Shown here: positions 1-64,000 of the stretch, piece by piece
Layout: the number at the start of each line of letters is the position of its first letter
Position numbering within the stretch: position 1 is the first letter of the stretch
Assembly (NCBI RefSeq): GCF_001194135.2
Contig: NC_068986.1
Span: forward strand, 90,562,953-90,626,952
Direction: 5' to 3'
DNA length: 64,000 nucleotides
Source: Octopus bimaculoides
Lineage: Eukaryota
The notes under the pieces: generated by a model
The model's input: the letters and a program-made list of their open reading frames with translations, nothing else
What the model was told of the DNA's origin: nothing
Database searches by the model: none
Made by a program: the position numbers and the translations under genes

Positions 1-601
1 TGATTTATCATTTGGTTGTGAAATCCTAAAATACAACTAGAACAGCCATTACAAAGTATTGGTCATAGATATCGTTAACAACCCTTATTCTATCATATGA
101 ATTACAAATGCTTTTCAGAAGTTGAAATAACGCGTTACCAAAGTAGATTTAACAAAAAAAGAATCACTCACATTCTTTTTTTTTTCTTTTTTTTTTTGCT
201 CTTAGCAGACTGTGTCTGCTAAAGTTTGAATTCATTTACTCAAATTTACAACTGTTTTGAAATGCAATTTTAGGGAGATTTTTTTGTCCTTGAAATTTTA
301 ATCAAAGTGTTGTTCCAAAGACAAATGCAGCATGAAAGACTCACATTGCCCATTCACAAAACACACCAAAACTATTAACTTCACTTAAACATTTATTATT
401 TAGTGTCAAAATTGTTTGACACTATGAGTTTTTGGATGGTCAATATGTGCCTTTGACACTAAAATTGCTTTGGTTTCAACACAGTCTCAGATCAAATCAC
501 ATGCCGAGCAAATTCATCTCCAAGATTATTTTAAAGAAGTTTTGATCAACTCATCACATTATAAAAATGTAGAACTTATCAAATGTTTTCAGAATCATGC
601 A

Positions 602-668
602 TCATGTTGGTATCAACAATACGGGTCGCAAACTGACCAGTTGCTTCTTGAGTTCCTTGTTAACAGCC
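602..668 (-). CDS. Candidate terminal coding exon (AVNKELKKQLVSLRPVLLIPT*)
   Basis: Minus-strand acceptor TATTTTTAG|G, 21 sense codons to TGA, GC above the surroundings, AATAAA downstream (plus TTTATT near 393). Product not recognised. Confidence 0.3.
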
Positions 669-919
669 CTAAAAATATTCACATAATATATTGTTATTTA
701 CAGTGTGTGTGTACACAGTAGTGGATATGAGCTGTTTTGGCATAAGCATTTTGGCACCACTTACTTGACGTCACTGATTTGGCACTGACTTATTTGACAT
801 CAACCTTTAGCATTTAAACTGGCCAGATCTGGCCCAAATATTCTACGTGTTTTATATTCAAACTGGCCAGATCTGACCTCTTACACCCATCCTACAATGT
901 CACTCCAAAAATAAACACT

Positions 920-1195
920 CATCATCATCATCGTTTAACATCTGCTCTCCATGCTGGCATGGGTTGGACAGTTTGACATAGAGTTGGCTAGCAGGGTGCT
1001 GTCCAGACTCCAACTGTCTGTTGTGGCGTGGTTTCTATGGCTGGATGCCCTTCTTTACACCAACCACTTAGCAGAGTGTGCTGGGTGCCTTTTACGTGCC
1101 ACTGGTACGGGTGCATTTACATAGCATTGGCACAGATGTGTTTTCACAGCGCTGGCATGGGTGCTCGTTAAGTGGCACTGGCATCTGAATGGACA
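920..1195. repeat. Interspersed repeat fragment beginning at (CAT)n
   Basis: GC-rich island 'catcgtttaacatctgctctccatgctggcatgggttggacagtttgac' resembling an abundant octopus dispersed repeat, from memory; not database-checked. Confidence 0.45.
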
Positions 1196-2494
1196 TTCCA
1201 AAACTATGAGGTATTGTGTGATTAATTGAAAACGATGTGAATAAATAAGCATTACATTTCACAGAGTAATCTGAATGCTAATGGGTTAATCTTTCCTCTC
1301 TTTGTCCACTCCCTGTGTTTTATGTATGTGAACGTATTTCTTTATGTGTATGAGGAGAGAGAAAGTGCTTATGTTAATCGTGTTCAATCAATAAATAGTA
1401 ATGTCTCTCTCTCCCTCCCTCTTTCTCACAATGTGTGTATATTTCTTGATGCATGTGTATGTGTGTGTGTTTGTTTCCATTGCCACAACGTAGTGTCAAC
1501 AAAACAGACAGAATGCCCAATCAGCCTGTACCAAATCATCAGCTCCAAACAGCTGCGCCCAATTATCTCATTCCACACAATGCTATTCTGCATCTCTACA
1601 ACACAGTGTACAGGTTGTCACCCAAGTTTCTGTGAAACATTACTAATTAAATATTGAATATTCTCATAAAATTGAAATCTCATCTTTTTCCTGGCCATCT
1701 CTCTTTAAAAACTGAAGATGTCAACATTATTAAACTACCAAGTAACCTTAACAGAATTGTTAAGGGACAGAATAGTAATTATTATAAAACATTGTTTTGT
1801 CTTTCTTTCATTTCTAGTCATTATTTACTTCTGTCAAGGCTGTGAATTGCCAGAATTGGTCGAGTGATTACTTCAACATCCTGTATTTTCAGTTCTTATC
1901 TTACCATGGTCAGCTTTCCATTCCATCCTTCTAGAGTTGATACAATAAGTTTTAGCTATGTATTGCAATTAATTCAGTCAACTGTATCCCTTTTTCTACA
2001 TATCTGTGGCTTGTGTCAGTGGAAGAAAAAAATTGTTTCATTAGCTATTGTGTAACAGACCATAACATCAGCTGTTATGTAACTAAAAATAGCATCAGTT
2101 TCATATAATGAAATCATTAATTATTATGTAAAACACGTTAACTATAGCTATTGCACAAATTATAATATAAACAATATGTGACAAAGTATAACATCATACA
2201 TATGTTACTAATTATATCATTATATCTAATTAAATATTATGTAACAGATAATAGCATCAGTTATACTTAACTGTAGCATTGATTGTGTAATTAACTATAA
2301 TGACAATGAAACACTTTCCATTTGCAAATTATTGTGCAATCTTAGCTAAAGTTAATCAAACAGCCTTTTTCTTGTTGCTAATTAAGTTATGGAGTCATTT
2401 TTGACTGAATAAACTTCAGCTAAAATTAAACCCCTCAACATTTCTGCCTTTCTTTTGCAACCATTCAACCAAATTACAAAACACATTCATTAAT

Positions 2495-2649
2495 TACATT
2501 ATTTACATTATTTACATTTGACGGATATTTGTCCTCATCTTGTTTGTTGTTAACACGTTTCGGCTGATATACCCTCCAGCCTTCGTCAGGTGTCTTGGGG
2601 AAATTTCAAACCTGGGTTCTCATTCCTAACGATGTTACTATTATTATAA

Positions 2650-2686
<37 letters not shown>

Positions 2687-2812
2687 CAGGTCGCTGACGA
2701 AGGCTGGAGGGTATATCAGCCGAAACGTTGTGTTAACAACAAACAAGATGAGGACAAATATCCGTCAAATGTAAATAATGTAAATAATTCCTCATCTCTT
2801 AAATATAGAACT
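2495..2812. mobile_element. Penelope-type inverted-terminus (foldback) element with hammerhead motifs and 12-bp TSD
   Basis: About 90-bp inverted arms (~2499-2589 and 2694-2788) around a spacer with (TTA)n; flanking direct repeat ACATTCATTAAT at 2483-2494 and 2813-2824. Confidence 0.75.
2694..2734 (+). ncRNA. Minimal type-I hammerhead ribozyme motif (Penelope type)
   Basis: CTGACGA-A-GGCTG/CAGCC stem II-GAAA-CGT-T-GTGTT; the opposite-arm copy (2552-2594, minus) supplies the upstream stem I strand GACAC. Confidence 0.65.
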
Positions 2813-3074
2813 ACATTCATTAATGTTATTAAAAATATGTATATACTAACGTTAAGCCAGTGTTGAAGAATTTAGTCTGGTATAAATAAATACTGGTTCT
2901 GGTGCTTCCCATTTTCACTCATTGACTGTGACCACTGCTGGCAGTGTTAGACTATCACAGTTAAAATCAATTCATAAAACTATAAAATGTGAACTACTTA
3001 GGAGAGTATTGTAGTTCGCTTGAAGCATTGTGTATTGTTTGTAAAGAATAAAAAAACTACATCATATGAGATAC

Positions 3075-3158
3075 CTATATATTTTAAAACTACAGCTTTG
3101 TTGTTGCCTTTGGCAGTTTTTGACCAGGATTGGCATCTTACAAATTCAAAATGATTAA
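3075..3158 (-). CDS. Candidate phase1-phase1 exon (NHFEFVRCQSWSKTAKGNNKAVVLKYI)
   Basis: Acceptor TTTCTCTCCTAAG, donor AG|GTATCT, 84 nt, only the phase-1 frame is open. Confidence 0.3.
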
Positions 3159-3475
3159 CTTAGGAGAGAAACCATATGGCAGTAAAAGGACAGCATATTT
3201 TGTACGTATATAAACTTATAATTGAAATAAATGCAATGATACTGAAAGTAAAAGGCATTTCTGTTGATTTCTGTGTCAGAAGTTATTGTTAACATTTAGT
3301 TGCTTGATTATTATGAAAGAAACTATATCTTTTATTTGTGGCAATGACTTCACTGAATTGTGGCATATTGCTTGGGAAACACCCTCCTGCATTTGTGTTA
3401 TATATATAATGAAAGATTAATTATGAAGTAAAAGCTACTCTCAAAGGACTTAAGATGGGGTTAGATATTGAAAGT

Positions 3476-3640
3476 AATATGTGGCTGTGTGGTAAGAAGT
3501 TTGCTTCCCAACATCATGTGGTTCTGGGTTCAGTCTCACTGCGTGGTACCTTGGGCAAGTGTTTTATTATAGCCTCAGGCTGACTGAAGTCTTAGTGAAT
3601 TTGGTAGATGGAAATTAAATGAAGCCCATTATATATATAT
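3476..3640 (+). mobile_element. tRNA-derived SINE family B, 5' part
   Basis: gtggctgtgtggtaagaagtttgcttccc...gggttcagtc...ccttgggcaagtg; matches full copies at 13111-13509 and 29641-30041. Confidence 0.85.
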
Positions 3641-3642
3641 AT

Positions 3643-4166
3643 ATTACATAAAAAAATGTGAGCATGAAAAGTAATATTCTTAAGATTATAAACCTGGAAA
3701 AGTACAGGATAAGTTATTACACATGGAAAAGTATAGGACAATCTATTACTTCTAGTAAAGTAAAGAATAAGAAACTTTTTACTTAAAATATTGCAGCAAA
3801 GAATGCCAATTCTTCTAATTTATCACTCTTTACATTTCTCATCTTTTAAATTTATTGTACAAAACTGTTCAGCTTGACGGATAAAAGTTTATCTAATTAG
3901 TCACTTTTTTCTGTATTTAAGGTAGTAAATTAGCCAAACTCTACTTAAATAAGTATAATGTTATTTGTAAACTATAATAAAATAATTTTTAATAATCAAA
4001 TTTTAATTTTAGCTGCAATATTTTAAGTAAAATGTTTCTTATTCTTTACTTTACTAGAAGAAATAGCTTGTCCTATACTTTTCCAGGTGTAATAACTTGT
4101 CCTATACTTTTCCAGGTTTATAATCTTAAGAATATTACTTTTCATGCTCACATTTTTTTATGTAAT
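3643..4166. mobile_element. MITE/foldback element with ~155-bp inverted arms
   Basis: 3643-3797 is the near reverse complement of 4012-4166; each arm has two ggaaaagtataggacaa-like subrepeats. Confidence 0.7.
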
Positions 4167-5106
4167 TCATGATTTTTCGAGGCATTGCTGTTATAAGATA
4201 ATNNNNNNNNNNNNNNNNNNNNNNNNNNNNNNNNNNNNNNNNNNNNNNNNNNNNNNNNNNNNNNNNNNNNNNNNNNNNNNNNNNNNNNNNNNNNNNNNNN
4301 NNNNNNNNNNNNNNNNNNNNNNNNNNNNNNNNNNNNNNNNNNNNNNNNNNNNNNNNNNNNNNNNNNNNNATAATTAAAGATTTAAACTTATAAAATACTG
4401 AAAGATAATATTTCAATTTTTCCATGGAAGTGATGATAATATTTCAGTTTTTTTCATGTTTAAGTTAAATATATGTTGTGATTGAATTATTTGCTATTAC
4501 CCATCTGCACCAAATTAATGGCAGGGAATTTTACCATCTTGTTGGTTGCATCATCGCTCACCAAAAGTTGCAAACAACAAGACCCCAAAACCATCAGTTA
4601 CCATTCTCACCTTAAGTAACCTAGATTTTGAGTTGGTGATAATAGCACTGACTGCTGCTAATCTAGATGTATCAATAATTATTCAATACAACAGTAATTA
4701 TAAAAGCATATCAGATATACACAAGTTAAAATTACCTACACCCCATTAATATAAATTTGATTTATGAAAAATCCCTTTTAATTAATTTTGAAATTTAAAA
4801 GATAAATTTAGAATATAAGCACTTTTAACCAGTGCCTTTTGTGGACAGCCTTACTACATGTCTTCAGGTCTGCTCATAGAGACACAGCCAAAAATGACTA
4901 TATTCCTGCCCCAATAAATTTAGATGCACATATCTGAAGCATATCACAAATTAATGAACTAGCCTGATTAAATAATTAACTAAAAAGAAAAGTAAAGCAA
5001 CTGAAAAGGAAAAGCAAAAAAAGTAGAAAGAGAAAATTAATCATAAAAGTTAAACTTACCCTAATTCAACAGCATATTAAAAATTACTTTATTAAAAAAA
5101 AAATAC

Positions 5107-5212
5107 ATGAAGGGTAAAGTTGACCTCAGTGGAATTTGAACTCAGAACGAAAAGACAGACAAAATACTGCTAAGCATTTCACCCAGCACACTAACATTTC
5201 TGCCACCTTGCT
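5107..5212 (-). mobile_element. tRNA-derived SINE family A, 5' part
   Basis: Reverse complement of the head gcagaaatgttag...ttctgagttcaaattcc seen at 44790. Confidence 0.85.
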
Positions 5213-5698
5213 GTGTTAGAATGTAAACATTCATTTTAGAAATATATTCTTATCTTAACATTATTGGGGTGTTACTTACTTCCTCACTTACTGACAATAA
5301 ATTTCATGACATTTTACCTCATAAGTTTTTTTCTACTAATTTTTGTTCAATGCGATTAACGATGCTGAATTCCTCATTCATTTTTCTATCATTTAAGCCT
5401 AAGAAAAGTATACTTTTATTTTAAAATAAAAAAAATTTATGTTAATTGAAGATGAATAGTATAAATACTGCCCACCTTTAGCCCTGATATATTTTTGATG
5501 TAACTGTTTTTCTACTGAAATAAATCTCAAACTATTTATGCCAAAGTGTAGCTGAGGAAGTGTCCTCTTTAAAACTGTTAACAGTTACCAATTTAGTTGA
5601 GAACTGAATTAGTGAAGCTGCTGCGATTGACGAAATATGGTGGACTTACGAATATATTCAACCACTACTGTGGTTGAATGATATATATATATATATAC

Positions 5699-5737
<39 letters not shown>

Positions 5738-5759
5738 CATACATATATACATACATATG

Positions 5760-5925
5760 TATATATGTGTCTCTGCTTGTTCTTTGCCACTGCTTGACAA
5801 CTGGTGTTGGTATGTTTACATCCGTGTAACTAGTGGTTCAGCAAAAGACTGTAATAGAGCAATTACCAAGATTAAAATAAAACTAAGAACTGGGGTTGAT
5901 TTGTTTGATTAAAGTTCTTTGATGT
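5760..5925 (+). mobile_element. SINE family B, 3' part after (TA/TACA)n
   Basis: gcttgacaactggtgttggtatgtttacatcc...ggggttgatttg matches the family B tail. Confidence 0.7.
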
Positions 5926-6174
5926 ATTTATGAATGTGTGGTTGTGAGTTATATAGACAAAGAAATAGTGTGAGTTGCAGTGATGTGAAATTATTCTCCT
6001 TAATGAATGTATGGTGTCATGGTTCACAGCTCATTAGAAACATACTGTGTAATCTTTTATGACACTTCAAAGATGAATTTTAAGAGCAGTAATACAATCC
6101 TGTACTGACAGCAGTTACATTTGTTATTGTTGATGACATTGTGCAGTACATATAGACTTTGGCTTCTTTTAGCT

Positions 6175-6408
6175 TCTTATTTCTTTATTGCCCACAAGGG
6201 GCTAAACATAGAGGGGACAAACAAGGACAGACAAAGGGATTAAGTCGATTACATTGACTCCAGTGCGTAACTGGTACTTAATTTATCGCCCCCGAAAGGA
6301 TGAAAGGCAAAGTCGACCTCTGCGGAATTTGAACTCAGAACATAACGGCAGATGAAATACTGCTAAGCATTTCGCCCGGCGTGCTAACGTTTCTGCCAGC
6401 TCACTGCC
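6175..6408 (-). mobile_element. SINE family A, full length
   Basis: Near reverse complement of 44790-45014, including the tail gtgggcaataaagaaataag. Confidence 0.92.
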
Positions 6409-6555
6409 TTCTTTTAGTTTCTGTCTATGAAATCCACTGTCAAGGCTTTGGTCTGTTAGGGGATGTAGCAGAAGATACTTGCTCAAGATGCTGCACAATA
6501 GGAGTGAACTAGAGACCACATGGTTGGGAAGCAAGTTTCTCAACCACACAGCCAA
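6405..6555 (-). mobile_element. SINE family B, 5' part
   Basis: Minus strand ggctgtgtggttgagaaacttgcttcccaaccatgtgg...cttgagcaagt. Confidence 0.8.
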
Positions 6556-6696
6556 GTCTGTGTCATCTTCATAGTTAAAATATACAAGTTTAAATTGTTA
6601 GAAATGTCAACTGTATTTTAATTGATTTGAGAATTGTTTTAGAAGATGGTAAATATGATGAATATTTTGTTAAAGCTGTCTAATTTAATAATCTTT

Positions 6697-6890
6697 TCTA
6701 AGCACAAGGCTTGAAATTTTTGGGGTGGGAGCCAGTCGATTACGTCGAACCCAATACGCAACTGGTACTTAATTTATCGACCCTGAAAGGATGAAAGGCA
6801 AAGTCGACCTCAGCAGAATTTGAATTCAGAATAAAGACATGAAATACCGCTAAACTTTTCGCCTGGTGTGCTGTTTCTGCCAGCTTGCTG
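6697..6890 (-). mobile_element. SINE family A (ccttgtgc-tail variant)
   Basis: Head and body match 58675-58885 in reverse. Confidence 0.85.
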
Positions 6891-7257
6891 ACTTGAATTT
6901 AATAATGAGTAACTTCCAACATTGGCACAATGCTACATATCTGAGAACTGAGACAGGGAGTTAGCAACACATTTTTTTGACACATGGATCTTATAATAAT
7001 TTGGGAAAGAGGATACATAAAGGTGAGGCGCTCAGTTAAAAGAATTGATTTGGAAATAAAAGCAAAAATTCTACAAAGTATAAAGACTCAAATGGAAAAA
7101 TGTGTCGCTCAAGAAGGACTTCAGTTTGAACAATTTTCATGTTTCATATTTAGATGCTTTTATTAAATTCATTTAGTTTTTAAACATAAATAAATCTTGG
7201 AATTAAATGGTTTTGATTTAGTGTCAGGTGACTTTTGGCCAACACTGTATGTCAAAA

Positions 7258-7667
7258 GTAAAGATTATTTGCCAACATAACATCCTGGTTTAGGACAAAT
7301 GTTGCTGTAATTTAGCCCCAGGAGACATCGTCTCCAGCTGGCTATACGACACGATCTGTGTTCTTATATTTTTGAACAAGGGCATTTAGTACCCCCACTC
7401 AGCTCAAAACAATATCTGTGTATCGCGATTTCCAGGTTATTTCCCTTCATCAGCTCAGAAATTGCGATACACAAATATTGTTTTGAGCTGAGTTGGGGGG
7501 TGGGAGTAGGGGTAGGGGGCTAAATGCCCTTGTTCAAAAATATATATATATATATATGACACAGATCGTGTTGTATAACCAGCTGGAGATGATGTCTCCT
7601 GGGGCTAAATTACAGCAACATTCATCCTAAACCAGGATTGCCATATTATGTTGGCAAATAATCTTTA
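7258..7667. mobile_element. Foldback element centred on a hammerhead motif (Penelope-type termini)
   Basis: Arms ~7258-7430 and ~7459-7667 are reverse complements; the centre holds CTGATGA on the minus strand. Confidence 0.7.
7416..7458 (-). ncRNA. Minimal type-I hammerhead ribozyme motif
   Basis: CTGAG-CTGATGA-AGGG-AAATAA-CCTG-GAAA-TCGCGA-T-A-CACAG; intact core, palindromic stem III ATCGCGAT, stem I 4/5 paired, stem II imperfect. Confidence 0.6.
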
Positions 7668-7814
7668 TTCTAGAGAACTGTTGCCGAATATCTCTCATTG
7701 AGAGATTTACAAATAGTAATTTCCTGTATATCAAGTTGAAACTGAATGTATATTTAAACTGTTTATAATAATGTGTTTTATGCAACAAAAGAAAAGTACC
7801 TATCATTTATCTTT

Positions 7815-8165
7815 AACTTGTTTCAGTGATGAACTGTAGCCATGCTGAGGCATTACCTTGAAGGGTTTTGGGTCAATCAAATTAACCCCAGAATTTAATG
7901 TTTTGAAGTCTGGTACTTATTCAGTAAGTCTTTTATGCTGAACCACACAGTTACAGGGATAAGAACAAGCTCACACCAAGTGTCAAGCAGTGGTGGTAGT
8001 GTGATAAACATGGACACACACACACATATACAACAGGCTTCCACAGTACTTGTCTACCAAATTCATTTAAAGTCATTGGTCAGTCCAGAGCTATTGTATA
8101 AGACACTTGCACTAGGTGCTGTACAGTGGTACTGATCCTGAGATAGAAATTGTGTGGAAGCCTGC
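7815..8165 (-). mobile_element. SINE family B, degenerate
   Basis: catgctgaggc...ctggtacttatt...tgtcaagc...agacacttgc are reverse-complement family B blocks. Confidence 0.75.
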
Positions 8166-8434
8166 TTTTGTGTGTGTGTGTGTTAATGTTTATTTCCATG
8201 TCATGTTATAATCACACAACTATGCTTGCACCTATGTTTAAAACGTTGGATTAACCCCAGCCAAATTTCTTTCAAATAACACCCTATGTTCTTGGAAAGG
8301 GAAAGATGTGTTTAGAATATTATTGAAAAGTCCAAAATACTCTTGAAATTACAAAATGGTCAAAGCTGGAATGCTTTTGATTATTAGTCAGTTTAATCAG
8401 GATTTTGTTGGTACACCATGAACTTCAAATCACC

Positions 8435-8580
8435 AGGTGCAGGTGTGGCTGTGTTGTAAGTAGCTTGCTTACCAACTACATGGTTCAAGGTTCAGTCCCA
8501 CTGCATGGCACCTTGGGCAAGTGTCTTCTACTATAGCTTTGGGCCGACCAAAGTCTTGTGAGTGAATTTGGTCGGTCAAA
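8435..8580 (+). mobile_element. SINE family B, 5' part
   Basis: ggtgcaggtgtggctgtgttgtaagtagcttgcttacc...ccttgggcaagtgtc. Confidence 0.88.
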
Positions 8581-8582
8581 CA

Positions 8583-8784
8583 AGGGAGATAATTAAAAAA
8601 TCCTGAACATTTTGTCCAAGAATCACAAACACTTGGGTAGGTTTTTTATTATTTTCCCCCATCTCTGGAAGGAAGTTTGAAATCGGGGGTTCAGCATTTC
8701 AGTTCATCACTTCTATTATTAATTTTTTAATTATTGGATCATATATTTTAATCATATACCTCATACCTATTCAATCAAATGTTT
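8583..8784 (+). repeat. ~200-bp dispersed repeat, copy 1 (copy 2 at 13081-13645, SINE-interrupted)
   Basis: Shared gggagataattaaaaaatcctgaacattt and ggatcatatattttaatcatatacctcatacctatt.aatcaaatgttt. Confidence 0.85.
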
Positions 8785-10029
8785 NNNNNNNNNNNNNNNN
8801 NNNNNNNNNNNNNNNNNNNNNNNNNNNNNNNNNNNNNNNNNNNNNNNNNNNNNNNNNNNNNNNNNNNNNNNNNNNNNNNNNNNNNNNNNNNNNNNNNNNN
8901 NNNNNNNNNNNNNNNNNNNNNNNNNNNNNNNNNNNNNNNNNNNNNNNNNNNNNNNNNNNNNNNNNNNNNNNNNNNNNNNNNNNNNNNNNNNNNNNNNNNN
9001 NNNNNNNNNNNNNNNNNNNNNNNNNNNNNNNNNNNNNNNNNNNNNNNNNNNNNNNNNNNNNNNNNNNNCGTCACACAATTATGTTAAAATTACTTCCCTT
9101 TGATCAAAAATTTGCATTTTTGGACGTTAGCGTTGGGAAAATAATTATTCGCGTCACTTCAATTATTCTAAAATTTTTTATGCCAGAATAAAGGAATTTC
9201 GTGCAGAATATTTTTTTCTCAACAGTCATTAACTGCTGGATATTTTGAGGCTAACATGTTAAAACAAGAATATATGAATATTCTCATACAAAATTATTAT
9301 TCCGACTACACGTTCTCTTCAATTACTCTATATCATTATTATGTATTATATTTTATACTTTACTTGTTTCACTTGTTGAGGTACAGCTTTGAAGGATCTT
9401 AAAAGAAATTTTGAGACCGTATTTGTTAATAATTTTTATTTTGTGATTTAATTAAATAATATTGTTATGTTTTAATTTGTATTTCTAAATTTATGATACA
9501 AAGCAATTCTAACAGAATTTTATTTTATTCAGGAAGATCTCTAGGATAGACATTTCTTGTTCTACGTTTGATGCTCTTTTGAAAAGCTGTCTTCCCTAAC
9601 ACGCAGGAATCTCACATAGTGCTGGTGATGAAAGAAATATGGTCTTGTCAATTCGATTCCAGCAACTGTCTCCACTCATCAGACATGAACTTCTGAATTC
9701 TACCTTCTTTCATTCTGGATTTATTCATTCTGGACTGTTTTATTCTGAACTCTACACTCTCCGGTTGCACCTCTCCTACCCATGGATTACACTGGACCCA
9801 TCTTCTGATATGAATTATTATCCCCGACACGTATAGATCGTCAGTGTCTCTGGAAGGTAGTATTGTAATTAAACGGTAGAGTGCCTTAAGAAATATGATT
9901 TGATATCAATATATACGATTTTAACTGAAAGACAGTACAACAACAAAAATATCTTTTCTATATTTCATGGTGTCTTAAACTACTTTATGAAATCATGATT
10001 TTATTAGCCGAAGAATTTAAGCAGCCCAT

Positions 10030-11090
10030 TTAAATCTCAGATATCTCCTGCGCAATATTCATGAACCAATCTAATTTTAAAACAGTTGCTTAATGTGCCA
10101 ATGCAACATATCACGAAGCTTGTTAGAGAAGAGACTTCGTGGAAGATGATTAAAACTGGAACAGTATCTTATAAGGAGCTGCAGTCTCATACTCTCCCAG
10201 CAAGAAGAAGATCCTCTTCGCTATTCATTATGCCTGTTCACCATCCGACCCTTAGCATGTTTGACAAAAACAAAAGGACATCATGACAAAAAAACATACT
10301 GTATCAAGCACGAGAGTAACACCCCACTTTGAGTCTATCTCTGCTACGAGTAACCCAGCCCTGAATCTCAATAAAAATATTATGTGGCCCAAGGCTGACA
10401 AGGATCTTGAATTATGCTTTCAACTCCATTATGAAAGGAAACTGCAACACGAGAGATTCTTTAGGGACAAGCTATGATATACAACTGGAATAACAAGTCT
10501 ACACAAGGGAATTAGTCTTGGTTTCTGATTTAAAAAAAACCCAACTTATACAAGGATTAATTCATTAGTAACATCTGATTCGGGAAGATGTGTCTGGTGG
10601 AACAGACAAAACATTTTTGATCAAGTTAATTTTGGCAAAATGTTCCTTCACTGAAGTAGACCATAGCAATCGTCTCATATGGAATTGCTCCAACTTTACT
10701 CTCAGGTGACAGGTTCTAAAGCAGTCCGAATTAAAGTATGGGTGCGCAATATCTCACAGACTTGCATTTGGGGCTATGAGGCTTTACAAGGTGTCAGAGG
10801 TTTAAACAAAATCATGAGTGGAGTCACACTCTTGCTCCCCGATGACCTTTTGGCCAACTGCCTATCATTCAAAAGGGTACATCTACTGATCAGTTGAGAG
10901 AACAGATCTCAGAAAGATCTTTGGAAACGCGATGAAAAACTTCAACTTTTTACCCATATGAGAGTTGTATTTGATGAAGATGTCTCAGCACCCGAGTTTG
11001 CAAAAGTTTTAATTCATATCTCAGTTGACAAAAAGGGGAGATGTAAAAAAAGAAGTGGTACTGAAAGTTTATCGTAACCCGCCACAGAAT
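10030..11090 (+). mobile_element. Helitron RepHel fragment (pseudogenised)
   Basis: Broken frames give TYHEAC*RRDFVEDD*NW...ILFAI..ACSPSDP and helicase-region MSGVTLLLPDD...LW...LFTHMRV...EFAKVLIHI, typical of Helitron RepHel. Confidence 0.8.
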
Positions 11091-11389
11091 TTCTAGAAAC
11101 CACTAGTAACTCTTTAAACTTGCAATCTGAGCTCTTCAAAACTGTCACTATATAGGATATTAATGTCATCACTATTTAAAAGGTACCAGCCAACCCCAAA
11201 TAGTATTAGTCAATTAACACTAAAGTTAATCTTAACGATGCTCTTAACAATCCAACAGTGTTTCTCAATTTTTTCCATCCTACTGCTGTCCCTTCTCGAA
11301 ATCTTCAAACGAAAGCAGGAGCATCCATTTGAAATTCGGATACATCAAAAACTCTGTAACTATATAAAACTCTGAAACCGCCAAAGTAA

Positions 11390-12245
11390 CTGGTGATAAT
11401 TTCATTGATATGGTGGAGGATGTAGTAGTGTTCCGTCACTGCATTGATGAGTTCGTGCGGGATTGGCCCGTTTACGTTGGTGAGCTAAACGACCGCTTGA
11501 TGCGATGAACAATGATGAGCGATTCCTACAGAACATTGTGTTCAACGATGAGGTTACGTTCCATGTGTGTGGACGTGTTCATCGTTATAAAGTCATGATA
11601 TGAGCTTAGAAACCATAACATGCCTTCATTGAGCACGAGTGTAACAGCTCCAAAGTGAATGTCAGGCGTGCACTCATACATGGTAGAGTTATTGGGACGT
11701 TTCTCTTTACCGAGCTGAATGTGACTTAAAAGACTACTTTGATATGTTGGACCAGTATGCAGTGTCACAAATACGGGATGTCGGTGCAGGTATCTTCTTT
11801 GAACACGATGGGACTCCCCTGCAATACAGCAGAATTGTCCGTGACTTTCTGGATAGGACATTTCCACAGCGGTGGACAGGGAGGGATGGATGAATGCTAT
11901 CGCCTCCACGATCGTCAGACCTCACGCCATTAGATTTTTACCTGTGGAGCTGTCAAGCAACGAGTGTACAGTGTTCCTGTTAGCGGTAGTGAGCACGTGA
12001 AGGAGAGAATCAATGACTGTCCAATCTGTTGCACCTGATATTCTTCGTTGTGTGAAACTAAAACTGGAGTTCCGATTAGATGTGTGCAGGGCAACGAATG
12101 GAAGCCACAGTGAACTAAACTGCTCTAAACTGTATGTAAACTTTATTAGTCTGTCTCGTATTCAACAAGTACATGAAATCTGTAGTGTTGCAAGTTACAT
12201 CAATAAATAGTTTTTAAATCACACCATGATTTTACGGACTCAGTC
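11390..12245 (+). mobile_element. Tc1/mariner-superfamily transposase remnant (WPPRSPDLTPLDF type)
   Basis: IVFNDEVTFHVCG...SKVNV...IFFEHDG...RDFLDRTFPQRWTGR...PPRSSDLTPLDF with stops and frameshifts. Confidence 0.88.
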
Positions 12246-12865
12246 TCTGTGTGTTGTGTATGCATGTATGTATGTATGTACGTATGTATGTATGTATCGA
12301 TGGATGGATGGATGGTTGTATGCATTATGTTGAACGAATGAGAGGAGTACGCAATGCAACTTGTAGAATATATGGTTTATTGAAGCTTCTATAAACATAA
12401 TTTATCAACTTTAGCCTCTCTTAAAAGTAAACAAAGTGATTACATTTCAATTTTTTTCTTATTTCTCTGAGGACAAAAAGAAAAAAAAATTGGGGTCGAT
12501 GTGTCTGCCTTGTAGTGTTTTGAGAAGTTCATAAAACATTATACTCATTTGTCCTTATAAATAACAATAAAGTACATTTGTACCTTTTAGCTATTTAAAG
12601 ACTAGGACACAGTTTAACTAGCTCGTCTAATTTGCATTATAGTGCATGCGCTGAAATGTAAAGTATACGTTCTTGTGATAAACATACAGTTTTATACTCG
12701 ATGTGAAAAATAATGCTGTTATACTACAGTTTCTGCTTTTAGCTTGCAGTTTTTCATTAAAATATCTTTGTTACAAACAGTCTAGTTATATCACTAATTT
12801 CAAACAACATGTTATACATTACTGACAACAGAGAGATTAAAGAGCATCGAAAATAGAATTTGCAA

Positions 12866-12948
12866 TTAACAGCCTTTCAGTTCTTTAGAAGCCATTTCAT
12901 CCAAGATCGGTTCCTTCCAGGTTGCGTAAATGTGCTGCATCGTGCAAA
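12866..12948 (-). CDS. Candidate terminal exon of Cys-rich gene A ((V)CTMQHIYATWKEPILDEMASKELKGC*)
   Basis: Strong acceptor TTGTCTTATTTTCCAG; the phase-1 frame matches the upstream exon and runs to TAA, followed by UTR-like sequence. Confidence 0.55.
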
Positions 12949-13110
12949 CTGGAAAATAAGACAATATTTAAAAATGCAATTCTAATTAATTTGTTCAGCA
13001 TAGAAAGGAATATTGATCACAATGAATTAGAGTCTCATGAACTAAAACAGCGGAAATTATCGGGGATTATGATAAAAACAAGGGAGATAATTAAAAAATC
13101 CTGAACATTT

Positions 13111-13314
13111 GACTGCGGCCATGCTGGAGCACCGCCTTTAGTCGAGCAAATCGACCCCAAGACTTATTCTTTGTAAGCCTAGTACTTATTCTATCGATCT
13201 CTTTTTGCCGAACCGCTAAGTTACGGGGACGTAAACACACTAGCATCGGTTGTCAAGCGATGGTGGGGGGGGGGNNNNNNNNNNNNNNNNNNNNNNNNNN
13301 NNNNNNNNNNNNNN

Positions 13315-13352
<38 letters not shown>

Positions 13353-13509
13353 GACGGGCTTCTTTCAGTTTCCGTCTACCAAATCCACTCACAAGGCTTT
13401 GGTCGGCCCGAGGCTATAGCAGAAGACACTTGCCCAAGGTGCCACGCAGTGGGACTGAACCCGGAACCATGTGGTTGGTAAGCAAGCTACTTACCACACA
13501 GCCACTCCT
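13111..13509 (-). mobile_element. SINE family B, full length (internal N gap)
   Basis: Reverse complement of 29641-30041. Confidence 0.95.
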
Positions 13510-13699
13510 GGGTAGGTTTTTGATTATTTTCCCTCTTCACTGGAAGGAAATTTGAAATCGAAGGTTCATCACTTATATTATTAATTTTTATCATTGGATC
13601 ATATATTTTAATCATATACCTCATACCTATTGAATCAAATGTTTTACATTCGAGTCCCTAGATTGATTCGAATTTTTTTTAATTAACTAATCCCGTAAT

Positions 13700-13925
13700 T
13701 TGTAATTGAACGGTAGAGTGCCCATCCAGACTATTTGATGTTGCTGTGCACCGCTGGTCACAATGCTCTTTCTTATATTGTAGCTTTCGCATGATACTAC
13801 TCTTCTGGATAGCAGGTTTGCAGTTGAATAGACGGGAAGTGAAGTGTTTTGCTCAAGAACACTACGCACCACTGGTCTAGGAATCGAAACCACGACTATT
13901 CGATCATCCTTAGTGCAACACCTGA
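13700..13925 (-). mobile_element. tRNA-derived SINE family C-like fragment
   Basis: Minus strand ggtttcgattcct...gtgttcttgagcaaaacactt, a core shared with 56243-56458. Confidence 0.7.
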
Positions 13926-14108
13926 ACCATGAAGAATTTCAGTCGGACGAATCGATCCTAGTCTTTCTTTTCTTAAAACCTGGTACTTGTTCTGTTAGTC
14001 ACTTTTGCGAACCACCAAATTTTGGGGAGCTAAACACACCAACACGAGGGACAAATACAGACGCTAAACACACAAACACACACAGAAAGTATGCAACAGT
14101 TTACTTAC

Positions 14109-14243
14109 CCAAATTTTTGTCTACACGAATCCGCGCAATAGTCTTCTTCGTAATGCTGCAGGTAAATGTTACACAATGATTCTTGAAAATACCAGGCAGT
14201 TTATCACCATCTTTCAAGCAATTTCCTTTATTATCTTTACAAA
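14109..14243 (-). CDS. Internal exon of Cys-rich gene A (CKDNKGNCLKDGDKLPGIFKNHCVTFTCSITKKTIARIRVDKNL)
   Basis: Acceptor CGTGTTTTCAG, donor G|GTAAGT, 135 nt phase1-phase1, 44 open codons with 4 Cys; similar to the exon at 58388-58507. Confidence 0.75.
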
Positions 14244-14314
14244 CTGAAAACACGATCGAAAATTATCGTTATGACCTGCTGAGATATGCACTTGCAAAAA
14301 TGGATAGCGATCTC

Positions 14315-14389
<75 letters not shown>

Positions 14390-15299
14390 NNNNNNNNNNN
14401 NNNNNNNNNNNNNNNNNNNNNNNNNNNNNNNNNNNNNNNNNNNNNNNNNNNNNNNNNNNNNNNNNNNNNNNNNNNNNNNNNNNNNNNNNNNNNNNNNNNN
14501 NNNNNNNNNNNNNNNNNNNNNNNNNNNNNNNNNNNNNNNNNNNNNNNNNNNNNNNNNNNNNNNNNNNNNNNNNNNNNNNNNNNNNNNNNNNNNNNNNNNN
14601 NNNNNNNNNNNNNNNNNNNNNNNNNNNNNNNNNNNNNNNNNNNNNNNNNNNNNNNNNNNNNNNNNNNNNNNNNNNNNNNNNNNNNNNNNNNNNNNNNNNN
14701 NNNNNNNNNNNNNNNNNNNNNNNNNNNNNNNNNNNNNNNNNNNNNNNNNNNNNNNNNNNNNNNNNNNNNNNNNNNNNNNNNNNNNNNNNNNNNNNNNNNN
14801 NNNNNNNNNNNNNNNNNNNNNNNNNNNNNNNNNNNNNNNNNNNNNNNNNNNNNNNNNNNNNNNNNNNNNNNNNNNNNNNNNNNNNNNNNNNNNNNNNNNN
14901 NNNNNNNNNNNNNNNNNNNNNNNNNNNNNNNNNNNNNNNNNNNNNNNNNNNNNNNNNNNNNNNNNNNNNNNNNNNNNNNNNNNNNNNNNNNNNNNNNNNN
15001 NNNNNNNNNNNNNNNNNNNNNNNNNNNNNNNNNNNNNNNNNNNNNNNNNNNNNNNNNNNNNNNNNNNNNNNNNNNNNNNNNNNNNNNNNNNNNNNNNNNN
15101 NNNNNNNNNNNNNNNNNNNNNNNNNNNNNNNNNNNNNNNNNNNNNNNNNNNNNNNNNNNNNNNNNNNNNNNNNNNNNNNNTATATATATATATATATATA
15201 TATATTAACCATAAGGACTCACTTTTACATGTATATAAATATTCAATCCTGAATATTTGCTGGTGATTGTGTGTGTGTGTGTGTGTGTGTAAAAATAGG

Positions 15300-16270
15300 A
15301 ATAGAACTAAATGATATAGACGCTACCTCATATAGGCCAGGAATGGAAGCACATTGTACGCCGTTCCTAGAAGAAATCGCAACCTGATTGTTTTCATTTT
15401 CTACAGCACGTTCCATGATAGCTTCCCTTGCCCATCTGTCCCACATGTCACCCATGCACATTGGCTTCTTAAACTTGATTGAAGTAGTGGCACGCTCCTC
15501 CTCTTCCATATAGCAATATCCTTGGTCACAACATCTCAAATGTTCTTGTTTAGGCAAATTATCCATTGGTTCTGCATGTCCTACTCTTGTCCTTGTGTCT
15601 TTCACCGCAATTACCAATTTTTTCTTTTCTAAGGTGATCTCTGTCACCTTATCTTTTTACACATACCATTCCATTCCTGACAACATCTGGACTAGCGACA
15701 AGAACAATATCAGAATGTAAAAAAAAATCTAATGTTTTGTCTTATCAGTGCATGGGAAACTGACCCGTAAATATTTATTCAGTCAACACAGACAACTTAG
15801 GGAGTCTTTTTTTACTCTTCTAACCATGTTGAATGAAGCTCCAAATCATTTGAGCAGGCTCAGGAACAGACGCGTTTATGAATTAATTCAGTGGCAGGAA
15901 CTTTGACATCCTTCTTGTCAGCAAACCATAAGATATTTCACTCCCTTTATTTTGAGTTAGAATGTCGGGCTTAACTAATCGAACGACGATATCATCTCCT
16001 TTCTTATGCATCTCTCTATTAAGCCCCAGTCCTGCTTTGCTGCCCCGTTTCCCAACGATCTCTACAATATGCTGCTCAACTATACTCTGGGATGCTCTGG
16101 CAATATTTGTTAAACTTGTATGATGTATCACTGTTACCTGGGGTACCTTTAGATCTCACCTTCGCAAACATCTCATCTCCTTTGATTTTGAAATCTGAAC
16201 GGTTGAAATGGATCTCAGGCGCTGGTGAGAACAACTCCTCAGTGAATAGATGTTGGGGGACACCATGAAG
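15300..16270 (-). mobile_element. HERO/NeSL-type (R2 group) non-LTR retrotransposon RT fragment, internally deleted
   Basis: Broken frames give KVRSKGTPG..SYK..KYC, YGLLTRRMSKFL..N.FINASV, MIWSFIQ and VVCVD*INIYGSVSHALIRQNIRFF (RT motif region). Confidence 0.7.
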
Positions 16271-16385
16271 AGTTTCTCAATTTATTTTTTCTTGCCAAAT
16301 ATTAAGAAAAAGACCATCACGAAATATAATATCTGCTTCAACACACGATTTCACATCAGGAATCTTGCAAAACAAATTCATAATC

Positions 16386-16424
<39 letters not shown>

Positions 16425-18491
16425 CACACGCACGCACGGGCGCACAAACACAAACGCACACACACACACACACACATACATGTGTGTATGTGTGTGTATA
16501 TATATATATATACATACATACTATATATAAATGTATATAAATATATATATACATATATCATACATACATATATATGAATGTAATAAAAACAGACGAATGA
16601 GTTGTTCGGTATTGCTACAATTGTGTTGTTGAGAGTATTTATTGTGACGTATGCATAGTACAACCAACTATATGCATAATACCCATAAGATTACGTAATA
16701 TGTCACGCAACTCCGCAAGTTGCTAAATAAACAAGCGAGCAATGACACGGTGATTAATCAACAGATCAACAACAATGAAAATTTCTTGTCAGATTTACCA
16801 ACATTTAAGAAATGTAAAGCGGGTTTTGATCAACGAAAATGGATAACAAGGTAATGCTGTAAAAGAAAAAACGGTTAAAGTTATTTATATTCTATCGATG
16901 TCGTTCAACTTAGCAACTTCATTCATCAAAGCTTGTAGTAGCAGAACGTGTTTGTATACCGGCACCAAGCGTGATATCTGACTCAATCAAAATATGTTGA
17001 AAGAATAGCCGCCGACCCAATTCATAAAAAACTATTTACAGTGTTGTATTGTTTTGAAGTTATCTACATTAAAAATTGACCTGGTTGATAAAATCCAGTG
17101 TTACTTATTCACTCAATTAACCTTGATAAACGTGCTTCGATAATTAATACTGAATCAATAGAATATTAGCTTTAATCAATGGAGGATCAGTTAATTATAA
17201 TTCAGGAAGAATGGCTTAAAGAAAGCCGTAGTTTAACGAAGTTCCCTCGAAATTTAAGAGAGGGAGGGAAAAGAAGAATATGGAGGAAAAAGAAAAGAAA
17301 TAATAGAAAGGTAATACAATAAATTAAATAGAATGACTGGTCAACACATTGACAGGAAGGTGATATTGGCATAAACGAATAATTATGCATCGTTGACTAA
17401 TGAAAGTATTATAGGCAATAATCGGTGCTAACTTAGATATATGTCAATAAATTTGCGCACTTATTTTAGTTAGATATCGAGATTTATAAACATCAGTTAT
17501 TTAGCAGCAGAGAAGTTAGGAGCTGAATGCCCTAAATAATAAAGAAGGAAAACAGAACAGAAAATAATGAAAAACTATTGACCCACCGTTTCTACTGATC
17601 AATATTGTCACAATATTATTTAGAATAAAACTAGCCAAATAAGATAATACATGTTCAGTAGATCGCTAACACACTACTATAAATATTTAAAACTATTGAG
17701 AGTAATGAGAAAAAGTTAGAGAGCTTATAAAAATCATAAAGAATTATAAAGGCCATACATGCTAATTAATGGTAAATTAATTTGTAGGACTAAAACAAAT
17801 TATAAAGAATTTTAAAGGGAGATAATGCAAATATTATTCGTATATCGTCTAAGGCTAGAAGTAAATAGAAAAGGTTAAATAAATTATATTAAATATCGAT
17901 CAAGTCGATACATTCTTGATATTAGTTGTTAGAACTAAGGGAAGGCAAAAATAGCTTAAATATGATCAGTTACAAACATAATAGCATAGAAGATGCTATC
18001 TAAAATTATCCATGAATCTTATTATTAGTGATAAGGTCTATATTACAGGGATATATACATACGCATCTGATACTCAGGAGAGACTTTATAGAGTCGATTT
18101 AAAGCATTAGAAAGTACTTTGGATAGAATGCAGGCATTTCATCCTTAATTCATCTGACCTATTAATAACACCACCCGTGTATTTTAAGAGTTTCGCTTCG
18201 TCTCTTCTTTTAAATGTATGGCGATGATTACGTCATCTTGATGTAAAAATAGAAGTGGATCCCACGTAAGTGAAAGCACATTGATTAATTTTAACGTTAC
18301 ATTTATATATTGTATTTTTATCCTAGCGGACATTGAGATTTATTCCTCCAGTTACATAATATAGTTACTGTTGAAGTGCAAATATTATGGGTTACATAAT
18401 CTGCACCAATATACGGTACCCAATCATAATCAGTAGAATTGTTATGCGTGGTAACCACTCCATCGACAATATATTACCAAAATGCATATGC

Positions 18492-18532
<41 letters not shown>

Positions 18533-20602
18533 GTGTGCCGGTGATATGAATTCGAGCAACAATGACGTAGAAAAGTATATTACATGGCATACAAGATAAA
18601 CTCTTCATCTATTGTGAATTACCTTCCCTTCTAGGGAAAGTAAACAAGTACCTAGCTTCAGTGGTAACTGACTGAATGAGAAGAGTAAATTTTCCCAAGC
18701 AATAACAAATCTCCAGAAATTAATGCGCCGTTAAAGATGTTGCAACAAGTGCGAAATTCATATCTGTCGCAGTTGCGGTCGCTTCTGAAATTATTTCATT
18801 TCACCTAGCTCTGAAGTATAGAGTGTTTTATAACACAATACGTGTTTAAAAAGATTTTTTTCCGGGCACAAACTGCCGCTTTTGCTGTTTCAACTATACA
18901 GATATATATTTTGTATGTATAGAATTGCTTCTATTACATAATTTGAATTTGTTCTGCTTATGCTAGTGTATAGTTTATATACAAGTTGTATATACTTCAG
19001 AGTAGCTGTTTCGATTTTGTTTCGGGGCTGAGAGGAGTACATGAAATGATAAACTACAATAGCAGCGAAATACGTGACTGTCGACCTCACGGTCACTTCT
19101 GGGACGGTTTCGTTTCCCCTAGCTGTGAAATATATTATGTGTTTTTTTTCACACAATACGTCTGTAAACAGATTTTACACAGACGAAAACCGCAGGCTCT
19201 GGCGTTTCACTCACACACACACACATACATAAATTAAGCTTGTTGTATAGATAGCACACACACACACACACACACACATACACACACACACATGCATACA
19301 CGCACGCACACACATATGTATATAGTGAACGAATGAGATCCAGAGATTCTCAGTATAGATAACACTTTTATAGCGCTCAAATGGTTTCAACTTAATGAGG
19401 GACCATTTCTGCGGGAGTGAAGAGTGGCTATAAGAGGAATGAAATGGAGCAGATATGGAGGCTATCATACGGTAACGAAATTAAATATAACAGCTTGTGT
19501 GTGTGTGTGTGTGTGTGTGTGTATCTATTTATGTATACATGCAAGCAGAAAGAAACCAAAGACTGAAGATTTTCAGTTGATGAATATTTATATATAAATA
19601 TATAGATATCTATATATTAATAGATCAAACTTACACAAAGTACAAACGGCAGCGAATATTAAAGTGGAGAAATTAAGATGTTTTAAGTCCACCAACTGAG
19701 GGCTCGGAGGTCCATTTTAATGTTGGTAGATGTAGTTCACTAAAATATGCAGTCAGTAATGGAAACAAATAGGCATTGGATAAATCGAGCCACCATCATC
19801 AGAGTAGAAAAAAAAAATTATATTTTAGATCATGATGTTGAAAAGTTTAAAGGTGGGATCACCTTTAAACCAGAACGTACAATATTTTCCCCGCCTATAA
19901 ACATGCCATCAATCCACTTCCTACGAAACCATATGTAAGGTCGACCGTGCGAACTCAAAAAGGAGAAATGGTGACGAATGGAAAAACAGGACTCCTTTTA
20001 TTTAAACGTGTCACACGGTCGAACACACAAATATTATATCTATGATGATATACTAATAATATGTCATGCTACGATAACATAGATGACCAGTAATGAAAGA
20101 CCACAACCGTATAAGATGAATAACAGAGATATTTATTGTGGCATTAAAGTGTACGTCTGTGTGAGAGTGTGAATGCGACATATAAGAACATAATCAAAGA
20201 CAGGCCGTCGTACAAAGAAAAGTGTGTATGTGAGTGATACATGTGTGTGTACGTGAGTTATTACAGCAGATGGAAAGAGAGTCAATAACACGTGAGCATT
20301 TATACCAGTTCTTTAGTACACAATAGTATGAGTCTGTATGTGATTCTTGTTATNNNNNNNNNNNNNNNNNNNNNNNNNNNNNNNNNNNNNNNNNNNNNNN
20401 NNNNNNNNNNNNNNNNNNNNNNNNNNNNNNNNNNNNNNNNNNNNNNNNNNNNNNNNNNNNNNNNNNNNNNNNNNNNNNNNNNNNNNNNNNNNNNNNNNNN
20501 NNNNNNNNNNNNNNNNNNNNNNNNNNNNNNNNNNNNNNNNNNNNNNNNNNNNNNNNNNCATAGAAAGTCGTGTAGACGCTGGTGGTGAAGAGGCTGCTTG
20601 GT

Positions 20603-20700
20603 AGTAATCGTGTTGGTCATGACGATGATGCTGGTTAGTAGTAATCGTAGAATCGTGTTGGTCATGACGATGATGCTGGTTAGTAGTCGTAGACTCGTGT
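20603..20700. repeat. 45-bp tandem duplication
   Basis: aatcgtgttggtcatgacgatgatgctggttagtagt occurs twice, with a partial third unit. Confidence 0.9.
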
Positions 20701-20819
20701 TGCTGATGTGGCGACGGCGGTGGTCATCGTTGGCTGGACGAAGCTGTTGAAGTGGTCGCTGACTGATTGTTGCTGCTGCTGTCGTGTGGTACACGGAACA
20801 GTCTCTATAGAGAAACTGG

Positions 20820-21000
20820 ACCGAGACGAATTTGGCCGCCGAGTTAAAGCTATTTATAACACACTTTCGGCTCCCGAAGGCTTCAGAAACATACTCTATC
20901 ACGTGACCTTATTAGGGGCCGTGATTGGTCAGTTTGCGTTCTGGCGGGAACGGTTCGAAGAAGTTGCCGCTTCGAATATTAATCAGTCACGTGATGACAA
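20820..21000 (-). promoter_or_regulatory. Candidate Pol II promoter pointing leftwards
   Basis: CpG-rich; TATAAATA (20851-20858), CACGTG E-boxes (20900-20905, 20988-20993), CCAAT (20924-20928), E2F-like GGCGGGAA (~20943-20950). Confidence 0.45.
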
Positions 21001-22489
21001 GGAATGGGTTCCCTGCTACGCTCGCGTTTGTTTATATTTAAATGAGAAGATTGTATGTAATGGCGATAGTAGTTTTGTATCTAATGGCGATAGGTAGTTT
21101 TGTATGTAATGGCGATCGAGGTGTTAGTTTCACTACACATATTTTCGATCGAGTGTGCATAACTGAAATTTTTCATGATAGTAAATTCAACCACTTCTGT
21201 ATATTCATCAATTTATAAGTACCAGGAATAGTTATAAAATCATAATTTCAACAATTCAAGTCGCATATAATACAAGAAATCTAGAAAGTGGTAAATAACT
21301 ATTCAAGAAATTATAAAAGCGAAACCTGTAGAAAACTATTTGGAATACAATTATGTTAAGGAACATTTTAACTTTTACTTACACGTTTCCAAAATCGATA
21401 TTTTGTTTTTAACGCATATTAATTTCTTACATTCATACAATGTTCTAAATATGCCAAACATATCATTACAAATGCACATTCCGTATAAGTAACATCCGTT
21501 ACATACTGTAAAAGAAATAAAAGGCAAACATTATGTCTATGCTTGGAAGGTGAATAGGCATCTATGATTAGCTTCAGGTTTTGTATACTTGAAATGCTGG
21601 TGAATTGAATTCACTCAAATATGAACTTAGATTTCTGGATGTCAGTAATGTTAAAAGGAAATGTAGAGAAAGTTCGAGAGGGATAAAATGCGCGATAGAT
21701 ATGAGAGAATGTAATGTATAAGGTATCAGGAATTTAAAACGCGAGTAAAAGGACGGAAGTAAAATGGGCAGTAAATTTAGAAAGACAGATTTAGAAAGAC
21801 ATAGATTTGGGAATATTTTTTACATTAATCTTTTTTAGAAGACTTTGCTTTGTAGTGAGTGGGCCAACGGTCTAACAAAAAAAAATTATTATAGACATGT
21901 GTAACGGCTTTAGAAGGGTTACAAAAAAGACAAAAGGGAAGGTGATCCTGTGTCTTTTCTTGGATTGGCGACGTCTGTCGCTTTAAACTAATATCCTTCT
22001 CAACGTAGTCAAGTTTGCTAAGATACCATTATACAGTTGGAATTTTAAAAATTATATTTTCGAGTACAATTACGTCTTGCAAGCTTAGAACTCCAGTGAT
22101 TTATTATTGAGTCATAGTTTAAGCTTATTTCCATTTCCTTTAAATTCAGTACAATATCTGGAGATTTTAATATATTGGAGTGGACGGATAAACGGATAAA
22201 GAAGAGAGAGAGAGAGGTGGGCGGAAGAGAGATTATGGTTCTTATGTTAGTATCGTAGTATAAAGTTTGCAAGTTCAGTGGTATAGATATTATGATAGGA
22301 GTTTAAGAACATTGAAACATACCCGCAGGTTGATATTGAATCGCAACATCAATGGGAAGGACTAGGAGTGAAAGCAAAACTTTTGAAAATGTATTATACA
22401 TCTGTAAGTAAAATAGAATAAACACACGTAAAATATATACACGCCTTTTCATTTAATAAGGATTATGCGTTGATTTATTCTTTTATTCT

Positions 22490-22575
22490 TTAACTGGTTA
22501 CTTTTACAGGACTGCGGTCATGCCGGGGTACCACTCTAAAATGATATAGACGATCGTATCGACCCCAGTATTTAT
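22490..22575 (-). mobile_element. SINE family B tail fragment
   Basis: ctgcggtcatgccggggtaccac...tcgaccccagta. Confidence 0.6.
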
Positions 22576-22600
22576 TCTTCATATCTATTTGTCGAAACTA

Positions 22601-22780
22601 CGAGGGGGTGCTGAAAATGTTCTGGCTTCCCAATTCTTTTTACGTGGCTTAGAAAAGCTGAAGGACCACTGCAATAAGTGTGTGAATCTGAGAGGGGAAT
22701 ATGATGAATAAAATCATAATTACCTGATCTTCCTGTATTTTCTTTTACCCCCAAACCAGGAACTTTTCAGCACGCCCTCG
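22601..22780 (+). mobile_element. Internally deleted mariner (MITE-like), TA-flanked
   Basis: TIRs cgagggggtgctgaaaatgttc / gaacttttcagcacgccctcg, TA on both sides, transposase C-terminus EKLKDHCNKCVNLRGEYDE*. Confidence 0.85.
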
Positions 22781-23956
22781 TATAAATTGCGGAACATAAA
22801 AAGATGGATGCAAATACATACACAGCACACTCAGATGTACACGTATATATGTATGTGTGTATACATACATACGTACATACATACATACATACATACATAC
22901 ATACATACATACATACACACACACAAACGCACATAGATATATACGTGTTGTATGTATGTATGTGTGTGTGTGTGTGTGTGTGTGTATTACCTCCCNNNNN
23001 NNNNNNNNNNNNNNNNNNNNNNNNNNNNNNNNNNNNNNNNNNNNNNNNNNNNNNNNNNNNNNNNNNNNNNNNNNNNNNNNNNNNNNNNNNNNNNNNNNNN
23101 NNNNNNNNNNNNNNNNNNNNNNNNNNNNNNNNNNNNNNNNNNNNNNNNNNNNNNNNNNNNNNNNNNNNNNNNNNNNNNNNNNNNNNNNNNNNNNNNNNNN
23201 NNNNNNNNNNNNNNNNNNNNNNNNNNNNNNNNNNNNNNNNNNNNNNNNNNNNNNNNNNNNNNNNNNNNNNNNNNNNNNNNNNNNNNNNNNNNNNNNNNNN
23301 NNNNNNNNNNNNNNNNNNNNNNNNNNNNNNNNNNNNNNNNNNNNNNNNNNNNNNNNNNNNNNNNNNNNNNNNNNNNNNNNNNNNNNNNNNNNNNNNNNNN
23401 NNNNNNNNNNNNNNNNNNNNNNNNNNNNNNNNNNNNNNNNNNNNNNNNNNNNNNNNNNNNNNNNNNNNNNNNNNNNNNNNNNNNNNNNNNNNNNNNNNNN
23501 NNNNNNNNNNNNNNNNNNNNNNNNNNNNNNNNNNNNNNNNNNNNNNNNNNNNNNNNNNNNNNNNNNNNNNNNNNNNNNNNNNNNNNNNNNNNNNNNNNNN
23601 NNNNNNNNNNNNNNNNNNNNNNNNNNNNNNNNNNNNNNNNNNNNNNNNNNNNNNNNNNNNNNNNNNNNNNNNNNNNNNNNNNNNNNNNNNNNNNNNNNNN
23701 NNNNNNNNNNNNNNNNNNNNNNNNNNNNNNNNNNNNNNNNNNNNNNNNNNNNNNNNNNNNNNNNNNNNNNNNNNNNNNNNNNNNNNNNNNNNNNNNNNNN
23801 NNNNNNNNNNNNNNNNNNNNNNNNNNNNNNNNNNNNNNNNNNNNNNNNNNNNNNNNNNNNNNNNNNNNNNNNNNNNNNNNNNNNNNNNNNNNNNNNNNNN
23901 NNNNNNNNNNNNNNNNNNNNNNNNNNNNNNNNNNNNNNNNNNNNNNNNNNNNNNNN

Positions 23957-24037
23957 TGATAGAATAAGTACTAGGCTTAAAAAATAAGTTCTGAAGTCGA
24001 TTTGTTCCACTAAAACCCTTCAAAGCAGTGGCCCAGC
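23957..24037 (+). mobile_element. SINE family B tail fragment
   Basis: gatagaataagtactaggctt...gtcgatttg...gtggcccagca. Confidence 0.75.
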
Positions 24038-25630
24038 AGAGGTTAGTAATAAAGTCACAGTTTTGACTTGGTAAAAAAAGTTACAGGAAAAATGTTACAA
24101 TTAATTTATGGGGGCTGGTAATAAAGTCACAAGAAAAAAGTCAAAATGCCATCATATTTATATATGTTGGTATTACATGTATGAGAAAAAAAAAAAAGAT
24201 TCACGTTTTGTTCATATCTTAAGCACAGTAAGGTAATCAAACAAAAAAATTTAAGTCAGCATTTTTTTGAAAGTACATGGCATGTACAGATTGAAAACAA
24301 CTTACATAATATCGTGGCATTACATGTATATTCAACGTTTTTAATGATGATGATTAAGACAAATATTCCAGCCAACGCCACGAAGAAATTCTGTCACAGT
24401 CTTGTGGTCCCCCTGTCGAGCAACACACAAGTTGTGAAGGCGTTCTTGTAGCTGCACATAGCGTCGACGAGCTCTTCTTTGAGTGGGGTTGCCAACAGCG
24501 TCCTGCTGGATAATGGTGCTCACTGTCGCTTCTTCACGTTGAAACTATGCAATGACGCGCCAGAGTGAAGGATAGTAGTGAGGTTCAGGAATTTATTATT
24601 CCACCCTTCACAGCTGGCGTTGTTGTTCACGGCATTGTTCATGTTGTTCACAAGCGTTGTTGTTCATGGTGGCGTCCTGCACATTCTGTAGGTGAGGGGC
24701 AAACATTGGTTGAATGTGACGCATTCTCAGAGGTATCAGAGTATCACCTGACATGGCAACTGGAGCCACTAACATTAAGTACAATCGAAGTACATGAGCA
24801 ACTCCTCGGCTTCAAGTGGATCTTGTGGAATGACAGTTTTGAGGTATCTCATACTTTCATTAACGTCTTCAAGGGGCAAAAAAGCTAGAGCATCAATCAT
24901 GTCACAAAGCAAACGAAACTCAGCATTGGTATTTTAATGTGTTCCCAAACCCAGTTCCTGGATCTTACGCCAAGTAGACTGCGCAAGATGATAGAAACAA
25001 CCTTTGTTCTCTACGTCGGAGCCAAACATTGCAAGAACAGCTCTCAATACACCATCTTCAAAATCAGTCACCACGGTTTGCACATTAATAGAATAGCTTA
25101 GGTCTGCATACTTATCAACTATAGCCTGAAAGAGTTCTTCGTAGGTGGCACGAGTCTTGTTTGAAAGAAGAGCATACACTGAAGTAACAGATGTAAGACC
25201 GAAAGGGACACGAATGGCATAGATCTATTTGAAAATATTTGGAACCTAGCAAAGTTGCCATCCATATATAGAGTATGAACTCCAGCAAAGAGTCTGAGGC
25301 CATCACAAGTACCATACACTAGAATGAGGTTTGCATTTGGTCCGTTATCATAGAGTAAGAACTCTTCGGGATTAGGGCCAACTGTTATAGTATAGACAGT
25401 AGGAAGTTCATTTAGATTTTTTAGCAAACATGGTACAGGAAGAGTAGGCTGTTTGTTGCGCAGAGTTCGTGACTCATTAATTTACCATCAGTTCTGCATA
25501 CATCTTTATACAAATTGATTGACATATTAACCTTAAAACAGTGAGAATTCTACAGTTAGCCTTTCTATTAAAGAAAGACGCAGAAATAGTGCTAACGTTG
25601 CCTTCTTTAAAATTATTTTTTCCTGTGACT
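24038..25630 (-). mobile_element. Mutator-like (MULE) DNA transposon remnant
   Basis: LYMDGNF, YALLSNKTRATYEELF, VVTDFE, GCFYHLAQSTWRKIQELGL (MULE transposase domain); subterminal aaaaaagtcaca repeats at the left end and a matching piece near 25620. Confidence 0.9.
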
Positions 25631-26559
25631 ATATATATACATACATATACATATATATATATATATATACATATAATTCCTCAACATTAATTCCTCAACA
25701 TTTTGATAGTAATAAAATGACCTGATACTACTATGACCAGTGAAACCTCTAGATTCTAATACTTTTATAGCCTTGTCCATGCATACTGCTTACACCTTCC
25801 CTCTCTTTAGAAGTAATTGTCCCTCTGCTATCACCACTAGATAAGAAACAATAGAATTCTGAGACAGTTAAAACTTTTGTCTAGAATCAATTACTAGCCT
25901 GATAGACTCCGCTATGTCAAGATGGACTTATATATTCTTCCTCACATTTGGATTTTATGTATGCTCTCTCCCACTTGGATTTAATATGTTGCCACATTTA
26001 TAATATGTCTTTTTTTCTGCATTTTCGTGCAGCTGAAGATTGCTCTTCATATTGCATTTAAGGTAATGCTCACATTACTTAAATAAATTGAAGTAGCATG
26101 AAACGTGCGTACTGCAATCACTTTTGAAATCCGTGTTGCTTATTATTTGATTTTAATCACCCATCCTTTTGGGATGCGATATTCGGGTGCCTTCGCATAA
26201 GTACCATATTCAAGCCTTGAATCTATATACATATATATATATAGTTTAAGGATAAATACATGCTTATATTGAATTTTCTACGCACGTTTCCCCATTAAAA
26301 TAGTTTGGAGTGCTGCGATATACGTACACATATATGTACATATAAATGTCCATCCATAATGAGGGCGCTATTCAGCACCAGCATTGCTAGTAATAAGAGT
26401 CAAAGCAATTAAAAATGTAGAATGTTCAAGTACCTAATTAAGAAGTAACCCCCCCCCCNNNNNNNNNNNNAAAGCATACAAGATCGCGATGTAATGAATG
26501 TGATTTAGTTATGTTATTCCAGATGCGATTTAACATGAAATGAAAATAAAAAGTCGATA

Positions 26560-27200
26560 TAGCTCACAGAATGGATCCTTAGAACTTTTCTGTCAAGGGA
26601 TCCCGATACCACCGCTACTCCCTTCTCCACGTTTGCCAAGTCTCACCTTAAATATTGCTGTCCACCATAATCTCCGTACACAAAATTAAACGTTGAGAAT
26701 CGAAGTACTCCAGAGATCAATGCTAATAAATAAATGAATAAATATCATGATAGGTTCTCGTTATTGGAATCACCTGAGAAAGCTCTATTTTCTCCAACAC
26801 CAACATGAAAGCCACATGAATGGGGAAAATATTTCATTAACGCTGTCCAAACGATACTGGCATGTAGCTCAGAAGTCATCCAAAGCTAGGCTCCCGTGCC
26901 ATATGCTCTACAAAAATCTAGATCATATCACTTAACATTTCAACAACTTTTTTTTTAAATCTCAACTGGTTCCGCATTTTTCAACTGTGTCTCGAAATAG
27001 ATAAAACACTCAATAACATTCAAGTAATATCTGAATAAATTCCTCCAAAATAATACCAGGAAAATCACAGACAGCCAGTTGCATTTCGAGATGGCTATGG
27101 CGTCCCAAAACATGACTTAGAAGATTCCTTCAGATGGCACTATTAATGTTAGACACGGCCTGGGCCAAGACTCAAGTCATAATCACCAATATAGCTAAAA
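26560..27200 (+). mobile_element. Degenerate CR1-clade LINE 3' fragment
   Basis: FSTFAKSHLKYCCP*SPY and YWNHLRKL.. resemble the CR1 C-terminus at 61200-61600. Confidence 0.55.
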
Positions 27201-27789
27201 ATCTAGAATGTTCAAGTACCTAATTAAGAAGTAAAAATGCGAGATAATACCTTTGGTAATTCTCTTAAACATCTATAGTTTTATATCTATATGCGATATA
27301 TATCTAGTGCATGTGACATCCATGGATTATTCTCTAAAATTCCAGCCTTGAGAAGAGAAAGGAAGAGAGAAAGAGAGGGAAAGTGGGAAAGAGAGAAACG
27401 AAAAATTATCATACCACAAGAAAAAAATGTCAAGATGAGCCAGGTATCTATTTAGTATTGTAATTCTCTTAAGTTACTAGATACCTACGTGAACTTAAAT
27501 TTTACAACATATTTTAAACAAATTTTACAAAAATATTCAAGTTTCTTACCTTCTAATCTTGAAGATGATATCTACGTTTAGAAATACAGAATGATATAAG
27601 TAATTTTCAAATATCCTTGGAATGGTGGTGTTGAAGACACCAGCTGTTATCATACAGATTTTATTGAAAGTCATTGTTGTAACTTAACGTGTGCTGTTGA
27701 TTTATCATGTGAACCATGACATGTTATTGGGAAATATTACAAAATGTTTAGAAATGCGTTTCTTTTCTCATTTTCTTTATTGATCTGGT

Positions 27790-28870
27790 CTAGAATAAGG
27801 GGGACTTTCATAGATCTCTCGAAACCGATGAAATCGAGGTGATTAATATTCCTCTTAATGGCAACAGAAAAAGAATAGGCAAGAAGGTACCAGACGGCCT
27901 TATTTTCTGAGGAGGAAGAACAATGTTTTAGCGGTTAGTGAGTAGCCTTTGAAAATAAATATGGTCGACAAAAGGAAGAGAGATAAGAGAGTGAGTTTGG
28001 AGTGGCAGAGTGGAGGTGGCACGAGGCAATTCCTACATGGGACAGGGACCCCAGAGTTAGTTTTTTACTCACTAGACTCCTCAATCTCTCTCTATTTCTA
28101 CTACTCTCTACAGGAATCTAGTTTGATCTTTGGAAACAGAGTATTCCATTCCCCCAAAAAGAAGCCACTCTAAATCTGTCAATCTTCCTCCTATTACACT
28201 CATTTCGAATATCTATTAGGTAATGGAGCCATTAACAACAACGTCTTCAAACGCTTTGGATCTAGTACTCTTTCGTTCTCTCCTCACTCACTCCTTAACG
28301 ATCATCATGGTTTTTATAAAGCCAGATTCACAAGTGATCTGTTCTTCTGTGTCAAACTCCTGTGGGTTCTTACATTAAAGCAATATTGTTACCCTTGACA
28401 CCAACAAAATTTTCAATGCATCTGGCATTTAGTCCAATTGCTTGTTAGTATGATAAGTAGATTGATAGACTAGAAGAAGAATTGTCATAGAAATAAAATC
28501 CATTCTATTATAGGGGAAAGACCCAAAGAATTTATGGTAATTTTCGAACCTTCGTATGACAGAATGCCGAAGTCCATTTTGAAGTTAATTGTAATAACTG
28601 CATAGCTAAGACAGTATTAAGTCTAACTATAAATAAGGAAACCAAAAAATCAAAGTTCTAGTCTAAACCTAATGGGAAAGAAATAAATTCGTTAAAGTGG
28701 CTAGATAAGAGTTTGGAGGATGAAATTGAGTATAATCTACTCAGTAATCAAGATAAGGCAGCGACTATATTCATAAGTGAATAAGAGGGGGGAAGGGAGA
28801 AGGTATTATAGGGTGATTGGTAAATATAGAGCAATAAGTATCGAAGATCTGGCCTTAAAGTGTAAGACGA
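27790..28870. mobile_element. Degenerate Jockey-like LINE fragments in mixed orientation
   Basis: Plus 28110-28450 resembles the RT N-terminal half (PIPKK..., HGF.KA, VTLDT.K.F); minus 28560-28870 and 27790-27960 resemble the C-terminal region. Heavily decayed. Confidence 0.45.
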
Positions 28871-28914
28871 AGAGAGTATATATATATATATATTTGTATA
28901 TATATGGGAGAATG

Positions 28915-29045
28915 TACGAAAAAACAACAGACGAGGACAGGTGGTGTAAATAACAAAAGGATGTATTAGTATGACGCTCAGGAATACGGAAAGTCTTTGA
29001 TGTTTCGAGCTACGCTCTTCAACAGAAAGAATACGGAGACAAGAA
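28915..29045 (-). mobile_element. Penelope-type terminal repeat with degenerate hammerhead (28994-29030)
   Basis: TCTTT-CTGTTGA-A-GAGC-GTA-GCTC-GAAA-CAT-C-AAAGA; a related truncated copy lies at 56790-56900. Confidence 0.55.
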
Positions 29046-29389
29046 TACTTGTCCCATTGACGTTGGTGTGCTTACGTTGCCGTAACTTAGTGGTCCAGCA
29101 AAAGAGACAATATTAAGTACTAGGGGCGATTCTTTCGACTAAATTTCCCTTCAAACAAACAGATTACGATTCATTGTAGGCATCATTTAAAACATTACTT
29201 CTGTAGATTTTGGTTAGTCTATAATAAGCACTTGATCTCTATTTAAAAATCTCAATATAATTGGATTCTTCATCAGTTAAGCTTTTACCGTGTAAAATGA
29301 CTACAAAATGAGTTTTTGTTTATTATCTACTGATTATAGTTGTTGAGTTTTTCATAACACTAAGTTTAAATTGACGCTTCTTTTCTTTT

Positions 29390-29530
29390 ATCTTTTACTT
29401 GTCTCAGCCATTATGCTGCGGCCATGCTGGGACAACACTTTGAAGGGAAATTTAGTCGAAAGAATCGACCCTAGTACTTAATATTGTCCATTTTGCCGGA
29501 CCACTAAGTTACGGCAACGTAAACACACCA
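29390..29530 (-). mobile_element. SINE family B tail
   Basis: cttttacttgtctcagccatt...gcggccatgctgg...aatcgaccc. Confidence 0.8.
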
Positions 29531-29554
29531 ACGTAAAAATAGAAGTTGAAAATG

Positions 29555-29640
29555 CAGAATTGTTAGCACGCCGGATGAAATGCTTAGCGGTATTTTGTCT
29601 GCCGCTACGTTCTCAGTTCAAATTCCGCCGAGATTGACTT
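29555..29640 (+). mobile_element. SINE family A head, truncated by a family B copy
   Basis: gcagaattgttagcacgccggatgaaatgcttagcgg...ttcaaattccgccgag. Confidence 0.88.
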
Positions 29641-30041
29641 AAGCGCAGGAGTGGTTGTGTGGTAAGTAGCTTGCTTACCAACCACATGGTTCTGGGTTCA
29701 TTCCCACTGCGTGGCACCTTGGGCAAGTGTCTTCTACTACAGTCTCGGGCCAACCAAAGCCTTGTGAGTGGATTTGGTAGACGGAAAACTTAAATAAGCC
29801 CATCGTATATATGTATATATATATATGTGTGTGTGTATATGTTTGTGTGTCTTTGTTTGTTCCCCCAACATCGCTTGACAACCGATGCTGGTGTGTTTAC
29901 GTCCCCGTAACTTAGTAGTTCGGTAAAAGAGACCGATAGAATAAGTACTAGGCTTCCAAAGAATAAGTCCTGGAGTCGATTTGCTCGACTAAAGGCGGTG
30001 CTCCAGCATGGCCACAGTCAAATGACTGAAACAAGTAAAAG
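29641..30041 (+). mobile_element. SINE family B, full length
   Basis: tRNA-like head with B box gggttcatt, core ccttgggcaag, internal (TA/TG)n, tail ...gactgaaacaagtaaaaga. Confidence 0.95.
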
Positions 30042-30547
30042 ATTTAACCGGTTTCACAGTTTACACTGATTTTCAAAAAGTTCAAATAGAAAGACGTGGC
30101 TTATGTCGCAGTTGTCTTTGCTTCTGACTAGTCTTTGAAGCTTGCAAAATATACTGTCACATGATACTAACGCACGGGAAATGTACAAAAGGTTCTAATC
30201 TTAATCATGCGTTAATTCTTTATAAACACTTGACAGAAGACTTTCAGAACATTGATTATTTGGACATGTTCAGTCAACCGTGTCAGCCTTAACTTACGAT
30301 TACAAACATTGTCGCTTGTAATCACGGACGTAGCGAGGAACCTACAAAAATTCCTAAAACCAGTCAGGTGACTATTCTCTACCAATCAAATCCCATTCAA
30401 AACATACTAATTTGAGCCATGAACTTCCTATAAAAATAGAGCAAGCTTCATACACTAGTCAGAAGTAAGACAACTGCGACATAAACCACGTCTTTCTATT
30501 TCAACTTTTTGAAAATCAGTGTAAACTATGAAACCGGTTAAATCTTT
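30038..30547. mobile_element. Foldback/MITE with ~105-bp TIRs
   Basis: 30038-30145 is the reverse complement of 30440-30547 (aaagatttaaccggtttc... / ...gaaaccggttaaatcttt). Confidence 0.75.
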
Positions 30548-30646
30548 AAATATGATAATAAAAAATATATTTTAACTATTTTCAGTGCATTTTCAACTTC
30601 AAGTTTTCCTATATTTCTACCCGTGTGGAATAAAATAGCTTTGTTT

Positions 30647-30687
<41 letters not shown>

Positions 30688-30780
30688 TAAATAATACACA
30701 NNNNNNNNNNNNNNNNNNNNNNNNNNNNNNNNNNNNNNNNNNNNNNNNNNNNNNNNNNNNNNNNNNNNNNNNNNNNNNNN

Positions 30781-30821
<41 letters not shown>

Positions 30822-30995
30822 GACATCTTCTTTCTGTTTCCGTCTACCAAATCCACTCACAAGGCTTGGCTCATCCCGGGGGTGGTGGTGGATATAGTGA
30901 AAGACACTCACTAATGATGCCCGCAGTGGGATCGAATCTAGAACTATATTGGTGAGAAGCAAACTTCTTAACACACATCCACGCCTCCGCCTGCT
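30781..30995 (-). mobile_element. SINE family B, 5' part
   Basis: ttccgtctaccaaatccactcacaagg...gcagtgggatcgaa. Confidence 0.8.
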
Positions 30996-32149
30996 TAATT
31001 ATGAGACTTATTTTAAGTTTAAAATATCAATATTTGTGAAAATATAGTTGTTTCCTGGTTATGAATATTTAAAGAGCATAACATTGCCGAACTTGTTACC
31101 TAATGTGTTTTTAACATATTTAGATTAGTGCTATAAATTGTTACTTTCTGTCGACGCTCTGTCATACATTTTGGCTGAACTATCGAAGCGTGAATCGATA
31201 GTTAATGACAACACTCATTTTTTTGCTATTATCAATATTTGTTGCTGGCATTGGGCCAAAATTTGAAACCAATATTATCAATATTTGTGAAAATGTATTT
31301 GTCTCCCTCTTCATGAATATTTGAGGTACATAATGTTACCATACTTGTTACCTAATGAGATTTTTATTTTAATTTTAAATATCAATATTTGTGAAAACAT
31401 ATCTGTTACCTCTCTTTATGATTTTTTAGATATACACTGTGTAACCTATCTTATTACTAAGTGTGTTCACAAGACATCTACTTCAGGTCAATGCACTATG
31501 GTATATTTTAGCTAAAAGCTGAATCCAACTATTACAAATGTACATTATGATGGCAATCTACTATTAGAAGTGAAACCGGTATGGAGTATTGTACTTTGGA
31601 AAAATGTGAATAATTACAACACAAAAGGAATCGGGAATCTTTTTTATTATTATTTTGTCTATATCTTGTGATTTGTGCGAAATGTTTTAAACCTTTTCCT
31701 ATACACACACATTAACTTTGCAGATAACAATTTGAAAAGAATGTTCACATTCTTTTTTTGTTGTTTTCGTCTTCATCTATGTCCATTATAGTCACTTAGT
31801 GTTTATGCAATAAATGATTACCAAAAACTAGTTGTTTGACAAATAACAAACTTATAATTCTTCACTTAAAAGTTAATATTTATCTTAACAAATCATGAGA
31901 AACACAGGTAAAGACAGATTTACGATTGCAATATACTACCTGTGTCAGTTGTTTATTGCACTTTATAACGGTGACTTTTTACAATATATAAACATCTGTT
32001 GTCTTTGGAATTTTTATAGTAACTGAAGGGTTAACACTAAGTTGAATGTATAATAAACCAAGTCTTAGGATCTGGGATGGGGTTCGGGAATAGAAGTACA
32101 GAATCATAATGTACGAAATCTGAAAATATAATCAATAACAATAATTTGC

Positions 32150-32590
32150 TCTTGTTCTGGAACACTGGAAATGACATTAATTTTGTGAGAGCAGACAGTA
32201 ACCTGTTGTCAAATGTTTCACAGGGTTTCTCAAGGTCTAGATGTTAAGTACTTAACACCCAAGTAACAATCTCAAAATCCTCGCTCTCCCCAATACAGTA
32301 GTTTTTGCTTTGAGTCCTGAGTTTCTCAGCTATTGTTGGGATTTTGCTTTGTCTATTTCTTTTCTTTTTAGCTTAAGCCAATATTTGCCATGTAGGAGCT
32401 TTTCTTGCCATCGTTTTATTATGATACGTTGCTGTTCCAGTTTTAGTTTGGATTTCAGTTGTTTTACAGCTTTTGTTGTTTCTTCTTTTTCTTCATAGTT
32501 GTTAGGTACTATGACTTCTTTTCTGTATTGGTCAGCTTCCTTAAAAACAGAAAGCAGTTTTTTGTTTTGTTCGTGTTTTGTGGCTATTGG
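32150..32590 (-). mobile_element. R4/Dong-type non-LTR element, deleted 3' fragment
   Basis: KRWQEKLLHGKYW...LRNSGLKAK joined directly to TVLGRARILR. Confidence 0.7.
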
Positions 32591-32596
32591 TATCAG

Positions 32597-32624
32597 TTAT
32601 TATTATTATTATTATCATTATCAA

Positions 32625-32664
<40 letters not shown>

Positions 32665-32735
32665 GTCATCATCATTGTTGTTATTATTATTGTTGTTGTT
32701 GTTGTTGTTGTTGCCGCTGCTGCTGTTGTTATTAT
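32597..32735. repeat. Compound (TAT)/(CAT)/(TGT) trinucleotide microsatellite
   Basis: Direct reading. Confidence 0.95.
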
Positions 32736-33036
32736 TTTATCTTTAATACAGGTTTTCTTGGAGCTCCTGGAGCCTTGCATGCATAGTGGGCTTGCTGCCT
32801 GCAGCCTACGGTACCATGCTATCTGTTCTTTTCAGCTATCAAATACTTTCCTGATTATCCTGGCTGTGCCAAGGAGGGAAACCTGTTATAACAGTTCTAC
32901 TGGGCACTCTATTCCAATTTCCTGTATATTCCTCTTGATGCCTTCTGATACTGTTCGCAAGGACCCAACAATAATTGGCACTATCTTCACATTCTTCATT
33001 TTCCATAACCGGGCTATTTCGTACTTAAGAAGGTTG

Positions 33037-33071
<35 letters not shown>

Positions 33072-33790
33072 TCACCTTCCTTCTGGATTATTCGTGGGTC
33101 AAAGGGGCATGCAACATCAACTATATAGCATATGTGGTGCACCTTGGCCACCACTACTAGGTCCGGTCTGTTATGCTCTAGCACCTGATCTGTTTGGACT
33201 GGGAAATCCCAGAGGATTTTGCTAGTCTCCGACTCTGCCATTCCCTGTGGTTTGTGTTCATACCACGTCTTGCCTCTCTCTAGCCCCCACTTTTCGCACA
33301 GTTTCCAATGTAACATTTTCGCTACCTGGACGTGTCGCCACAACTTGTATTGGTTTTGGGAAAGTCTAGGGCATTTGTTCGTGATATGGGCAATGGTTTC
33401 ATCCACTCTGTTACAGATGCGGCACAGCGGAGACACTTGCTCATTCCTCAGGTTGACCCACCACTTCGTGGCCAGAGCTTGGTCCTGCGCTGCCAGTATA
33501 GTGCTCTCGGTCTCTTTTTTTAGGGTTCCTTTCACCAGCCAACCCTACCTATTTTTTCCAGCAACTTCTGTTGGCTGTGCCTACATGGAATTGATTGCGT
33601 AGTGCCTTCTGGCGAAATTTTTCTTCATGCCCTCTTTGTACTTCTTCCTTTGTTTTCCCTTTTTTCTCTGCTTTCAATACTCCCTCGTTCCTAACTATCA
33701 CTAGCAAGGTTTCCTTACTTTGGGCTAGGTATCTCATTAAGCTCTCGAGTTCGATTTGACCTTTCCTCCTTTCTGGGTCAATAAAATAAG
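32736..33790 (-). mobile_element. R4/Dong-type non-LTR retrotransposon 3' half (CCHC + restriction-like endonuclease)
   Basis: ETESTILAAQDQ, CRIC...ETIAHITNKC, ILWDFPVQTD...HNRPDLVVV...IVDVACPFD...EKIDR. Confidence 0.92.
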
Positions 33791-33890
33791 TATCAGTTAT
33801 GCACTGGGGTCGATATAATCGACTAGTCCCCTCCCCCAAAAATTTCAGGCCTTGTGCCTATAGTAGAAAGGATTATTATTATTATTATTA
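33771..33890 (+). mobile_element. SINE family A 3' part with (ATT)n tail
   Basis: ataagtatcagtt...gtcgatataatcgactagtcccc...ggccttgtgcc. Confidence 0.85.
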
Positions 33891-34131
33891 TTGGATCTTT
33901 TTTAAAACGGGGGCCACATTTTTCATTAACGAAACACTTTGAAACTTGGAACACTGGTAGAATGTGTCATATAAAACATCTTTTTCTCTTAGTCTTCTTA
34001 AAAAAAAAAGAAATCCATAAATTATTCCATGTTAAAGTTGTCGTATTTCTGTAATTTCAACCAATCATTGACGTCCATTCAGCCGATATACATTAAGTGC
34101 CGACTACATAAACAAACGATTCTGAAACAAT

Positions 34132-34172
34132 TAACCCTAACCCTAACCCTAACTCTAACCCTAACCCTAACC
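34132..34172 (+). repeat. Interstitial (TAACCC)n telomere-like repeat, ~7 units
   Basis: taaccc x3, taactc, taaccc x2, taacc. Confidence 0.95.
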
Positions 34173-34229
34173 ATCACAAAAGCCAACAACAGCGGAAGCA
34201 ACAGCAGCAAAGAGAACAGAGAACTCACC

Positions 34230-37200
34230 AACATTCATCGCTTCCACATACCAGACAGCAGCAAAAACAAGAACTTTATTATGAACAGAACAATAGCAAA
34301 AAACCCCTCCTCAAGACATGCCCCTTCTTTGTTCGGATCAGTCGGACATGTCCTGCAGTGAGGGGAACGGCGAAAAGCCTAAATTGCTAAAAGTCGGCAG
34401 ATCTAACAAGGGAAAAAAGAATTAAAAACATACCGATATCAATACAAAAATCTAGCAGGTATGATCAAATACCACTCCAACAGCAGCCTTACAAGCACCG
34501 TTGACAACATGATCCCCATCACAACCATCACCACCACTCCTTTCACAGTCGCCATCATCACAATCACAATTCAGTTCACACATACAACTCTCAGATCGTA
34601 CATCCCAACACCAATAAAATTCAAACATCATTAACTACACAGCAATAAACACGAACAATAAAGAACTGATGGAACACATATATAACCATACAGACATCAC
34701 ACACACCGATTTTATCACACCAGCAAACAACATACCAACACACAAAATTCGTCCAAACATCACAAAACGCATACAATGTAATACAACTAAATATTCCGAA
34801 GGAGTAAGGGCTTTCAGGAGAAATATCAAAAGACTGTACAAAGAACTGATCGTGGAAGCAAACGATTGGGAGGGGACATCCTTCTCAAAGTCACCAATAA
34901 AATTACTGTAAGTGACATTTTTCTCATCTATTCTTTAATCTGATATACCCCTGCTTAAGATTGGCAGTATAAAAGTATGTGGTCTAGGATCATCTTGGAA
35001 AGAAGGTCATCTATTCAACGACCTCAGGTCACCAAGTGTAGATGTTGTAGTTATCAGTGAAACTAGACTTTCCGACCGACAAGCGTTCATGTCCATTTTC
35101 GGTGGGTATGAGATCTATTTATCTCCATATCAACCAGAACGGGGTGGGGGTGGAGCTGGAGTGTTGTTCCTGAGAGATCTGGGTCTCAAGAATGTAAGAT
35201 GGCGGTCCTGGATGTGCACAGCAATGACGAGGGTGCCCCAGACTGGTGGCTGTTTATGCTCCAACAGGAGCAGGATAACCAGATAACAGTGGTGTGGTGG
35301 ATCAGGTTGAAAGGGCTGAAGACAGACACTTTTTTCTTTGGCCAAACCATCATAAATTTTTTCAAGTTTCACCTGGAAAGGAAAATGAGGGTAGAGAGGA
35401 GAATGCTACCTCAAAGCAATTCTTTCAAAAGGTGGGTGAATGTAACGCGCAGTATGCGCCTCTAGATCGAGAGATGATGAAGAGGACAGGATACTTGCCT
35501 TAAAGGTCAGGGTGATCGTGGTTTCTGTGGGGTTTTCACGAACAACTTCTCGACTTTTATAGTGTTAGTGAGCGACTGGAACGCCGTCTAAGAGCAACGT
35601 TTGAACTGTGTGGGGCTAGTGAATAGAAGACGGGGTGGGAAAGCCTCGCAAATCTTCCCAACTGTTTGGACGGGTATCGACTAGATTTCCCGAATGTGTC
35701 AAAGTGGACCGCACCGGATCATCCAGGTCGTATCTAAACAGAGCATTTTATAGGCCAGTAGATAAGGATAGTATAAGGTTGTCAACTTTTCAAAAACGCC
35801 CACCACATAGGCTTAGATAGGCTTAGAAGGCAAGAACCCTGTTACCGGAAGCTGAACGCGTAATTACCCGGGTACCAAGGTTACAGAGACCAGATTAAAT
35901 AATTAGTGAAGCGGGCGTTGAAGTGGGCAACCCTCAATAACAAATGGTAGTTTGCCCTGAAAAGAACAATTAGAGTGGAATCAGTTAGGTTTAGTAATGC
36001 ATTAGTGATAGGAAGAAATAAAAACAGAAGGGAACTTAATTAGAGGCGCTTAGGAAAGGCGTTGCAACAGACGTGCTGGCCGCGAGATTGACCCTGGACC
36101 AATTCTTCAACGCTAAACACGAAGGTTGCATAGTCAGAGCTAAGATGCGTGTTCTAAGACAAGAAGGAAAGAAAGCCAGAGTGGTAGAGGCGCAACGTGT
36201 CAACAAAACTACAATTCGGTCTTTGGTGGACCAAAATAGATCACATTATTCCAGCCCGAGCAGATGAGTGCGGCATTTCAGCAGCGCTTCGCCCAATGAA
36301 GTCTAAGATGGACTTCATTGCCTACCACAACTTTTGGTGGGGGTAGGGGTCGGAGTGATGCGAAATGCCGATAACAGACGCAGAAATATGGGATGCGATG
36401 ATGGGTTGCACAGGGAGAAAAATCGCCTGGTTTGGATGATCTGTCCTATGAGATTTATTTTTATAAGACAGATTTGCTTGATGGCCTTTTAGCAGATATC
36501 TTCCACAACTGGCAGTAGAACGAGATAATTCCTAATTCTGTGAGTCAAAGAGTGGTGGCGCTGCCAAAAAAGGACCCAATTAAAGGGCATCAAATAGAAA
36601 ATGTTAAGCTCATAACGCTGCTGAACGCAGATTTCAAATTTGGCCGAGATGTTTGCAAAGAAGTTGGCGCTTGTCGTCGAGGAACTGATTTATGATATTC
36701 AAACATGCTCAGTCCCAAGTAAATCTATCTACGATAACCTCTACCTCATGCGAGAAATCATAGACAGGGTGGGTAAAGAAGCTAGCATGGGTTGGATCAG
36801 CCCAAAGCCTTCGATACAGTCGACCACCAATACTTGGCGGCTGTTTCCACGGCGGCCGGTTTCGGCCCCGTTTTCCGTGACTGGATTGCCGCAGTGTACA
36901 GCAACATCTGCTCGGTAGTTTGGGTAAATGGTTACTTGTTGGAACCATCCAGCACCATGCATTCAGAGCATCAAGAGTGTCTGCTTTCGTCTCTTCTGTG
37001 TGTCCTGGCTCTAGAACCACTATTGCAGAAACTGGGGGCGTTGAGAGGTATTCCATGCGAACTAGGATGTTGGAGAATAGTGTCGGCATACACAGACGAC
37101 GAGGTCACTGTCATAGTGTCGAACATCAAGTACATAGACCTGGTCGGCACTGCTCCGAAAAATACGAGGCAGTGACAGGAGCAAAAGTTAACCAAAAAAT

Positions 37201-37620
37201 GTTAGTGGGCAAAGCGACGAAACTGTTTTGTACGCCCCATCCAGTGCCTGAGTATTGTTGACTTGTGGGTTTATGTCGAACACTGTCGCGTGTAGGACGG
37301 ATTCGGTTATCGGTCGAGTCTATCGTGAAGATCGCCCCGCTTTCCTTTGGCCGGGAAAGGTTGAAAGGGCTGAAGACAGACACTTTTCTCTTTGGCCAAG
37401 CCATCATAAAGTTTTTCAAGTTTCACCTGGAAAGGAAAATGAGGGTAGAGAGGAGAATGCTACCTCAAAGCAATTCTTTTAAAAGGTGGGTGAATGTAAC
37501 GCGCAGTATGCGCCTCTAGATAGAGAGAAGATGAAGAGGACAGGGTGATCGTGGTTTTTGTGGGGTTTCCACGAACAACCCTTGGAAATTTCCTACTTAA
37601 TGGGATTTTAATTGTTTTCA
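34230..37620 (+). mobile_element. Tx1/L1-clade LINE remnant(s)
   Basis: APE start (DVVVISETRL, GGAGVLF) ~34920-35290; RT (PGLD, KLITLLNADFK, DQPKAFDTVDH, LALEPLL, SAYTDD) ~36330-37200; C-terminus present twice. Confidence 0.88.
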
Positions 37621-38140
37621 TTGTTATTCTTTGTTTACGTTTCAATTCCACTCTGTTTATATTGTATTGTCCTGTACTGTCTTCAATGTTTTAATATGAA
37701 GCCTCAGTAGCTAATAAAGAGCAAATTGTTATTTTTGTTCGTAAAGTTGAATAATGTCTTGTATAGTGTCTTTGCACTTGGCTAGAGTAAAGGTGTTACA
37801 TATTTGGGCTTTGTTAAATTTTAATCGTAACAAAACTTTTAATTCCTCCAATTTCTCACGGATTTGGAATATCATGGACTGTATCAACCAACTGTAGCGT
37901 CTAAAGCCATTGAATATTGCACACATAGAAGCATATGATGCATTTTAGTTGTTACACTTCGTATTATTTCATAATATATTAGCTAATATTTAAACTTTGT
38001 ACGCAGATTAACATCAAGTTATTGTGTATCTCGAAACAGGTTGTGCTATAAGAATTAATGTAAGAATTTCCATTGTTGGATTTTATTTAAACAAATACTC
38101 ACTTTAAAAGTAAAAAATAGCTTTAGAATGAGTTGATATA

Positions 38141-39394
38141 TCAGGTCACCCCATAAGTTCTGTCCGATTTTACCTTTTTTAAAATTGAATGAAATTTAAT
38201 AGTATTTTAGAATGTCTAATGGAATTAAAAATTATTTTTATGCATTTGTGTACATTTAAACAAATTATATATTATTTTACAGAATAATAGAATCAAAATT
38301 TCTTTGATTAAAACCCTTTCTAACATGGAAGTATCCAAAGAGCATTTGAGGNNNNNNNNNNNNNNNNNNNNNNNNNNNNNNNNNNNNNNNNNNNNNNNNN
38401 NNNNNNNNNNNNNNNNNNNNNNNNNNNNNNNNNNNNNNNNNNNNNNNNNNNNNNNNNNNNNNNNNNNNNNNNNNNNNNNNNNNNNNNNNNNNNNNNNNNN
38501 NNNNNNNNNNNNNNNNNNNNNNNNNNNNNNNNNNNNNNNNNNNNNNNNNNNNNNNNNNNNNNNNNNNNNNNNNNNNNNNNNNNNNNNNNNNNNNNNNNNN
38601 NNNNNNNNNNNNNNNNNNNNNNNNNNNNNNNNNNNNNNNNNNNNNNNNNNNNNNNNNNNNNNNNNNNNNNNNNNNNNNNNNNNNNNNNNNNNNNNNNNNN
38701 NNNNNNNNNNNNNNNNNNNNNNNNNNNNNNNNNNNNNNNNNNNNNNNNNNNNNNNNNNNNNNNNNNNNNNNNNNNNNNNNNNNNNNNNNNNNNNNNNNNN
38801 NNNNNNNNNNNNNNNNNNNNNNNNNNNNNNNNNNNNNNNNNNNNNNNNNNNNNNNNNNNNNNNNNNNNNNNNNNNTGCAAAGGAGTAATTCACTTTGAAT
38901 TGTTACCACCTAATGCAACAATCAATGCTCAAATCTACTGTCAGCAATTAGAGCGTTTGAACCAAGCTTTGAAGAAAAAATGACCCGCTTTAGTGAATCG
39001 AAAAGGAGTGATGTTTCATCAGGACAATGCGTGATCCCACACTACAAAGATCACATCACAGAAGATCGAGGAGTTTGGTTGGGAAAAAATTCCTCATCCA
39101 CCTTATTCTCCCGATCTTGCTCCTTCAGACTACCATTTGTTTCGTAGTTTACAGAATAATTTGGGGGACATAACTTTCGCAAGCCAGGAGGAGGTCGAAA
39201 CTTACATTTCAGAGTTCTTCGCTGTGAAACCAAAAGAGTTTTACATTGATAGAATTAAAAAGCTTGTAAATAGACGGAAGGAAGTCATAGATAATCAGGG
39301 AAAGTACATTGATGATTAAATTTCAGTTAAATATAACATTTGATCACTTGTTTTCTTTATTCAAAATTCGGACAGAACTTATAGGATGACTTGA
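38141..39394 (+). mobile_element. Full-length-sized mariner element (transposase disrupted, partly in a gap)
   Basis: ~30-bp TIRs tcaggtcaccccataagttctgtccga / tcggacagaacttataggatgacttga with TA flanks; ATG 38325 (MEVSKEHLR); FHQDNA, HPPYSPDLAPSDYHLF, GKYIDD* at 39319; in-frame stops. Confidence 0.95.
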
Positions 39395-40299
39395 TAGGAT
39401 TTCCAACGAATAAAGTCATAACATGCAACTAGAGTTTTTTTCAATTCTTGCAGTTTGTTTTTCAAATTCTTACTAATTTGGAATAAGCGCTGGTTAAAAG
39501 TTAATTACAAAATACTTGAATATTTTGTTATTCTTTCTGTTTTCGTCCCCTGATGCCATTGTTAATTCAATAAAAGATCTAATGTTTGAGAACCAATTGT
39601 TTATATTTCAATATTTGGTCTGTGAATTCTGATGGATTTGCATTGAGTTTCTTCTCATTTCTTTTACCTCTCCCCTTTGTATTTTAAGTATATTATTATT
39701 TTATACGCTTTTTCCATTACGCTCACCACTATCTATACACTGGGTACTGAAATATAGGGGTTGATATTTATTATGTTTATTAGATAAATTGGTTTGCATT
39801 ATAAATCAATAACTGCAAAGATATTGTAAATATGCACAAAGATATTGTAAGTATGCATGATATCAATTATGAAATTGTACTAACAGCTGGTGTCTGCAAG
39901 CGCAACTTTCTTCAGTCTTATTAAATTTTTACTTATATCAGACTGTTTTTTCTGAACATAAGGGTCATCTTTATGCTCATAAGGTAAGTGAATGTTTGGA
40001 AAGTTATATTTAATGATTTAATAGAATTGTATATTTATCTTAACGTTTCGGATAGCTATGATAATGTTTTAGTTTTTCTTTTTCCTGGATTCTGATTTCA
40101 TTTAGAATATAATATTTAGACGTTACATATTTATGAATAAACATAACCGCTAAAAAACGAACCGGTGTGTTAAGAACATAATGAGCTGGCATTTTTCTTA
40201 AATGTTATAAAATTTTCAATAAATTTAACGAAAGAAACATAGTGTACTCGCAGACTTGATAAATATAATATAAAACATATCCGAAAAATGATAAACCAA

Positions 40300-40345
40300 C
40301 GCTTTAATAATAAACCAACGTTGTAATGATAAACCAACGTTTTAA
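40300..40345. repeat. 20-bp minisatellite x3 (aatgataaaccaacgtt..)
   Basis: Direct reading from ~40287. Confidence 0.85.
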
Positions 40346-40419
40346 TCTCTTACTCTCTACAGTATACTCTTGCTCTCTACAGTACTTTCGGTAGGATATT
40401 TCAGTGTGCCCCCTTTCAA

Positions 40420-41199
40420 AGTAAGTTAATCCTTCCAAACCAAACAACTATCATCCCATTGCTTTCACTTCCAACGTCTTCAAAATAATGGAGACAACTA
40501 TTGACAATGACGCTCTCCATAACTTTGAATCTCTCGCTCCTCATCGACTACTTGCACGGTGTCCACAGAACCAGATCCACTGGAAATTTATTCTCTTGTG
40601 TCACCCAAAATCTTTGAAGAATTTTGGCAAAAGCAATGTTGTTGCCATAGACATCAGCATAGCCTTCGACCGTGTCTGGTATGCCAATCTCCTATCAAAA
40701 CTTGCCGCATATCTTCGTTCGGTATCTTTATATCACATTGCGATATTGTGGCGTGTGTGCTCATAGAATTTCGGACCCATTCTGAATCAATTCTGTTGTT
40801 CCCCATGGTTCGATTCTGTCCCTATCCTCTTCCTTCTATACATTAATGATATACTTACCACCACATCTAACACTATTACACAGATGACAAGACCATTCAC
40901 CACTTCCTAATTTTCTCTGACCATGCTCCGTTCACACGCAACTTACACACACGTCGAACCTGCATTAATTCCATAAGGAGAGTCCCTGAGAGCATCGCCA
41001 GCCTTGTCTCTTTTACCAGCCCCAAAGATCAAATACTAGTCATATCAAGAATACACCACTGCACTACACCTCTTCTAAACATGTTTGGTACTCAACTAGA
41101 GCTTTCATAGTCACTCCAAATGCTGGGCTTCTCCTGGCGAAAGCACATCCTTAACATAGCTAGGATCTCATTCTAAAAAAATGACCCATCTCTCTAGAG
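40420..41199 (+). mobile_element. Jockey-like/CR1-group LINE RT fragment
   Basis: NYHPIAFTSNVFKIMET, VAIDISIAFDRVWYANLLSKL, PHGSILS..LFLLYIND, LSWRKHILNIA. Confidence 0.85.
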
Positions 41200-42200
41200 C
41201 AGTGGTTCCCAAATTTTTACGAGTTATCGCCCCTTTGGCTCCTAGATTACATTCCTAGCGCCCCACTCCATCACCATAAACATAGATCCCTTTCTATTGC
41301 AAATTCGAAACAACTATATTCCACATATAAAACTTAATCTAGTTAACCCATTATTTTATTGTTTTTACAATATTAAAGAGCAAATTTACATTTCACCTGT
41401 AACTATGTTGTTTTATATTTTTACTGCGATGGTTGTACTTTGTGCAGGGGCATCAGCTTCCCAACATCAGGCTGAAAGACACTAAGAAATAGTCTTAGAT
41501 TCAATCTGGTTTTACCTTGCTTAGAAAGAAGCTGGGCTCGCTTAACTGAATATGACATTAGGAAGGCAATAAAGTATATTTTGACTTTGTTCCACAGTGC
41601 AGGGTAGCAGTCAGCAATGTTCTTTTCAGTAAAAAAATTCCGATATAACGTTTAAAGTTTGGCCTCAGCTTAATGTCATTTTAAAGTGAAACTAGTTCCT
41701 CCTCCACTAGTCTTGTTTCCTCATTACAGATATCTAGGAATCACCCAGACTAGTATTTTAAGCAAAAATAGATATCCTGAAGTTTGTCAGATGTGACAGG
41801 TATGAACAATATACTTGCATATCATCTTTTGGTATACACTTTTCCTTCTTCAGTTCGGAGGGGCACTGAAACTGGAAGAACTCAAGACGGCTTACGTTAC
41901 GTTTGAATAACTTTAACTCGGACAGAAACGTGGAGAAGGTTGATTTTACATTGATAAGGTTTAACCTCATTTCCTTGCTGTTGCTAATTAATTTCAGCTG
42001 TTACAAATTAATTTCAGCTGTTGCAAATTAATTTCAGCTGCTGCAAATTCATTTGAGCTTTGTGAGCCCTGCCTGATGCTTTTTAGTTCATCGCAAAGAA
42101 CATAATTAGAGTCTTGCAAGAATTCAACAACTGTTTTAATAAAAGAATAGAAACTTTCAGGTAGTTTCCCATTACCATCCATCGAACCTCCGTATGCAAC
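41200..42200 (-). mobile_element. hAT (Buster/Charlie-type) transposon, 3' end and transposase C-terminus
   Basis: TIR CAGTGGTTCCCAAA at 41200 preceded by CTCTAGAG (nnnTAnnn); FIKTVVEFLQDSN.VLCDELK, STFLSELKLFKRN...IPKDDMQVYC. Confidence 0.85.
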
Positions 42201-43169
42201 AACAATAGTTCAAAATCTTTATCATTCTCAATGCAGAGCTGTTGAAACAGAAAGGAAATGAGAGCTTGTGCAATATATGCGTCCGTTTGAGTGTGTGCCT
42301 ATACATAAGGGTATGTATATGTATGAGGATGTATAAGGATAAATATATTTATATATGATATAATAATATAAATAGAAAAAAAAATATATATGCATGTATA
42401 CATATATGTACATACTTGACTTTGGTGTTCCATCTACAGCTCAAAAACGAAATACTGACTATTTTTTGATATCTGCTTCCAGTCGTCATACAGATGATAA
42501 CTCTTGAGCTACGAGCAAGAAACTTTTATTGCTTGGCAAAGAGGATTCATTTAACTGTGAGATAAATTTGGTTGTTCTGTATATTCTAGATGTTAAAACA
42601 TCCCACATTTTGAAACACATGTAATATGCATTCCAGAGAAAAAAAAACAACAAAACTCGTACTTCCACCTCTTCATTTAAAGTTAAAATTAAAAACAAAA
42701 GCGAGAAATTCCAGTTTATACATGATAGCTTTTCCAACTTTTTTCACTGTAAAAATACAAATTACAAGTGTTTCAAAACGTGGATCACTACTACATGATG
42801 AAAAATAAAAACGGAAAATGAATGGTGACTTGTGTTCCAAAGATACGATGCGGGGATGGGTAGACGTTTGAAAGAATATGAATTAAAAAGTATTATTCTA
42901 AAGAAAGTCTGCTCGTGAGTATTTTAAAATGTGGGATACTTGTAAAATGTGGGAAAATGCCGAAAAAATCCGAGAGGTTCCGATTCTGAAAGCCTGACAA
43001 ATATATAATTAAATGCCGTTGTTTTGAATTCGTAATGATAGAGTTTGTAAGATATAAACTTGAAAAAATGGTCAAAAACACTGAAAATCAGAAAGATTAG
43101 GTTGTTAAAATGATGGGCTCCAACTGAAACTTCACTATGCTAACGTTGTGTACCTCTTACCGGTACTTC

Positions 43170-43235
<66 letters not shown>

Positions 43236-44221
43236 NNNNNNNNNNNNNNNNNNNNNNNNNNNNNNNNNNNNNNNNNNNNNNNNNNNNNNNNNNNNNNNNN
43301 NNNNNNNNNNNNNNNNNNNNNNNNNNNNNNNNNNNNNNNNNNNNNNNNNNNNNNNNNNNNNNNNNNNNNNNNNNNNNNNNNNNNNNNNNNNNNNNNNNNN
43401 NNNNNNNNNNNNNNNNNNNNNNNNNNNNNNNNNNNNNNNNNNNNNNNNNNNNNNNNNNNNNNNNNNNNNNNNNNNNNNNNNNNNNNNNNNNNNNNNNNNN
43501 NNNNNNNNNNNNNNNNNNNNNNNNNNNNNNNNNNNNNNNNNNNNNNNNNNNNNNNNNNNNNNNNNNNNNNNNNNNNNNNNNNNNNNNNNNNNNNNNNNNN
43601 NNNNNNNNNNNNNNNNNNNNNNNNNNNNNNNNNNNNNNNNNNNNNNNNNNNNNNNNNNNNNNNNNNNNNNNNNNNNNNNNNNNNNNNNNNNNNNNNNNNN
43701 NNNNNNNNNNNNNNNNNNNNNNNNNNNNNNNNNNNNNNNNNNNNNNNNNNNNNNNNNNNNNNNNNNNNNNNNNNNNNNNNNNNNNNNNNNNNNNNNNNNN
43801 NNNNNNNNNNNNNNNNNNNNNNNNNNNNNNNNNNNNNNNNNNNNNNNNNNNNNNNNNNNNNNNNNNNNNNNNNNNNNNNNNNNNNNNNNNNNNNNNNNNN
43901 NNNNNNNNNNNNNNNNNNNNNNNNNNNNNNNNNNNNNNNNNNNNNNNNNNNNNNNNNNNNNNNNNNNNTATATATATATATATATGAATGCACATATATT
44001 TATATACGCACACAGATGCACAAGCACGTATAGTTTATATACCAACACACACACATATATGCGTCTGTGTGTATGTGTTTGTATACATAAGGGTATGTAT
44101 ATGTATGAGGATGTATAAGGATATATACATTTACATATGATATGATAATATAAATAAAAAATCATATATATGCATATATACATATATGTACGTACTTACA
44201 TATATATGTATTAATATATGC

Positions 44222-44640
44222 ACATATAGGTACAGGACGTCACAAAACGTAAACAACATGAAATACGAAAACGACATGGATTACGATATACGAAAACATG
44301 AAATACGAAGGCAAACCTGGGTATGTGAACAACGAGAGAAACAAATGGAAACAAGACAAGTAACATGAAGAACAGCCCTTCATCAGTTGTCGGCTGTTCA
44401 TCTACGCCACATTTCGAGCAATACACGACAATATATGTCTTCGGTAACAGTTGCTCCCGCAAACCAAAATAAAATTTGGGATTTTGCGGAGGGTCAAAGT
44501 TGGTAACAAAAACAGGACATGCAACAAACAAAACGAAACGAAAACAAAAAGGGTGAGAACATTAGGCCAGGCAAGGTAAGGTAGCGAACGCTGTAAGGAT
44601 ATTTTTTGATAAGAGAAAAGAATGGAGAGGAGACAGACAA
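44222..44640. repeat. Unclassified interspersed repeat
   Basis: Complex purine-rich sequence resembling a recurrent octopus repeat, from memory; no coding motif. Confidence 0.4.
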
Positions 44641-44789
44641 GAATGCCTCTGGTCTGTAGCGACAGACTGAAGTAAAAGAAAGATGATCACGTGAGGAAAT
44701 GGAAGATGGACGATGATCACGTGTGAGCAACGAGAGAGAGAGAGTAAAGGAGGAAGAGGGAGAGAGAGAGAGACAGATAGAAAACTGTG

Positions 44790-45014
44790 AAGGCGGTGAG
44801 CTGGCAGAAACGTTAACACGCCGGGCGAAATACTTAGCGGTATTTCGTCTGCCGCTACGTTCTGAGTTCAAATTCCGCCGAGGTCGACTTTGCCTTTCAT
44901 CGATTAAATAAGTACCAGTTACGCACTGGGATCGATTTAATCGACTTAATCCGTTTGTCTGTCCTTGTTCGTCACCTCTGTGTGTAGCTCCTTGTGGGCA
45001 GTAAAGAAATAAGA
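44790..45014 (+). mobile_element. SINE family A, full length
   Basis: ggcggtgagctggcagaaacgttaacacgcc...B box gagttcaaattcc...tail gtgggcagtaaagaaataag. Confidence 0.95.
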
Positions 45015-45766
45015 AAACGGTGAAGGAGAGAAAAAAGGATTAGAGAAAGGATGAGAGAANNNNNNNNNNNNNNNNNNNNNNNNNNNNNNNNNNNNNNNNN
45101 NNNNNNNNNNNNNNNNNNNNNNNNNNNNNNNNNNNNNNNNNNNNNNNNNNNNNNNNNNNNNNNNNNNNNNNNNNNNNNNNNNNNNNNNNNNNNNNNNNNN
45201 NNNNNNNNNNNNNNNNNNNNNNNNNNNNNNNNNNNNNNNNNNNNNNNNNNNNNNNNNNNNNNNNNNNNNNNNNNNNNNNNNNNNNNNNNNNNNNNNNNNN
45301 NNNNNNNNNNNNNNNNNNNNNNNNNNNNNNNNNNNNNNNNNNNNNNNNNNNNNNNNNNNNNNNNNNNNNNNNNNNNNNNNNNNNNNNNNNNNNNNNNNNN
45401 NNNNNNNNNNNNNNNNNNNNNNNNNNNNNNNNNNNNNNNNNNNNNNNNNNNNNNNNNNNNNNNNNNNNNNNNNNNNNNNNNNNNNNNNNNNNNNNNNNNN
45501 NNNNNNNNNNNNNNNNNNNNNNNNNNNNNNNNNNNNNNNNNNNNNNNNNNNNNNNNNNNNNNNNNNNNNNNNNNNNNNNNNNNNNNNNNNNNNNNNNNNN
45601 NNNNNNNNNNNNNNNNNNNNNNNNNNNNNNNNNNNNNNNNNNNNNNNNNNNNNNNNNNNNNNNNNNNNNNNNNNNNNNNNNNNNNNNNNNNNNNNNNNNN
45701 NNNNNNNNNNNNNNNNNNNNNNNNNNNNNNNNNNNNNNNNNNNNNNNNNNNNNNTATATATATATA

Positions 45767-46800
45767 TCTTACTATAATGGGCGTTATATCCGTCTGTCTA
45801 TTCCCTCTCCACGGTCAAATGGCTGGACCAATGGTCACGATTTTTTTCGGGATTACGAAGGAGGTAATCAGGAAGGTTTTTAGCGAAAAAAAAAATGTGA
45901 TAAAGTATGATTATTTAGTGGATATTGAGTTTTGTATTAATAAATCACCTTTGATTTTTTTTTTTCTGTGTGAAAATTTCGGCGACGCGGATTAACTCTG
46001 GATTCTCCCACCCGTAAAGTTCGTGAATTTAGAGGGTTTAGATTTACGATACTATCCCTTTATTTCCCATTGTAGATGGGCAGCTTTGCTATCTTACTAT
46101 AATGAGTGTTATTTCTGTCTCTCCGTCTCTTTGTCTGTTCCCTCTTCACGGCCAGACGGCTGGACCAATGGTTACGGTATTTTTCGGGATTACAAAAAGT
46201 GTCTTGAGGAAGGTTTTAGCATTAAAAAATCAGAAAGTATGACTATTACGTGGATATCGATTTTTGAATTGATAACCACCTTCGCATTTTATAAAAAATT
46301 TACCGACAACGAACGAATAACTCTTATTTTCATCATATAGTTCGTGGCCCTATCGTAGGTACAAAGGGGGTCGCGAGGACGGTTAATAGCGAAAATAAAA
46401 TGGAAAAAGTGTGTCAGTATATAGTATGTGTGATTATTTAGTGGTTATTGAAGTGTGTCAGTCTCGAGCTGGATTCAAAACGGTTAATCGAAGCGGCTGT
46501 TGTTTACATCTCAGTTTTGTCAATCAAAATAACCCATGGTACCAGAACATCCAGACATTATTGGCATGGAACAGTGAGAGGTAAGTCTTAGCTTGATGTT
46601 TTGCAATCCTAAAGTTTTCCCTCGCACATCCACAACAAACAATGCATAGGGCAAGATCGTGTAGGTGTATTTTTTACCCATCCCGATGTTTACACACGGC
46701 CAATTATACGTCGCTATGGGTAGAGCAACGGATTCCAGTATTTTGAAAATTAGTGTCGATCAAACAGAAAATATCGTCTATAAAGAAGTTTTGTAATCAT
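45767..46800 (+). mobile_element. Helitron array: two TC-starting 5' ends plus helicase C-terminus
   Basis: TCTTACTATAAT at 45767 and 46092; hairpin CCCAT-TGTAG-ATGGG at 46066-46080; PMFTHGQLYVAMGRA...TENIVYKEVL* at ~46680-46795. Confidence 0.8.
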
Positions 46801-46927
46801 ATCGATATTATCGCAAGGAATATGATTCATAATTTAAATAAGGAAACTTGTGAACTCTGAATGTATAAGAGTATAAACAACATTTTTTTCTTAATACTTT
46901 TTATGTAGTGATCGCAGGAAGCTCTGG

Positions 46928-47535
46928 CTTTCGTAAACAAATCGGAAAGGCTTTGTAAGTTACGGATAGAAAGCTACTATGGAAGACTCATAGTATAATA
47001 ATATATCATCATAATATACATTCTCCGATTGAAGCGACAATTTTTAAATACAAACAAATGACCGAAAAATGATGAGCTAACTCTAGTCGGAATCGAACCC
47101 ATAGTAGCTTTCTCTCCGTAATATATGTAGTATTAGACAGTTTAAGCATATATTCATTAAGTTCGGTTGAAATTGATGGGTGAGCGTTTGGCCTAATCGC
47201 ATGCGCAAGGAGCCATGTTAGCATTGATCTGTGGGCTCGATTCTGGCTAGAGCTAGCTTATCATTTTTCGGTCATTTGTTTGTATTTAATAATTATCGCT
47301 ACAAATCGGAGAATATGTATTATGATATATTATTATACAGTTATTATTATACTATGAGTCTTCCATAGTAGCTTTCTCTCCGTAACTTACAAAGCCTTTT
47401 CTGGCTTGTTTACAAATATTATATGTAGTATTAGACAGTTAAAGTATATAGTCATTAAATTTGGCTGTAATTGATGGGTGGACGTTTGGCCCAATGGGAG
47501 GCGCAAGATGCCATGCTAGCATTGATTTGTGGGTT
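46928..47535. repeat. Inverted-plus-tandem repeat with tRNA-like heads
   Basis: 46928-47101 is the reverse complement of 47232-47413; unit 47120-47240 is repeated at ~47420-47535 with A-box-like TGGCCYAAT and B-box-like GGTTCGA. Confidence 0.7.
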
Positions 47536-47765
47536 CGAAAACTAAAACACCTGTTTGTTGCTTATGCACCTGTCTTCGTCTTTTGTTTTCCTGNNNNNNN
47601 NNNNNNNNNNNNNNNNNNNNNNNNNNNNNNNNNNNNNNNNNNNNNNNNNNNNNNNNNNNNNNNNNNNNNNNNNNNNNNNNNNNNNNNNNNNNNNNNNNNN
47701 NNNNNNNNNNNNNNNNNNNNNNNNNNNNNNNNNNNNNNNNNNNNNNNNNNNNNNNNNNNNNNNNN

Positions 47766-47828
<63 letters not shown>

Positions 47829-48274
47829 TACGTGAATATATGTATATGTATATATTTACATGTAAAAATATATATATACATAAATCTATATATATATGTG
47901 TGTGTGTGTGTGGTGTGTGTGTGTATGTTTGTGCTCGTGTGAGTACTTTCTTTGAATTTTGTCGTTGCTTTTCCTCACGTCGCCATTATCCTTGTTGACG
48001 CTGCTTTTGGTCAGTAACATATCTTTCTAAGGAATTCCCATGGGAATTTTATGACCTGCTTCGTAGTAAACTTTAAAATTTTTCTTTTCTATTTATTTTT
48101 CTTCTTGTTCTTGAGAAGAAAAAAAACATGAGGCAACTTTTTATAGATCGATTTTAAACACTATTTTCTAAACCAGATAAAAATAGACTATACATCACAT
48201 GAAAGGATAGAGGAGATAGACTGATGTTAATGCAACTGTCGCTAAAATTAGTGGCCATCTATCACTGGATCCTT

Positions 48275-49330
48275 AAATTGTCTACAAGTACAAAAGTACT
48301 AAGAAACTGTTTTCAGTTTCAGAAGAAGCCAAGGAATGTGTAAAAGAGTTGAGGATCAAGGTGACTGAGGTACAACAAGGGGAAACAGAAGAACCTCCTG
48401 ATGAAGCAAAACAAGTACAAACACAAGCCAAATCAGATAGAATCTCAGAGTTGCGTAACAGATAAAAGGTAAGGCTTTGCTGGCAAATACCGTACAAAGG
48501 CCAGTGATCCTGATGTTGATATAAATATGGCCCATCAGTGATTGGCTGACTCTAGACTTAAATCAGAAACAGAGAGTTTTATAATTGCAGCTCAGGATCA
48601 GTTTCTGCCCGCCAGAAACCAGGAAGCATCCTTTAAAATGGTGCCGATCCTGACTACCGCTTTTGTGGTGGAACCATAGAAACAATCGACCATCTCATCT
48701 TTGGATTATCTTTTCATATATAATTACAATCATAGACTTGGTGAGTATTCGCAGCGGGTCAAATCTGAACTCCCAAGAACTGGTGGATGCATAGTGGGGC
48801 TTTAGGATTCAAACTGATCGAACTATTAAGCCTAATAAACCAGATAGAGTTGTAAAAATCACATTGATAAAACAGGTTTGTTCATAGAGTTGCCAATCGC
48901 TGCAAACATTCTAAGAGTTAAGTAAATACAAGGACCTTGAAAAATAGGTTTCAAACATGTGACATCTAAGAACAACGACTGTATCAGTGATCATCGAAGC
49001 TTCAGGGATAATACCAAATGGCACCTTTAAACACTATGGTCGGATACCTGTAACTCCAAAATATCAGAATTACAAAAAATTGTTCTCAAGGATACTGCCC
49101 ACATCCTAAGAAAAACATTGTCATTTCAACCTGAAAATGCCTGATTCTCTAAAAGCTCTTTCAAAACTGAAATATTACAAAGTTAAAAGAATCTTAGTTA
49201 CGAGATTCTGATCTCCTTCCAGTACAATATATTATTGCCAATCATAAATAACACCTTCAGCAAAACGTCCAACACACTGTCACTTCAGGTCTCTGGTTGA
49301 GACTTCAAAACACTTGTGTAAAAAACAAAG
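48275..49330 (+). mobile_element. R4/Dong-type non-LTR element 3' part
   Basis: LKSETESFIIAAQDQ, ETIDHLI, IQTDRTIKPNKPD, then a (TAA/TGA)n tail. Confidence 0.85.
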
Positions 49331-49389
49331 CAACAATATAAATAATAATAATGATAATAATAATGATAATAATAATAATGATGAAGATA

Positions 49390-49421
<32 letters not shown>

Positions 49422-49446
49422 GATGATGATGATGATAATAATAATG

Positions 49447-50660
49447 CCGACCTATAGCATGCCTCACCATCATATAAACTATTAACATCTATAATAACCT
49501 ATAAAGCATATGAATTCTCGGGCAATAGGAAGTTATTCCCAGTGGAACAAAAGGGATGTAAAAGGAGTTCATATAGATGTAAGGACCAATTGCTAATTGA
49601 TAAAATGGTCATTGAAAATTGCAAATCCAAACGCAGAAACCTTAGCACCGCTTGGTTAGATTACAAGAAGGCTTTTGACAGTGTCCTTCATGCATGGATC
49701 ATCAAGGCCCTGAAAATTTACAAGTTAGCTCCAATTGTGAACTTTTTAAAAGTAATCATGGATTCGTAGAGAACCACCGTCATTTTAAACAATATTACAA
49801 GGATATACCACCTCACCAGACATCAATATCGCCTGTGGTATCTTTCAAGGTGACTCATTATCACCATTACTATTCTGCCTCGCTCTGTTCCCTTTATCCA
49901 CGCAACTGAATAACGCTAAGAGAAGGTATAAGATCTTTAATCAGAAAATTAATCATCTACTCTATATGGATGATCTAAAACTGTTTACCAAAAATGACAA
50001 ATAATTAGAAGAGCCCTTGAATATTGTCAAAGAATTCAACTCTGATTCAGGTATGAAATACAACTTGACAAATGTGCAAAAGCTACTTTCAAGGCAGGGA
50101 AGTTCATAAAAGCAGAAAACATTGAATTTGATACTACTACAGCTATTCGAAACCTAGACCAATCCGAAATATACAAATATATGGGAACCAATGAATGTGG
50201 TGGTATTCAGCACTTTAAAATGAAAGAGAAAATCCGCAAGAAATGCTACCGAAGGGTAAGAATGATCTTAAACTCAGAATTAAATGCTGCTAACAGAATT
50301 AATGCGATCAATTTTTTTGGCCATACCAATAACCGCGGTATCATTAAGTGGAGTCTCACTGACATGCAGAATATAAATGGAAAGACCCGTAAAATCTTTA
50401 TAAGGTACCGAATGCACTATCCAAAATCAGATGTAAACAGGATTTATCTCCGAAGAAAAATAGGTGGAATAGGCCTGATACAGCTCGAACAATCCTTCAA
50501 ATCAACAATAATAGGCCTTAAAACATAACTTAATACAACAAGTGGTGTGCTCTTATGAACTGCACTGAAGCATGAAGATTCCAAGCAGGCTCCAGTCATG
50601 AAGCTTAGTAAGAAATTTAAAAAGTCTCTTGGCCTACAAGTTAACAATAAGAATGACCAA
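49447..50660 (+). mobile_element. R4/Dong-type reverse transcriptase fragment
   Basis: EQKGCK...CKDQLLIDK, AWLDYKKAFDSV, GIFQGDSLSPLLF, HLLYMDDLKLF, RIYLRRKIGGIGL. Confidence 0.93.
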
Positions 50661-50879
50661 AGACACCCAAATGCTTCTCCTGATTTAGAAATTAACAATC
50701 AGAAAGACCAAAGAGATCCAAATAGTGACAAATCTATCATTGATGCAAATGATTGTGTTGAATGTGCCTGGTGTGCCCTTATCGGGTAGTCATGATGGGT
50801 ATACTGGTCTTCCTATATATTTTACCCTAGTGTCACTTTGATGGTATACACTGCTCTCTCACTCAATAATAAGAATAAT

Positions 50880-51305
50880 AATAGTTCTTCGTAACAGAAG
50901 TACAAGGTCCATTACATCGACCCCAATGCTCAAATGCAACTTATTTTGCTGTCCTAGAAAGGATGAAAGCCAAAATCGACCTCAGCAGAATTTGAGCTCA
51001 GAACGTAAAGCCAGACGAAATGCCACCAATCATTTGTCCGGCGTGCCAATGATTCAGCCAGATCACCGCCTTTATCATAATATTAATCCTTCCTACTATG
51101 GGCACAAGACCAGAGATTTTTGTGGGGGATGGGACTAGTCGATTACACTGACCCCACTTTTCAAATGGTGCTTATTTCATCGACGCCGAAAATATTGAAA
51201 AATTAAAGTCGACCTCAGTGGCATTTGAACTCAGAACATAAAGACGAGCCAACTGCCGCTAAGCATTTTGCCCGGTGTGCAAACGATTCTGCTTGCTCAC
51301 TGCCT
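50880..51305 (-). mobile_element. Two tandem SINE family A copies
   Basis: 50880-51070 and 51085-51305 both contain tttgagctcagaacg / tttgaactcagaac and reversed heads. Confidence 0.85.
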
Positions 51306-52693
51306 TTTTCATAATTACAATAATAGAGAGTTAACATTACCAATTCGTTAATAAATGAATTAATAGTAGTAACGAGCACGACAACGATGGCATCTTTGGA
51401 AATAAGATGGAATCATCCGTGATGTGAATGCCAGTGGCTTGACCAGTGGAAAACCGCCTGATGAGAAATAGTCCGTGTGCAAATGCAAAGCGTTAGAAAA
51501 CAAAAAAGTATGTGTAATAAAATGATCCATGCAAAGAAGTCCTTGCAAAGTGGTCTCATAAACTAAAGTAAAATAAATTAAGATAATGTGGTCCGACAGA
51601 GTAAAGCAAAGTATTGTAAGGTAAAATAAGGTGGCTCACCAAAGGTGATCCGCTAAGGTAGGAAAAGCTATTGAAGGGAAAATGAAACGAAAGTAAAGAA
51701 GGTGGTTCGACAAACTGATACTATAGGGCACGATGATTTGATGTGGAGGTGGTCCAATGGTGAAGTCTACTCAATAAGGAAGAAGTTCAATAACGGGAAG
51801 TGATTTATAGGGAAACCCAAGAAGGATAATTACAGAAAGTGACCCGCGTAAGGTGGCCAACACAGAGGAAATATATATCCCTCCATACAGTGTCGCTCAA
51901 ATAATGTAATCCATATGGAATAATACGCATATCACAAATCGTGTAATAAAGCGGGGACCAACAATGTAAGAGGAAAAGATTGCCCATAAATGGAGGGTAA
52001 TTCAATGAAAAAAAGGAGGTCAAGTAGTATGATCTGCGAAGAGTAATCCATAGAAATTAAGTCATAGAGGAGTTCCTAAAGAGAATCCATAAAGTTAATC
52101 CTTAAAGACAATAATCCATGAGGTATATGCAGAACAGTGAGAATCCAAACGATAGTGTATCTATATTAGAGACTGAGGTAGTATTAATACCGAGAGGTGA
52201 TATTTATCCCCGCTTAAACGTAGATGTTCTGATAAAACAAACTTAACAGCAGTAGATACCATGAGAGAACTTTCATATTGGCTTTTGGTGCAAAATACAC
52301 TCTTGCATATATAGCTAGCAGGGAGATAAATCTCCGTCACCTTCCAGCGCCGAGACCACCAAATCACCTGATTTCGACCTTCTTTGGTTTTGTCAATGAT
52401 GGACGCTTGACCGTAAGAGACAGCAGCGACTCACCTCTCTGGCAGCGATATGTAGAGAAACAGTTCCAGAACAGGTCCTGGTGTCGTGATTAACCAGTGA
52501 GTTTATTAATATATATATTAGCAACAGAGGCAGTATTAATACCAAGAGGTAATGTATTTATTCGTTCTCAATACTTTTTTGGAAGATTCGGTTGTGAACA
52601 TCTTTCTTTAGATGATGTATGTTCACCTTATTGTATGTCTCCAAGTCCTTTTACAACGAATAATTGTTTGTTATGATGCAAATCGTTGAAAGG

Positions 52694-52800
52694 CAGGGTT
52701 ACCATACGTCCTGGTTTATTAGCGTTGTACTGGCATCTCGGCCGGTTTGAAATTATGTCCCGTTCTTACGGAAATCTGGAAAAATTCTATTTGTCATGAT
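52694..52800 (+). mobile_element. Possible hAT (Blackjack-like) terminus
   Basis: CAGGGTTACCATACGTCCTGGTTT resembles TAGGGTGACCA.CGTCC-type TIRs; no second end found. Confidence 0.35.
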
Positions 52801-53103
52801 TTTTATCCTGATTTATCAGAAAATTCGAGTGGTATTGATAGTAATTAGCCTTTTGAACGCAATTTCAAACATGCATTTGAAACTAAAACCTACTTCTTAC
52901 ACATACATAAATCATAATATTCAGAATTGTTTCTTCCATTAAAAAAAAAAAACCCCAGAAATCCAGATGACTATTGAAAATTCAGAAGGCTTCTAGAAAA
53001 ACCAGTTAGCAACAGGAAATTTCCATGGGCTGAGAGAAACAATGGAATTCCCTGAACTTTTACTCAATCTCACATTAATAACTGATAATATTAAGCTCTA
53101 TAC

Positions 53104-53325
53104 AAGGCGGTAAGCTGGCAGAATTGTTAGCACGCCAGGAAAAATCATTAGCGGCATCACGTCCGTCTTTACGTTCTGAGTTCAAATTACGTTGACTTTG
53201 TCTTTCATCCCTTTCGAGGTCGATAAAATAAGTACCAGTTGAACACTGGGATCGATGTAATCAGCTGATACCCCTTCCCTACGTTTGCTGGCCTTGTACC
53301 AGTACCAATATTTGAAATAAATATT
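53104..53325 (+). mobile_element. SINE family A
   Basis: ggcggtaagctggcagaattgttagcacgcc...gagttcaaatt...ggccttgtacc. Confidence 0.88.
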
Positions 53326-53809
53326 AAGCCTGGTACGAGACACGTTTTACATAGGATAGAGCCAGACTGCCGAGCTTGGACGATTCAAGTCGTCCCATAG
53401 ACAATTCACAAGAATTACACGACGAGCCAATAGAACCCGCCACTGACAATTGACAGAGACATCTCTCATACTCAATTTTTATCTTTTATATTTTACTCTG
53501 TCAACCAAATTACAGAGAACTGCTGGATAACTATTGAATTTCTGACAACCATATTAAATTATTTATGTAATTAAAACTTTATGGAAACATAAATAATAAT
53601 TTATGGAAACATAAATAATAAATATTTCACTACCTGCTCAAAGTTTTCTGAAAAGATTACAAGCAACAATGTATTTCTTAAAAAAACAAACAGTGGAAAT
53701 GAAAATATGAAGGTTCTGATGATTGAATAAATACCATTTGACAATTATAACATGCGTTTAATTTATTTTTTAATGTTATGTTCTATTTAGAAATATTTTA
53801 CATGAAAGT

Positions 53810-53990
53810 AAGGCGACGAGCTGGCAGGATTGCTAGCACGTTGGGCAAGATGCTTAGCGGTATTTCGCTCGTCTTTACGTTCTGAGTTCAAATTTCGTCA
53901 AGGTCGACTTTGCCTTTCATCCTTTCGGGGTCGCTGAAATAAGTACTAGTTGAGCGCTGGCTTCGATGTAATCGACTCATCCTCACCTCC
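53810..53990 (+). mobile_element. SINE family A
   Basis: ggcgacgagctggcaggattgctagcacg...gagttcaaatttc. Confidence 0.88.
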
Positions 53991-54073
53991 CAAATAATAC
54001 TTATAACAATAATTATTATTTTTATTAAGACACCGAGCTCGCAGAATCGTTAGAGCAGGAATCGGGGAAGATA

Positions 54074-54750
54074 AGATTGTACTGTAATGCAAAGAAAAGA
54101 GAGCTGCAAGTATTCAACCACGAAATGCCTGTGTCAGTGAAAGTAAGAGACGGCAAGTTGCTGAAGGTAGTTGAAAATTTGAAATACCTTGGTGCGTGGA
54201 CACAAAGTACTGAAAAAGACATCGTAGCAAGGAAAGCTCTTGCCTGGGGCGCATGCCATGAATTGAGAAAGGTATGGAGTTCAAAGTTAGCAAGGAAATT
54301 GAAAGTGGGGTTGTTTCTGGCAACAGTGGAGTCTGTTCTTCTTTACAGGGCTAAAACATGGACGCTCACTAAAGTATTGAAGAAGCAGTTGGACGGTTGT
54401 TGTATGAGGATGCTTAGAACGGCACTCAATATCTCCTGGAAGAGTCATACAACAAACGTTGATTTATACCAGGGGCTAACAAAAGTAACATTGAAAATAC
54501 AGCATAGAAGAATGAGGCTAGCTGGACACTGCATCAGACATACCAATGAAATTGCTAAGAAGCTAGTGCTCTGGCAACCAACAGAAGGAAGAACCAAGAG
54601 AGGAAGGAGGAAGACGACCTATATCGACAAGTTACTGGAGGATACTGGTATGTAAGGGGTACAGGAGCTGAGGACCATTATGGAAAATCGAGATGAATGG
54701 GGGAAATGTGTAAAAACAGTCTTGGGGTGTCATATGGAACGACCTAGATA
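54074..54750 (+). mobile_element. RTE-clade LINE 3' end (RT C-terminal region)
   Basis: LKYLG, LFLATVESVLLYRAKTWTLT, RRMRLAGHCIRH, RGRRKTTYID; 192-aa open frame 54077-54655. Confidence 0.88.
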
Positions 54751-54759
54751 AATAGATAT

Positions 54760-55070
54760 CATTATTATTATTATTTAGAAAGTTATTACATACTACTTTA
54801 GTTAGCAGTGATGTTGTGTAGAGGTTTGATGCTTATAATTCTTTTCAATTCTCTAGAATCTTTTTCAGGATTTTTGCAGAATTAAAAATGGTACTTTCTG
54901 TCAACAATACGTGTCTCATTACGTATCCTTCATCCTTTTAAGTAGCAGTTTGGGTGTTGTGCCAATTGCACCAATAACCATAGAGACAACTGTCACCTTC
55001 GTCTTCCACTTCTACAATCACTTCATCTCTCTGGCTCCGTCCCGATATTTCTCAATTTCAGGTTTGATTA
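54760..55070 (-). mobile_element. R4/Dong-type 3' end with (TAA)n tail
   Basis: EIEKYRD...VTVVSMVIGAIGTTPK...SAKILKKILEN*, ending in taataataat. Confidence 0.75.
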
Positions 55071-55196
55071 AATTAGGGTTAAAAGGTGGAGTATACATTA
55101 TTTTTTCATATTTTAATTACAGTTCTGTATCATTTCTAATACATTACATTAGAGTACGATAATTATATTTGCCGTCAGTTGAGGGCAGAGATATAC

Positions 55197-55267
<71 letters not shown>

Positions 55268-55271
55268 CACA

Positions 55272-55303
<32 letters not shown>

Positions 55304-55454
55304 TTCACATACACGCACACACACACGCACACACGCACACACGCACACACGCGTCGAGCGCGCACGGATCTACACATTCACACGCACACCCATGTGTATA
55401 TATATTTTCTCTGTCTGTCTATCCATCTATCTGTCTCTCTATCTGTGTCTCTCT

Positions 55455-55925
55455 TTCAATGACGTATTAGACAATAATGGATTCTCAGAGAAGAACCCCT
55501 ATGGAAGCAATCCGAGATTTCGTAGAACTAGAACTAGAAAGGTTTTGTGGTATAATCCAATATTTAGCATAGGTGTTAGAATCAATGTAGGTAGAGAAAT
55601 TTTTTAATTTAATATCTATTTTCCAAATGACCATAAATATCACAACAGAAGCACACAAAGGTTTAGCTATTCTTTTAGCAGAAACTTCGCCTCCTGTGTC
55701 AACAATTTTAAGGGTATTGCTGATGTACCTAAGTGTAATTCAAAGACACCGGAAGCTGCCCTTTGAATGGCAATTACCTTATCAAAGCATTGTATAACTA
55801 AGGTATATATTCGCAGCACCTCTACATACAAAACTTATACAGGGGTCCCAGAAAACAACTTCAAAACAAAGGTTTACTCACACAGAAATTCCTTTAGCAA
55901 TAATTTTTATATATATCTCCGTTGC
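55455..55925 (+). mobile_element. Penelope-like element fragment (thumb/linker + GIY-YIG)
   Basis: RKVLWYNPIFS..VRINVG, FSYSF..N, C..CPLNG, YTGVPENNFKTKVYSHRNSF. Confidence 0.8.
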
Positions 55926-56137
55926 TGTCAATCCCCACTTGCATCTAATCAGCTTTAAATGCTTATTCGTTGAATTGGTATCCAAAAAGCTTGTATCTAC
56001 TCAGAATTTATAAAATTTCTTTACTAATCACTGATGAATGATCACTTGACACTCTGAAAAGAGTATGTATACAAACACACATACATATATGTGTTTATAT
56101 GTGTCTATATGTATATATATATGTATATATATATATG

Positions 56138-56168
<31 letters not shown>

Positions 56169-56194
56169 GTATATATGTGTATATACATACATAC

Positions 56195-56242
<48 letters not shown>

Positions 56243-56245
<3 letters not shown>

Positions 56246-56458
56246 GGCGCGTGGCTTGGTGGTTAGGATATTCGGCTCACAATCTTAGGGTTGTGATTTC
56301 GATTCTCATACGCGTGTTGTGTCCTTGAGCAAAACACTTCATTTCACGTTTCTCCAGTCCATTCAGCTAGCGAAAATGAGTAGTACGTGTATTTCAAAGA
56401 GAGAAGCCTTATCACATTCTGTGTCATACTGAATCTTCTTATGAACTTTGTTAAGGGC
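56243..56458 (+). mobile_element. SINE family C-like
   Basis: ggcgcgtggcttggtggttagg...tttcgattc...gtgtccttgagcaaaacac. Confidence 0.8.
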
Positions 56459-57152
56459 NNNNNNNNNNNNNNNNNNNNNNNNNNNNNNNNNNNNNNNNNN
56501 NNNNNNNNNNNNNNNNNNNNNNNNNNNNNNNNNNNNNNNNNNNNNNNNNNNNNNNNNNNNNNNNNNNNNNNNNNNNNNNNNNNNNNNNNNNNNNNNNNNN
56601 NNNNNNNNNNNNNNNNNNNNNNNNNNNNNNNNNNNNNNNNNNNNNNNNNNNNNNNNNNNNNNNNNNNNNNNNNNNNNNNNNNNNNNNNNNNNNNNNNNNN
56701 NNNNNNNNNNNNNNNNNNNNNNNNNNNNNNNNNNNNNNNNNNNNNNNNNNNNNNNNNNNNNNNNATATATATATATATATATATATAGTCAATTTAAACA
56801 TGAACAAACAAGAAAAAACACGAAAGAAAGCACGAAAAAACAACGCGAGGACGTGGAATAAGTACAGTGTTATTGGACGCTCAGGAAAGGAAAGGAAAGA
56901 AAGAGGATATGTATGTATGTATATGTATAGAAAAAGGAATAGTTATACACGAAAAGTGCCAAGTTTCTGAATCGAAAGGTTTATCAATAATATTTTTAAA
57001 ATAGCTTCCAGACTAGGTATTTTTCTGGAAATAACTTTATTCCACCAATTAAGGATCTCTTAGAAAGGGTCAAGCGTACTGCAAATCTACTCTTCTGAAT
57101 GATCAATTAAAAGTGAGATATTTAACATGTGTATATTTTATTTTACTTACAG

Positions 57153-57210
57153 ATGCATGCATTTTCGAAAGTTTTGTTTTTATTAGTCCTTCCCATTGTT
57201 GTGAATTCAG
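57153..57210 (+). CDS. Signal-peptide exon of Cys-rich gene B (MHAFSKVLFLLVLPIVVNS)
   Basis: Acceptor TTTTACTTACAG directly before ATG, 19 codons with a hydrophobic core, donor CAG|GTATGT in phase 1. Confidence 0.75.
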
Positions 57211-57578
57211 GTATGTTTCAATATTCTTAGACAATTAAATTTTATCCGAAACACTGAACATTGCTGATTTTATATGACAGAAGAATGAAGACATAAACTC
57301 TAGCTTCTTCACATTCCACTCTGATATTTAAAAGTCTGCAGATATGGCACTGAATTTTAAAGAGGTCGAAAAAACGTTGATTCAATAAAAGAAATAATTC
57401 AAATTTCAGCAGACTTCTTTTGCCCTAACAAAACATAATTATGTACCTATATATAGACTCGCATCCTGACATGCTTGACTGCATTGAAAAGAAAATTACT
57501 CAAAAGTTAGATACGATCTTCGCAAAGACACCGATTCATTTTTACGTTTAGTCCTCTGTATTTTCTTCCAGACCGAGT

Positions 57579-57950
57579 GGAGGCGCAATGGCCCAGTGGT
57601 TAGGGCAGCGGACTCGCGGTCATAGGATCGCGGTTCCGATTCCCAGACCGGGCGTTGTGAGTGTTTATAGAGCGAAAACACCTAAAGCTCCACGAGGCTC
57701 CGGCAGGGGATGGTGGCGAACCCTGCTGTACTCTTTCACCACAACTTTCTCTTACTTCCTGTTTCTGTTGTGCCTGTAATTCAAAGGGTCAGCCTTGTCA
57801 CACTGTGTCTCGCTGAATATCCCCGAGAACTACGTTAAGGGTACACGTGTCTGTGGAGTGCTCAGCCACTTGCACGTTAATTTCACGAGCAGGCTGTTCC
57901 GTTGATCGGATCAACTGGAACCCTCGACGTCGTAAGCGACAGAGTGCCAA
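57579..57950 (+). mobile_element. SINE family C, full length, intronic
   Basis: tRNA-like head tggcccagtggttagg...ggttccgattccc, CpG-rich body. Confidence 0.88.
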
Positions 57951-58387
57951 CATTTCTTCCAGACCTATTATGCACACCTTACAAAACGAAAAGATCGTCA
58001 ATAGGTCGTTAACCAAATATAAAACAGTGTCGTATCAATTTATGTTCGTAAATTGTATCTGCAAAAATTATTCCTCATAGTTCTATGTTCTATATTCAGT
58101 TCTATACTAATTTTCAGCTCCTTTTTTCTTGTTTGAAATTCTACACAGTTTTATATATAATTTTTTTCGATATTGCAGTCACGTATTATATCCCTCCAAA
58201 CAATTTTCTTCGTTACTGCCTGGACATTATTTACTAAAATTCAATGTTTAATTTAATATTCGACTAAACTAGAATTATTGAAATCTCAAGTAAAAGAAAC
58301 ATACACTAAATACAGACACCAGCTCAACCCCTCAAACAAAAAAAATAGAGTCTCACTATTTTCTTTATAACTATATTTCTGTTGCAG

Positions 58388-58507
58388 AATGTAACGGATG
58401 TCCCTTAGACGGAAAATGCATTTGTGGTGGGAGTGGTATATTTAGATCAATGTATGACTGTAAGAAAATAACTTGTCGTAGGAAAACGATCAAGATTCGG
58501 GAAATCC
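58388..58507 (+). CDS. Second exon of Cys-rich gene B ((E)CNGCPLDGKCICGGSGIFRSMYDCKKITCRRKTIKIREI)
   Basis: Acceptor TATTTCTGTTGCAG, donor C|GTAAGT, 120 nt phase1-phase1, in frame with the signal exon; 6 Cys. Confidence 0.78.
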
Positions 58508-58674
58508 GTAAGTAAGAACAAAAATATCTTTTACTTAAAGTTTATATTCTAAATTTTATGCTGTAAGCAAAATATTTCACTTGAGGAAATATAAGCTCTT
58601 AACTGAGATTATTTTTCTCACTACAATGTTAGCACTCATTCTAGGGTTCATGTTGTTAATATTCATAAGTAATA

Positions 58675-58885
58675 AAGCGGCGAGCTGGCAGAAACGTTAG
58701 CACGTCGGGCGAAATACTTTGCGGTATTTCGTCTGTCTTTACGTTCTGAGTTCAAATTCCACCGAGGTCAACTTTGCCTTTCATCCTTACGGGGTCGATA
58801 AATTAAGTACCAGTTGCATACTGGAACTAATTGATTGGTCCCCTCCCACAAAATTTCGGGCCTTGTGCCTAGAATAGAATAGAAA
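58675..58885 (+). mobile_element. SINE family A, intronic
   Basis: gcggcgagctggcagaaacgttagcacg...gggccttgtgcc. Confidence 0.92.
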
Positions 58886-59734
58886 AGAATATTCATAAGT
58901 AATCCCTTTAAACTATTAAGTTGTCACGACAGCTCATGCACCTACCTGCTTGCCTGCCTACCGAAAAACAAAACAACCTACCTGCCTACCTACCAACATA
59001 GATACATTCATACACACACACACACACACACATGTGTATGTATGTATATACATATATTTATATGATGAGCTTCTTTCAGTTTCTCTCTACCAAATCCACT
59101 CACAAAGTTTTGAACTTCCTTCTATTTCCTTTTTTATTTTCGTCATTAACTAATGGTGGTCACTTCTACTTAGAAATCATATCTTCCTCCGCGAACTCCA
59201 GTTCAACAAGTAGTATTTGTTCTATTTACAGGAGATATCTAGTGAATGGGATCGTTCTCTCTTAACATGATCTGCGACTGAAAGTTAATAATTCAACTTT
59301 ATATTTTCTTTTAAGTATTAGCATCTAATTTTTTGCAAATGAGATATATATGATTCTTATGATTTTATCATTAGTATTGCTATTCTTAGTTTTAGCATTT
59401 AGTTTTTATTTAATCTTTATTAATAACATTTGCTTTATTTGCTTTATTATTAACATTGGACAAAAATTTTTTAAAATTTTCTGTTGCATGAGATTTTTTT
59501 ACTGATTCTAACTGTCTTTTATTGTGCTAATTTCAAATCTGCAATCGGTTTTGCTCTCCATACTCTAGTTTTCTTTCAATTTGAAGATCAACTTTTTATA
59601 CATTGAAAGTTAAATTTGACATACTGTGATACACATATCCTACTGTGCTTTTTTTTAGATCTTATGATCGACAACCGTACAGCGCTATATAAAGCTTCAC
59701 TGAATGTATATATATACATACACACACATATATG

Positions 59735-59945
59735 TGTGCCTTTGTGCCTGAAAACAGGCGTTGGTTTGTTTACGCCCCTGTAAATTAGTGGTTCGGTAAA
59801 ACTGACCGATAGAATATATACGAAGCTTTAAATGATAAAAAATAAGTACTGGAGTCGATTCGCTTCACTAAAATTCTTTAAAGCGGTGACCCTGCATGGC
59901 CGTAGTTTAACGATTGAAATAAGTAACGGATAAAAGATAAAAGAT
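59735..59945 (+). mobile_element. SINE family B 3' part
   Basis: ttggtttgtttacgccc...gtggttcggtaaaa...gtcgattcg...gcatggccg. Confidence 0.75.
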
Positions 59946-60479
59946 GAAAGATATGTTAGCATGTATATGTAAAAATGCACAAAACCCGAAAATCCTGTTT
60001 AATTATTTCCCTTAAATAATAAATCTGAAATCAAAAGTAAACGAAACGATGTATCTTCACAAGGATTGAAATTAATCATGATTAAATAATTTTTCCACTT
60101 TAATTTTCTTTCTCATTTTTCATTTTTCATTTTATTTCTTTTATTTAATTCTTGTTTATTTTATAAATGCATATTTTAATGTCTGTTAGCTTTTATATGG
60201 TGAAATCTTTGAAATGATCTGTGGATTTACTTTTAATTTTACCTTTGTTTTTGCTATTTGTCTTATTGTATTATGAGATTGTCTTATAATATACGCCTAT
60301 TTTGTAGTTGTATTTCTGTTATGTTAATTTTAAAAGAGATGCTTATGGTGTTCACTTTTGGACTAGGTTGTATTTTGGAACTAATTGTTCCTCAATGCAC
60401 ATTATAATATTTGGTGCAAATCGCCTAAAGAAATATCTGAAAAGCTGTAAAAATGCCGTCAACAACACTAATAAAAGTT

Positions 60480-61870
60480 TGTAACGATCCCATGAGGAAA
60501 AGAGATCTGAAAAAGAAGTCAATCCCTAAAGCTTTCTTTAATTTTGCCAAAAAATGACCTCAGTATATTACAAGATAGGGCCCCTTCTCCAAAAGGATGG
60601 CTCCCTCACAGGAAGCCCAAGGAGGATAAAAGTGAAATACTGAACGAACAGTTCAAAAGTGTTTTCTCTACCCCGTTAGGATACAGGCAAGGGAACAAAT
60701 CAGTAGAGTTCTTTGCCACTACATCTGTAGCCAGGAAGACAGCAAAAATTGATTACATCAACACCAAAAATGTAATACTGACCCAAGATGAGACAGACGC
60801 AAATTTAGTTACTGGCCCTGATAGATTCCCAGCAATCCTTCTCAAATAATGCAAACAGGCCCCTGCTACAGCTTCTTTTTCAGAACTTTCTTGCAAGTGG
60901 TAAATTCCCAAGGAAAAGCCTTTGATAAAATCGAACATGCCTCAAGTTGCGTAATTTCGGCAAAATCAGAAAAATTGAAGAGTGGCTACACGACTTTTTA
61001 AAAGATAAAAGCCTGGTAAGTGGCAAATGGAGCTACTTCCAAGGAAACACAAATAGTGAATGGTGGGCTGAGGACAATAATATGCAGTTTAATACTAGTA
61101 TATTCCAAGACCTGCGCTATCAGCACACGGAGCTGAATGAAATGTAGACAGGATACACTGGCCTAGGAGGGATTGCAACCCCTGAATCAAAATCAGTGTG
61201 CAACCTGGGAATTGACACGAATATGATGCATCTTTTCAGGTGCATATTACTAAGTTGGATCTGTAGAGCTTTCAGAACGAGAGAACGGGAAACAATGACG
61301 GTCCTCTGGAGGACATTTGTCCCCAACCGCTTAGACTACTGCTCCCAACTATGGTCACCACACAGTGTAAAATTAGCAGTGGGACTCGAAGCAATGCAAC
61401 GACGCTTTACAAAGAAGATCATCTTAATGTGACAGGTTAGCTATTGAGAAAGGTTGAAGAAGTTAAGACTCTACGGCCTAGAACGAAGGCAGGAAAGATA
61501 TGAAACGACATACATCTGGAAAATCCTAGAGGGACTTGTACAAAACTTTGGCATTGAAAGTTACACAAACAGCAGAACGGGGAACCACTACACAGTGACA
61601 AAGATCCCAACATCTCCATAAAAATATAGGACCAGATACTGCAACAGTTTAGGTTTCAAGAGTCTACAGCTCTTCCTTATCTTCCCCCAAAAGACTGAGG
61701 GACTTACATAGTGTGGATGTAGGCATCTTCAAAACAAAACATGGCCTCCTTCTGTCAGGAGTTCCAGATGAACCTACATCGCGGCAGAAAATGCAAATGG
61801 GGGCAACAATATCAAACTCCCTTATTCATCAAATACCACATGTTAAAGATTCCAAAGTAATAGAAGTGTA
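60480..61870 (+). mobile_element. CR1-clade LINE ORF2 remnant with internal deletions
   Basis: SEILNEQFKSVF, GPDRFPAILLK, KAFDKIEH, WICRAFRTR, LDYCSQLWSPH, EAMQRRFTK, LERRQERY. Confidence 0.9.
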
Positions 61871-63058
61871 GCAAAACTAACGGTGATGCTCCAGCATGAC
61901 CGCAAATCTATAACTGAAACTACTAAAAGACTAAAAGAATAAGGGAGATCGGGGAAAGTGCATACATGCATGTGTTTGTATGTCAGCAAACAGGTATATA
62001 TATATATATATATATATATATNNNNNNNNNNNNNNNNNNNNNNNNNNNNNNNNNNNNNNNNNNNNNNNNNNNNNNNNNNNNNNNNNNNNNNNNNNNNNNN
62101 NNNNNNNNNNNNNNNNNNNNNNNNNNNNNNNNNNNNNNNNNNNNNNNNNNNNNNNNNNNNNNNNNNNNNNNNNNNNNNNNNNNNNNNNNNNNNNNNNNNN
62201 NNNNNNNNNNNNNNNNNNNNNNNNNNNNNNNNNNNNNNNNNNNNNNNNNNNNNNNNNNNNNNNNNNNNNNNNNNNNNNNNNNNNNNNNNNNNNNNNNNNN
62301 NNNNNNNNNNNNNNNNNNNNNNNNNNNNNNNNNNNNNNNNNNNNNNNNNNNNNNNNNNNNNNNNNNNNNNNNNNNNNNNNNNNNNNNNNNNNNNNNNNNN
62401 NNNNNNNNNNNNNNNNNNNNNNNNNNNNNNNNNNNNNNNNNNNNNNNNNNNNNNNNNNNNNNNNNNNNNNNNNNNNNNNNNNNNNNNNNNNNNNNNNNNN
62501 NNNNNNNNNNNNNNNNNNNNNNNNNNNNNNNNNNNNNNNNNNNNNNNNNNNNNNNNNNNNNNNNNNNNNNNNNNNNNNNNNNNNNNNNNNNNNNNNNNNN
62601 NNNNNNNNNNNNNNNNNNNNNNNNNNNNNNNNNNNNNNNNNNNNNNNNNNNNNNNNNNNNNNNNNNNNNNNNNNNNNNNNNNNNNNNNNNNNNNNNNNNN
62701 NNNNNNNNNNNNNNNNNNNNNNNNNNNNNNNNNNNNNNNNNNNNNNNNNNNNNNNNNNNNNNNNNNNNNNNNNNNNNNNNNNNNNNNNNNNNNNNNNNNN
62801 NNNNNNNNNNNNNNNNNNNNNNNNNNNNNNNNNNNNNNNNNNNNNNNNNNNNNNNNNNNNNNNNNNNNNNNNNNNNNNNNNNNNNNNNNNNNNNNNNNNN
62901 NNNNNNNNNNNNNNNNNNNNNNNNNNNNNNNNGTTAATACTTCATTTAGAGAATTAACATTGCTTGTTTTCACCTTTTCAATATCAGTGAAGAATGTCAC
63001 TGGAAAAGAAGATATAAGATTTGCCAGGTTTTTCTCTCTCACCAAGGTCATCAGCTGT

Positions 63059-63103
63059 CGAACGCCGACGAAGGGAAATAACCCTGAAATCCGGATACGT
63101 TCG
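63059..63103 (+). ncRNA. Minimal type-I hammerhead ribozyme motif (U4C core variant)
   Basis: CGAACG-CCGACGA-AGGG-AAATAA-CCCT-GAAA-TCCGGA-T-A-CGTTCG: perfect 6-bp stem I, 4-bp stem II, palindromic stem III. Confidence 0.7.
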
Positions 63104-63369
63104 TGCTGCTGGTCGTGGTGAGAGGGATAACTCCCTTGGCAAACAGGACACAGTCGTGTGTCGATAAGCCAGCTGGAGGAGATGTCCTCCTGGGGCTAAA
63201 AGCAACAGTAACATCCACCCCTAGGGGTCAGCCACACTTAAGTGGCAATATACTACACTTTATATATATATATATATATACATATACATACTATATATAC
63301 ATATATATATGTACATAAATATAGATATACTTATATATATACATACATATATATGTACATACATATATC

Positions 63370-63723
63370 CTCACAGGCACCCATCATCGACCCTATCATA
63401 TCACTGACCCCTTCACCTGCACTTCTAGCAACGTCATTTACTGCATCTCCTGCTCTCTCTGTCCTTCTCTGTACATCGGTCAAACGGGATACCGCTTGGC
63501 TGACCGGTTCGCGGAACACTTCCGAGACATCAGACTCGACAACGCTACTCCAGTCTCGCGCCATTTCTGCTCTACCGGTTATTCTTCACAACATCTGTCT
63601 GTTTTCGGATTGTCCTTGCACAGGGGCCATCCAGACTCTCGTCTTCACCGTGGACAGGAATTAATCTTCTCTCTTCGCTCTTTTGTGCCACATGGGCTCA
63701 ACTTCCCTCCCCTCTTCATCTAA
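63370..63723 (+). mobile_element. Penelope-like element GIY-YIG endonuclease C-terminus (open frame)
   Basis: FTCTSSNVIYCISCSLCPSLYIGQTGYRLADRFAEH...PVSRHF...GLN, followed by a pyrimidine-rich 3' region. Confidence 0.93.
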
Positions 63724-63743
63724 CTCCCCCATCTCCTCTCTTC

Positions 63744-63812
63744 CTCTCACACCTACTTCCTCTCACACCTACTTCCTCTCACACCTACTTCCTCTCACAC
63801 CTACTTCCTCTC
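63744..63812 (+). repeat. 16-bp tandem repeat (cctctcacacctactt) x4
   Basis: Direct reading. Confidence 0.92.
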
Positions 63813-64000
63813 TTCACTCCCACCCACCTGCCCTCTCTTGCTCTAACACCTGCTTCCACTCTTCACATCTACTCACCTTCTCCCTTCCACCCTCTACCTT
63901 CATCGTACCCCTCCATCGTTACCCCACGCCTACACATCCCAACTCTACCATCCCTATACATTCCACATTCTACTCCCACATACCCCGCTACTACCCCCAC

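Follow-up and report, generated by a model that had tools for sequence, protein, structure and literature searches.

Two cysteine-rich exons that point away from each other in Octopus bimaculoides DNA raise the question of whether they are the homologous middle exons of two divergent genes within a lineage-specific cluster of secreted peptides, as a first-pass annotation of the sequence had proposed. The window, the whole 64,000-nucleotide stretch analysed here, lies on chromosome CM046606.1 at about 90.563-90.627 Mb. Direct reading confirms the quoted exons, phases, lengths (135 and 120 nt) and motifs; GNC..GIFKNHCVTFTC..KTIARIR in exon A and GKC..GIFRSMYDCKKITC..KTIKIR in exon B occur in the order given, and the exons occupy opposite strands and point apart, with 44 kb between them. 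The pairing of these exons did not survive. We favor, with a probability of about 0.9, the reading that the window holds two head-to-head members of a secreted, 12-cysteine family seen only in Octopus, the annotated gene LOC106869794 and an unannotated gene B; the predicted fold weakly resembles that of paired fibronectin type I (FnI) modules.

Exon A within LOC106869794

LOC106869794 lies on the reverse strand. Its signal-peptide exon MYNTFSKVLLSLLVLPIDVAIQYQPA (22323..22401, 79 nt) has a ttacag acceptor that abuts the ATG, a phase-1 gtatgt donor and a top 9-residue hydropathy of 2.8. Exon C CNGCYLYGMCICNDMFGIFRTLYECKKLICVKNKISILET (21383..21505, 123 nt, phase 1-1, six cysteines) encodes module 1; its splice sites were read directly and it is contained in both protein isoforms, P0010 and P0007. 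Exon A CKDNKGNCLKDGDKLPGIFKNHCVTFTCSITKKTIARIRVDKNL (14109..14243, 135 nt, phase 1-1, four cysteines, acceptor ttttcag, donor gtaagt) encodes module 2 and matches the module-2 HMM at E=7e-25, and the tail exon, CTMQHIYATWKEPILDEMASKELKGC plus TAA (12866..12948, 83 nt, two cysteines), matches the tail HMM at E=5e-13. Splicing 22401..22323, 21505..21383, 14243..14109 and 12948..12866 yields exactly P0010, which is XP_052824911.1, isoform X2 of LOC106869794. A 15-nt coding mini-exon (MPRYY, 24306..24320), located by pattern match and followed by a GTAAGT donor, is used in isoform X1 only; the N-terminus of this isoform (P0007, XP_052824910.1) is MPRYY joined to MYNTF, with MPRYY read from 24320..24306, and the annotated range of the gene ends at window position 24320. 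On the identity of the spliced product, exon A and the tail exon are the third and fourth coding exons of LOC106869794. The first two, which the first-pass annotation had missed in treating the others as a separate gene A, lie 7 kb upstream of exon A, beyond two assembly gaps; a search of the readable sequence turned up no signal-peptide exon that would fit a gene A of its own.

The reverse complement of window positions 2866..34320 is 100% identical to the corresponding locus (L001) of GCA_001194135.2 CM046606.1, with the same gaps, and none of the listed assembly gaps overlaps a coding exon. Within LOC106869794, the gap at 13275-13314 is inside intron 3, those at 14390-15180 and 20354-20558 (791 and 205 nt, estimated) are inside intron 2, and that at 22996-23956 is in the intron separating the 5' coding mini-exon from the signal-peptide exon; the remaining gaps in the window, which include one of 911 nt (62022-62932) downstream of gene B exon 2, are intergenic. 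The two gaps between exons C and A, together with a RefSeq model in the same cluster (LOC106869796) that apparently fuses two genes, allow for a scaffolding error in which these exons come from different tandem genes whose missing exons sit inside the intron-2 gaps. We regard this as very unlikely. Although the lengths of the LOC106869794 introns that span gaps are estimates only, intron 2 at 7.1 kb falls inside the family range of 3.0-7.3 kb, the 5.2 kb readable between the gaps holds no additional family exon, and the product has each module exactly once and can be aligned over its full length with three paralogues. Because the exons joined over the gaps give XP_052824911.1 exactly and the three paralogues are colinear with it, their order and orientation in LOC106869794 are supported.

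A check on part of the description of the surrounding DNA as saturated with transposable elements found, in the window, four reverse-transcriptase-like ORF fragments, each under the Pfam gathering score, and one SINE-like element in 11 copies or fragments; at least 14% of the read bases are repeated within the window.

The counterparts of exons A and B

In a local alignment of exons A and B assessed against 20,000 shuffles, z=2.4 and p=0.03; softer gap penalties give p=0.003, with an alignment that requires four gaps. The comparison of exon A with exon C yields p=0.55 and 0.32 under the two gap settings, tblastn inside the window gives E of 2-3, and an HMM built from exons B and C places exon A outside the top 20 of 1866 ORF fragments. 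Between the module-1 and module-2 exon types, hhalign reports a probability of 0.2% (E=0.3) and a family-level column shuffle gives p=0.62; the GIF and KTI..IR motifs are unconserved among the other module-2 sequences. From these comparisons we judge exon A (module 2) and exon B (module 1) to be non-equivalent exons whose likeness is without statistical support, and the A-B alignment as a whole is non-significant, the outcome that the first-pass annotation had itself named as speaking against homology. That A and B are two divergent paralogous three-exon genes with homologous middle exons draws on the common phase, similar size and cysteine-rich character of the two exons, their common skeleton G-x-C-x14-C-x4-C and the nominal pairwise shuffle values. 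It is nevertheless extremely improbable, as exon A belongs to LOC106869794 as its third coding exon, no signal-peptide exon is available in readable sequence for a gene A of its own, the family-level and A-C comparisons are null, the B+C and module-2 HMMs each miss the other exon type, and both the RefSeq product and the colinear paralogues contradict it.

A different account holds that modules 1 and 2 are ancient internal duplicates, so that the likeness of A and B is real and too old for detection by sequence. Each module is a single phase-1-1 exon of 120-135 nt, both contain G-x-C, 14 residues and C-x4-C (spacing counted on alignments), and the two halves are alike in predicted strand pattern; the predicted structures also align, over about 90 columns, with paired FnI modules that are homologous to each other, implying a similar topology of the halves. 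We consider this account possible but doubtful. The sequence signal is limited to cysteine and glycine, a cysteine-anchored register scoring only the glycine and three cysteine columns, with the hhalign E-value as above; the conserved inter-cysteine glycine is shifted by two positions between the modules, module 1 has two extra cysteines and the third disulphide of module 2 would require the tail exon, and the structural matches are weak (E>=0.02).

The counterpart of exon B is instead exon C, to which it is 54% identical by tblastn (E=2e-11). In DNA, gene B and LOC106869794 share colinear homology by blastn that extends over 57105..58554 on the forward strand at about 62% identity, in two blocks (57105-57549 against 22453-21932, and 58048-58554 against 21823-21338, each at about 62%) that span both gene B exons and intron 1 at its two ends; its middle part (57550-58047) gave no blastn match, and the homology ends 47 nt past exon 2. 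The signal-peptide exons at 22323..22401 and 57153..57210 are likewise homologous. The four coding indels each have a length divisible by three, and all six cysteines are kept; dN/dS between gene B and exon C is 0.63, which is not significantly below 1 (p=0.26). A duplication that took in 1.45 kb or more from the 5' part of a LOC106869794-like gene, with dS of about 0.5, gave rise to gene B.

Gene B and the Octopus family

The signal-peptide exon of gene B MHAFSKVLFLLVLPIVVNS (57153..57210, forward strand, 58 nt) has a hydropathy of 3.3, with the ttacag|ATG acceptor and a gtatgtttcaat phase-1 donor as in the rest of the family. It is followed by exon B CNGCPLDGKCICGGSGIFRSMYDCKKITCRRKTIKIREI (58388..58507, forward strand, 120 nt, phase 1-1, six cysteines), which encodes module 1 between a tgttgcag acceptor and a gtaagt donor. 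The window stops 5.5 kb past this exon, and an HMM search of 58508..64000 found no module-2 or tail exon. By its exon structure and homology, we identify gene B as a second, unannotated copy of the family, of which the window holds the start. Whether this copy continues bears on a further reading, that gene B is a partial copy cut short by truncation: it would be a pseudogene, or else a small gene coding for signal peptide and module 1 only, whose product would end ...EIRK with an in-frame TAA within the donor site. In agreement with truncation, homology to LOC106869794 is confined to 57105-58554 although the ends of intron 1 still align, no further coding exon follows in 5.5 kb, the gene B product is absent from the protein collection searched, a search for a homologue of the upstream 5' exon found none, and dN/dS against exon C is not significantly below 1. 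Against this, the two exons keep open reading frames and splice signals, including the exon-2 donor, with every cysteine retained and every indel in frame; the odd features of gene B (CGG, one residue fewer) are common to an apparently complete paralogue of the L005 pair; and family intron 2 lengths reach 7.3 kb, beyond the 5.5 kb in view, which itself includes the 911-nt gap. Truncation is a serious contender, at somewhat less than even odds.

Complete members of the family have a 5' exon spliced onto ttacag|ATG and then four coding exons, all introns being phase 1. Coding exon 1 encodes the signal peptide; module 1 (120-123 nt, six cysteines) has the pattern C-N-G-C-x5-C-x-C-x11/12-C-x4-C, module 2 (132-135 nt, four cysteines) has C-K-D-N-x-G-N-C-x14-C-V-x-F-x-C, and the tail (68-83 nt, two cysteines) has cysteine as its last residue. 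Proteins P0002, P0004 and P0008 are each encoded by four coding exons, all phase 1, of 73-85, 123, 132 and 68 nt with canonical splice sites, and in an alignment of these with full-length P0007, 12/12 cysteines align over the whole length. Precursors are 131-144 residues long, and the mature products, at about 110 residues with 12 conserved cysteines, are not the short peptides that had been envisaged; the label 'effector' is without any support.

On CM046606.1, LOC106869794 (90.576-90.587 Mb) and gene B (90.620 Mb) are followed by two tandem genes (L005, 90.678-90.702 Mb), LOC106869804 (90.739 Mb) and, at 103.76 Mb, LOC106872966. O. bimaculoides has at least six members of the family, with five packed into about 170 kb, confirming the presence of flanking paralogues, and O. 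sinensis has at least two; the family expands by local tandem and inverted duplication. A B+C profile run against 1.84 billion representative proteins matched Octopus only (P0001-P0004, E=1e-15 to 2e-5); an additional low-complexity match was judged spurious. A full-length profile returned seven proteins; each belongs to O. bimaculoides or O. sinensis, and almost every one carries the name 'uncharacterized'. With a 42-position profile, cut off at about 40 bits, and a word-indexed search, no relative outside Octopus was found among the 1.8 billion representative proteins; such searches may miss divergent cephalopod relatives. The mature regions of paralogues have dN/dS of 0.20-0.63, significantly below 1 in 9/10 pairs, from which we conclude that the paralogues are under purifying selection.

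The idea of a lineage-specific cluster accordingly stands for two head-to-head paralogues that are secreted, disulphide-rich, lineage-restricted and outside any database family, with B and C as the homologous pair. Novelty holds in that the family has no match in Pfam or among PDB sequences, but not in that RefSeq and UniProt already list its members as uncharacterised proteins. This is an ordinary lineage-restricted secreted family, octopus-only so far.

Predicted fold and comparison with known systems

AlphaFold2 models, built from alignments of 6 sequences only, are all-beta with pLDDT of 74-92 across the modules. The top PDB matches of either model are FnI (F1) module pairs (3EJH, 3GXE, 2CKU, 1QGB), with Foldseek probabilities of 0.85-0.99 and target-normalised TM-scores of 0.41-0.51; no Foldseek match reached E<=0.001, the best being 0.02. 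The models thus weakly resemble FnI pairs, which are likewise built from two small all-beta modules in succession, each about 45 residues long and stapled by disulphides. In fibronectin, each FnI module is encoded by one phase-1-1 exon. The octopus family differs in having no match to Pfam fn1, in its 6 and 4(+2) cysteines against 4 and 4 with a different spacing, and in that the conserved aromatic residues of FnI are not evident; Foldseek E-values are 0.02-0.2 at a TM-score of about 0.5. We suggest that the protein would enter the ER via its signal peptide, form six disulphides and fold as two stacked all-beta modules like an FnI pair. It might then serve extracellularly as a binding protein or as a ligand, possibly by way of the beta-sheet edges and faces that it exposes, in the manner of FnI pairs.

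Among known relatives, the uncharacterized proteins LOC106869804, LOC106872966 and LOC106869796 of O. bimaculoides and LOC118763715 and LOC118763828 of O. sinensis have the same four-part architecture as LOC106869794, with 12 aligned cysteines, similar exon lengths and phases and the same ttacag|ATG start context, at 35-48% identity to its product; LOC106869794 has a module-2 exon 3 nt longer and a tail 15 nt longer, while gene B, which is unannotated, has only its first two coding exons in view. Beta-microseminoprotein (PSP94/MSMB) is, like the octopus family, a secreted, two-domain, all-beta protein of about 10-12 kDa with 10-12 cysteines, and a squid beta-MSP-like pheromone is a cephalopod precedent for a pheromone role; membership of that family was rejected, with no match to Pfam PSP94 (E<=10) and MSMB absent among the top Foldseek matches. 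UniProt names one member, A0A0L8H3R2 (P0004), as a Ly6/uPAR three-finger domain, and Ly6/uPAR proteins are also small, secreted, beta-rich and rich in disulphides, with an N-terminal C-x2-C. The octopus family differs in that Pfam UPAR_LY6 misses every member (E<=10), the C-terminal CC...CN motif is lacking, and three-finger structures are absent from the top 50 Foldseek matches of either model. The MgCRP-I peptides of Mytilus are described as a mollusc-lineage-restricted multigene family, secreted and cysteine-rich with invariant cysteines and no known function (PMC4558851); they are short, with 6 Cys, and their mature region is hypervariable. Compared with these by description only, the octopus proteins differ in having two modules, 12 cysteines and purifying selection (dN/dS 0.2-0.6).

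Exon pairing and gene identity

The exons at 14 kb and 58 kb of the window are different parts of one kind of protein; the first-pass annotation had read them as the matching exons of two divergent paralogues, genes A and B. Direct reading of exon A (14243..14109, minus strand, 135 nt; acceptor ttttcag, donor gtaagt) and exon B (58388..58507, plus strand, 120 nt; acceptor tgttgcag, donor gtaagt) showed the reported positions, lengths, phases and quoted peptides to be exact. Each exon opens with two codon bases and closes with one, and both are therefore phase 1-1. The last exon of the supposed gene A, the tail exon (12948..12866, minus strand), ends in TAA. None of the assembly gaps in the window overlaps a coding exon: 13275-13314 lies in the intron that separates exon A from the tail exon, the two gaps 14390-15180 and 20354-20558 in the intron 5' of exon A, and 22996-23956 in the intron 5' of the signal-peptide exon of the annotated gene LOC106869794, while the remaining gaps are intergenic. 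Microsatellites, (GT)n or (AT)n, flank many gaps (14316-14389, 13315-13352, 16387-16560, 18486-18532, 22830-22990 and 61958-62021) and probably account for the assembly breaks at those places.

The exons are thus real, but the likeness between A and B is not significant. Their local alignment scored 35 against 23.8 ± 4.7 in 20,000 shuffles (p = 0.03); softer gap penalties gave p = 0.003, but this alignment requires four gaps, and tblastn inside the window returned an E-value of 2-3. The same tblastn run recovered a third exon, exon C (21505..21383, minus strand, 123 nt, phase 1-1), which matches exon B with 54% identity (E = 2e-11). Its splice signals are the same, and none of the six cysteines is lost. 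If A were paralogous to B, a likeness to C would be expected, and it is absent (shuffle test, p = 0.55). Exon A fell outside the top 20 matches of a B+C HMM among 1866 six-frame window fragments, and phmmer with exon A in the window recovered neither B nor C. The GIF and KTI..IR motifs proposed as a shared family signature are peculiar to the LOC106869794 copy of module 2; other module-2 copies carry GVI, GVL, GAV, GVY or GVH at the position of GIF.

Exons B and C are real paralogues. Their signal-peptide exons are also homologous, each lying about 0.9-1.2 kb upstream of its module-1 exon: that of gene B (57153..57210, plus strand) encodes MHAFSKVLFLLVLPIVVNS and that of LOC106869794 (22401..22323, minus strand) encodes MYNTFSKVLLSLLVLPIDVAIQYQPA, and both stop in phase 1 at gtatgtttcaat. 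The predicted signal peptides have a hydropathy of 2.8-3.3. Colinear DNA homology of about 62% comes in two blocks. The first (57105-57549 with 22453-21932) begins 48 nt before the ATG and reaches into intron 1; the second (58048-58554 with 21823-21338) covers the last part of intron 1 and exon 2 and stops 47 nt beyond that exon. DNA comparison found no match in the middle of intron 1. All four coding indels between B and C are multiples of three, and those in the flanks are not so constrained.

The B+C profile, run against 1.84 billion representative proteins, picked up five: four from Octopus (P0001-P0004, E = 1e-15 to 2e-5) and a low-complexity match judged spurious. One of the Octopus proteins, P0002 (LOC106869804, 131 residues), consists of a signal peptide, a B/C-type module, YCKDNKGNCLEHGEHRVGVINNQCVTFTC... 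and ICTLEHVYSYWKNSTHKEIDQC, and its third and fourth parts are clearly homologous to exon A and its tail exon. Splicing 22401..22323 to exon C, exon A and the tail exon gives a 139-residue protein whose alignment with P0002, P0004 (A0A0L8H3R2) and P0006 runs over the full length, with 12 of 12 cysteines conserved; the family HMMs for module 2 and for the tail score exon A at E = 7e-25 and the tail exon at E = 5e-13. A later profile search gave P0007, whose cluster includes P0010. These are XP_052824910.1 and XP_052824911.1, isoforms X1 and X2 of the RefSeq 'uncharacterized protein LOC106869794' of Octopus bimaculoides. P0010 is identical to the product spliced from the window exons, and isoform X1 has an additional MPRYY, encoded by 15 nt at 24320..24306. 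The P0007 locus in GCA_001194135.2 (CM046606.1) is 100% identical, gaps included, to the reverse complement of window 2866..34320, so that window position w corresponds to record position 90,562,952+w.

Since both the spliced product and the locus are identical, the supposed gene A is the 3' half of annotated LOC106869794, and exon C, the match of B, sits in the same gene. A separate signal-peptide exon for a gene A was looked for in the readable sequence and none was found. Word-indexed protein searches with the A and B peptides gave no match; for A this was a false negative, the exact peptide being present in P0007 and P0010. The by-eye gene model is corrected accordingly, the true counterpart of exon B at 21.4 kb having been overlooked.

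Intron 2 of LOC106869794 also contains a promoter-like stretch on the minus strand (20560-20930) that includes TATAAATA and a pair of CACGTG palindromes. An ATG comes next, and then a tandem repeat of 45 nt (2.3 copies) that continues into the gap at 20354-20558. The stretch may mark the 5' end of either a mobile element or a nested gene.

Family anatomy and selection

Exon mapping covered four members, LOC106869794, LOC106869804, LOC106872966 and LOC118763828 of O. sinensis, the first two serving as type members of the family. Their coding exons measure 73-85, 123, 132-135 and 68-83 nt, every intron is phase 1, every junction is canonical and intron 2 spans 3.0-7.3 kb. The start codon always directly follows ttacag or tttacag, which implies that the family in general has an untranslated exon upstream. 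Six cysteines lie in module 1, four in module 2 and two in the tail. Exons B and C both carry the module-1 pattern C-N-G-C-x5-C-x-C-x11/12-C-x4-C in a phase 1-1 exon of 120-123 nt, and LOC106869794 continues with a phase 1-1 exon, in the family range of 132-135 nt, encoding C-K-D-N-x-G-N-C...C-V-x-F-x-C and a tail ending in Cys. In LOC106869794 and gene B the signal peptide, predicted by hydropathy, occupies its own exon ending in phase 1.

Nei-Gojobori dN/dS over the mature region, the selection check proposed at first pass, was 0.20-0.63 over all pairs, and pN was significantly below pS in nine of the ten, indicating purifying selection. The range of dS (0.5-2.2) implies that the duplications were mostly old events; gene B and LOC106869794 form the youngest pair (dS = 0.54, omega = 0.63), which does not differ significantly from neutrality (p = 0.26). 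What the data show is a family with secretory-type N-termini and 12 invariant cysteines that is under purifying selection and has duplicated locally.

The two modules share phase, size, a G-x-C-x14-C-x4-C skeleton and a tentative predicted fold. Their sequences do not back a relationship. Comparison of the two family module alignments with hhalign gave a probability of 0.2% (E = 0.3), the profile-profile local score was 16.1 against a column-shuffle null of 17.8 ± 3.5 (p = 0.62), and the module-2 HMM does not detect exons B or C. That the modules are ancient internal duplicates is conceivable, and we regard it as doubtful.

Immediately after the module-1 exon, five of six members carry GTAAGTAA, an in-frame x-K-stop (window 21382-21375, 58508-58515 and 14108-14101; the loci of other members L002, L003 and L004); the O. 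sinensis copy carries GTAAGTGA there, with the stop altered by one base change. The UniProt entry A0A0L8HMF6 (71 residues, ending ...SCK) looks like a gene model reading through the module-1 donor. The equivalent read-through in gene B would yield a 61-residue product.

Gene B and the surrounding cluster

Gene B is an unannotated copy of the family, pointed out here. Its two exons in view are intact and every splice signal is kept, including the exon-2 donor; its CGG motif and one-residue deletion also occur in an apparently complete paralogue in L005 (CM046606.1 90668445-90712372, reversed). Acceptor and ORF scanning and the module-2 and tail HMMs found no module-2 or tail exon in 58508..64000, a stretch reaching only 5.5 kb past exon B and holding a 911-nt gap (62022-62932), against a family intron 2 of 3.0-7.3 kb. 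Homology to LOC106869794 ends 47 nt beyond exon 2, the protein collection searched holds no model for gene B, and a search for a counterpart of the 24320 mini-exon found none. Gene B may be truncated or dead, a reading to which we give somewhat less than even odds.

On CM046606.1 the members run from LOC106869794 (90.576-90.587 Mb, minus strand) through gene B (90.620 Mb, plus strand) and two tandem genes (90.678-90.702 Mb), merged by RefSeq into one 216-residue model, to LOC106869804 (90.739 Mb, plus strand), with a further member outside the cluster at 103.76 Mb. The merged model, XP_052824914.1 (LOC106869796, about 10001-33928 of L005), has the order module 1, module 2, module 1, module 2, tail. 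A six-frame HMM scan placed an unused tail exon (ECTLQHIYAGVQKYVGDELKYC) at about L005 18257, between its halves, and RefSeq has therefore probably fused two genes. We infer that the gene of A0A0L8HMF6 also belongs to the cluster, because the old RefSeq model P0001 joins this protein to part of LOC106869796; no contig location was found for P0001 or P0009. At least two members are annotated in O. sinensis, where an extra tail exon (CLLDHVYSQWQRSITQTMA; 28339-28253 of L004, a locus on CM016864.1, minus) also lies on the opposite strand, 8.5 kb downstream of LOC118763828, so a cluster of mixed orientation exists there too. The earlier interpretation stands in its broad outline, a lineage-restricted, clustered, secreted, Cys-rich family being present; its pairing of the gene A and B exons falls.

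Eleven copies or fragments of a SINE-like element, about 210 nt long, occur in the window with 72-89% identity (5107-5211, 6259-6402, 6689-6888, 29554-29640, 33746-33868, 44793-44929, 50931-51069, 51093-51298, 53107-53249, 53813-53952 and 58676-58885), one of them 170 nt 3' of exon B. Between LOC106869794 and gene B lie decayed retroelement ORF fragments matching zf-RVT, RVT_1 (twice) and DUF6451 (33059-33544 minus; 36786-37172, 40425-40763 and 54029-54652 plus), with E = 1e-5 to 9e-5, all under the Pfam gathering score.

Novelty, fold and comparison with known families

No paper naming these genes came up in the literature under their LOC, UniProt or XP identifiers, and general keyword searches found nothing on the family. 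LOC106869794 was already annotated, as uncharacterised. The family is an Octopus-restricted one of secreted 12-Cys proteins that lacks a curated domain, a solved relative or, as far as searched, a paper. New here are the corrected exon relationships, the unannotated paralogue, the family definition and a tentative fold. Pfam searches with single exons and full-length members yielded no credible match at E ≤ 10, those returned (zf-CW, CFEM and PHD, E > 0.07) being noise, and a family profile search of PDB sequences gave no match at E ≤ 10. UniProt labels P0004 'UPAR/Ly6 domain-containing'. Ly6/uPAR proteins adopt a three-finger fold and carry CCxxxxCN at the C terminus; this assignment (PF00021) was rejected, with no Pfam match at E ≤ 10 and no three-finger protein in the top 50 Foldseek matches. 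Beta-microseminoprotein (PF05825), VWC (PF00093) and fibronectin type I sequence membership (PF00039, fn1) were likewise rejected, none matching at E ≤ 10 in five members. Among other small octopus proteins, the sperm attractant Octo-SAP is of about 11 kDa.

The precursor would enter the ER and make six disulphides; the mature protein may then fold as a rigid two-module beta rod and, outside the cell, would act through binding a partner. Mechanistically the family holds no surprise. Nothing was found for effector or toxin activity, and the 'effector' label of the first-pass annotation is dropped. Lineage-restricted secreted families are a common origin of pheromones, immune factors and toxins, and this one is worth studying for expression and binding.

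A bolder reading, which we consider unlikely, takes the family to be an invention of the octopods, with a disulphide-rich fold of two modules that is new. Having expanded in a 170-kb cluster, it would serve octopuses alone as an extracellular molecule for signalling or recognition. If the reading were true, the fold might derive from internal duplication of an exon resembling fibronectin type I (FnI); the products could be contact or water-borne pheromones, gamete or egg-coat factors, or immune or salivary binding proteins; and gene B would be a young duplicate, either dying or a nascent gene for a short single-module peptide.

AlphaFold2 models of LOC106869794 and LOC106869804, each resting on a six-sequence alignment, are all-beta with pLDDT 74-92 over the modules. 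The top PDB matches of both are FnI module pairs (3EJH, 3GXE, 2CKU, 2CG6 and 1QGB), with Foldseek probability 0.85-0.99, E 0.02-0.2, target-normalised TM 0.41-0.51 and rmsd of about 5 Å. An FnI-like fold is thus a weak lead from predicted structures, reproducible in both models. The FnI fold has a two-stranded and a three-stranded antiparallel sheet per module, with the modules in tandem, and each domain has conserved aromatic residues and four cysteines paired 1-3 and 2-4; the octopus family differs from it in both the number and the spacing of its cysteines.

What the first reader, a model, noticed from the sequence alone, without database searches (positions are those of the whole stretch)
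12866..14243. Second cysteine-rich spliced gene (gene A) on the minus strand
Seen: a 135-nt phase1-1 exon (CKDNKGNCLKDGDKLPGIFKNHCVTFTCSITKKTIARIRVDKNL) and a phase-compatible terminal exon ((V)CTMQHIYATWKEPILDEMASKELKGC*), giving 6 Cys. The start/signal exon was not found; it may lie in the N gaps, and a 26-nt candidate exon at 15223-15248 has a GTGAGT donor. Inference: the C-x-D-x2-G-x-C start loosely recalls VWC/beta-microseminoprotein-like modules, unproven.
Basis: partly seen in the sequence, partly recalled or inferred. Interest (0 to 1): 0.72.

Follow-up and report, generated by a model that had tools for sequence, protein, structure and literature searches.

The report
3' half of annotated octopus gene
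The two cysteine-rich exons are real, but they are not a separate gene: they are the last two coding exons of an already annotated, uncharacterised Octopus bimaculoides gene (LOC106869794) that encodes a small secreted 12-cysteine protein from an octopus-only family.

Summary
The 40-N gap lies inside the intron between them, within a dispersed repeat. An ungapped copy of that repeat spans the gap colinearly, so no coding frame is affected.

They are not a second gene. An exhaustive HMMER search found octopus proteins with the architecture signal peptide, module D1 (CNGC...C.C), module D2 (CKDNKGNC...) and a C-terminal tail. That protein is identical to RefSeq LOC106869794 isoform X2. Isoform X1 adds MPRYY from 24320-24306. 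So the missing signal exon lies about 8 kb upstream, not in the N gaps, and the 26-nt candidate exon has no support.

Paralogues and an ungapped O. sinensis locus share the same exon order and the same phase-1 introns. All 12 Cys are invariant. dN/dS is about 0.6-0.7 in one orthologue pair.

The beta-microseminoprotein and VWC ideas fail every test run here: Pfam, PDB profile search, hhalign, cysteine pattern and Foldseek. AlphaFold models reproducibly but weakly resemble tandem fibronectin type-I module pairs. The function is unknown; the likeliest role is a secreted, disulfide-locked binding protein or ligand.

The parts
24306..24320 (-). First coding exon of isoform X1 (CDS part only): ATG CCA CGA TAT TAT = MPRYY, phase-0 donor GTAAGT. 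Isoform X2 does not use it.
   Evidence: The annotated gene range starts at L001:10001, which is window 24320.
22323..22401 (-). Signal-peptide exon (79 nt): MYNTFSKVLLSLLVLPIDVAIQYQPA. Acceptor ttacttacag, phase-1 donor gtatgt. It holds the start codon of isoform X2.
   Evidence: The family signal-peptide HMM hits here at E=1.2e-10.
21383..21505 (-). D1 module exon (123 nt, phase 1-1): (V)CNGCYLYGMCICNDMFGIFRTLYECKKLICVKNKISILET, 6 Cys, donor GTAAGTAA.
   Evidence: D1 HMM E=1e-21.
14109..14243 (-). D2 module exon (135 nt, phase 1-1). The junction codon T|TT gives Phe, and the exon carries 4 Cys.
   Evidence: It is the only D2-type exon in the window (HMM E=4e-25).
12866..12948 (-). Terminal coding exon (83 nt including TAA).
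   Evidence: It is the only CT-type exon in the window (HMM E=5e-13). The annotated gene ends at 12866.
13275..13314 (.). The 40-N assembly gap, inside the D2->CT intron and within a ~400-nt dispersed repeat (13106-13510).
   Evidence: one colinear alignment crosses the gap onto the ungapped inverted copy at 29646-30024.
14244..21382 (-). D1->D2 intron, 7139 nt as assembled. It contains the 791-N gap (14390-15180) and the 205-N gap (20354-20558), so its true length is uncertain.
   Evidence: The same intron is about 3.0 kb in the paralogue L002 and about 5.0 kb in the ungapped O. sinensis locus L003.
57153..58507 (+). 5' part of a second family member ('gene C'): signal exon 57153-57210 (MHAFSKVLFLLVLPIVVNS) and D1 exon 58388-58507. 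Its D2 and CT exons are not in the readable window.

Best explanation
The finding is the 3' half (coding exons 4 and 5) of one five-exon gene on the minus strand. That gene is Octopus bimaculoides LOC106869794, at CM046606.1 about 90.576-90.587 Mb, which is window 24320-12866.

Shown:
- The CDS 24320-24306 | 22401-22323 | 21505-21383 | 14243-14109 | 12948-12866 translates exactly to the RefSeq 144-aa isoform X1. Starting at 22401 it gives the 139-aa isoform X2.
- The protein consists of an N-terminal hydrophobic signal-like segment, a 6-Cys module D1, a 4-Cys module D2 and a 2-Cys tail. Each is encoded by its own exon, and the exons are separated by phase-1 introns.
- It belongs to a multi-copy family that the searches found only in Octopus. 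Most annotated copies are spread over ~170 kb of the same chromosome, and one lies 16 Mb away.
- The family has an invariant 12-Cys spacing and otherwise diverges fast.

Inferred:
- The precursor enters the ER, the signal peptide is removed, and the 12 Cys form six disulfides. This gives a basic, ~113-aa (~12.9 kDa) all-beta protein.
- Its two modules resemble a tandem fibronectin type-I pair.
- Such a rigid, elongated beta scaffold most likely acts outside the cell by binding a partner, perhaps through beta-strand addition as FnI pairs do. It would serve as a secreted ligand, cue or binder. The partner and the tissue are unknown.
For: Identity to the annotation:
- The spliced reader peptide hits P0001 (LOC106869804) at E=4.3e-13, and also P0002 and P0004. 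All have the order signal-D1-D2-CT.
- The merged model is 100% identical over 100% of its length to P0009, LOC106869794 isoform X1. The 139-aa form is exactly isoform X2, XP_052824911-913.
- The exon-by-exon translation equals P0009.
- The window is the same assembly as L001, and the annotated gene ends at 12866.

Exon inventory:
- The window holds only one D2 exon and one CT exon. Both lie downstream of a D1 exon and a signal exon on the same strand.
- No other signal exon exists in readable sequence.
- The junction codon T|TT = Phe sits on a conserved aromatic position, Y/F/Y.

Conservation elsewhere:
- Paralogue L002 and the gap-free O. sinensis locus L003 have the same four coding exons, the same phase-1 introns, and no signal exon inside the D1->D2 intron.
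- For the paralogue, two independent annotation sources (UniProt A0A0L8HM80 and RefSeq) give the same protein.
- All 12 Cys are invariant.
- In the orthologue pair the ORF, the Cys and the splice sites are all kept, with dN/dS 0.67.

Structure:
- Two AlphaFold models are all-beta, with core pLDDT 73-91 and 87-92.
- For both, the only consistent Foldseek hits are FnI module pairs, with probability up to 1.0 and TM per target 0.44-0.60.
Against: - No transcript or RNA-seq junction was seen directly here. The protein look-ups returned only the genome record, with no intron-less contigs.
- RefSeq models can be partly homology-driven.
- The D1->D2 intron holds 996 unread bases, so extra exons there cannot be strictly excluded.
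- In the sister locus LOC106869796 the RefSeq model joins two tandem units and skips an intact CT exon. Annotation in this cluster is therefore not infallible.
- The FnI resemblance is weak (Foldseek E 0.009-0.9, none <=0.001, rmsd 4-6 A). It rests on a 5-sequence alignment and has no sequence-level support.
- The signal peptide was judged by eye and by hydropathy only.
- There is no evidence at all on tissue, partner or function.
Confidence: 0.88

Rival explanations
1. Gene A is an independent gene encoding only D2+CT, and its own start/signal exon is hidden in the 791-N gap (14390-15180) or is the 26-nt exon at 15248-15223.
For: - 791 bases immediately upstream are unread. At 0.15-0.95 kb from the exon, the gap overlaps the distance at which family signal exons sit from the next exon, 0.8-1.2 kb.
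- A GC-richer, CpG-rich island with CCAAT and TATAAATA motifs lies in the same orientation at 20559-21100, inside the big intron.
Against: - No family member has D2 directly after a signal peptide. In every case D2 follows D1.
- The ungapped O. sinensis locus has no signal exon in the D1->D2 intron.
- In the 26-nt exon the only ATG is followed by TAA, and the region is not similar to the signal exons; 60-82% of random window segments score as well.
- All three RefSeq versions, including the older 181-aa model, join D1 to D2.
Confidence: 0.04
2. The RefSeq model wrongly fuses two decayed tandem units. One unit would keep only signal+D1 and the other only D2+CT, with the missing exons lost or hidden in gaps. 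This is what may have happened in LOC106869796.
For: - In L004 the 216-aa model joins unit 1's D2 to unit 2's D1 and skips an intact CT exon.
- The 7.1-kb intron is the longest of its kind seen here and contains two gaps.
Against: - The window's minus strand holds exactly one of each exon type, in the canonical order, with matching phases and an aromatic junction codon.
- Two units that each lost exactly the complementary halves is unparsimonious.
- The gaps of 205 and 791 N are too small for the ~1-kb-plus exon pairs, unless their estimated sizes are badly wrong.
Confidence: 0.04
3. The exons belong to a silent or decaying gene copy (pseudogene) that is annotated but not expressed.
For: - No transcript contig was found.
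- No O. sinensis orthologue of this particular copy turned up.
- The family evolves with weak constraint: dN/dS 0.6-0.7, and dN is about equal to intron divergence.
Against: - The ORF is intact across five exons.
- All splice sites are canonical and all 12 family-invariant Cys are kept.
- RefSeq lists four transcript-derived protein records for the locus.
Confidence: 0.04
4. The protein, or its D2+CT half, is an extremely diverged beta-microseminoprotein (MSMB) or VWC-type module. It would be related to the squid beta-MSP-like egg-capsule pheromone.
For:
- MSMB-like genes exist in molluscs, including cephalopods, and evolve very fast (PMC3268785).
- A squid beta-MSP acts as a contact pheromone (cited in PMC4500399).
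- A VWF C4 domain appears at Foldseek rank 22.
Against: - No Pfam PSP94 or VWC hit at E<=10 for any member.
- No PDB profile hit.
- hhalign probability 0.3-0.5%.
- 12 Cys with a different spacing, no CC dipeptide, and no CxxCxC...CCxxC pattern.
- No MSMB structure in the top 50 Foldseek hits of two models. The VWF C4 hit has E=1.2 and probability 0.21.
Confidence: 0.04

Closest known systems
RefSeq 'uncharacterized protein LOC106869794' isoforms X1/X2, Octopus bimaculoides (XP_052824910; XP_052824911-913)
   Same: Identical. The five window exons translate exactly to the 144-aa X1. The four-exon form equals the 139-aa X2.
   Different: Nothing differs in sequence. The record carries no function, domain or family name. 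An older model (XP_014771141, 181 aa) has a different, signal-less N-terminus.
Octopus paralogues LOC106869804, LOC106869796 and LOC128248170 (O. bimaculoides) and LOC118763715 (O. sinensis)
   Same: They share the signal-D1-D2-CT architecture, the 12-Cys spacing, the exon boundaries and the phase-1 introns. All the O. bimaculoides copies are on the same chromosome.
   Different: They are only 34-48% identical to this gene. LOC106869796 is annotated as a doubled D1-D2-D1-D2-CT protein. This gene's tail is 5 residues longer.
Tandem fibronectin type-I (FnI/F1) module pairs (e.g. 8-9FnI in 3EJH/3GXE; 2-3FnI in 2CG6/3CAL/2RKZ/2CKU)
   Same: These are the best and only reproducible structural matches for two independent AlphaFold models. 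Both are two consecutive small disulfide-stabilised beta modules, with ~85-92 aligned columns, Foldseek probability up to 1.0 and TM per target 0.44-0.60.
   Different: - E-values are only 0.009-0.9, rmsd 4-6 A and identity 7-18%.
- There is no Pfam fn1 hit and no PROSITE FN1 pattern.
- The spans are 6 Cys in D1 and 6 in D2+tail, instead of 4 per FnI module.
- FnI modules are, to my knowledge, a chordate feature, so this may be convergence on a simple fold.
Beta-microseminoprotein (MSMB/PSP94, Pfam PF05825), including molluscan MSMB-like genes and the squid beta-MSP-like pheromone
   Same: Both are small, secreted, cysteine-rich, all-beta, two-part proteins that evolve fast with conserved Cys. 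Both occur in multi-copy gene families. A short local motif is shared (PMC3268785).
   Different: This family has 12 Cys rather than 10, with a different spacing. It has no sequence, profile or fold match to MSMB, and each module is encoded by its own exon.
VWC / single-VWC domains (Pfam PF00093)
   Same: Both are cysteine-rich extracellular beta modules. The N-terminal VWC subdomain is itself FnI-like (my own knowledge).
   Different: There is no CxxCxC...CCxxC signature and no Pfam hit. The only structural hit is VWF C4 at E=1.2, probability 0.21.

Membership tests
Octopus LOC106869794-type 12-Cys secreted family (unnamed) | Architecture in one polypeptide: signal peptide, then D1 (C-x2-C-x5-C-x-C-x12-C-x4-C), then D2 (C-x6-C-x14-C-x4-C), then a tail with 2 Cys | tested here: met
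   The alignments and Cys spacing are identical to the paralogues. Each module's HMM hits exactly once on the window's minus strand, and the hits lie in that order.
Octopus LOC106869794-type 12-Cys secreted family (unnamed) | One exon per module, with phase-1 introns at conserved positions | tested here: met
   The boundaries and phases are the same in the window, in L002 and in L003.
Beta-microseminoprotein (MSMB/PSP94, PF05825) | Match to the family profile | tested here: not met
   No Pfam hit at E<=10 for the peptide or for 5 family members. No hit of the family profile to any PDB chain, a set I believe (not verified here) includes MSMB entries such as 3IX0 and 2IZ3. hhalign probability 0.3-0.5%.
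Beta-microseminoprotein (MSMB/PSP94, PF05825) | [quoted passage not shown] | tested here: not met
   This family has 12 Cys with spacing 2,5,1,12,4,11,6,14,4,17,24. Human MSMB has spacing 15,18,2,1,6,0,13,8,13.
Beta-microseminoprotein (MSMB/PSP94, PF05825) | Fold: an N-terminal Greek-key domain plus a small C-terminal beta domain | tested here: not met
   No MSMB chain appears among the top 50 Foldseek PDB hits for either of two models. The models have only moderate confidence.
VWC domain (PF00093) | Ten Cys with C2xxC3xC4 and C8C9xxC10 motifs, and a profile match | tested here: not met
   The regex is absent, there is no CC dipeptide, and there is no Pfam hit.
VWC domain (PF00093) | VWC fold | tested here: inconclusive
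   VWF C4 (6FWN) appears only at rank 22, with E=1.2, probability 0.21 and TM 0.32, and for one model only.
Fibronectin type-I module (PF00039, PROSITE PS01253) | Sequence signature or profile | tested here: not met
   No Pfam hit at E<=10. The PROSITE-type pattern, written from memory, is absent in all members.
Fibronectin type-I module (PF00039, PROSITE PS01253) | Fold: a beta-hairpin plus a three-stranded sheet, arranged in tandem pairs | tested here: inconclusive
   These are reproducible top hits for two models (probability 0.9-1.0, TM per target 0.44-0.60), but no E-value is <=0.001 and rmsd is 4-6 A.
Fibronectin type-I module (PF00039, PROSITE PS01253) | Four Cys per module, forming 1-3 and 2-4 disulfides | not testable with these tools
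   Model coordinates are not returned, so disulfide pairing could not be read. By count, D1 and D2+tail carry 6 Cys each.

The most novel reading that the evidence does not exclude
An octopod-restricted, fast-evolving gene family encodes secreted 12-Cys proteins built from two FnI-like beta modules. This would be a fold otherwise associated with chordate matrix and plasma proteins. The proteins would act as species-specific extracellular cues or binders, for example a contact pheromone or reproductive, mucus or saliva ligand, functionally analogous to the squid beta-MSP pheromone but unrelated to it. The family would then be an independent invention, or an unrecognisably diverged branch, of the FnI/VWC-type module.
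Probability: 0.12. Interest if true: 0.55.

Novelty: already known. Interest (0 to 1): 0.22.

Why it matters
For the scan, two 'cysteine-rich genes' on the minus strand collapse into one annotated gene. The missing start exon is accounted for without invoking the gaps.

For biology, interest is modest. LOC106869794 belongs to an uncharacterised family that the searches found only in Octopus. It has no Pfam domain and I found no literature on it. The family has an invariant 12-Cys scaffold, a high dN/dS and a possible FnI-like two-module fold. Families like this are typical candidates for lineage-specific signalling, reproductive, defensive or secretory functions in cephalopods, but nothing here points to a specific role.

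Tried and rejected
1. I first took gene A's exon to be a diverged paralogue of the Cys exons at 21505 and 58388, because of a shared GIF[KR]...C-x4-C...KTI motif. Shuffle tests gave p=0.49 (A vs B) and p=0.026 (A vs C). hhalign of D1 against D2 gave probability 0.2%. They are different modules of one protein, not duplicates.

2. I looked for a remnant signal exon or 5'UTR homology just upstream of the 791-N gap (15181-15340). MAFFT suggested one, but 60-82% of random window segments score as well. Rejected.

3. A scan for an ATG + hydrophobic + phase-1 donor exon across 14244-20300 found only microsatellite artefacts, while recovering the true signal exons of both family genes.

4. Word-indexed protein searches with the 71-aa peptide and with gene C found nothing. 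Only the exhaustive HMMER search and the merged query worked.

5. In one search, P0003, P0005 and P0006 are long internally repetitive proteins without the Cys pattern. I treat these hits as repeat-inflated and spurious.

6. Cuttlefish egg-case proteins (SepECPs) were considered. They are large proteins with 50-55 Cys and different motifs, so they are unrelated.

7. L001 was hoped to fill the gaps, but it is the same assembly with the same N runs.

8. No paper mentions the LOC identifiers, the UniProt accessions or characteristic peptide strings.

9. ARAGORN finds no tRNA in the intron repeats.

10. My first exon table used 21379 as the end of D1, which is the ORF end rather than the donor. 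Translation failed. I corrected it to 21383.

11. I could not scan L005, because its DNA was not delivered.
Full report
**What the window is.** The window is AT-rich (36% GC) eukaryotic DNA with 14 N runs, (TG)n and (TA)n microsatellites, and dispersed repeats. It is 100% identical, N runs included, to Octopus bimaculoides assembly GCA_001194135.2, chromosome record CM046606.1. Window position w corresponds to record position 90,562,952 + w.

**The observation.** On the minus strand, the 135-nt exon at 14243-14109 has the acceptor ttttcag and the donor GTAAGT, and is phase 1 at both ends. The terminal exon at 12948-12866 has the acceptor ttttccag and ends in TAA.

**The gap.** The 40-N gap (13275-13314) is in the 1160-nt intron between the two exons. 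Both of its flanks belong to a single ~400-nt dispersed repeat. One colinear alignment, 13106-13510 against 30024-29646 (E=1.5e-124), crosses the gap onto an ungapped inverted copy. At the gap position that copy has only G-run/CA/TA low complexity. No coding frame crosses the gap, and paralogue alignments show no residues missing at that exon junction.

**First searches.** The spliced 71-aa peptide had no Pfam hit, no credible PDB hit (one chance-level match at E=3.6) and no word-index protein hit. Scanning the window for Cys-rich open frames turned up two related exons, at 21505 (-) and 58388 (+). Each is preceded by a clear signal-peptide exon, at 22401-22323 (-) and 57153-57210 (+). Shuffle tests (p=0.49 and p=0.026) and later hhalign (probability 0.2%) do not support that.

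**The decisive result.** The exhaustive HMMER search gave the answer. The peptide hits octopus proteins P0001 (E=4.3e-13, 48% identity, aligned across the exon junction), P0002 and P0004. These proteins have the order signal peptide, D1 (ECNGC...C.C...), D2 (CKDNKGNC...C.TFTC) and a C-terminal tail (VC..H.Y..W...C).

**Merging the exons.**
- A database search with it returned P0009, 'uncharacterized protein LOC106869794 isoform X1', at 100% identity and 100% coverage.
- The 139-aa form is exactly isoform X2, XP_052824911-913.
- X1's extra MPRYY comes from 24320-24306.
- The exon table 24320-24306 | 22401-22323 | 21505-21383 | 14243-14109 | 12948-12866 translates exactly to P0009, and every intron is AG/GT. 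An earlier table with a wrong D1 end failed.

**Independent support for the D1->D2 join.**
1. Profile HMMs of the signal peptide, D1, D2 and the tail, run on the six-frame window, find SP twice, D1 twice, D2 once and CT once. The minus-strand set lies in the canonical order.
2. The junction codon T|TT = Phe falls on a conserved aromatic position, Y/F/Y.
3. The paralogue LOC106869804 (L002, about 150 kb away) and its O. sinensis orthologue (L003, no N at all) have the same four coding exons, the same phase-1 introns, similar GTAAGT/GTGAGT-type donors, and no signal exon inside the D1->D2 intron.
4. For the paralogue, UniProt's genome-paper model and RefSeq agree on the protein.
5. The older RefSeq model of this gene has a different N-terminus but the same D1-D2-CT joins.

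No signal exon exists in readable sequence upstream of 14243 apart from the one at 22401. The region next to the 791-N gap, including the 26-nt candidate, is not similar to family signal exons above chance. That candidate's only ATG is followed immediately by TAA.

**The protein.**
- All 12 Cys are invariant, with near-invariant spacing: 2, 5, 1, 12, 4, 11, 6, 14, 4, 16/17, 19/24.
- The mature part is about 113 aa, about 12.9 kDa, with pI ~8.8.
- AlphaFold models of this protein (mean pLDDT 70; core 73-91) and of the paralogue (mean 77; core 87-92) are all-beta outside the disordered signal segment.
- For both models, the only consistent Foldseek PDB matches are tandem fibronectin type-I module pairs: 3EJH, 3GXE, 2CG6, 3CAL, 2RKZ, 2CKU and 1QGB. 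These have E 0.009-0.9, probability up to 1.0, TM per target 0.44-0.60 and rmsd 4-6 A.
- This resemblance is reproducible but weak, and it has no sequence-level backing.

Beta-microseminoprotein and VWC were tested and not supported.
- No Pfam hit at E<=10.
- No PDB sequence-profile hit.
- The cysteine count and spacing differ, and the VWC motifs are absent.
- No MSMB chain is in either Foldseek top 50, and a VWF C4 domain appears only at E=1.2.

MSMB's defining features were taken from PMC3268785. A squid beta-MSP-like contact pheromone exists (cited in PMC4500399). That makes the idea attractive, but it does not make this family a member.

**Evolution and distribution.**
- In 1.84 billion representative proteins, the only credible hits are from Octopus.
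- O. bimaculoides has at least LOC106869794 (90.576-90.587 Mb, -), the partial 'gene C' in this window (~90.620 Mb, +), LOC106869796 (90.678-90.702 Mb, -), LOC106869804 (90.739-90.746 Mb, +) and LOC128248170 (106.76 Mb).
- Between O. bimaculoides LOC106869804 and O. sinensis LOC118763715, the frame, the Cys and the splice sites are all conserved.
- For that pair dN/dS = 0.67 (mature part 0.59), with dS = 0.11. dN is about 0.07, roughly equal to the intron-1 divergence of 0.068. The counts are small (Sd 8.5, Nd 22.5).
- This is the pattern of a conserved disulfide scaffold with rapidly changing surfaces.

**Mechanism.** The gene structure and protein identity are shown. Secretion, six disulfides and a two-module FnI-like scaffold are inferred from the sequence and the models. 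A role as an extracellular binder or ligand, possibly binding by beta-strand addition as FnI pairs do, is inference by analogy only. Tissue, partner and function are unknown. No paper mentions the locus, its paralogues or their peptide strings.

**Verdict.** The exons are already annotated as the 3' half of LOC106869794. The MSMB and VWC idea is not supported. The residual interest lies in the uncharacterised octopus-only family itself.

Noticed in passing
window 57153-57210 (+) and 58388-58507 (+): A second family member ('gene C') has an intact signal exon (MHAFSKVLFLLVLPIVVNS) and an intact D1 exon, both about 72% identical in DNA to those of LOC106869794. No D2 or CT exon follows in the readable window, which has a gap at 62022-62932 and ends at 64000. 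It matched no database protein, so it may be unannotated or truncated.
   Followed up: partly
window 20559-21100 (minus-strand orientation), inside the D1->D2 intron: A unique GC-richer island (47% against 36% for the window; CpG o/e 1.34) carries CCAAT, two CACGTG motifs and TATAAATA. These are followed by an ATG with a short ORF and a ~30-nt tandem repeat that runs into the 205-N gap. It has no copy elsewhere in the window or in L002, and its ORFs have no Pfam hit. It could be a nested promoter or an inserted retro-copy; this is unresolved.
   Followed up: partly
window 21382-21375, 14108-14101 and 58508-58501; also L002 (D1, D2) and, with GTGAGTAA at D2, L003: Every D1 and D2 exon donor read here is GTAAGTAA (GTGAGTAA at D2 in O. 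sinensis L003). If the intron were retained, the frame would run 'x-K-stop' two codons past the exon. This may simply be consensus donor plus AT-rich sequence, or it may act as a fail-safe stop.
   Followed up: no
L004 (LOC106869796), 10001-33928; intact CT exon at L004:18227-18319: This locus holds two tandem units: SP-D1-D2-CT, then D1-D2-CT with no signal exon in readable sequence. The RefSeq 216-aa model joins unit 1's D2 to unit 2's D1 and skips an apparently intact terminal exon (ECTLQHIYAGVQKYVGDELKYC*). This is either a genuine doubled isoform or a merged annotation.
   Followed up: partly
window 13106-13510 and 29646-30024 (inverted); partial copies at 3481-3644, 6408-6554, 8440-8572 and 30798-30986: A ~400-nt dispersed repeat with an internal microsatellite. 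Several assembly gaps in the window abut (TA)n or (TG)n runs of this kind. ARAGORN calls no tRNA in 12800-14300.
   Followed up: partly
window 36792-37175 (+), 33056-33535 (-) and 54077-54655 (+): Fragments of non-LTR retroelement ORFs: RVT_1 at E=1e-4, zf-RVT at E=4e-5 and DUF6451 at E=8e-5. All are below Pfam's gathering scores.
   Followed up: partly
L002 against L003 (LOC106869804 against O. sinensis LOC118763715): The orthologue pair has dN/dS 0.67, with dN about equal to intron divergence, yet all Cys and all splice sites are kept. The signal-peptide end is the most changed part and has a one-residue indel.
   Followed up: yes
database result: No O. sinensis orthologue of LOC106869794 itself was returned; only its own cluster and the LOC106869804 cluster came back. 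This copy may be species-specific, unannotated in O. sinensis, or missed by the word index.
   Followed up: no
L005 25232-26907 (near LOC128248170, CM046606.1 ~106.77 Mb): Another small called gene (148-aa product) lies 8 kb downstream of the distant paralogue and could be a further family member.
   Followed up: no

Follow-up and report, generated by a model that had tools for sequence, protein, structure and literature searches.

A pair of coding exons on the forward strand

The window analysed here is a 64-kb stretch of AT-rich, gap-ridden DNA, identical to the corresponding part of O. bimaculoides GCA_001194135.2 CM046606.1, in which coordinate x is chromosome position 90,562,952 + x. An earlier note had placed a spliced gene for a small secreted cysteine-rich protein (gene B) near its end. 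Direct reading of the DNA confirmed the two exons that it proposed, with their strong splice sites and an in-phase join across a phase-1 intron (Table 1). Exon 1 encodes a signal peptide, MHAFSKVLFLLVLPIVVNS, and the first base of the following codon; exon 2 encodes ECNGCPLDGKCICGGSGIFRSMYDCKKITCRRKTIKIREI, and splicing the two gives MHAFSKVLFLLVLPIVVNSECNGCPLDGKCICGGSGIFRSMYDCKKITCRRKTIKIREI, 59 residues with one base, C, left over. The cysteine spacing, C-x2-C-x5-C-x-C-x11-C-x4-C, is also as claimed, and the exon-2 part has a net charge of +5 and a pI of 9.1. The analysis supports the picture of a spliced segment, invisible to an open reading frame listing, that carries a signal peptide followed by a Cys-rich secreted domain.

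The description of exon 1 needs one amendment. A 3' splice acceptor directly abuts the ATG of gene B, and the same ending, ...ttacttacag/ATG, is common to all five family genes compared (gene B, its paralogue gene A, P0002, P0010, and P0007). This shared acceptor implies a 5'-UTR exon upstream, so that exon 1 of gene B is indeed the first coding exon but not the first exon of the transcript. The implied 5'-UTR exon of gene B was not located.

Scans of the window single out both exons. In a crude scan of the forward strand, gene B exon 1 was the sole exon combining an ATG, a hydrophobic core, and a donor. Only two consensus-spliced open exons with at least five non-microsatellite cysteines were found on both strands of the 64 kb, namely gene B exon 2 and its gene A paralogue at 21505-21383 on the reverse strand. 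In tblastn of gene B exon 2 against the window, the gene A exon was matched at E 2e-11, and an nhmmer profile of exon 2 built from the 4 annotated relatives matched 58389-58502 at E 1.2e-17. Judged by these sequence comparisons, the gene B exon pair is genuine, and more than chance. Candidate small RNAs were rejected: the sub-threshold Rfam matches to mir-297, mir-3149, mir-1277, and SCARNA7 at 58961-59142 are artefacts of CA/TA microsatellites.

Table 1. Positions of the features of gene B and gene A in the window, and dimensions of the family genes.
Feature	Position	Strand	Description
Splice acceptor abutting gene B ATG	57123..57152	+	tatattttattttacttacag/ATG; conserved in the family
Gene B coding exon 1	57153-57210	+	58 nt; ATG at 57153; donor CAG/gtatgt; phase 1; direct read
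Gene B intron 1	57211..58387	+	1177 nt; phase 1
Gene B coding exon 2	58388-58507	+	120 nt; phase 1 to 1; ttgcag/AA ... TCC/gtaagtaa
Gene B intron 2 donor	58508..58515	+	gtaagtaa; same in gene A, P0002, and P0007; gtaagtga in P0010
Assembly gap	62022..62932		911 N; 3.5-4.4 kb after exon 2, within the family intron-2 length range
Gene A (LOC106869794)	24320-12866	-	5' exon and four coding exons; annotated; manual splice = XP_052824911
Gene A isoform X1 5' exon, coding end	24306..24320	-	MPRYY; 1.9 kb upstream, spliced to the acceptor before the ATG
Gene A coding exon 1	22323..22401	-	MYNTFSKVLLSLLVLPIDVAIQYQPA; paralogue of gene B exon 1
Gene A coding exon 2	21383..21505	-	VCNGCYLYGMCICNDMFGIFRTLYECKKLICVKNKISILET; paralogue of gene B exon 2
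Gene A coding exon 3	14109..14243	-	FCKDNKGNCLKDGDKLPGIFKNHCVTFTCSITKKTIARIRVDKNL; 4-Cys second module; located using P0002; a guide to the expected form of the missing gene B exon 3
Gene A coding exon 4	12866..12948	-	VCTMQHIYATWKEPILDEMASKELKGC then stop; located using P0002
Family exon 2			123 nt (four complete genes)
Family exon 3			132-135 nt (four complete genes)
Family exon 4			68-83 nt (four complete genes)
Family intron 1			0.8-1.9 kb (four complete genes)
Family intron 2			3.0-7.1 kb, 2991-7139 nt (four complete genes)
Family intron 3			1.2-2.8 kb (four complete genes)

Gene A, a complete paralogue in the same window

Gene A and gene B are arranged head-to-head, 35 kb apart. Spliced by hand, gene A yields a protein of 139 aa that is identical to XP_052824911 (P0008, LOC106869794 isoform X2; 100% identity and coverage), while isoform X1 corresponds to X2 plus the MPRYY of the 5' exon. 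The flanks of its signal-peptide exon, attttacttacag/ATG and gtatgtttcaat, are the same as those of gene B. At the DNA level, blastn aligns the two genes in two blocks, 57105-57549 with 22453-21932 (E about 1e-28 to 8e-28) and 58048-58554 with 21823-21338 (E 1e-31), each at 62-63% identity. The alignment thus begins approximately 50 nt ahead of the ATG, spans intron 1, and ends approximately 45 nt past exon 2, beyond which the matches between the two genes are interspersed repeats only. A paralogue that shares both exons and the acceptor before the ATG, and whose intron 1 can be aligned, argues strongly that gene B did not arise by chance. Identities of exons versus introns from global alignment were left out of the argument, since shuffled controls also reached 68%, which makes such values uninformative.

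Intron 1 of gene B carries a GC-richer SINE-like insertion of approximately 370 nt (57577-57947, forward strand) that is absent from intron 1 of gene A. Copies that are 91-93% identical occur in the O. sinensis loci L003 and L004, with a partial copy in L001; ARAGORN and Rfam call no tRNA in this element or around the gene B locus. Two other short interspersed repeats occur in several copies in the window (58650-58886, 53100-53297, 53802-53995, 6684-6922, 6234-6414, and 5107-5218; also 59745-59980). Over 84-246 nt the copies are 72-87% identical, and one lies some 140 nt downstream of exon 2 of gene B. Sub-threshold Pfam matches to RVT_1, zf-RVT, and DUF6451 mark decayed retroelement fragments at 36792-37172 (+), 33059-33535 (-), and 54077-54652 (+). 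The segment 60540-61900 (+), in what would be intron 2 of gene B, contains many stops, has no Pfam match, and resembles a LINE by translation only. Finally, an open frame at 63367-63680 (+) has a GIY-YIG-like motif that falls short of the Pfam cut-off (E 9e-4) and recalls the endonuclease of Penelope-like elements; a CT-rich tandem repeat comes after it at 63740-63800.

An Octopus-only family of 12-cysteine proteins

A HMMER search of 1.84 billion representatives with the 59-aa gene B peptide gave real matches in Octopus only, all from O. bimaculoides: P0002 (5.7e-8), P0003 (1.1e-7), and P0005 (2.3e-6). Two further matches, the bacterial repeat proteins P0001 and P0004, owe their scores to summation over repeats and were discarded as spurious. 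Searching 5.8 billion clusters with a family profile returned six clusters, again all from Octopus. The O. bimaculoides members are LOC106869794 (XP_052824910-13), LOC106869804 (XP_052824915-17), and the old model LOC106869796; the cluster search added the UniProt fragments A0A0L8HM59 and A0A0L8HMF6 and O. sinensis LOC118763828, and O. sinensis LOC118763715 was grouped in the cluster of LOC106869804. All these relatives are present in protein collections from genome annotation only. A word-indexed protein search with the gene B peptide gave no candidates; no database protein shares words with this peptide, which indicates that three rounds of annotation left gene B unmodelled.

The earlier note did not recognise the family, and the databases bear this out. 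With the 59-aa peptide and the four full-length relatives, Pfam gave nothing above threshold (the matches to CFEM, Ral, and zf-CW are noise), a sequence profile search of the PDB with the family gave no match, and searches of the literature with LOC, XP, and UniProt identifiers and with peptide strings retrieved no papers; a keyword search yielded analogies only. Based on these sequence searches, the family is one that has no detectable relatives outside Octopus and that is already in the databases as "uncharacterized protein".

We rebuilt four complete annotated genes from their loci, two from O. bimaculoides (including gene A) and two from O. sinensis. All four have four coding exons separated by phase-1 introns only, and encode precursors of 131-139 aa with mature parts of 107-113 aa and 12 cysteines, distributed 6 + 4 + 2 by exon. 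Exon 1 supplies the signal peptide, exon 2 a 6-Cys module with the pattern C-x2-C-x5-C-x-C-x12-C-x4-C and invariant G, R, and Y (CNGC...C.C...G..R..Y.C....C), exon 3 a module with four Cys ([YF]CKDNxGNC...CVxFxC), and exon 4 a 2-Cys tail ([VI]-C-x-[LM]-x-H-[IV]-Y-x-x-W ... C-stop).

In O. bimaculoides, the members form a cluster at about 90.57-90.75 Mb of CM046606.1; one of them, P0002, lies about 119 kb further along the same chromosome. The octopus annotation of this cluster is unreliable, being incomplete or chimeric. The old LOC106869796 model (P0003, XP_014771142) consists of most of P0011, followed by exon-2 sequence of the P0005 type and then by residues foreign to the family, and from this composition it seems to fuse parts of two members of the family; P0005, with 71 aa, ends after exon 2. 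In O. sinensis, a family exon-4-like sequence, VCLLDHVYSQWQRSITQTMAEC, lies at 28339-28253 (-) of L003 (CM016864.1, about 19.137 Mb), where no gene is called, and is convergent with LOC118763828. It probably represents another unannotated O. sinensis paralogue and could be part of the orthologue of gene B.

Gene B as a member of the family

Gene B shares with the family the acceptor abutting the ATG, the phase-1 signal-peptide exon, the symmetric 1-1 exon 2, and the location in the same chromosomal cluster. Its exon 2 is 47-56% identical to those of the relatives, all six cysteines match those of the complete relatives, and the seven family-invariant columns (four Cys, G, R, and Y) are kept. 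There are, however, clear differences. Exon 2 is 120 rather than 123 nt long and one codon shorter, giving C-x11-C instead of C-x12-C; at otherwise constant positions, Y is replaced by P after the second Cys and N by G after CxC; and the last base of the exon is C, compared to T in the rest of the family. The gene product had been called cationic, which holds for the visible module of gene B (net +5) but does not extend to the modules of its relatives (-2 to +2).

Since all four complete relatives go on to encode four more Cys in exon 3 and two in exon 4, the visible part of gene B is most likely the first half of a fifth member of the family and not a peptide of 43 aa. Our favoured interpretation, which we consider probable, is that the two coding exons of gene B form the 5' half of a paralogue that has escaped annotation, part of a tandem cluster restricted to Octopus; that it is also an intact member of the family has a somewhat better than even chance. 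On the forward strand from 58508 to 64000, where 911 nt are N, tblastn, nhmmer, and hmmsearch located neither exon 3 nor exon 4 of the family; in the window as a whole, these searches matched the exons of gene A only. The stretch after gene B exon 2 amounts to 5.5 kb, compared to an intron 2 of up to 7.1 kb in the relatives. Given the range of intron-2 lengths in the family and the position of the assembly gap, exons 3 and 4 of gene B may lie in the gap or past 64000; they may also have been lost. Comparison of the would-be intron 2 of gene B with those of the four relatives yielded SINE and microsatellite matches only, and no unique homology.

Sequence constraint

Pairwise dN/dS values for exon 2 of gene B versus P0002, P0007, and P0010 are 0.26-0.39, similar to the 0.33-0.65 obtained for gene A versus the same three genes, which speaks for an intact gene B. 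Lineage-specific substitutions number 18 in gene B versus 7 in gene A, i.e., 2.5 times more, and the exon-2 changes on the gene B lineage comprise 6 synonymous and 12 non-synonymous ones, a ratio that is indistinguishable from neutrality over few sites. Gene B and gene A differ at 45% of exon-2 residues, while the six Cys and the G, R, and Y are kept; by our own calculation, the chance of keeping these nine positions if changes were random is about 0.005. The only indel of gene B is of three bases, in frame.

The orthologues P0002 and P0007 (O. bimaculoides and O. sinensis, from L001 and L004, respectively) have a dN/dS of 0.59 over the mature region, and their exons 2 differ by 7 non-synonymous and 0 synonymous changes, counts that hint at diversifying selection acting on module 1, though they are too few to support a statistical test. 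Taken at the level of these sequences, the family is evolving fast.

Alternative explanations for gene B

The alternative that carries most weight is that gene B is a partial duplicate or a decaying pseudogene, of which no more than the ATG exon, intron 1, and exon 2 were duplicated or have persisted, and which does not make a functional full-length protein. We consider this unlikely, although several observations are in line with it: similarity to gene A breaks off some 45 nt beyond exon 2, searches after 58507 turned up neither exon 3 nor exon 4 of the family, the gene is unannotated, its substitutions outnumber those of gene A at a ratio of synonymous to non-synonymous changes compatible with neutrality, and both the replacements at otherwise constant positions and the one-codon deletion are unique to gene B. 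If gene B were a pseudogene, its intact frame would reflect short length and limited age. However, no stop interrupts the 59 codons, and the start codon and the three splice sites (donor, acceptor, and second donor) conform to consensus. The retention of the six Cys and of G, R, and Y despite the divergence of exon 2 from gene A would be improbable under random change, and the sole indel is a multiple of three. An intron 2 as long as those of the relatives could put exon 3 outside the readable sequence. Intron 2 cannot be aligned among the relatives outside repeats, so that the loss of homology between gene A and gene B in this region is to be expected.

A different outcome, close to that proposed in the earlier note, is a short cationic peptide with 6 Cys that stands on its own (about 43-55 aa when mature) and ends in a short third exon at 59229 (RDI, then stop), 59660 (HLMIDN..), or 60368 (RCILELIVPQCTL, then stop). 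Acceptor-like sites do exist at these three positions, a truncated paralogue could recruit a cryptic terminal exon, and the gene B module is unusually basic. Yet the three continuations have no likeness to family exon 3, the sites sit amid SINE, microsatellite, and decayed LINE sequence, and they have no support from conservation; every complete relative, moreover, has its 12 Cys spread over three exons, with a mature protein of about 107-113 aa. The short peptide is not supported as the expected product, and we give it only a slim chance. Even less credible is that the Cys exon is an LRRNT-type cap, or another N-terminal module of a large receptor that continues outside the window. As is typical of extracellular modules that have been shuffled, the exon has a CP...CxC motif and a symmetric 1-1 phase, but there is no Pfam LRRNT match even at E<=10, and the homologous exons in four genes lead to two short Cys exons and a stop, giving proteins of 131-139 aa that lack LRRs; we regard the LRRNT assignment as refuted. 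The last alternative, a coincidence of open frames and splice-like sites, might come to mind in AT-rich DNA with its many GT and AG dinucleotides, but it is refuted by the profile and paralogue matches and by the uniqueness of both exons in the scans, and has next to no probability.

Predicted fold and similarities to known systems

AlphaFold2 models of gene A and P0002 were generated from a shallow alignment of 5 sequences. The gene A model has a pLDDT of 70 (about 80 over residues 1-85) and the P0002 model a pLDDT of 79, and both have the same all-beta two-module fold with the strands grouped by exon. In Foldseek searches of the PDB with both models, pairs of fibronectin type I (FnI) modules rank first (3ejh, 3gxe, 3cal, and 2cg6), with E values of 0.013-0.75 (none <=0.001), TM scores normalised to the query of 0.36-0.47, and 8-18% identity. 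FnI and VWC modules have a 4-Cys pattern per module, with 1-3 and 2-4 pairing. Like FnI pairs, the models are elongated, with two small beta-sheet modules rich in disulfides placed in tandem, one per exon; they differ in their cysteines, 6 + 4 + 2 as compared to 4 per FnI module. VWF C domains are a looser match to the models than the FnI pairs. Since the family has no Pfam match to fn1 or VWC and no PDB sequence match, the model-based likeness to FnI pairs is weak and non-significant, albeit reproducible, and suggests resemblance only, not membership. With hhalign, no internal duplication was detectable between module 1 and module 2.

Similarity to other cysteine-rich peptides is one of kind. 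With 107-113 aa and 12 Cys, the family falls outside the definition of short 3-disulfide toxins or antimicrobial peptides of the knottin or defensin type (mature length below approximately 50 aa and exactly 6 Cys). The resemblance of gene B to an LRRNT cap (Pfam PF01462) is a superficial one, a CP-x-C-x-C motif after the signal peptide that has no profile match. A parallel is offered by lineage-restricted secreted cysteine-rich peptides of other molluscs such as MgCRP-I of Mytilus (PMC4558851), reported to be a taxonomically restricted multigene family of short 6-Cys peptides whose members combine a signal peptide and a fixed Cys scaffold with variable loops, and which standard annotation had overlooked. 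The Octopus family is similar in kind and has no sequence relationship to MgCRP-I; it differs in size (about 110 aa with 12 Cys), in its Cys array, and in taxon.

Possible function and significance

On our favoured interpretation of gene B as a family member, exons 3 and 4 would be placed 3-7 kb after 58507, in the N gap or past the window end. The precursor would enter the secretory pathway, and its signal peptide would be cut near the boundary between VNS and E, as predicted from the sequence; the -3/-1 rule for signal-peptide cleavage is well established. The mature protein of about 110 residues would fold into two small disulfide-locked beta-sheet modules, with three disulfides in module 1 and six in the whole protein, and may bind a partner in the extracellular space. 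A role at an external interface, whether in defence, towards prey, or in signalling between individuals, would fit the rapid sequence turnover of the cluster seen in the comparisons above. That the family is an octopus innovation for venom or saliva, skin defence, or chemical communication, with gene B as a basic, divergent functional member or a truncated copy, is a speculative proposal that we consider improbable; were it true, a truncated gene B would now yield a stand-alone cationic 6-Cys peptide.

Taken alone, gene B, possibly incomplete, is an incremental finding. It adds an unannotated locus to a small and uncharacterised cluster that encodes secreted 12-Cys proteins in Octopus only. 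It is usually from fast-evolving secreted proteins confined to one lineage that venoms, mucosal defences, and pheromones are drawn, which makes the cluster a reasonable target for tissue-expression and proteomic work.
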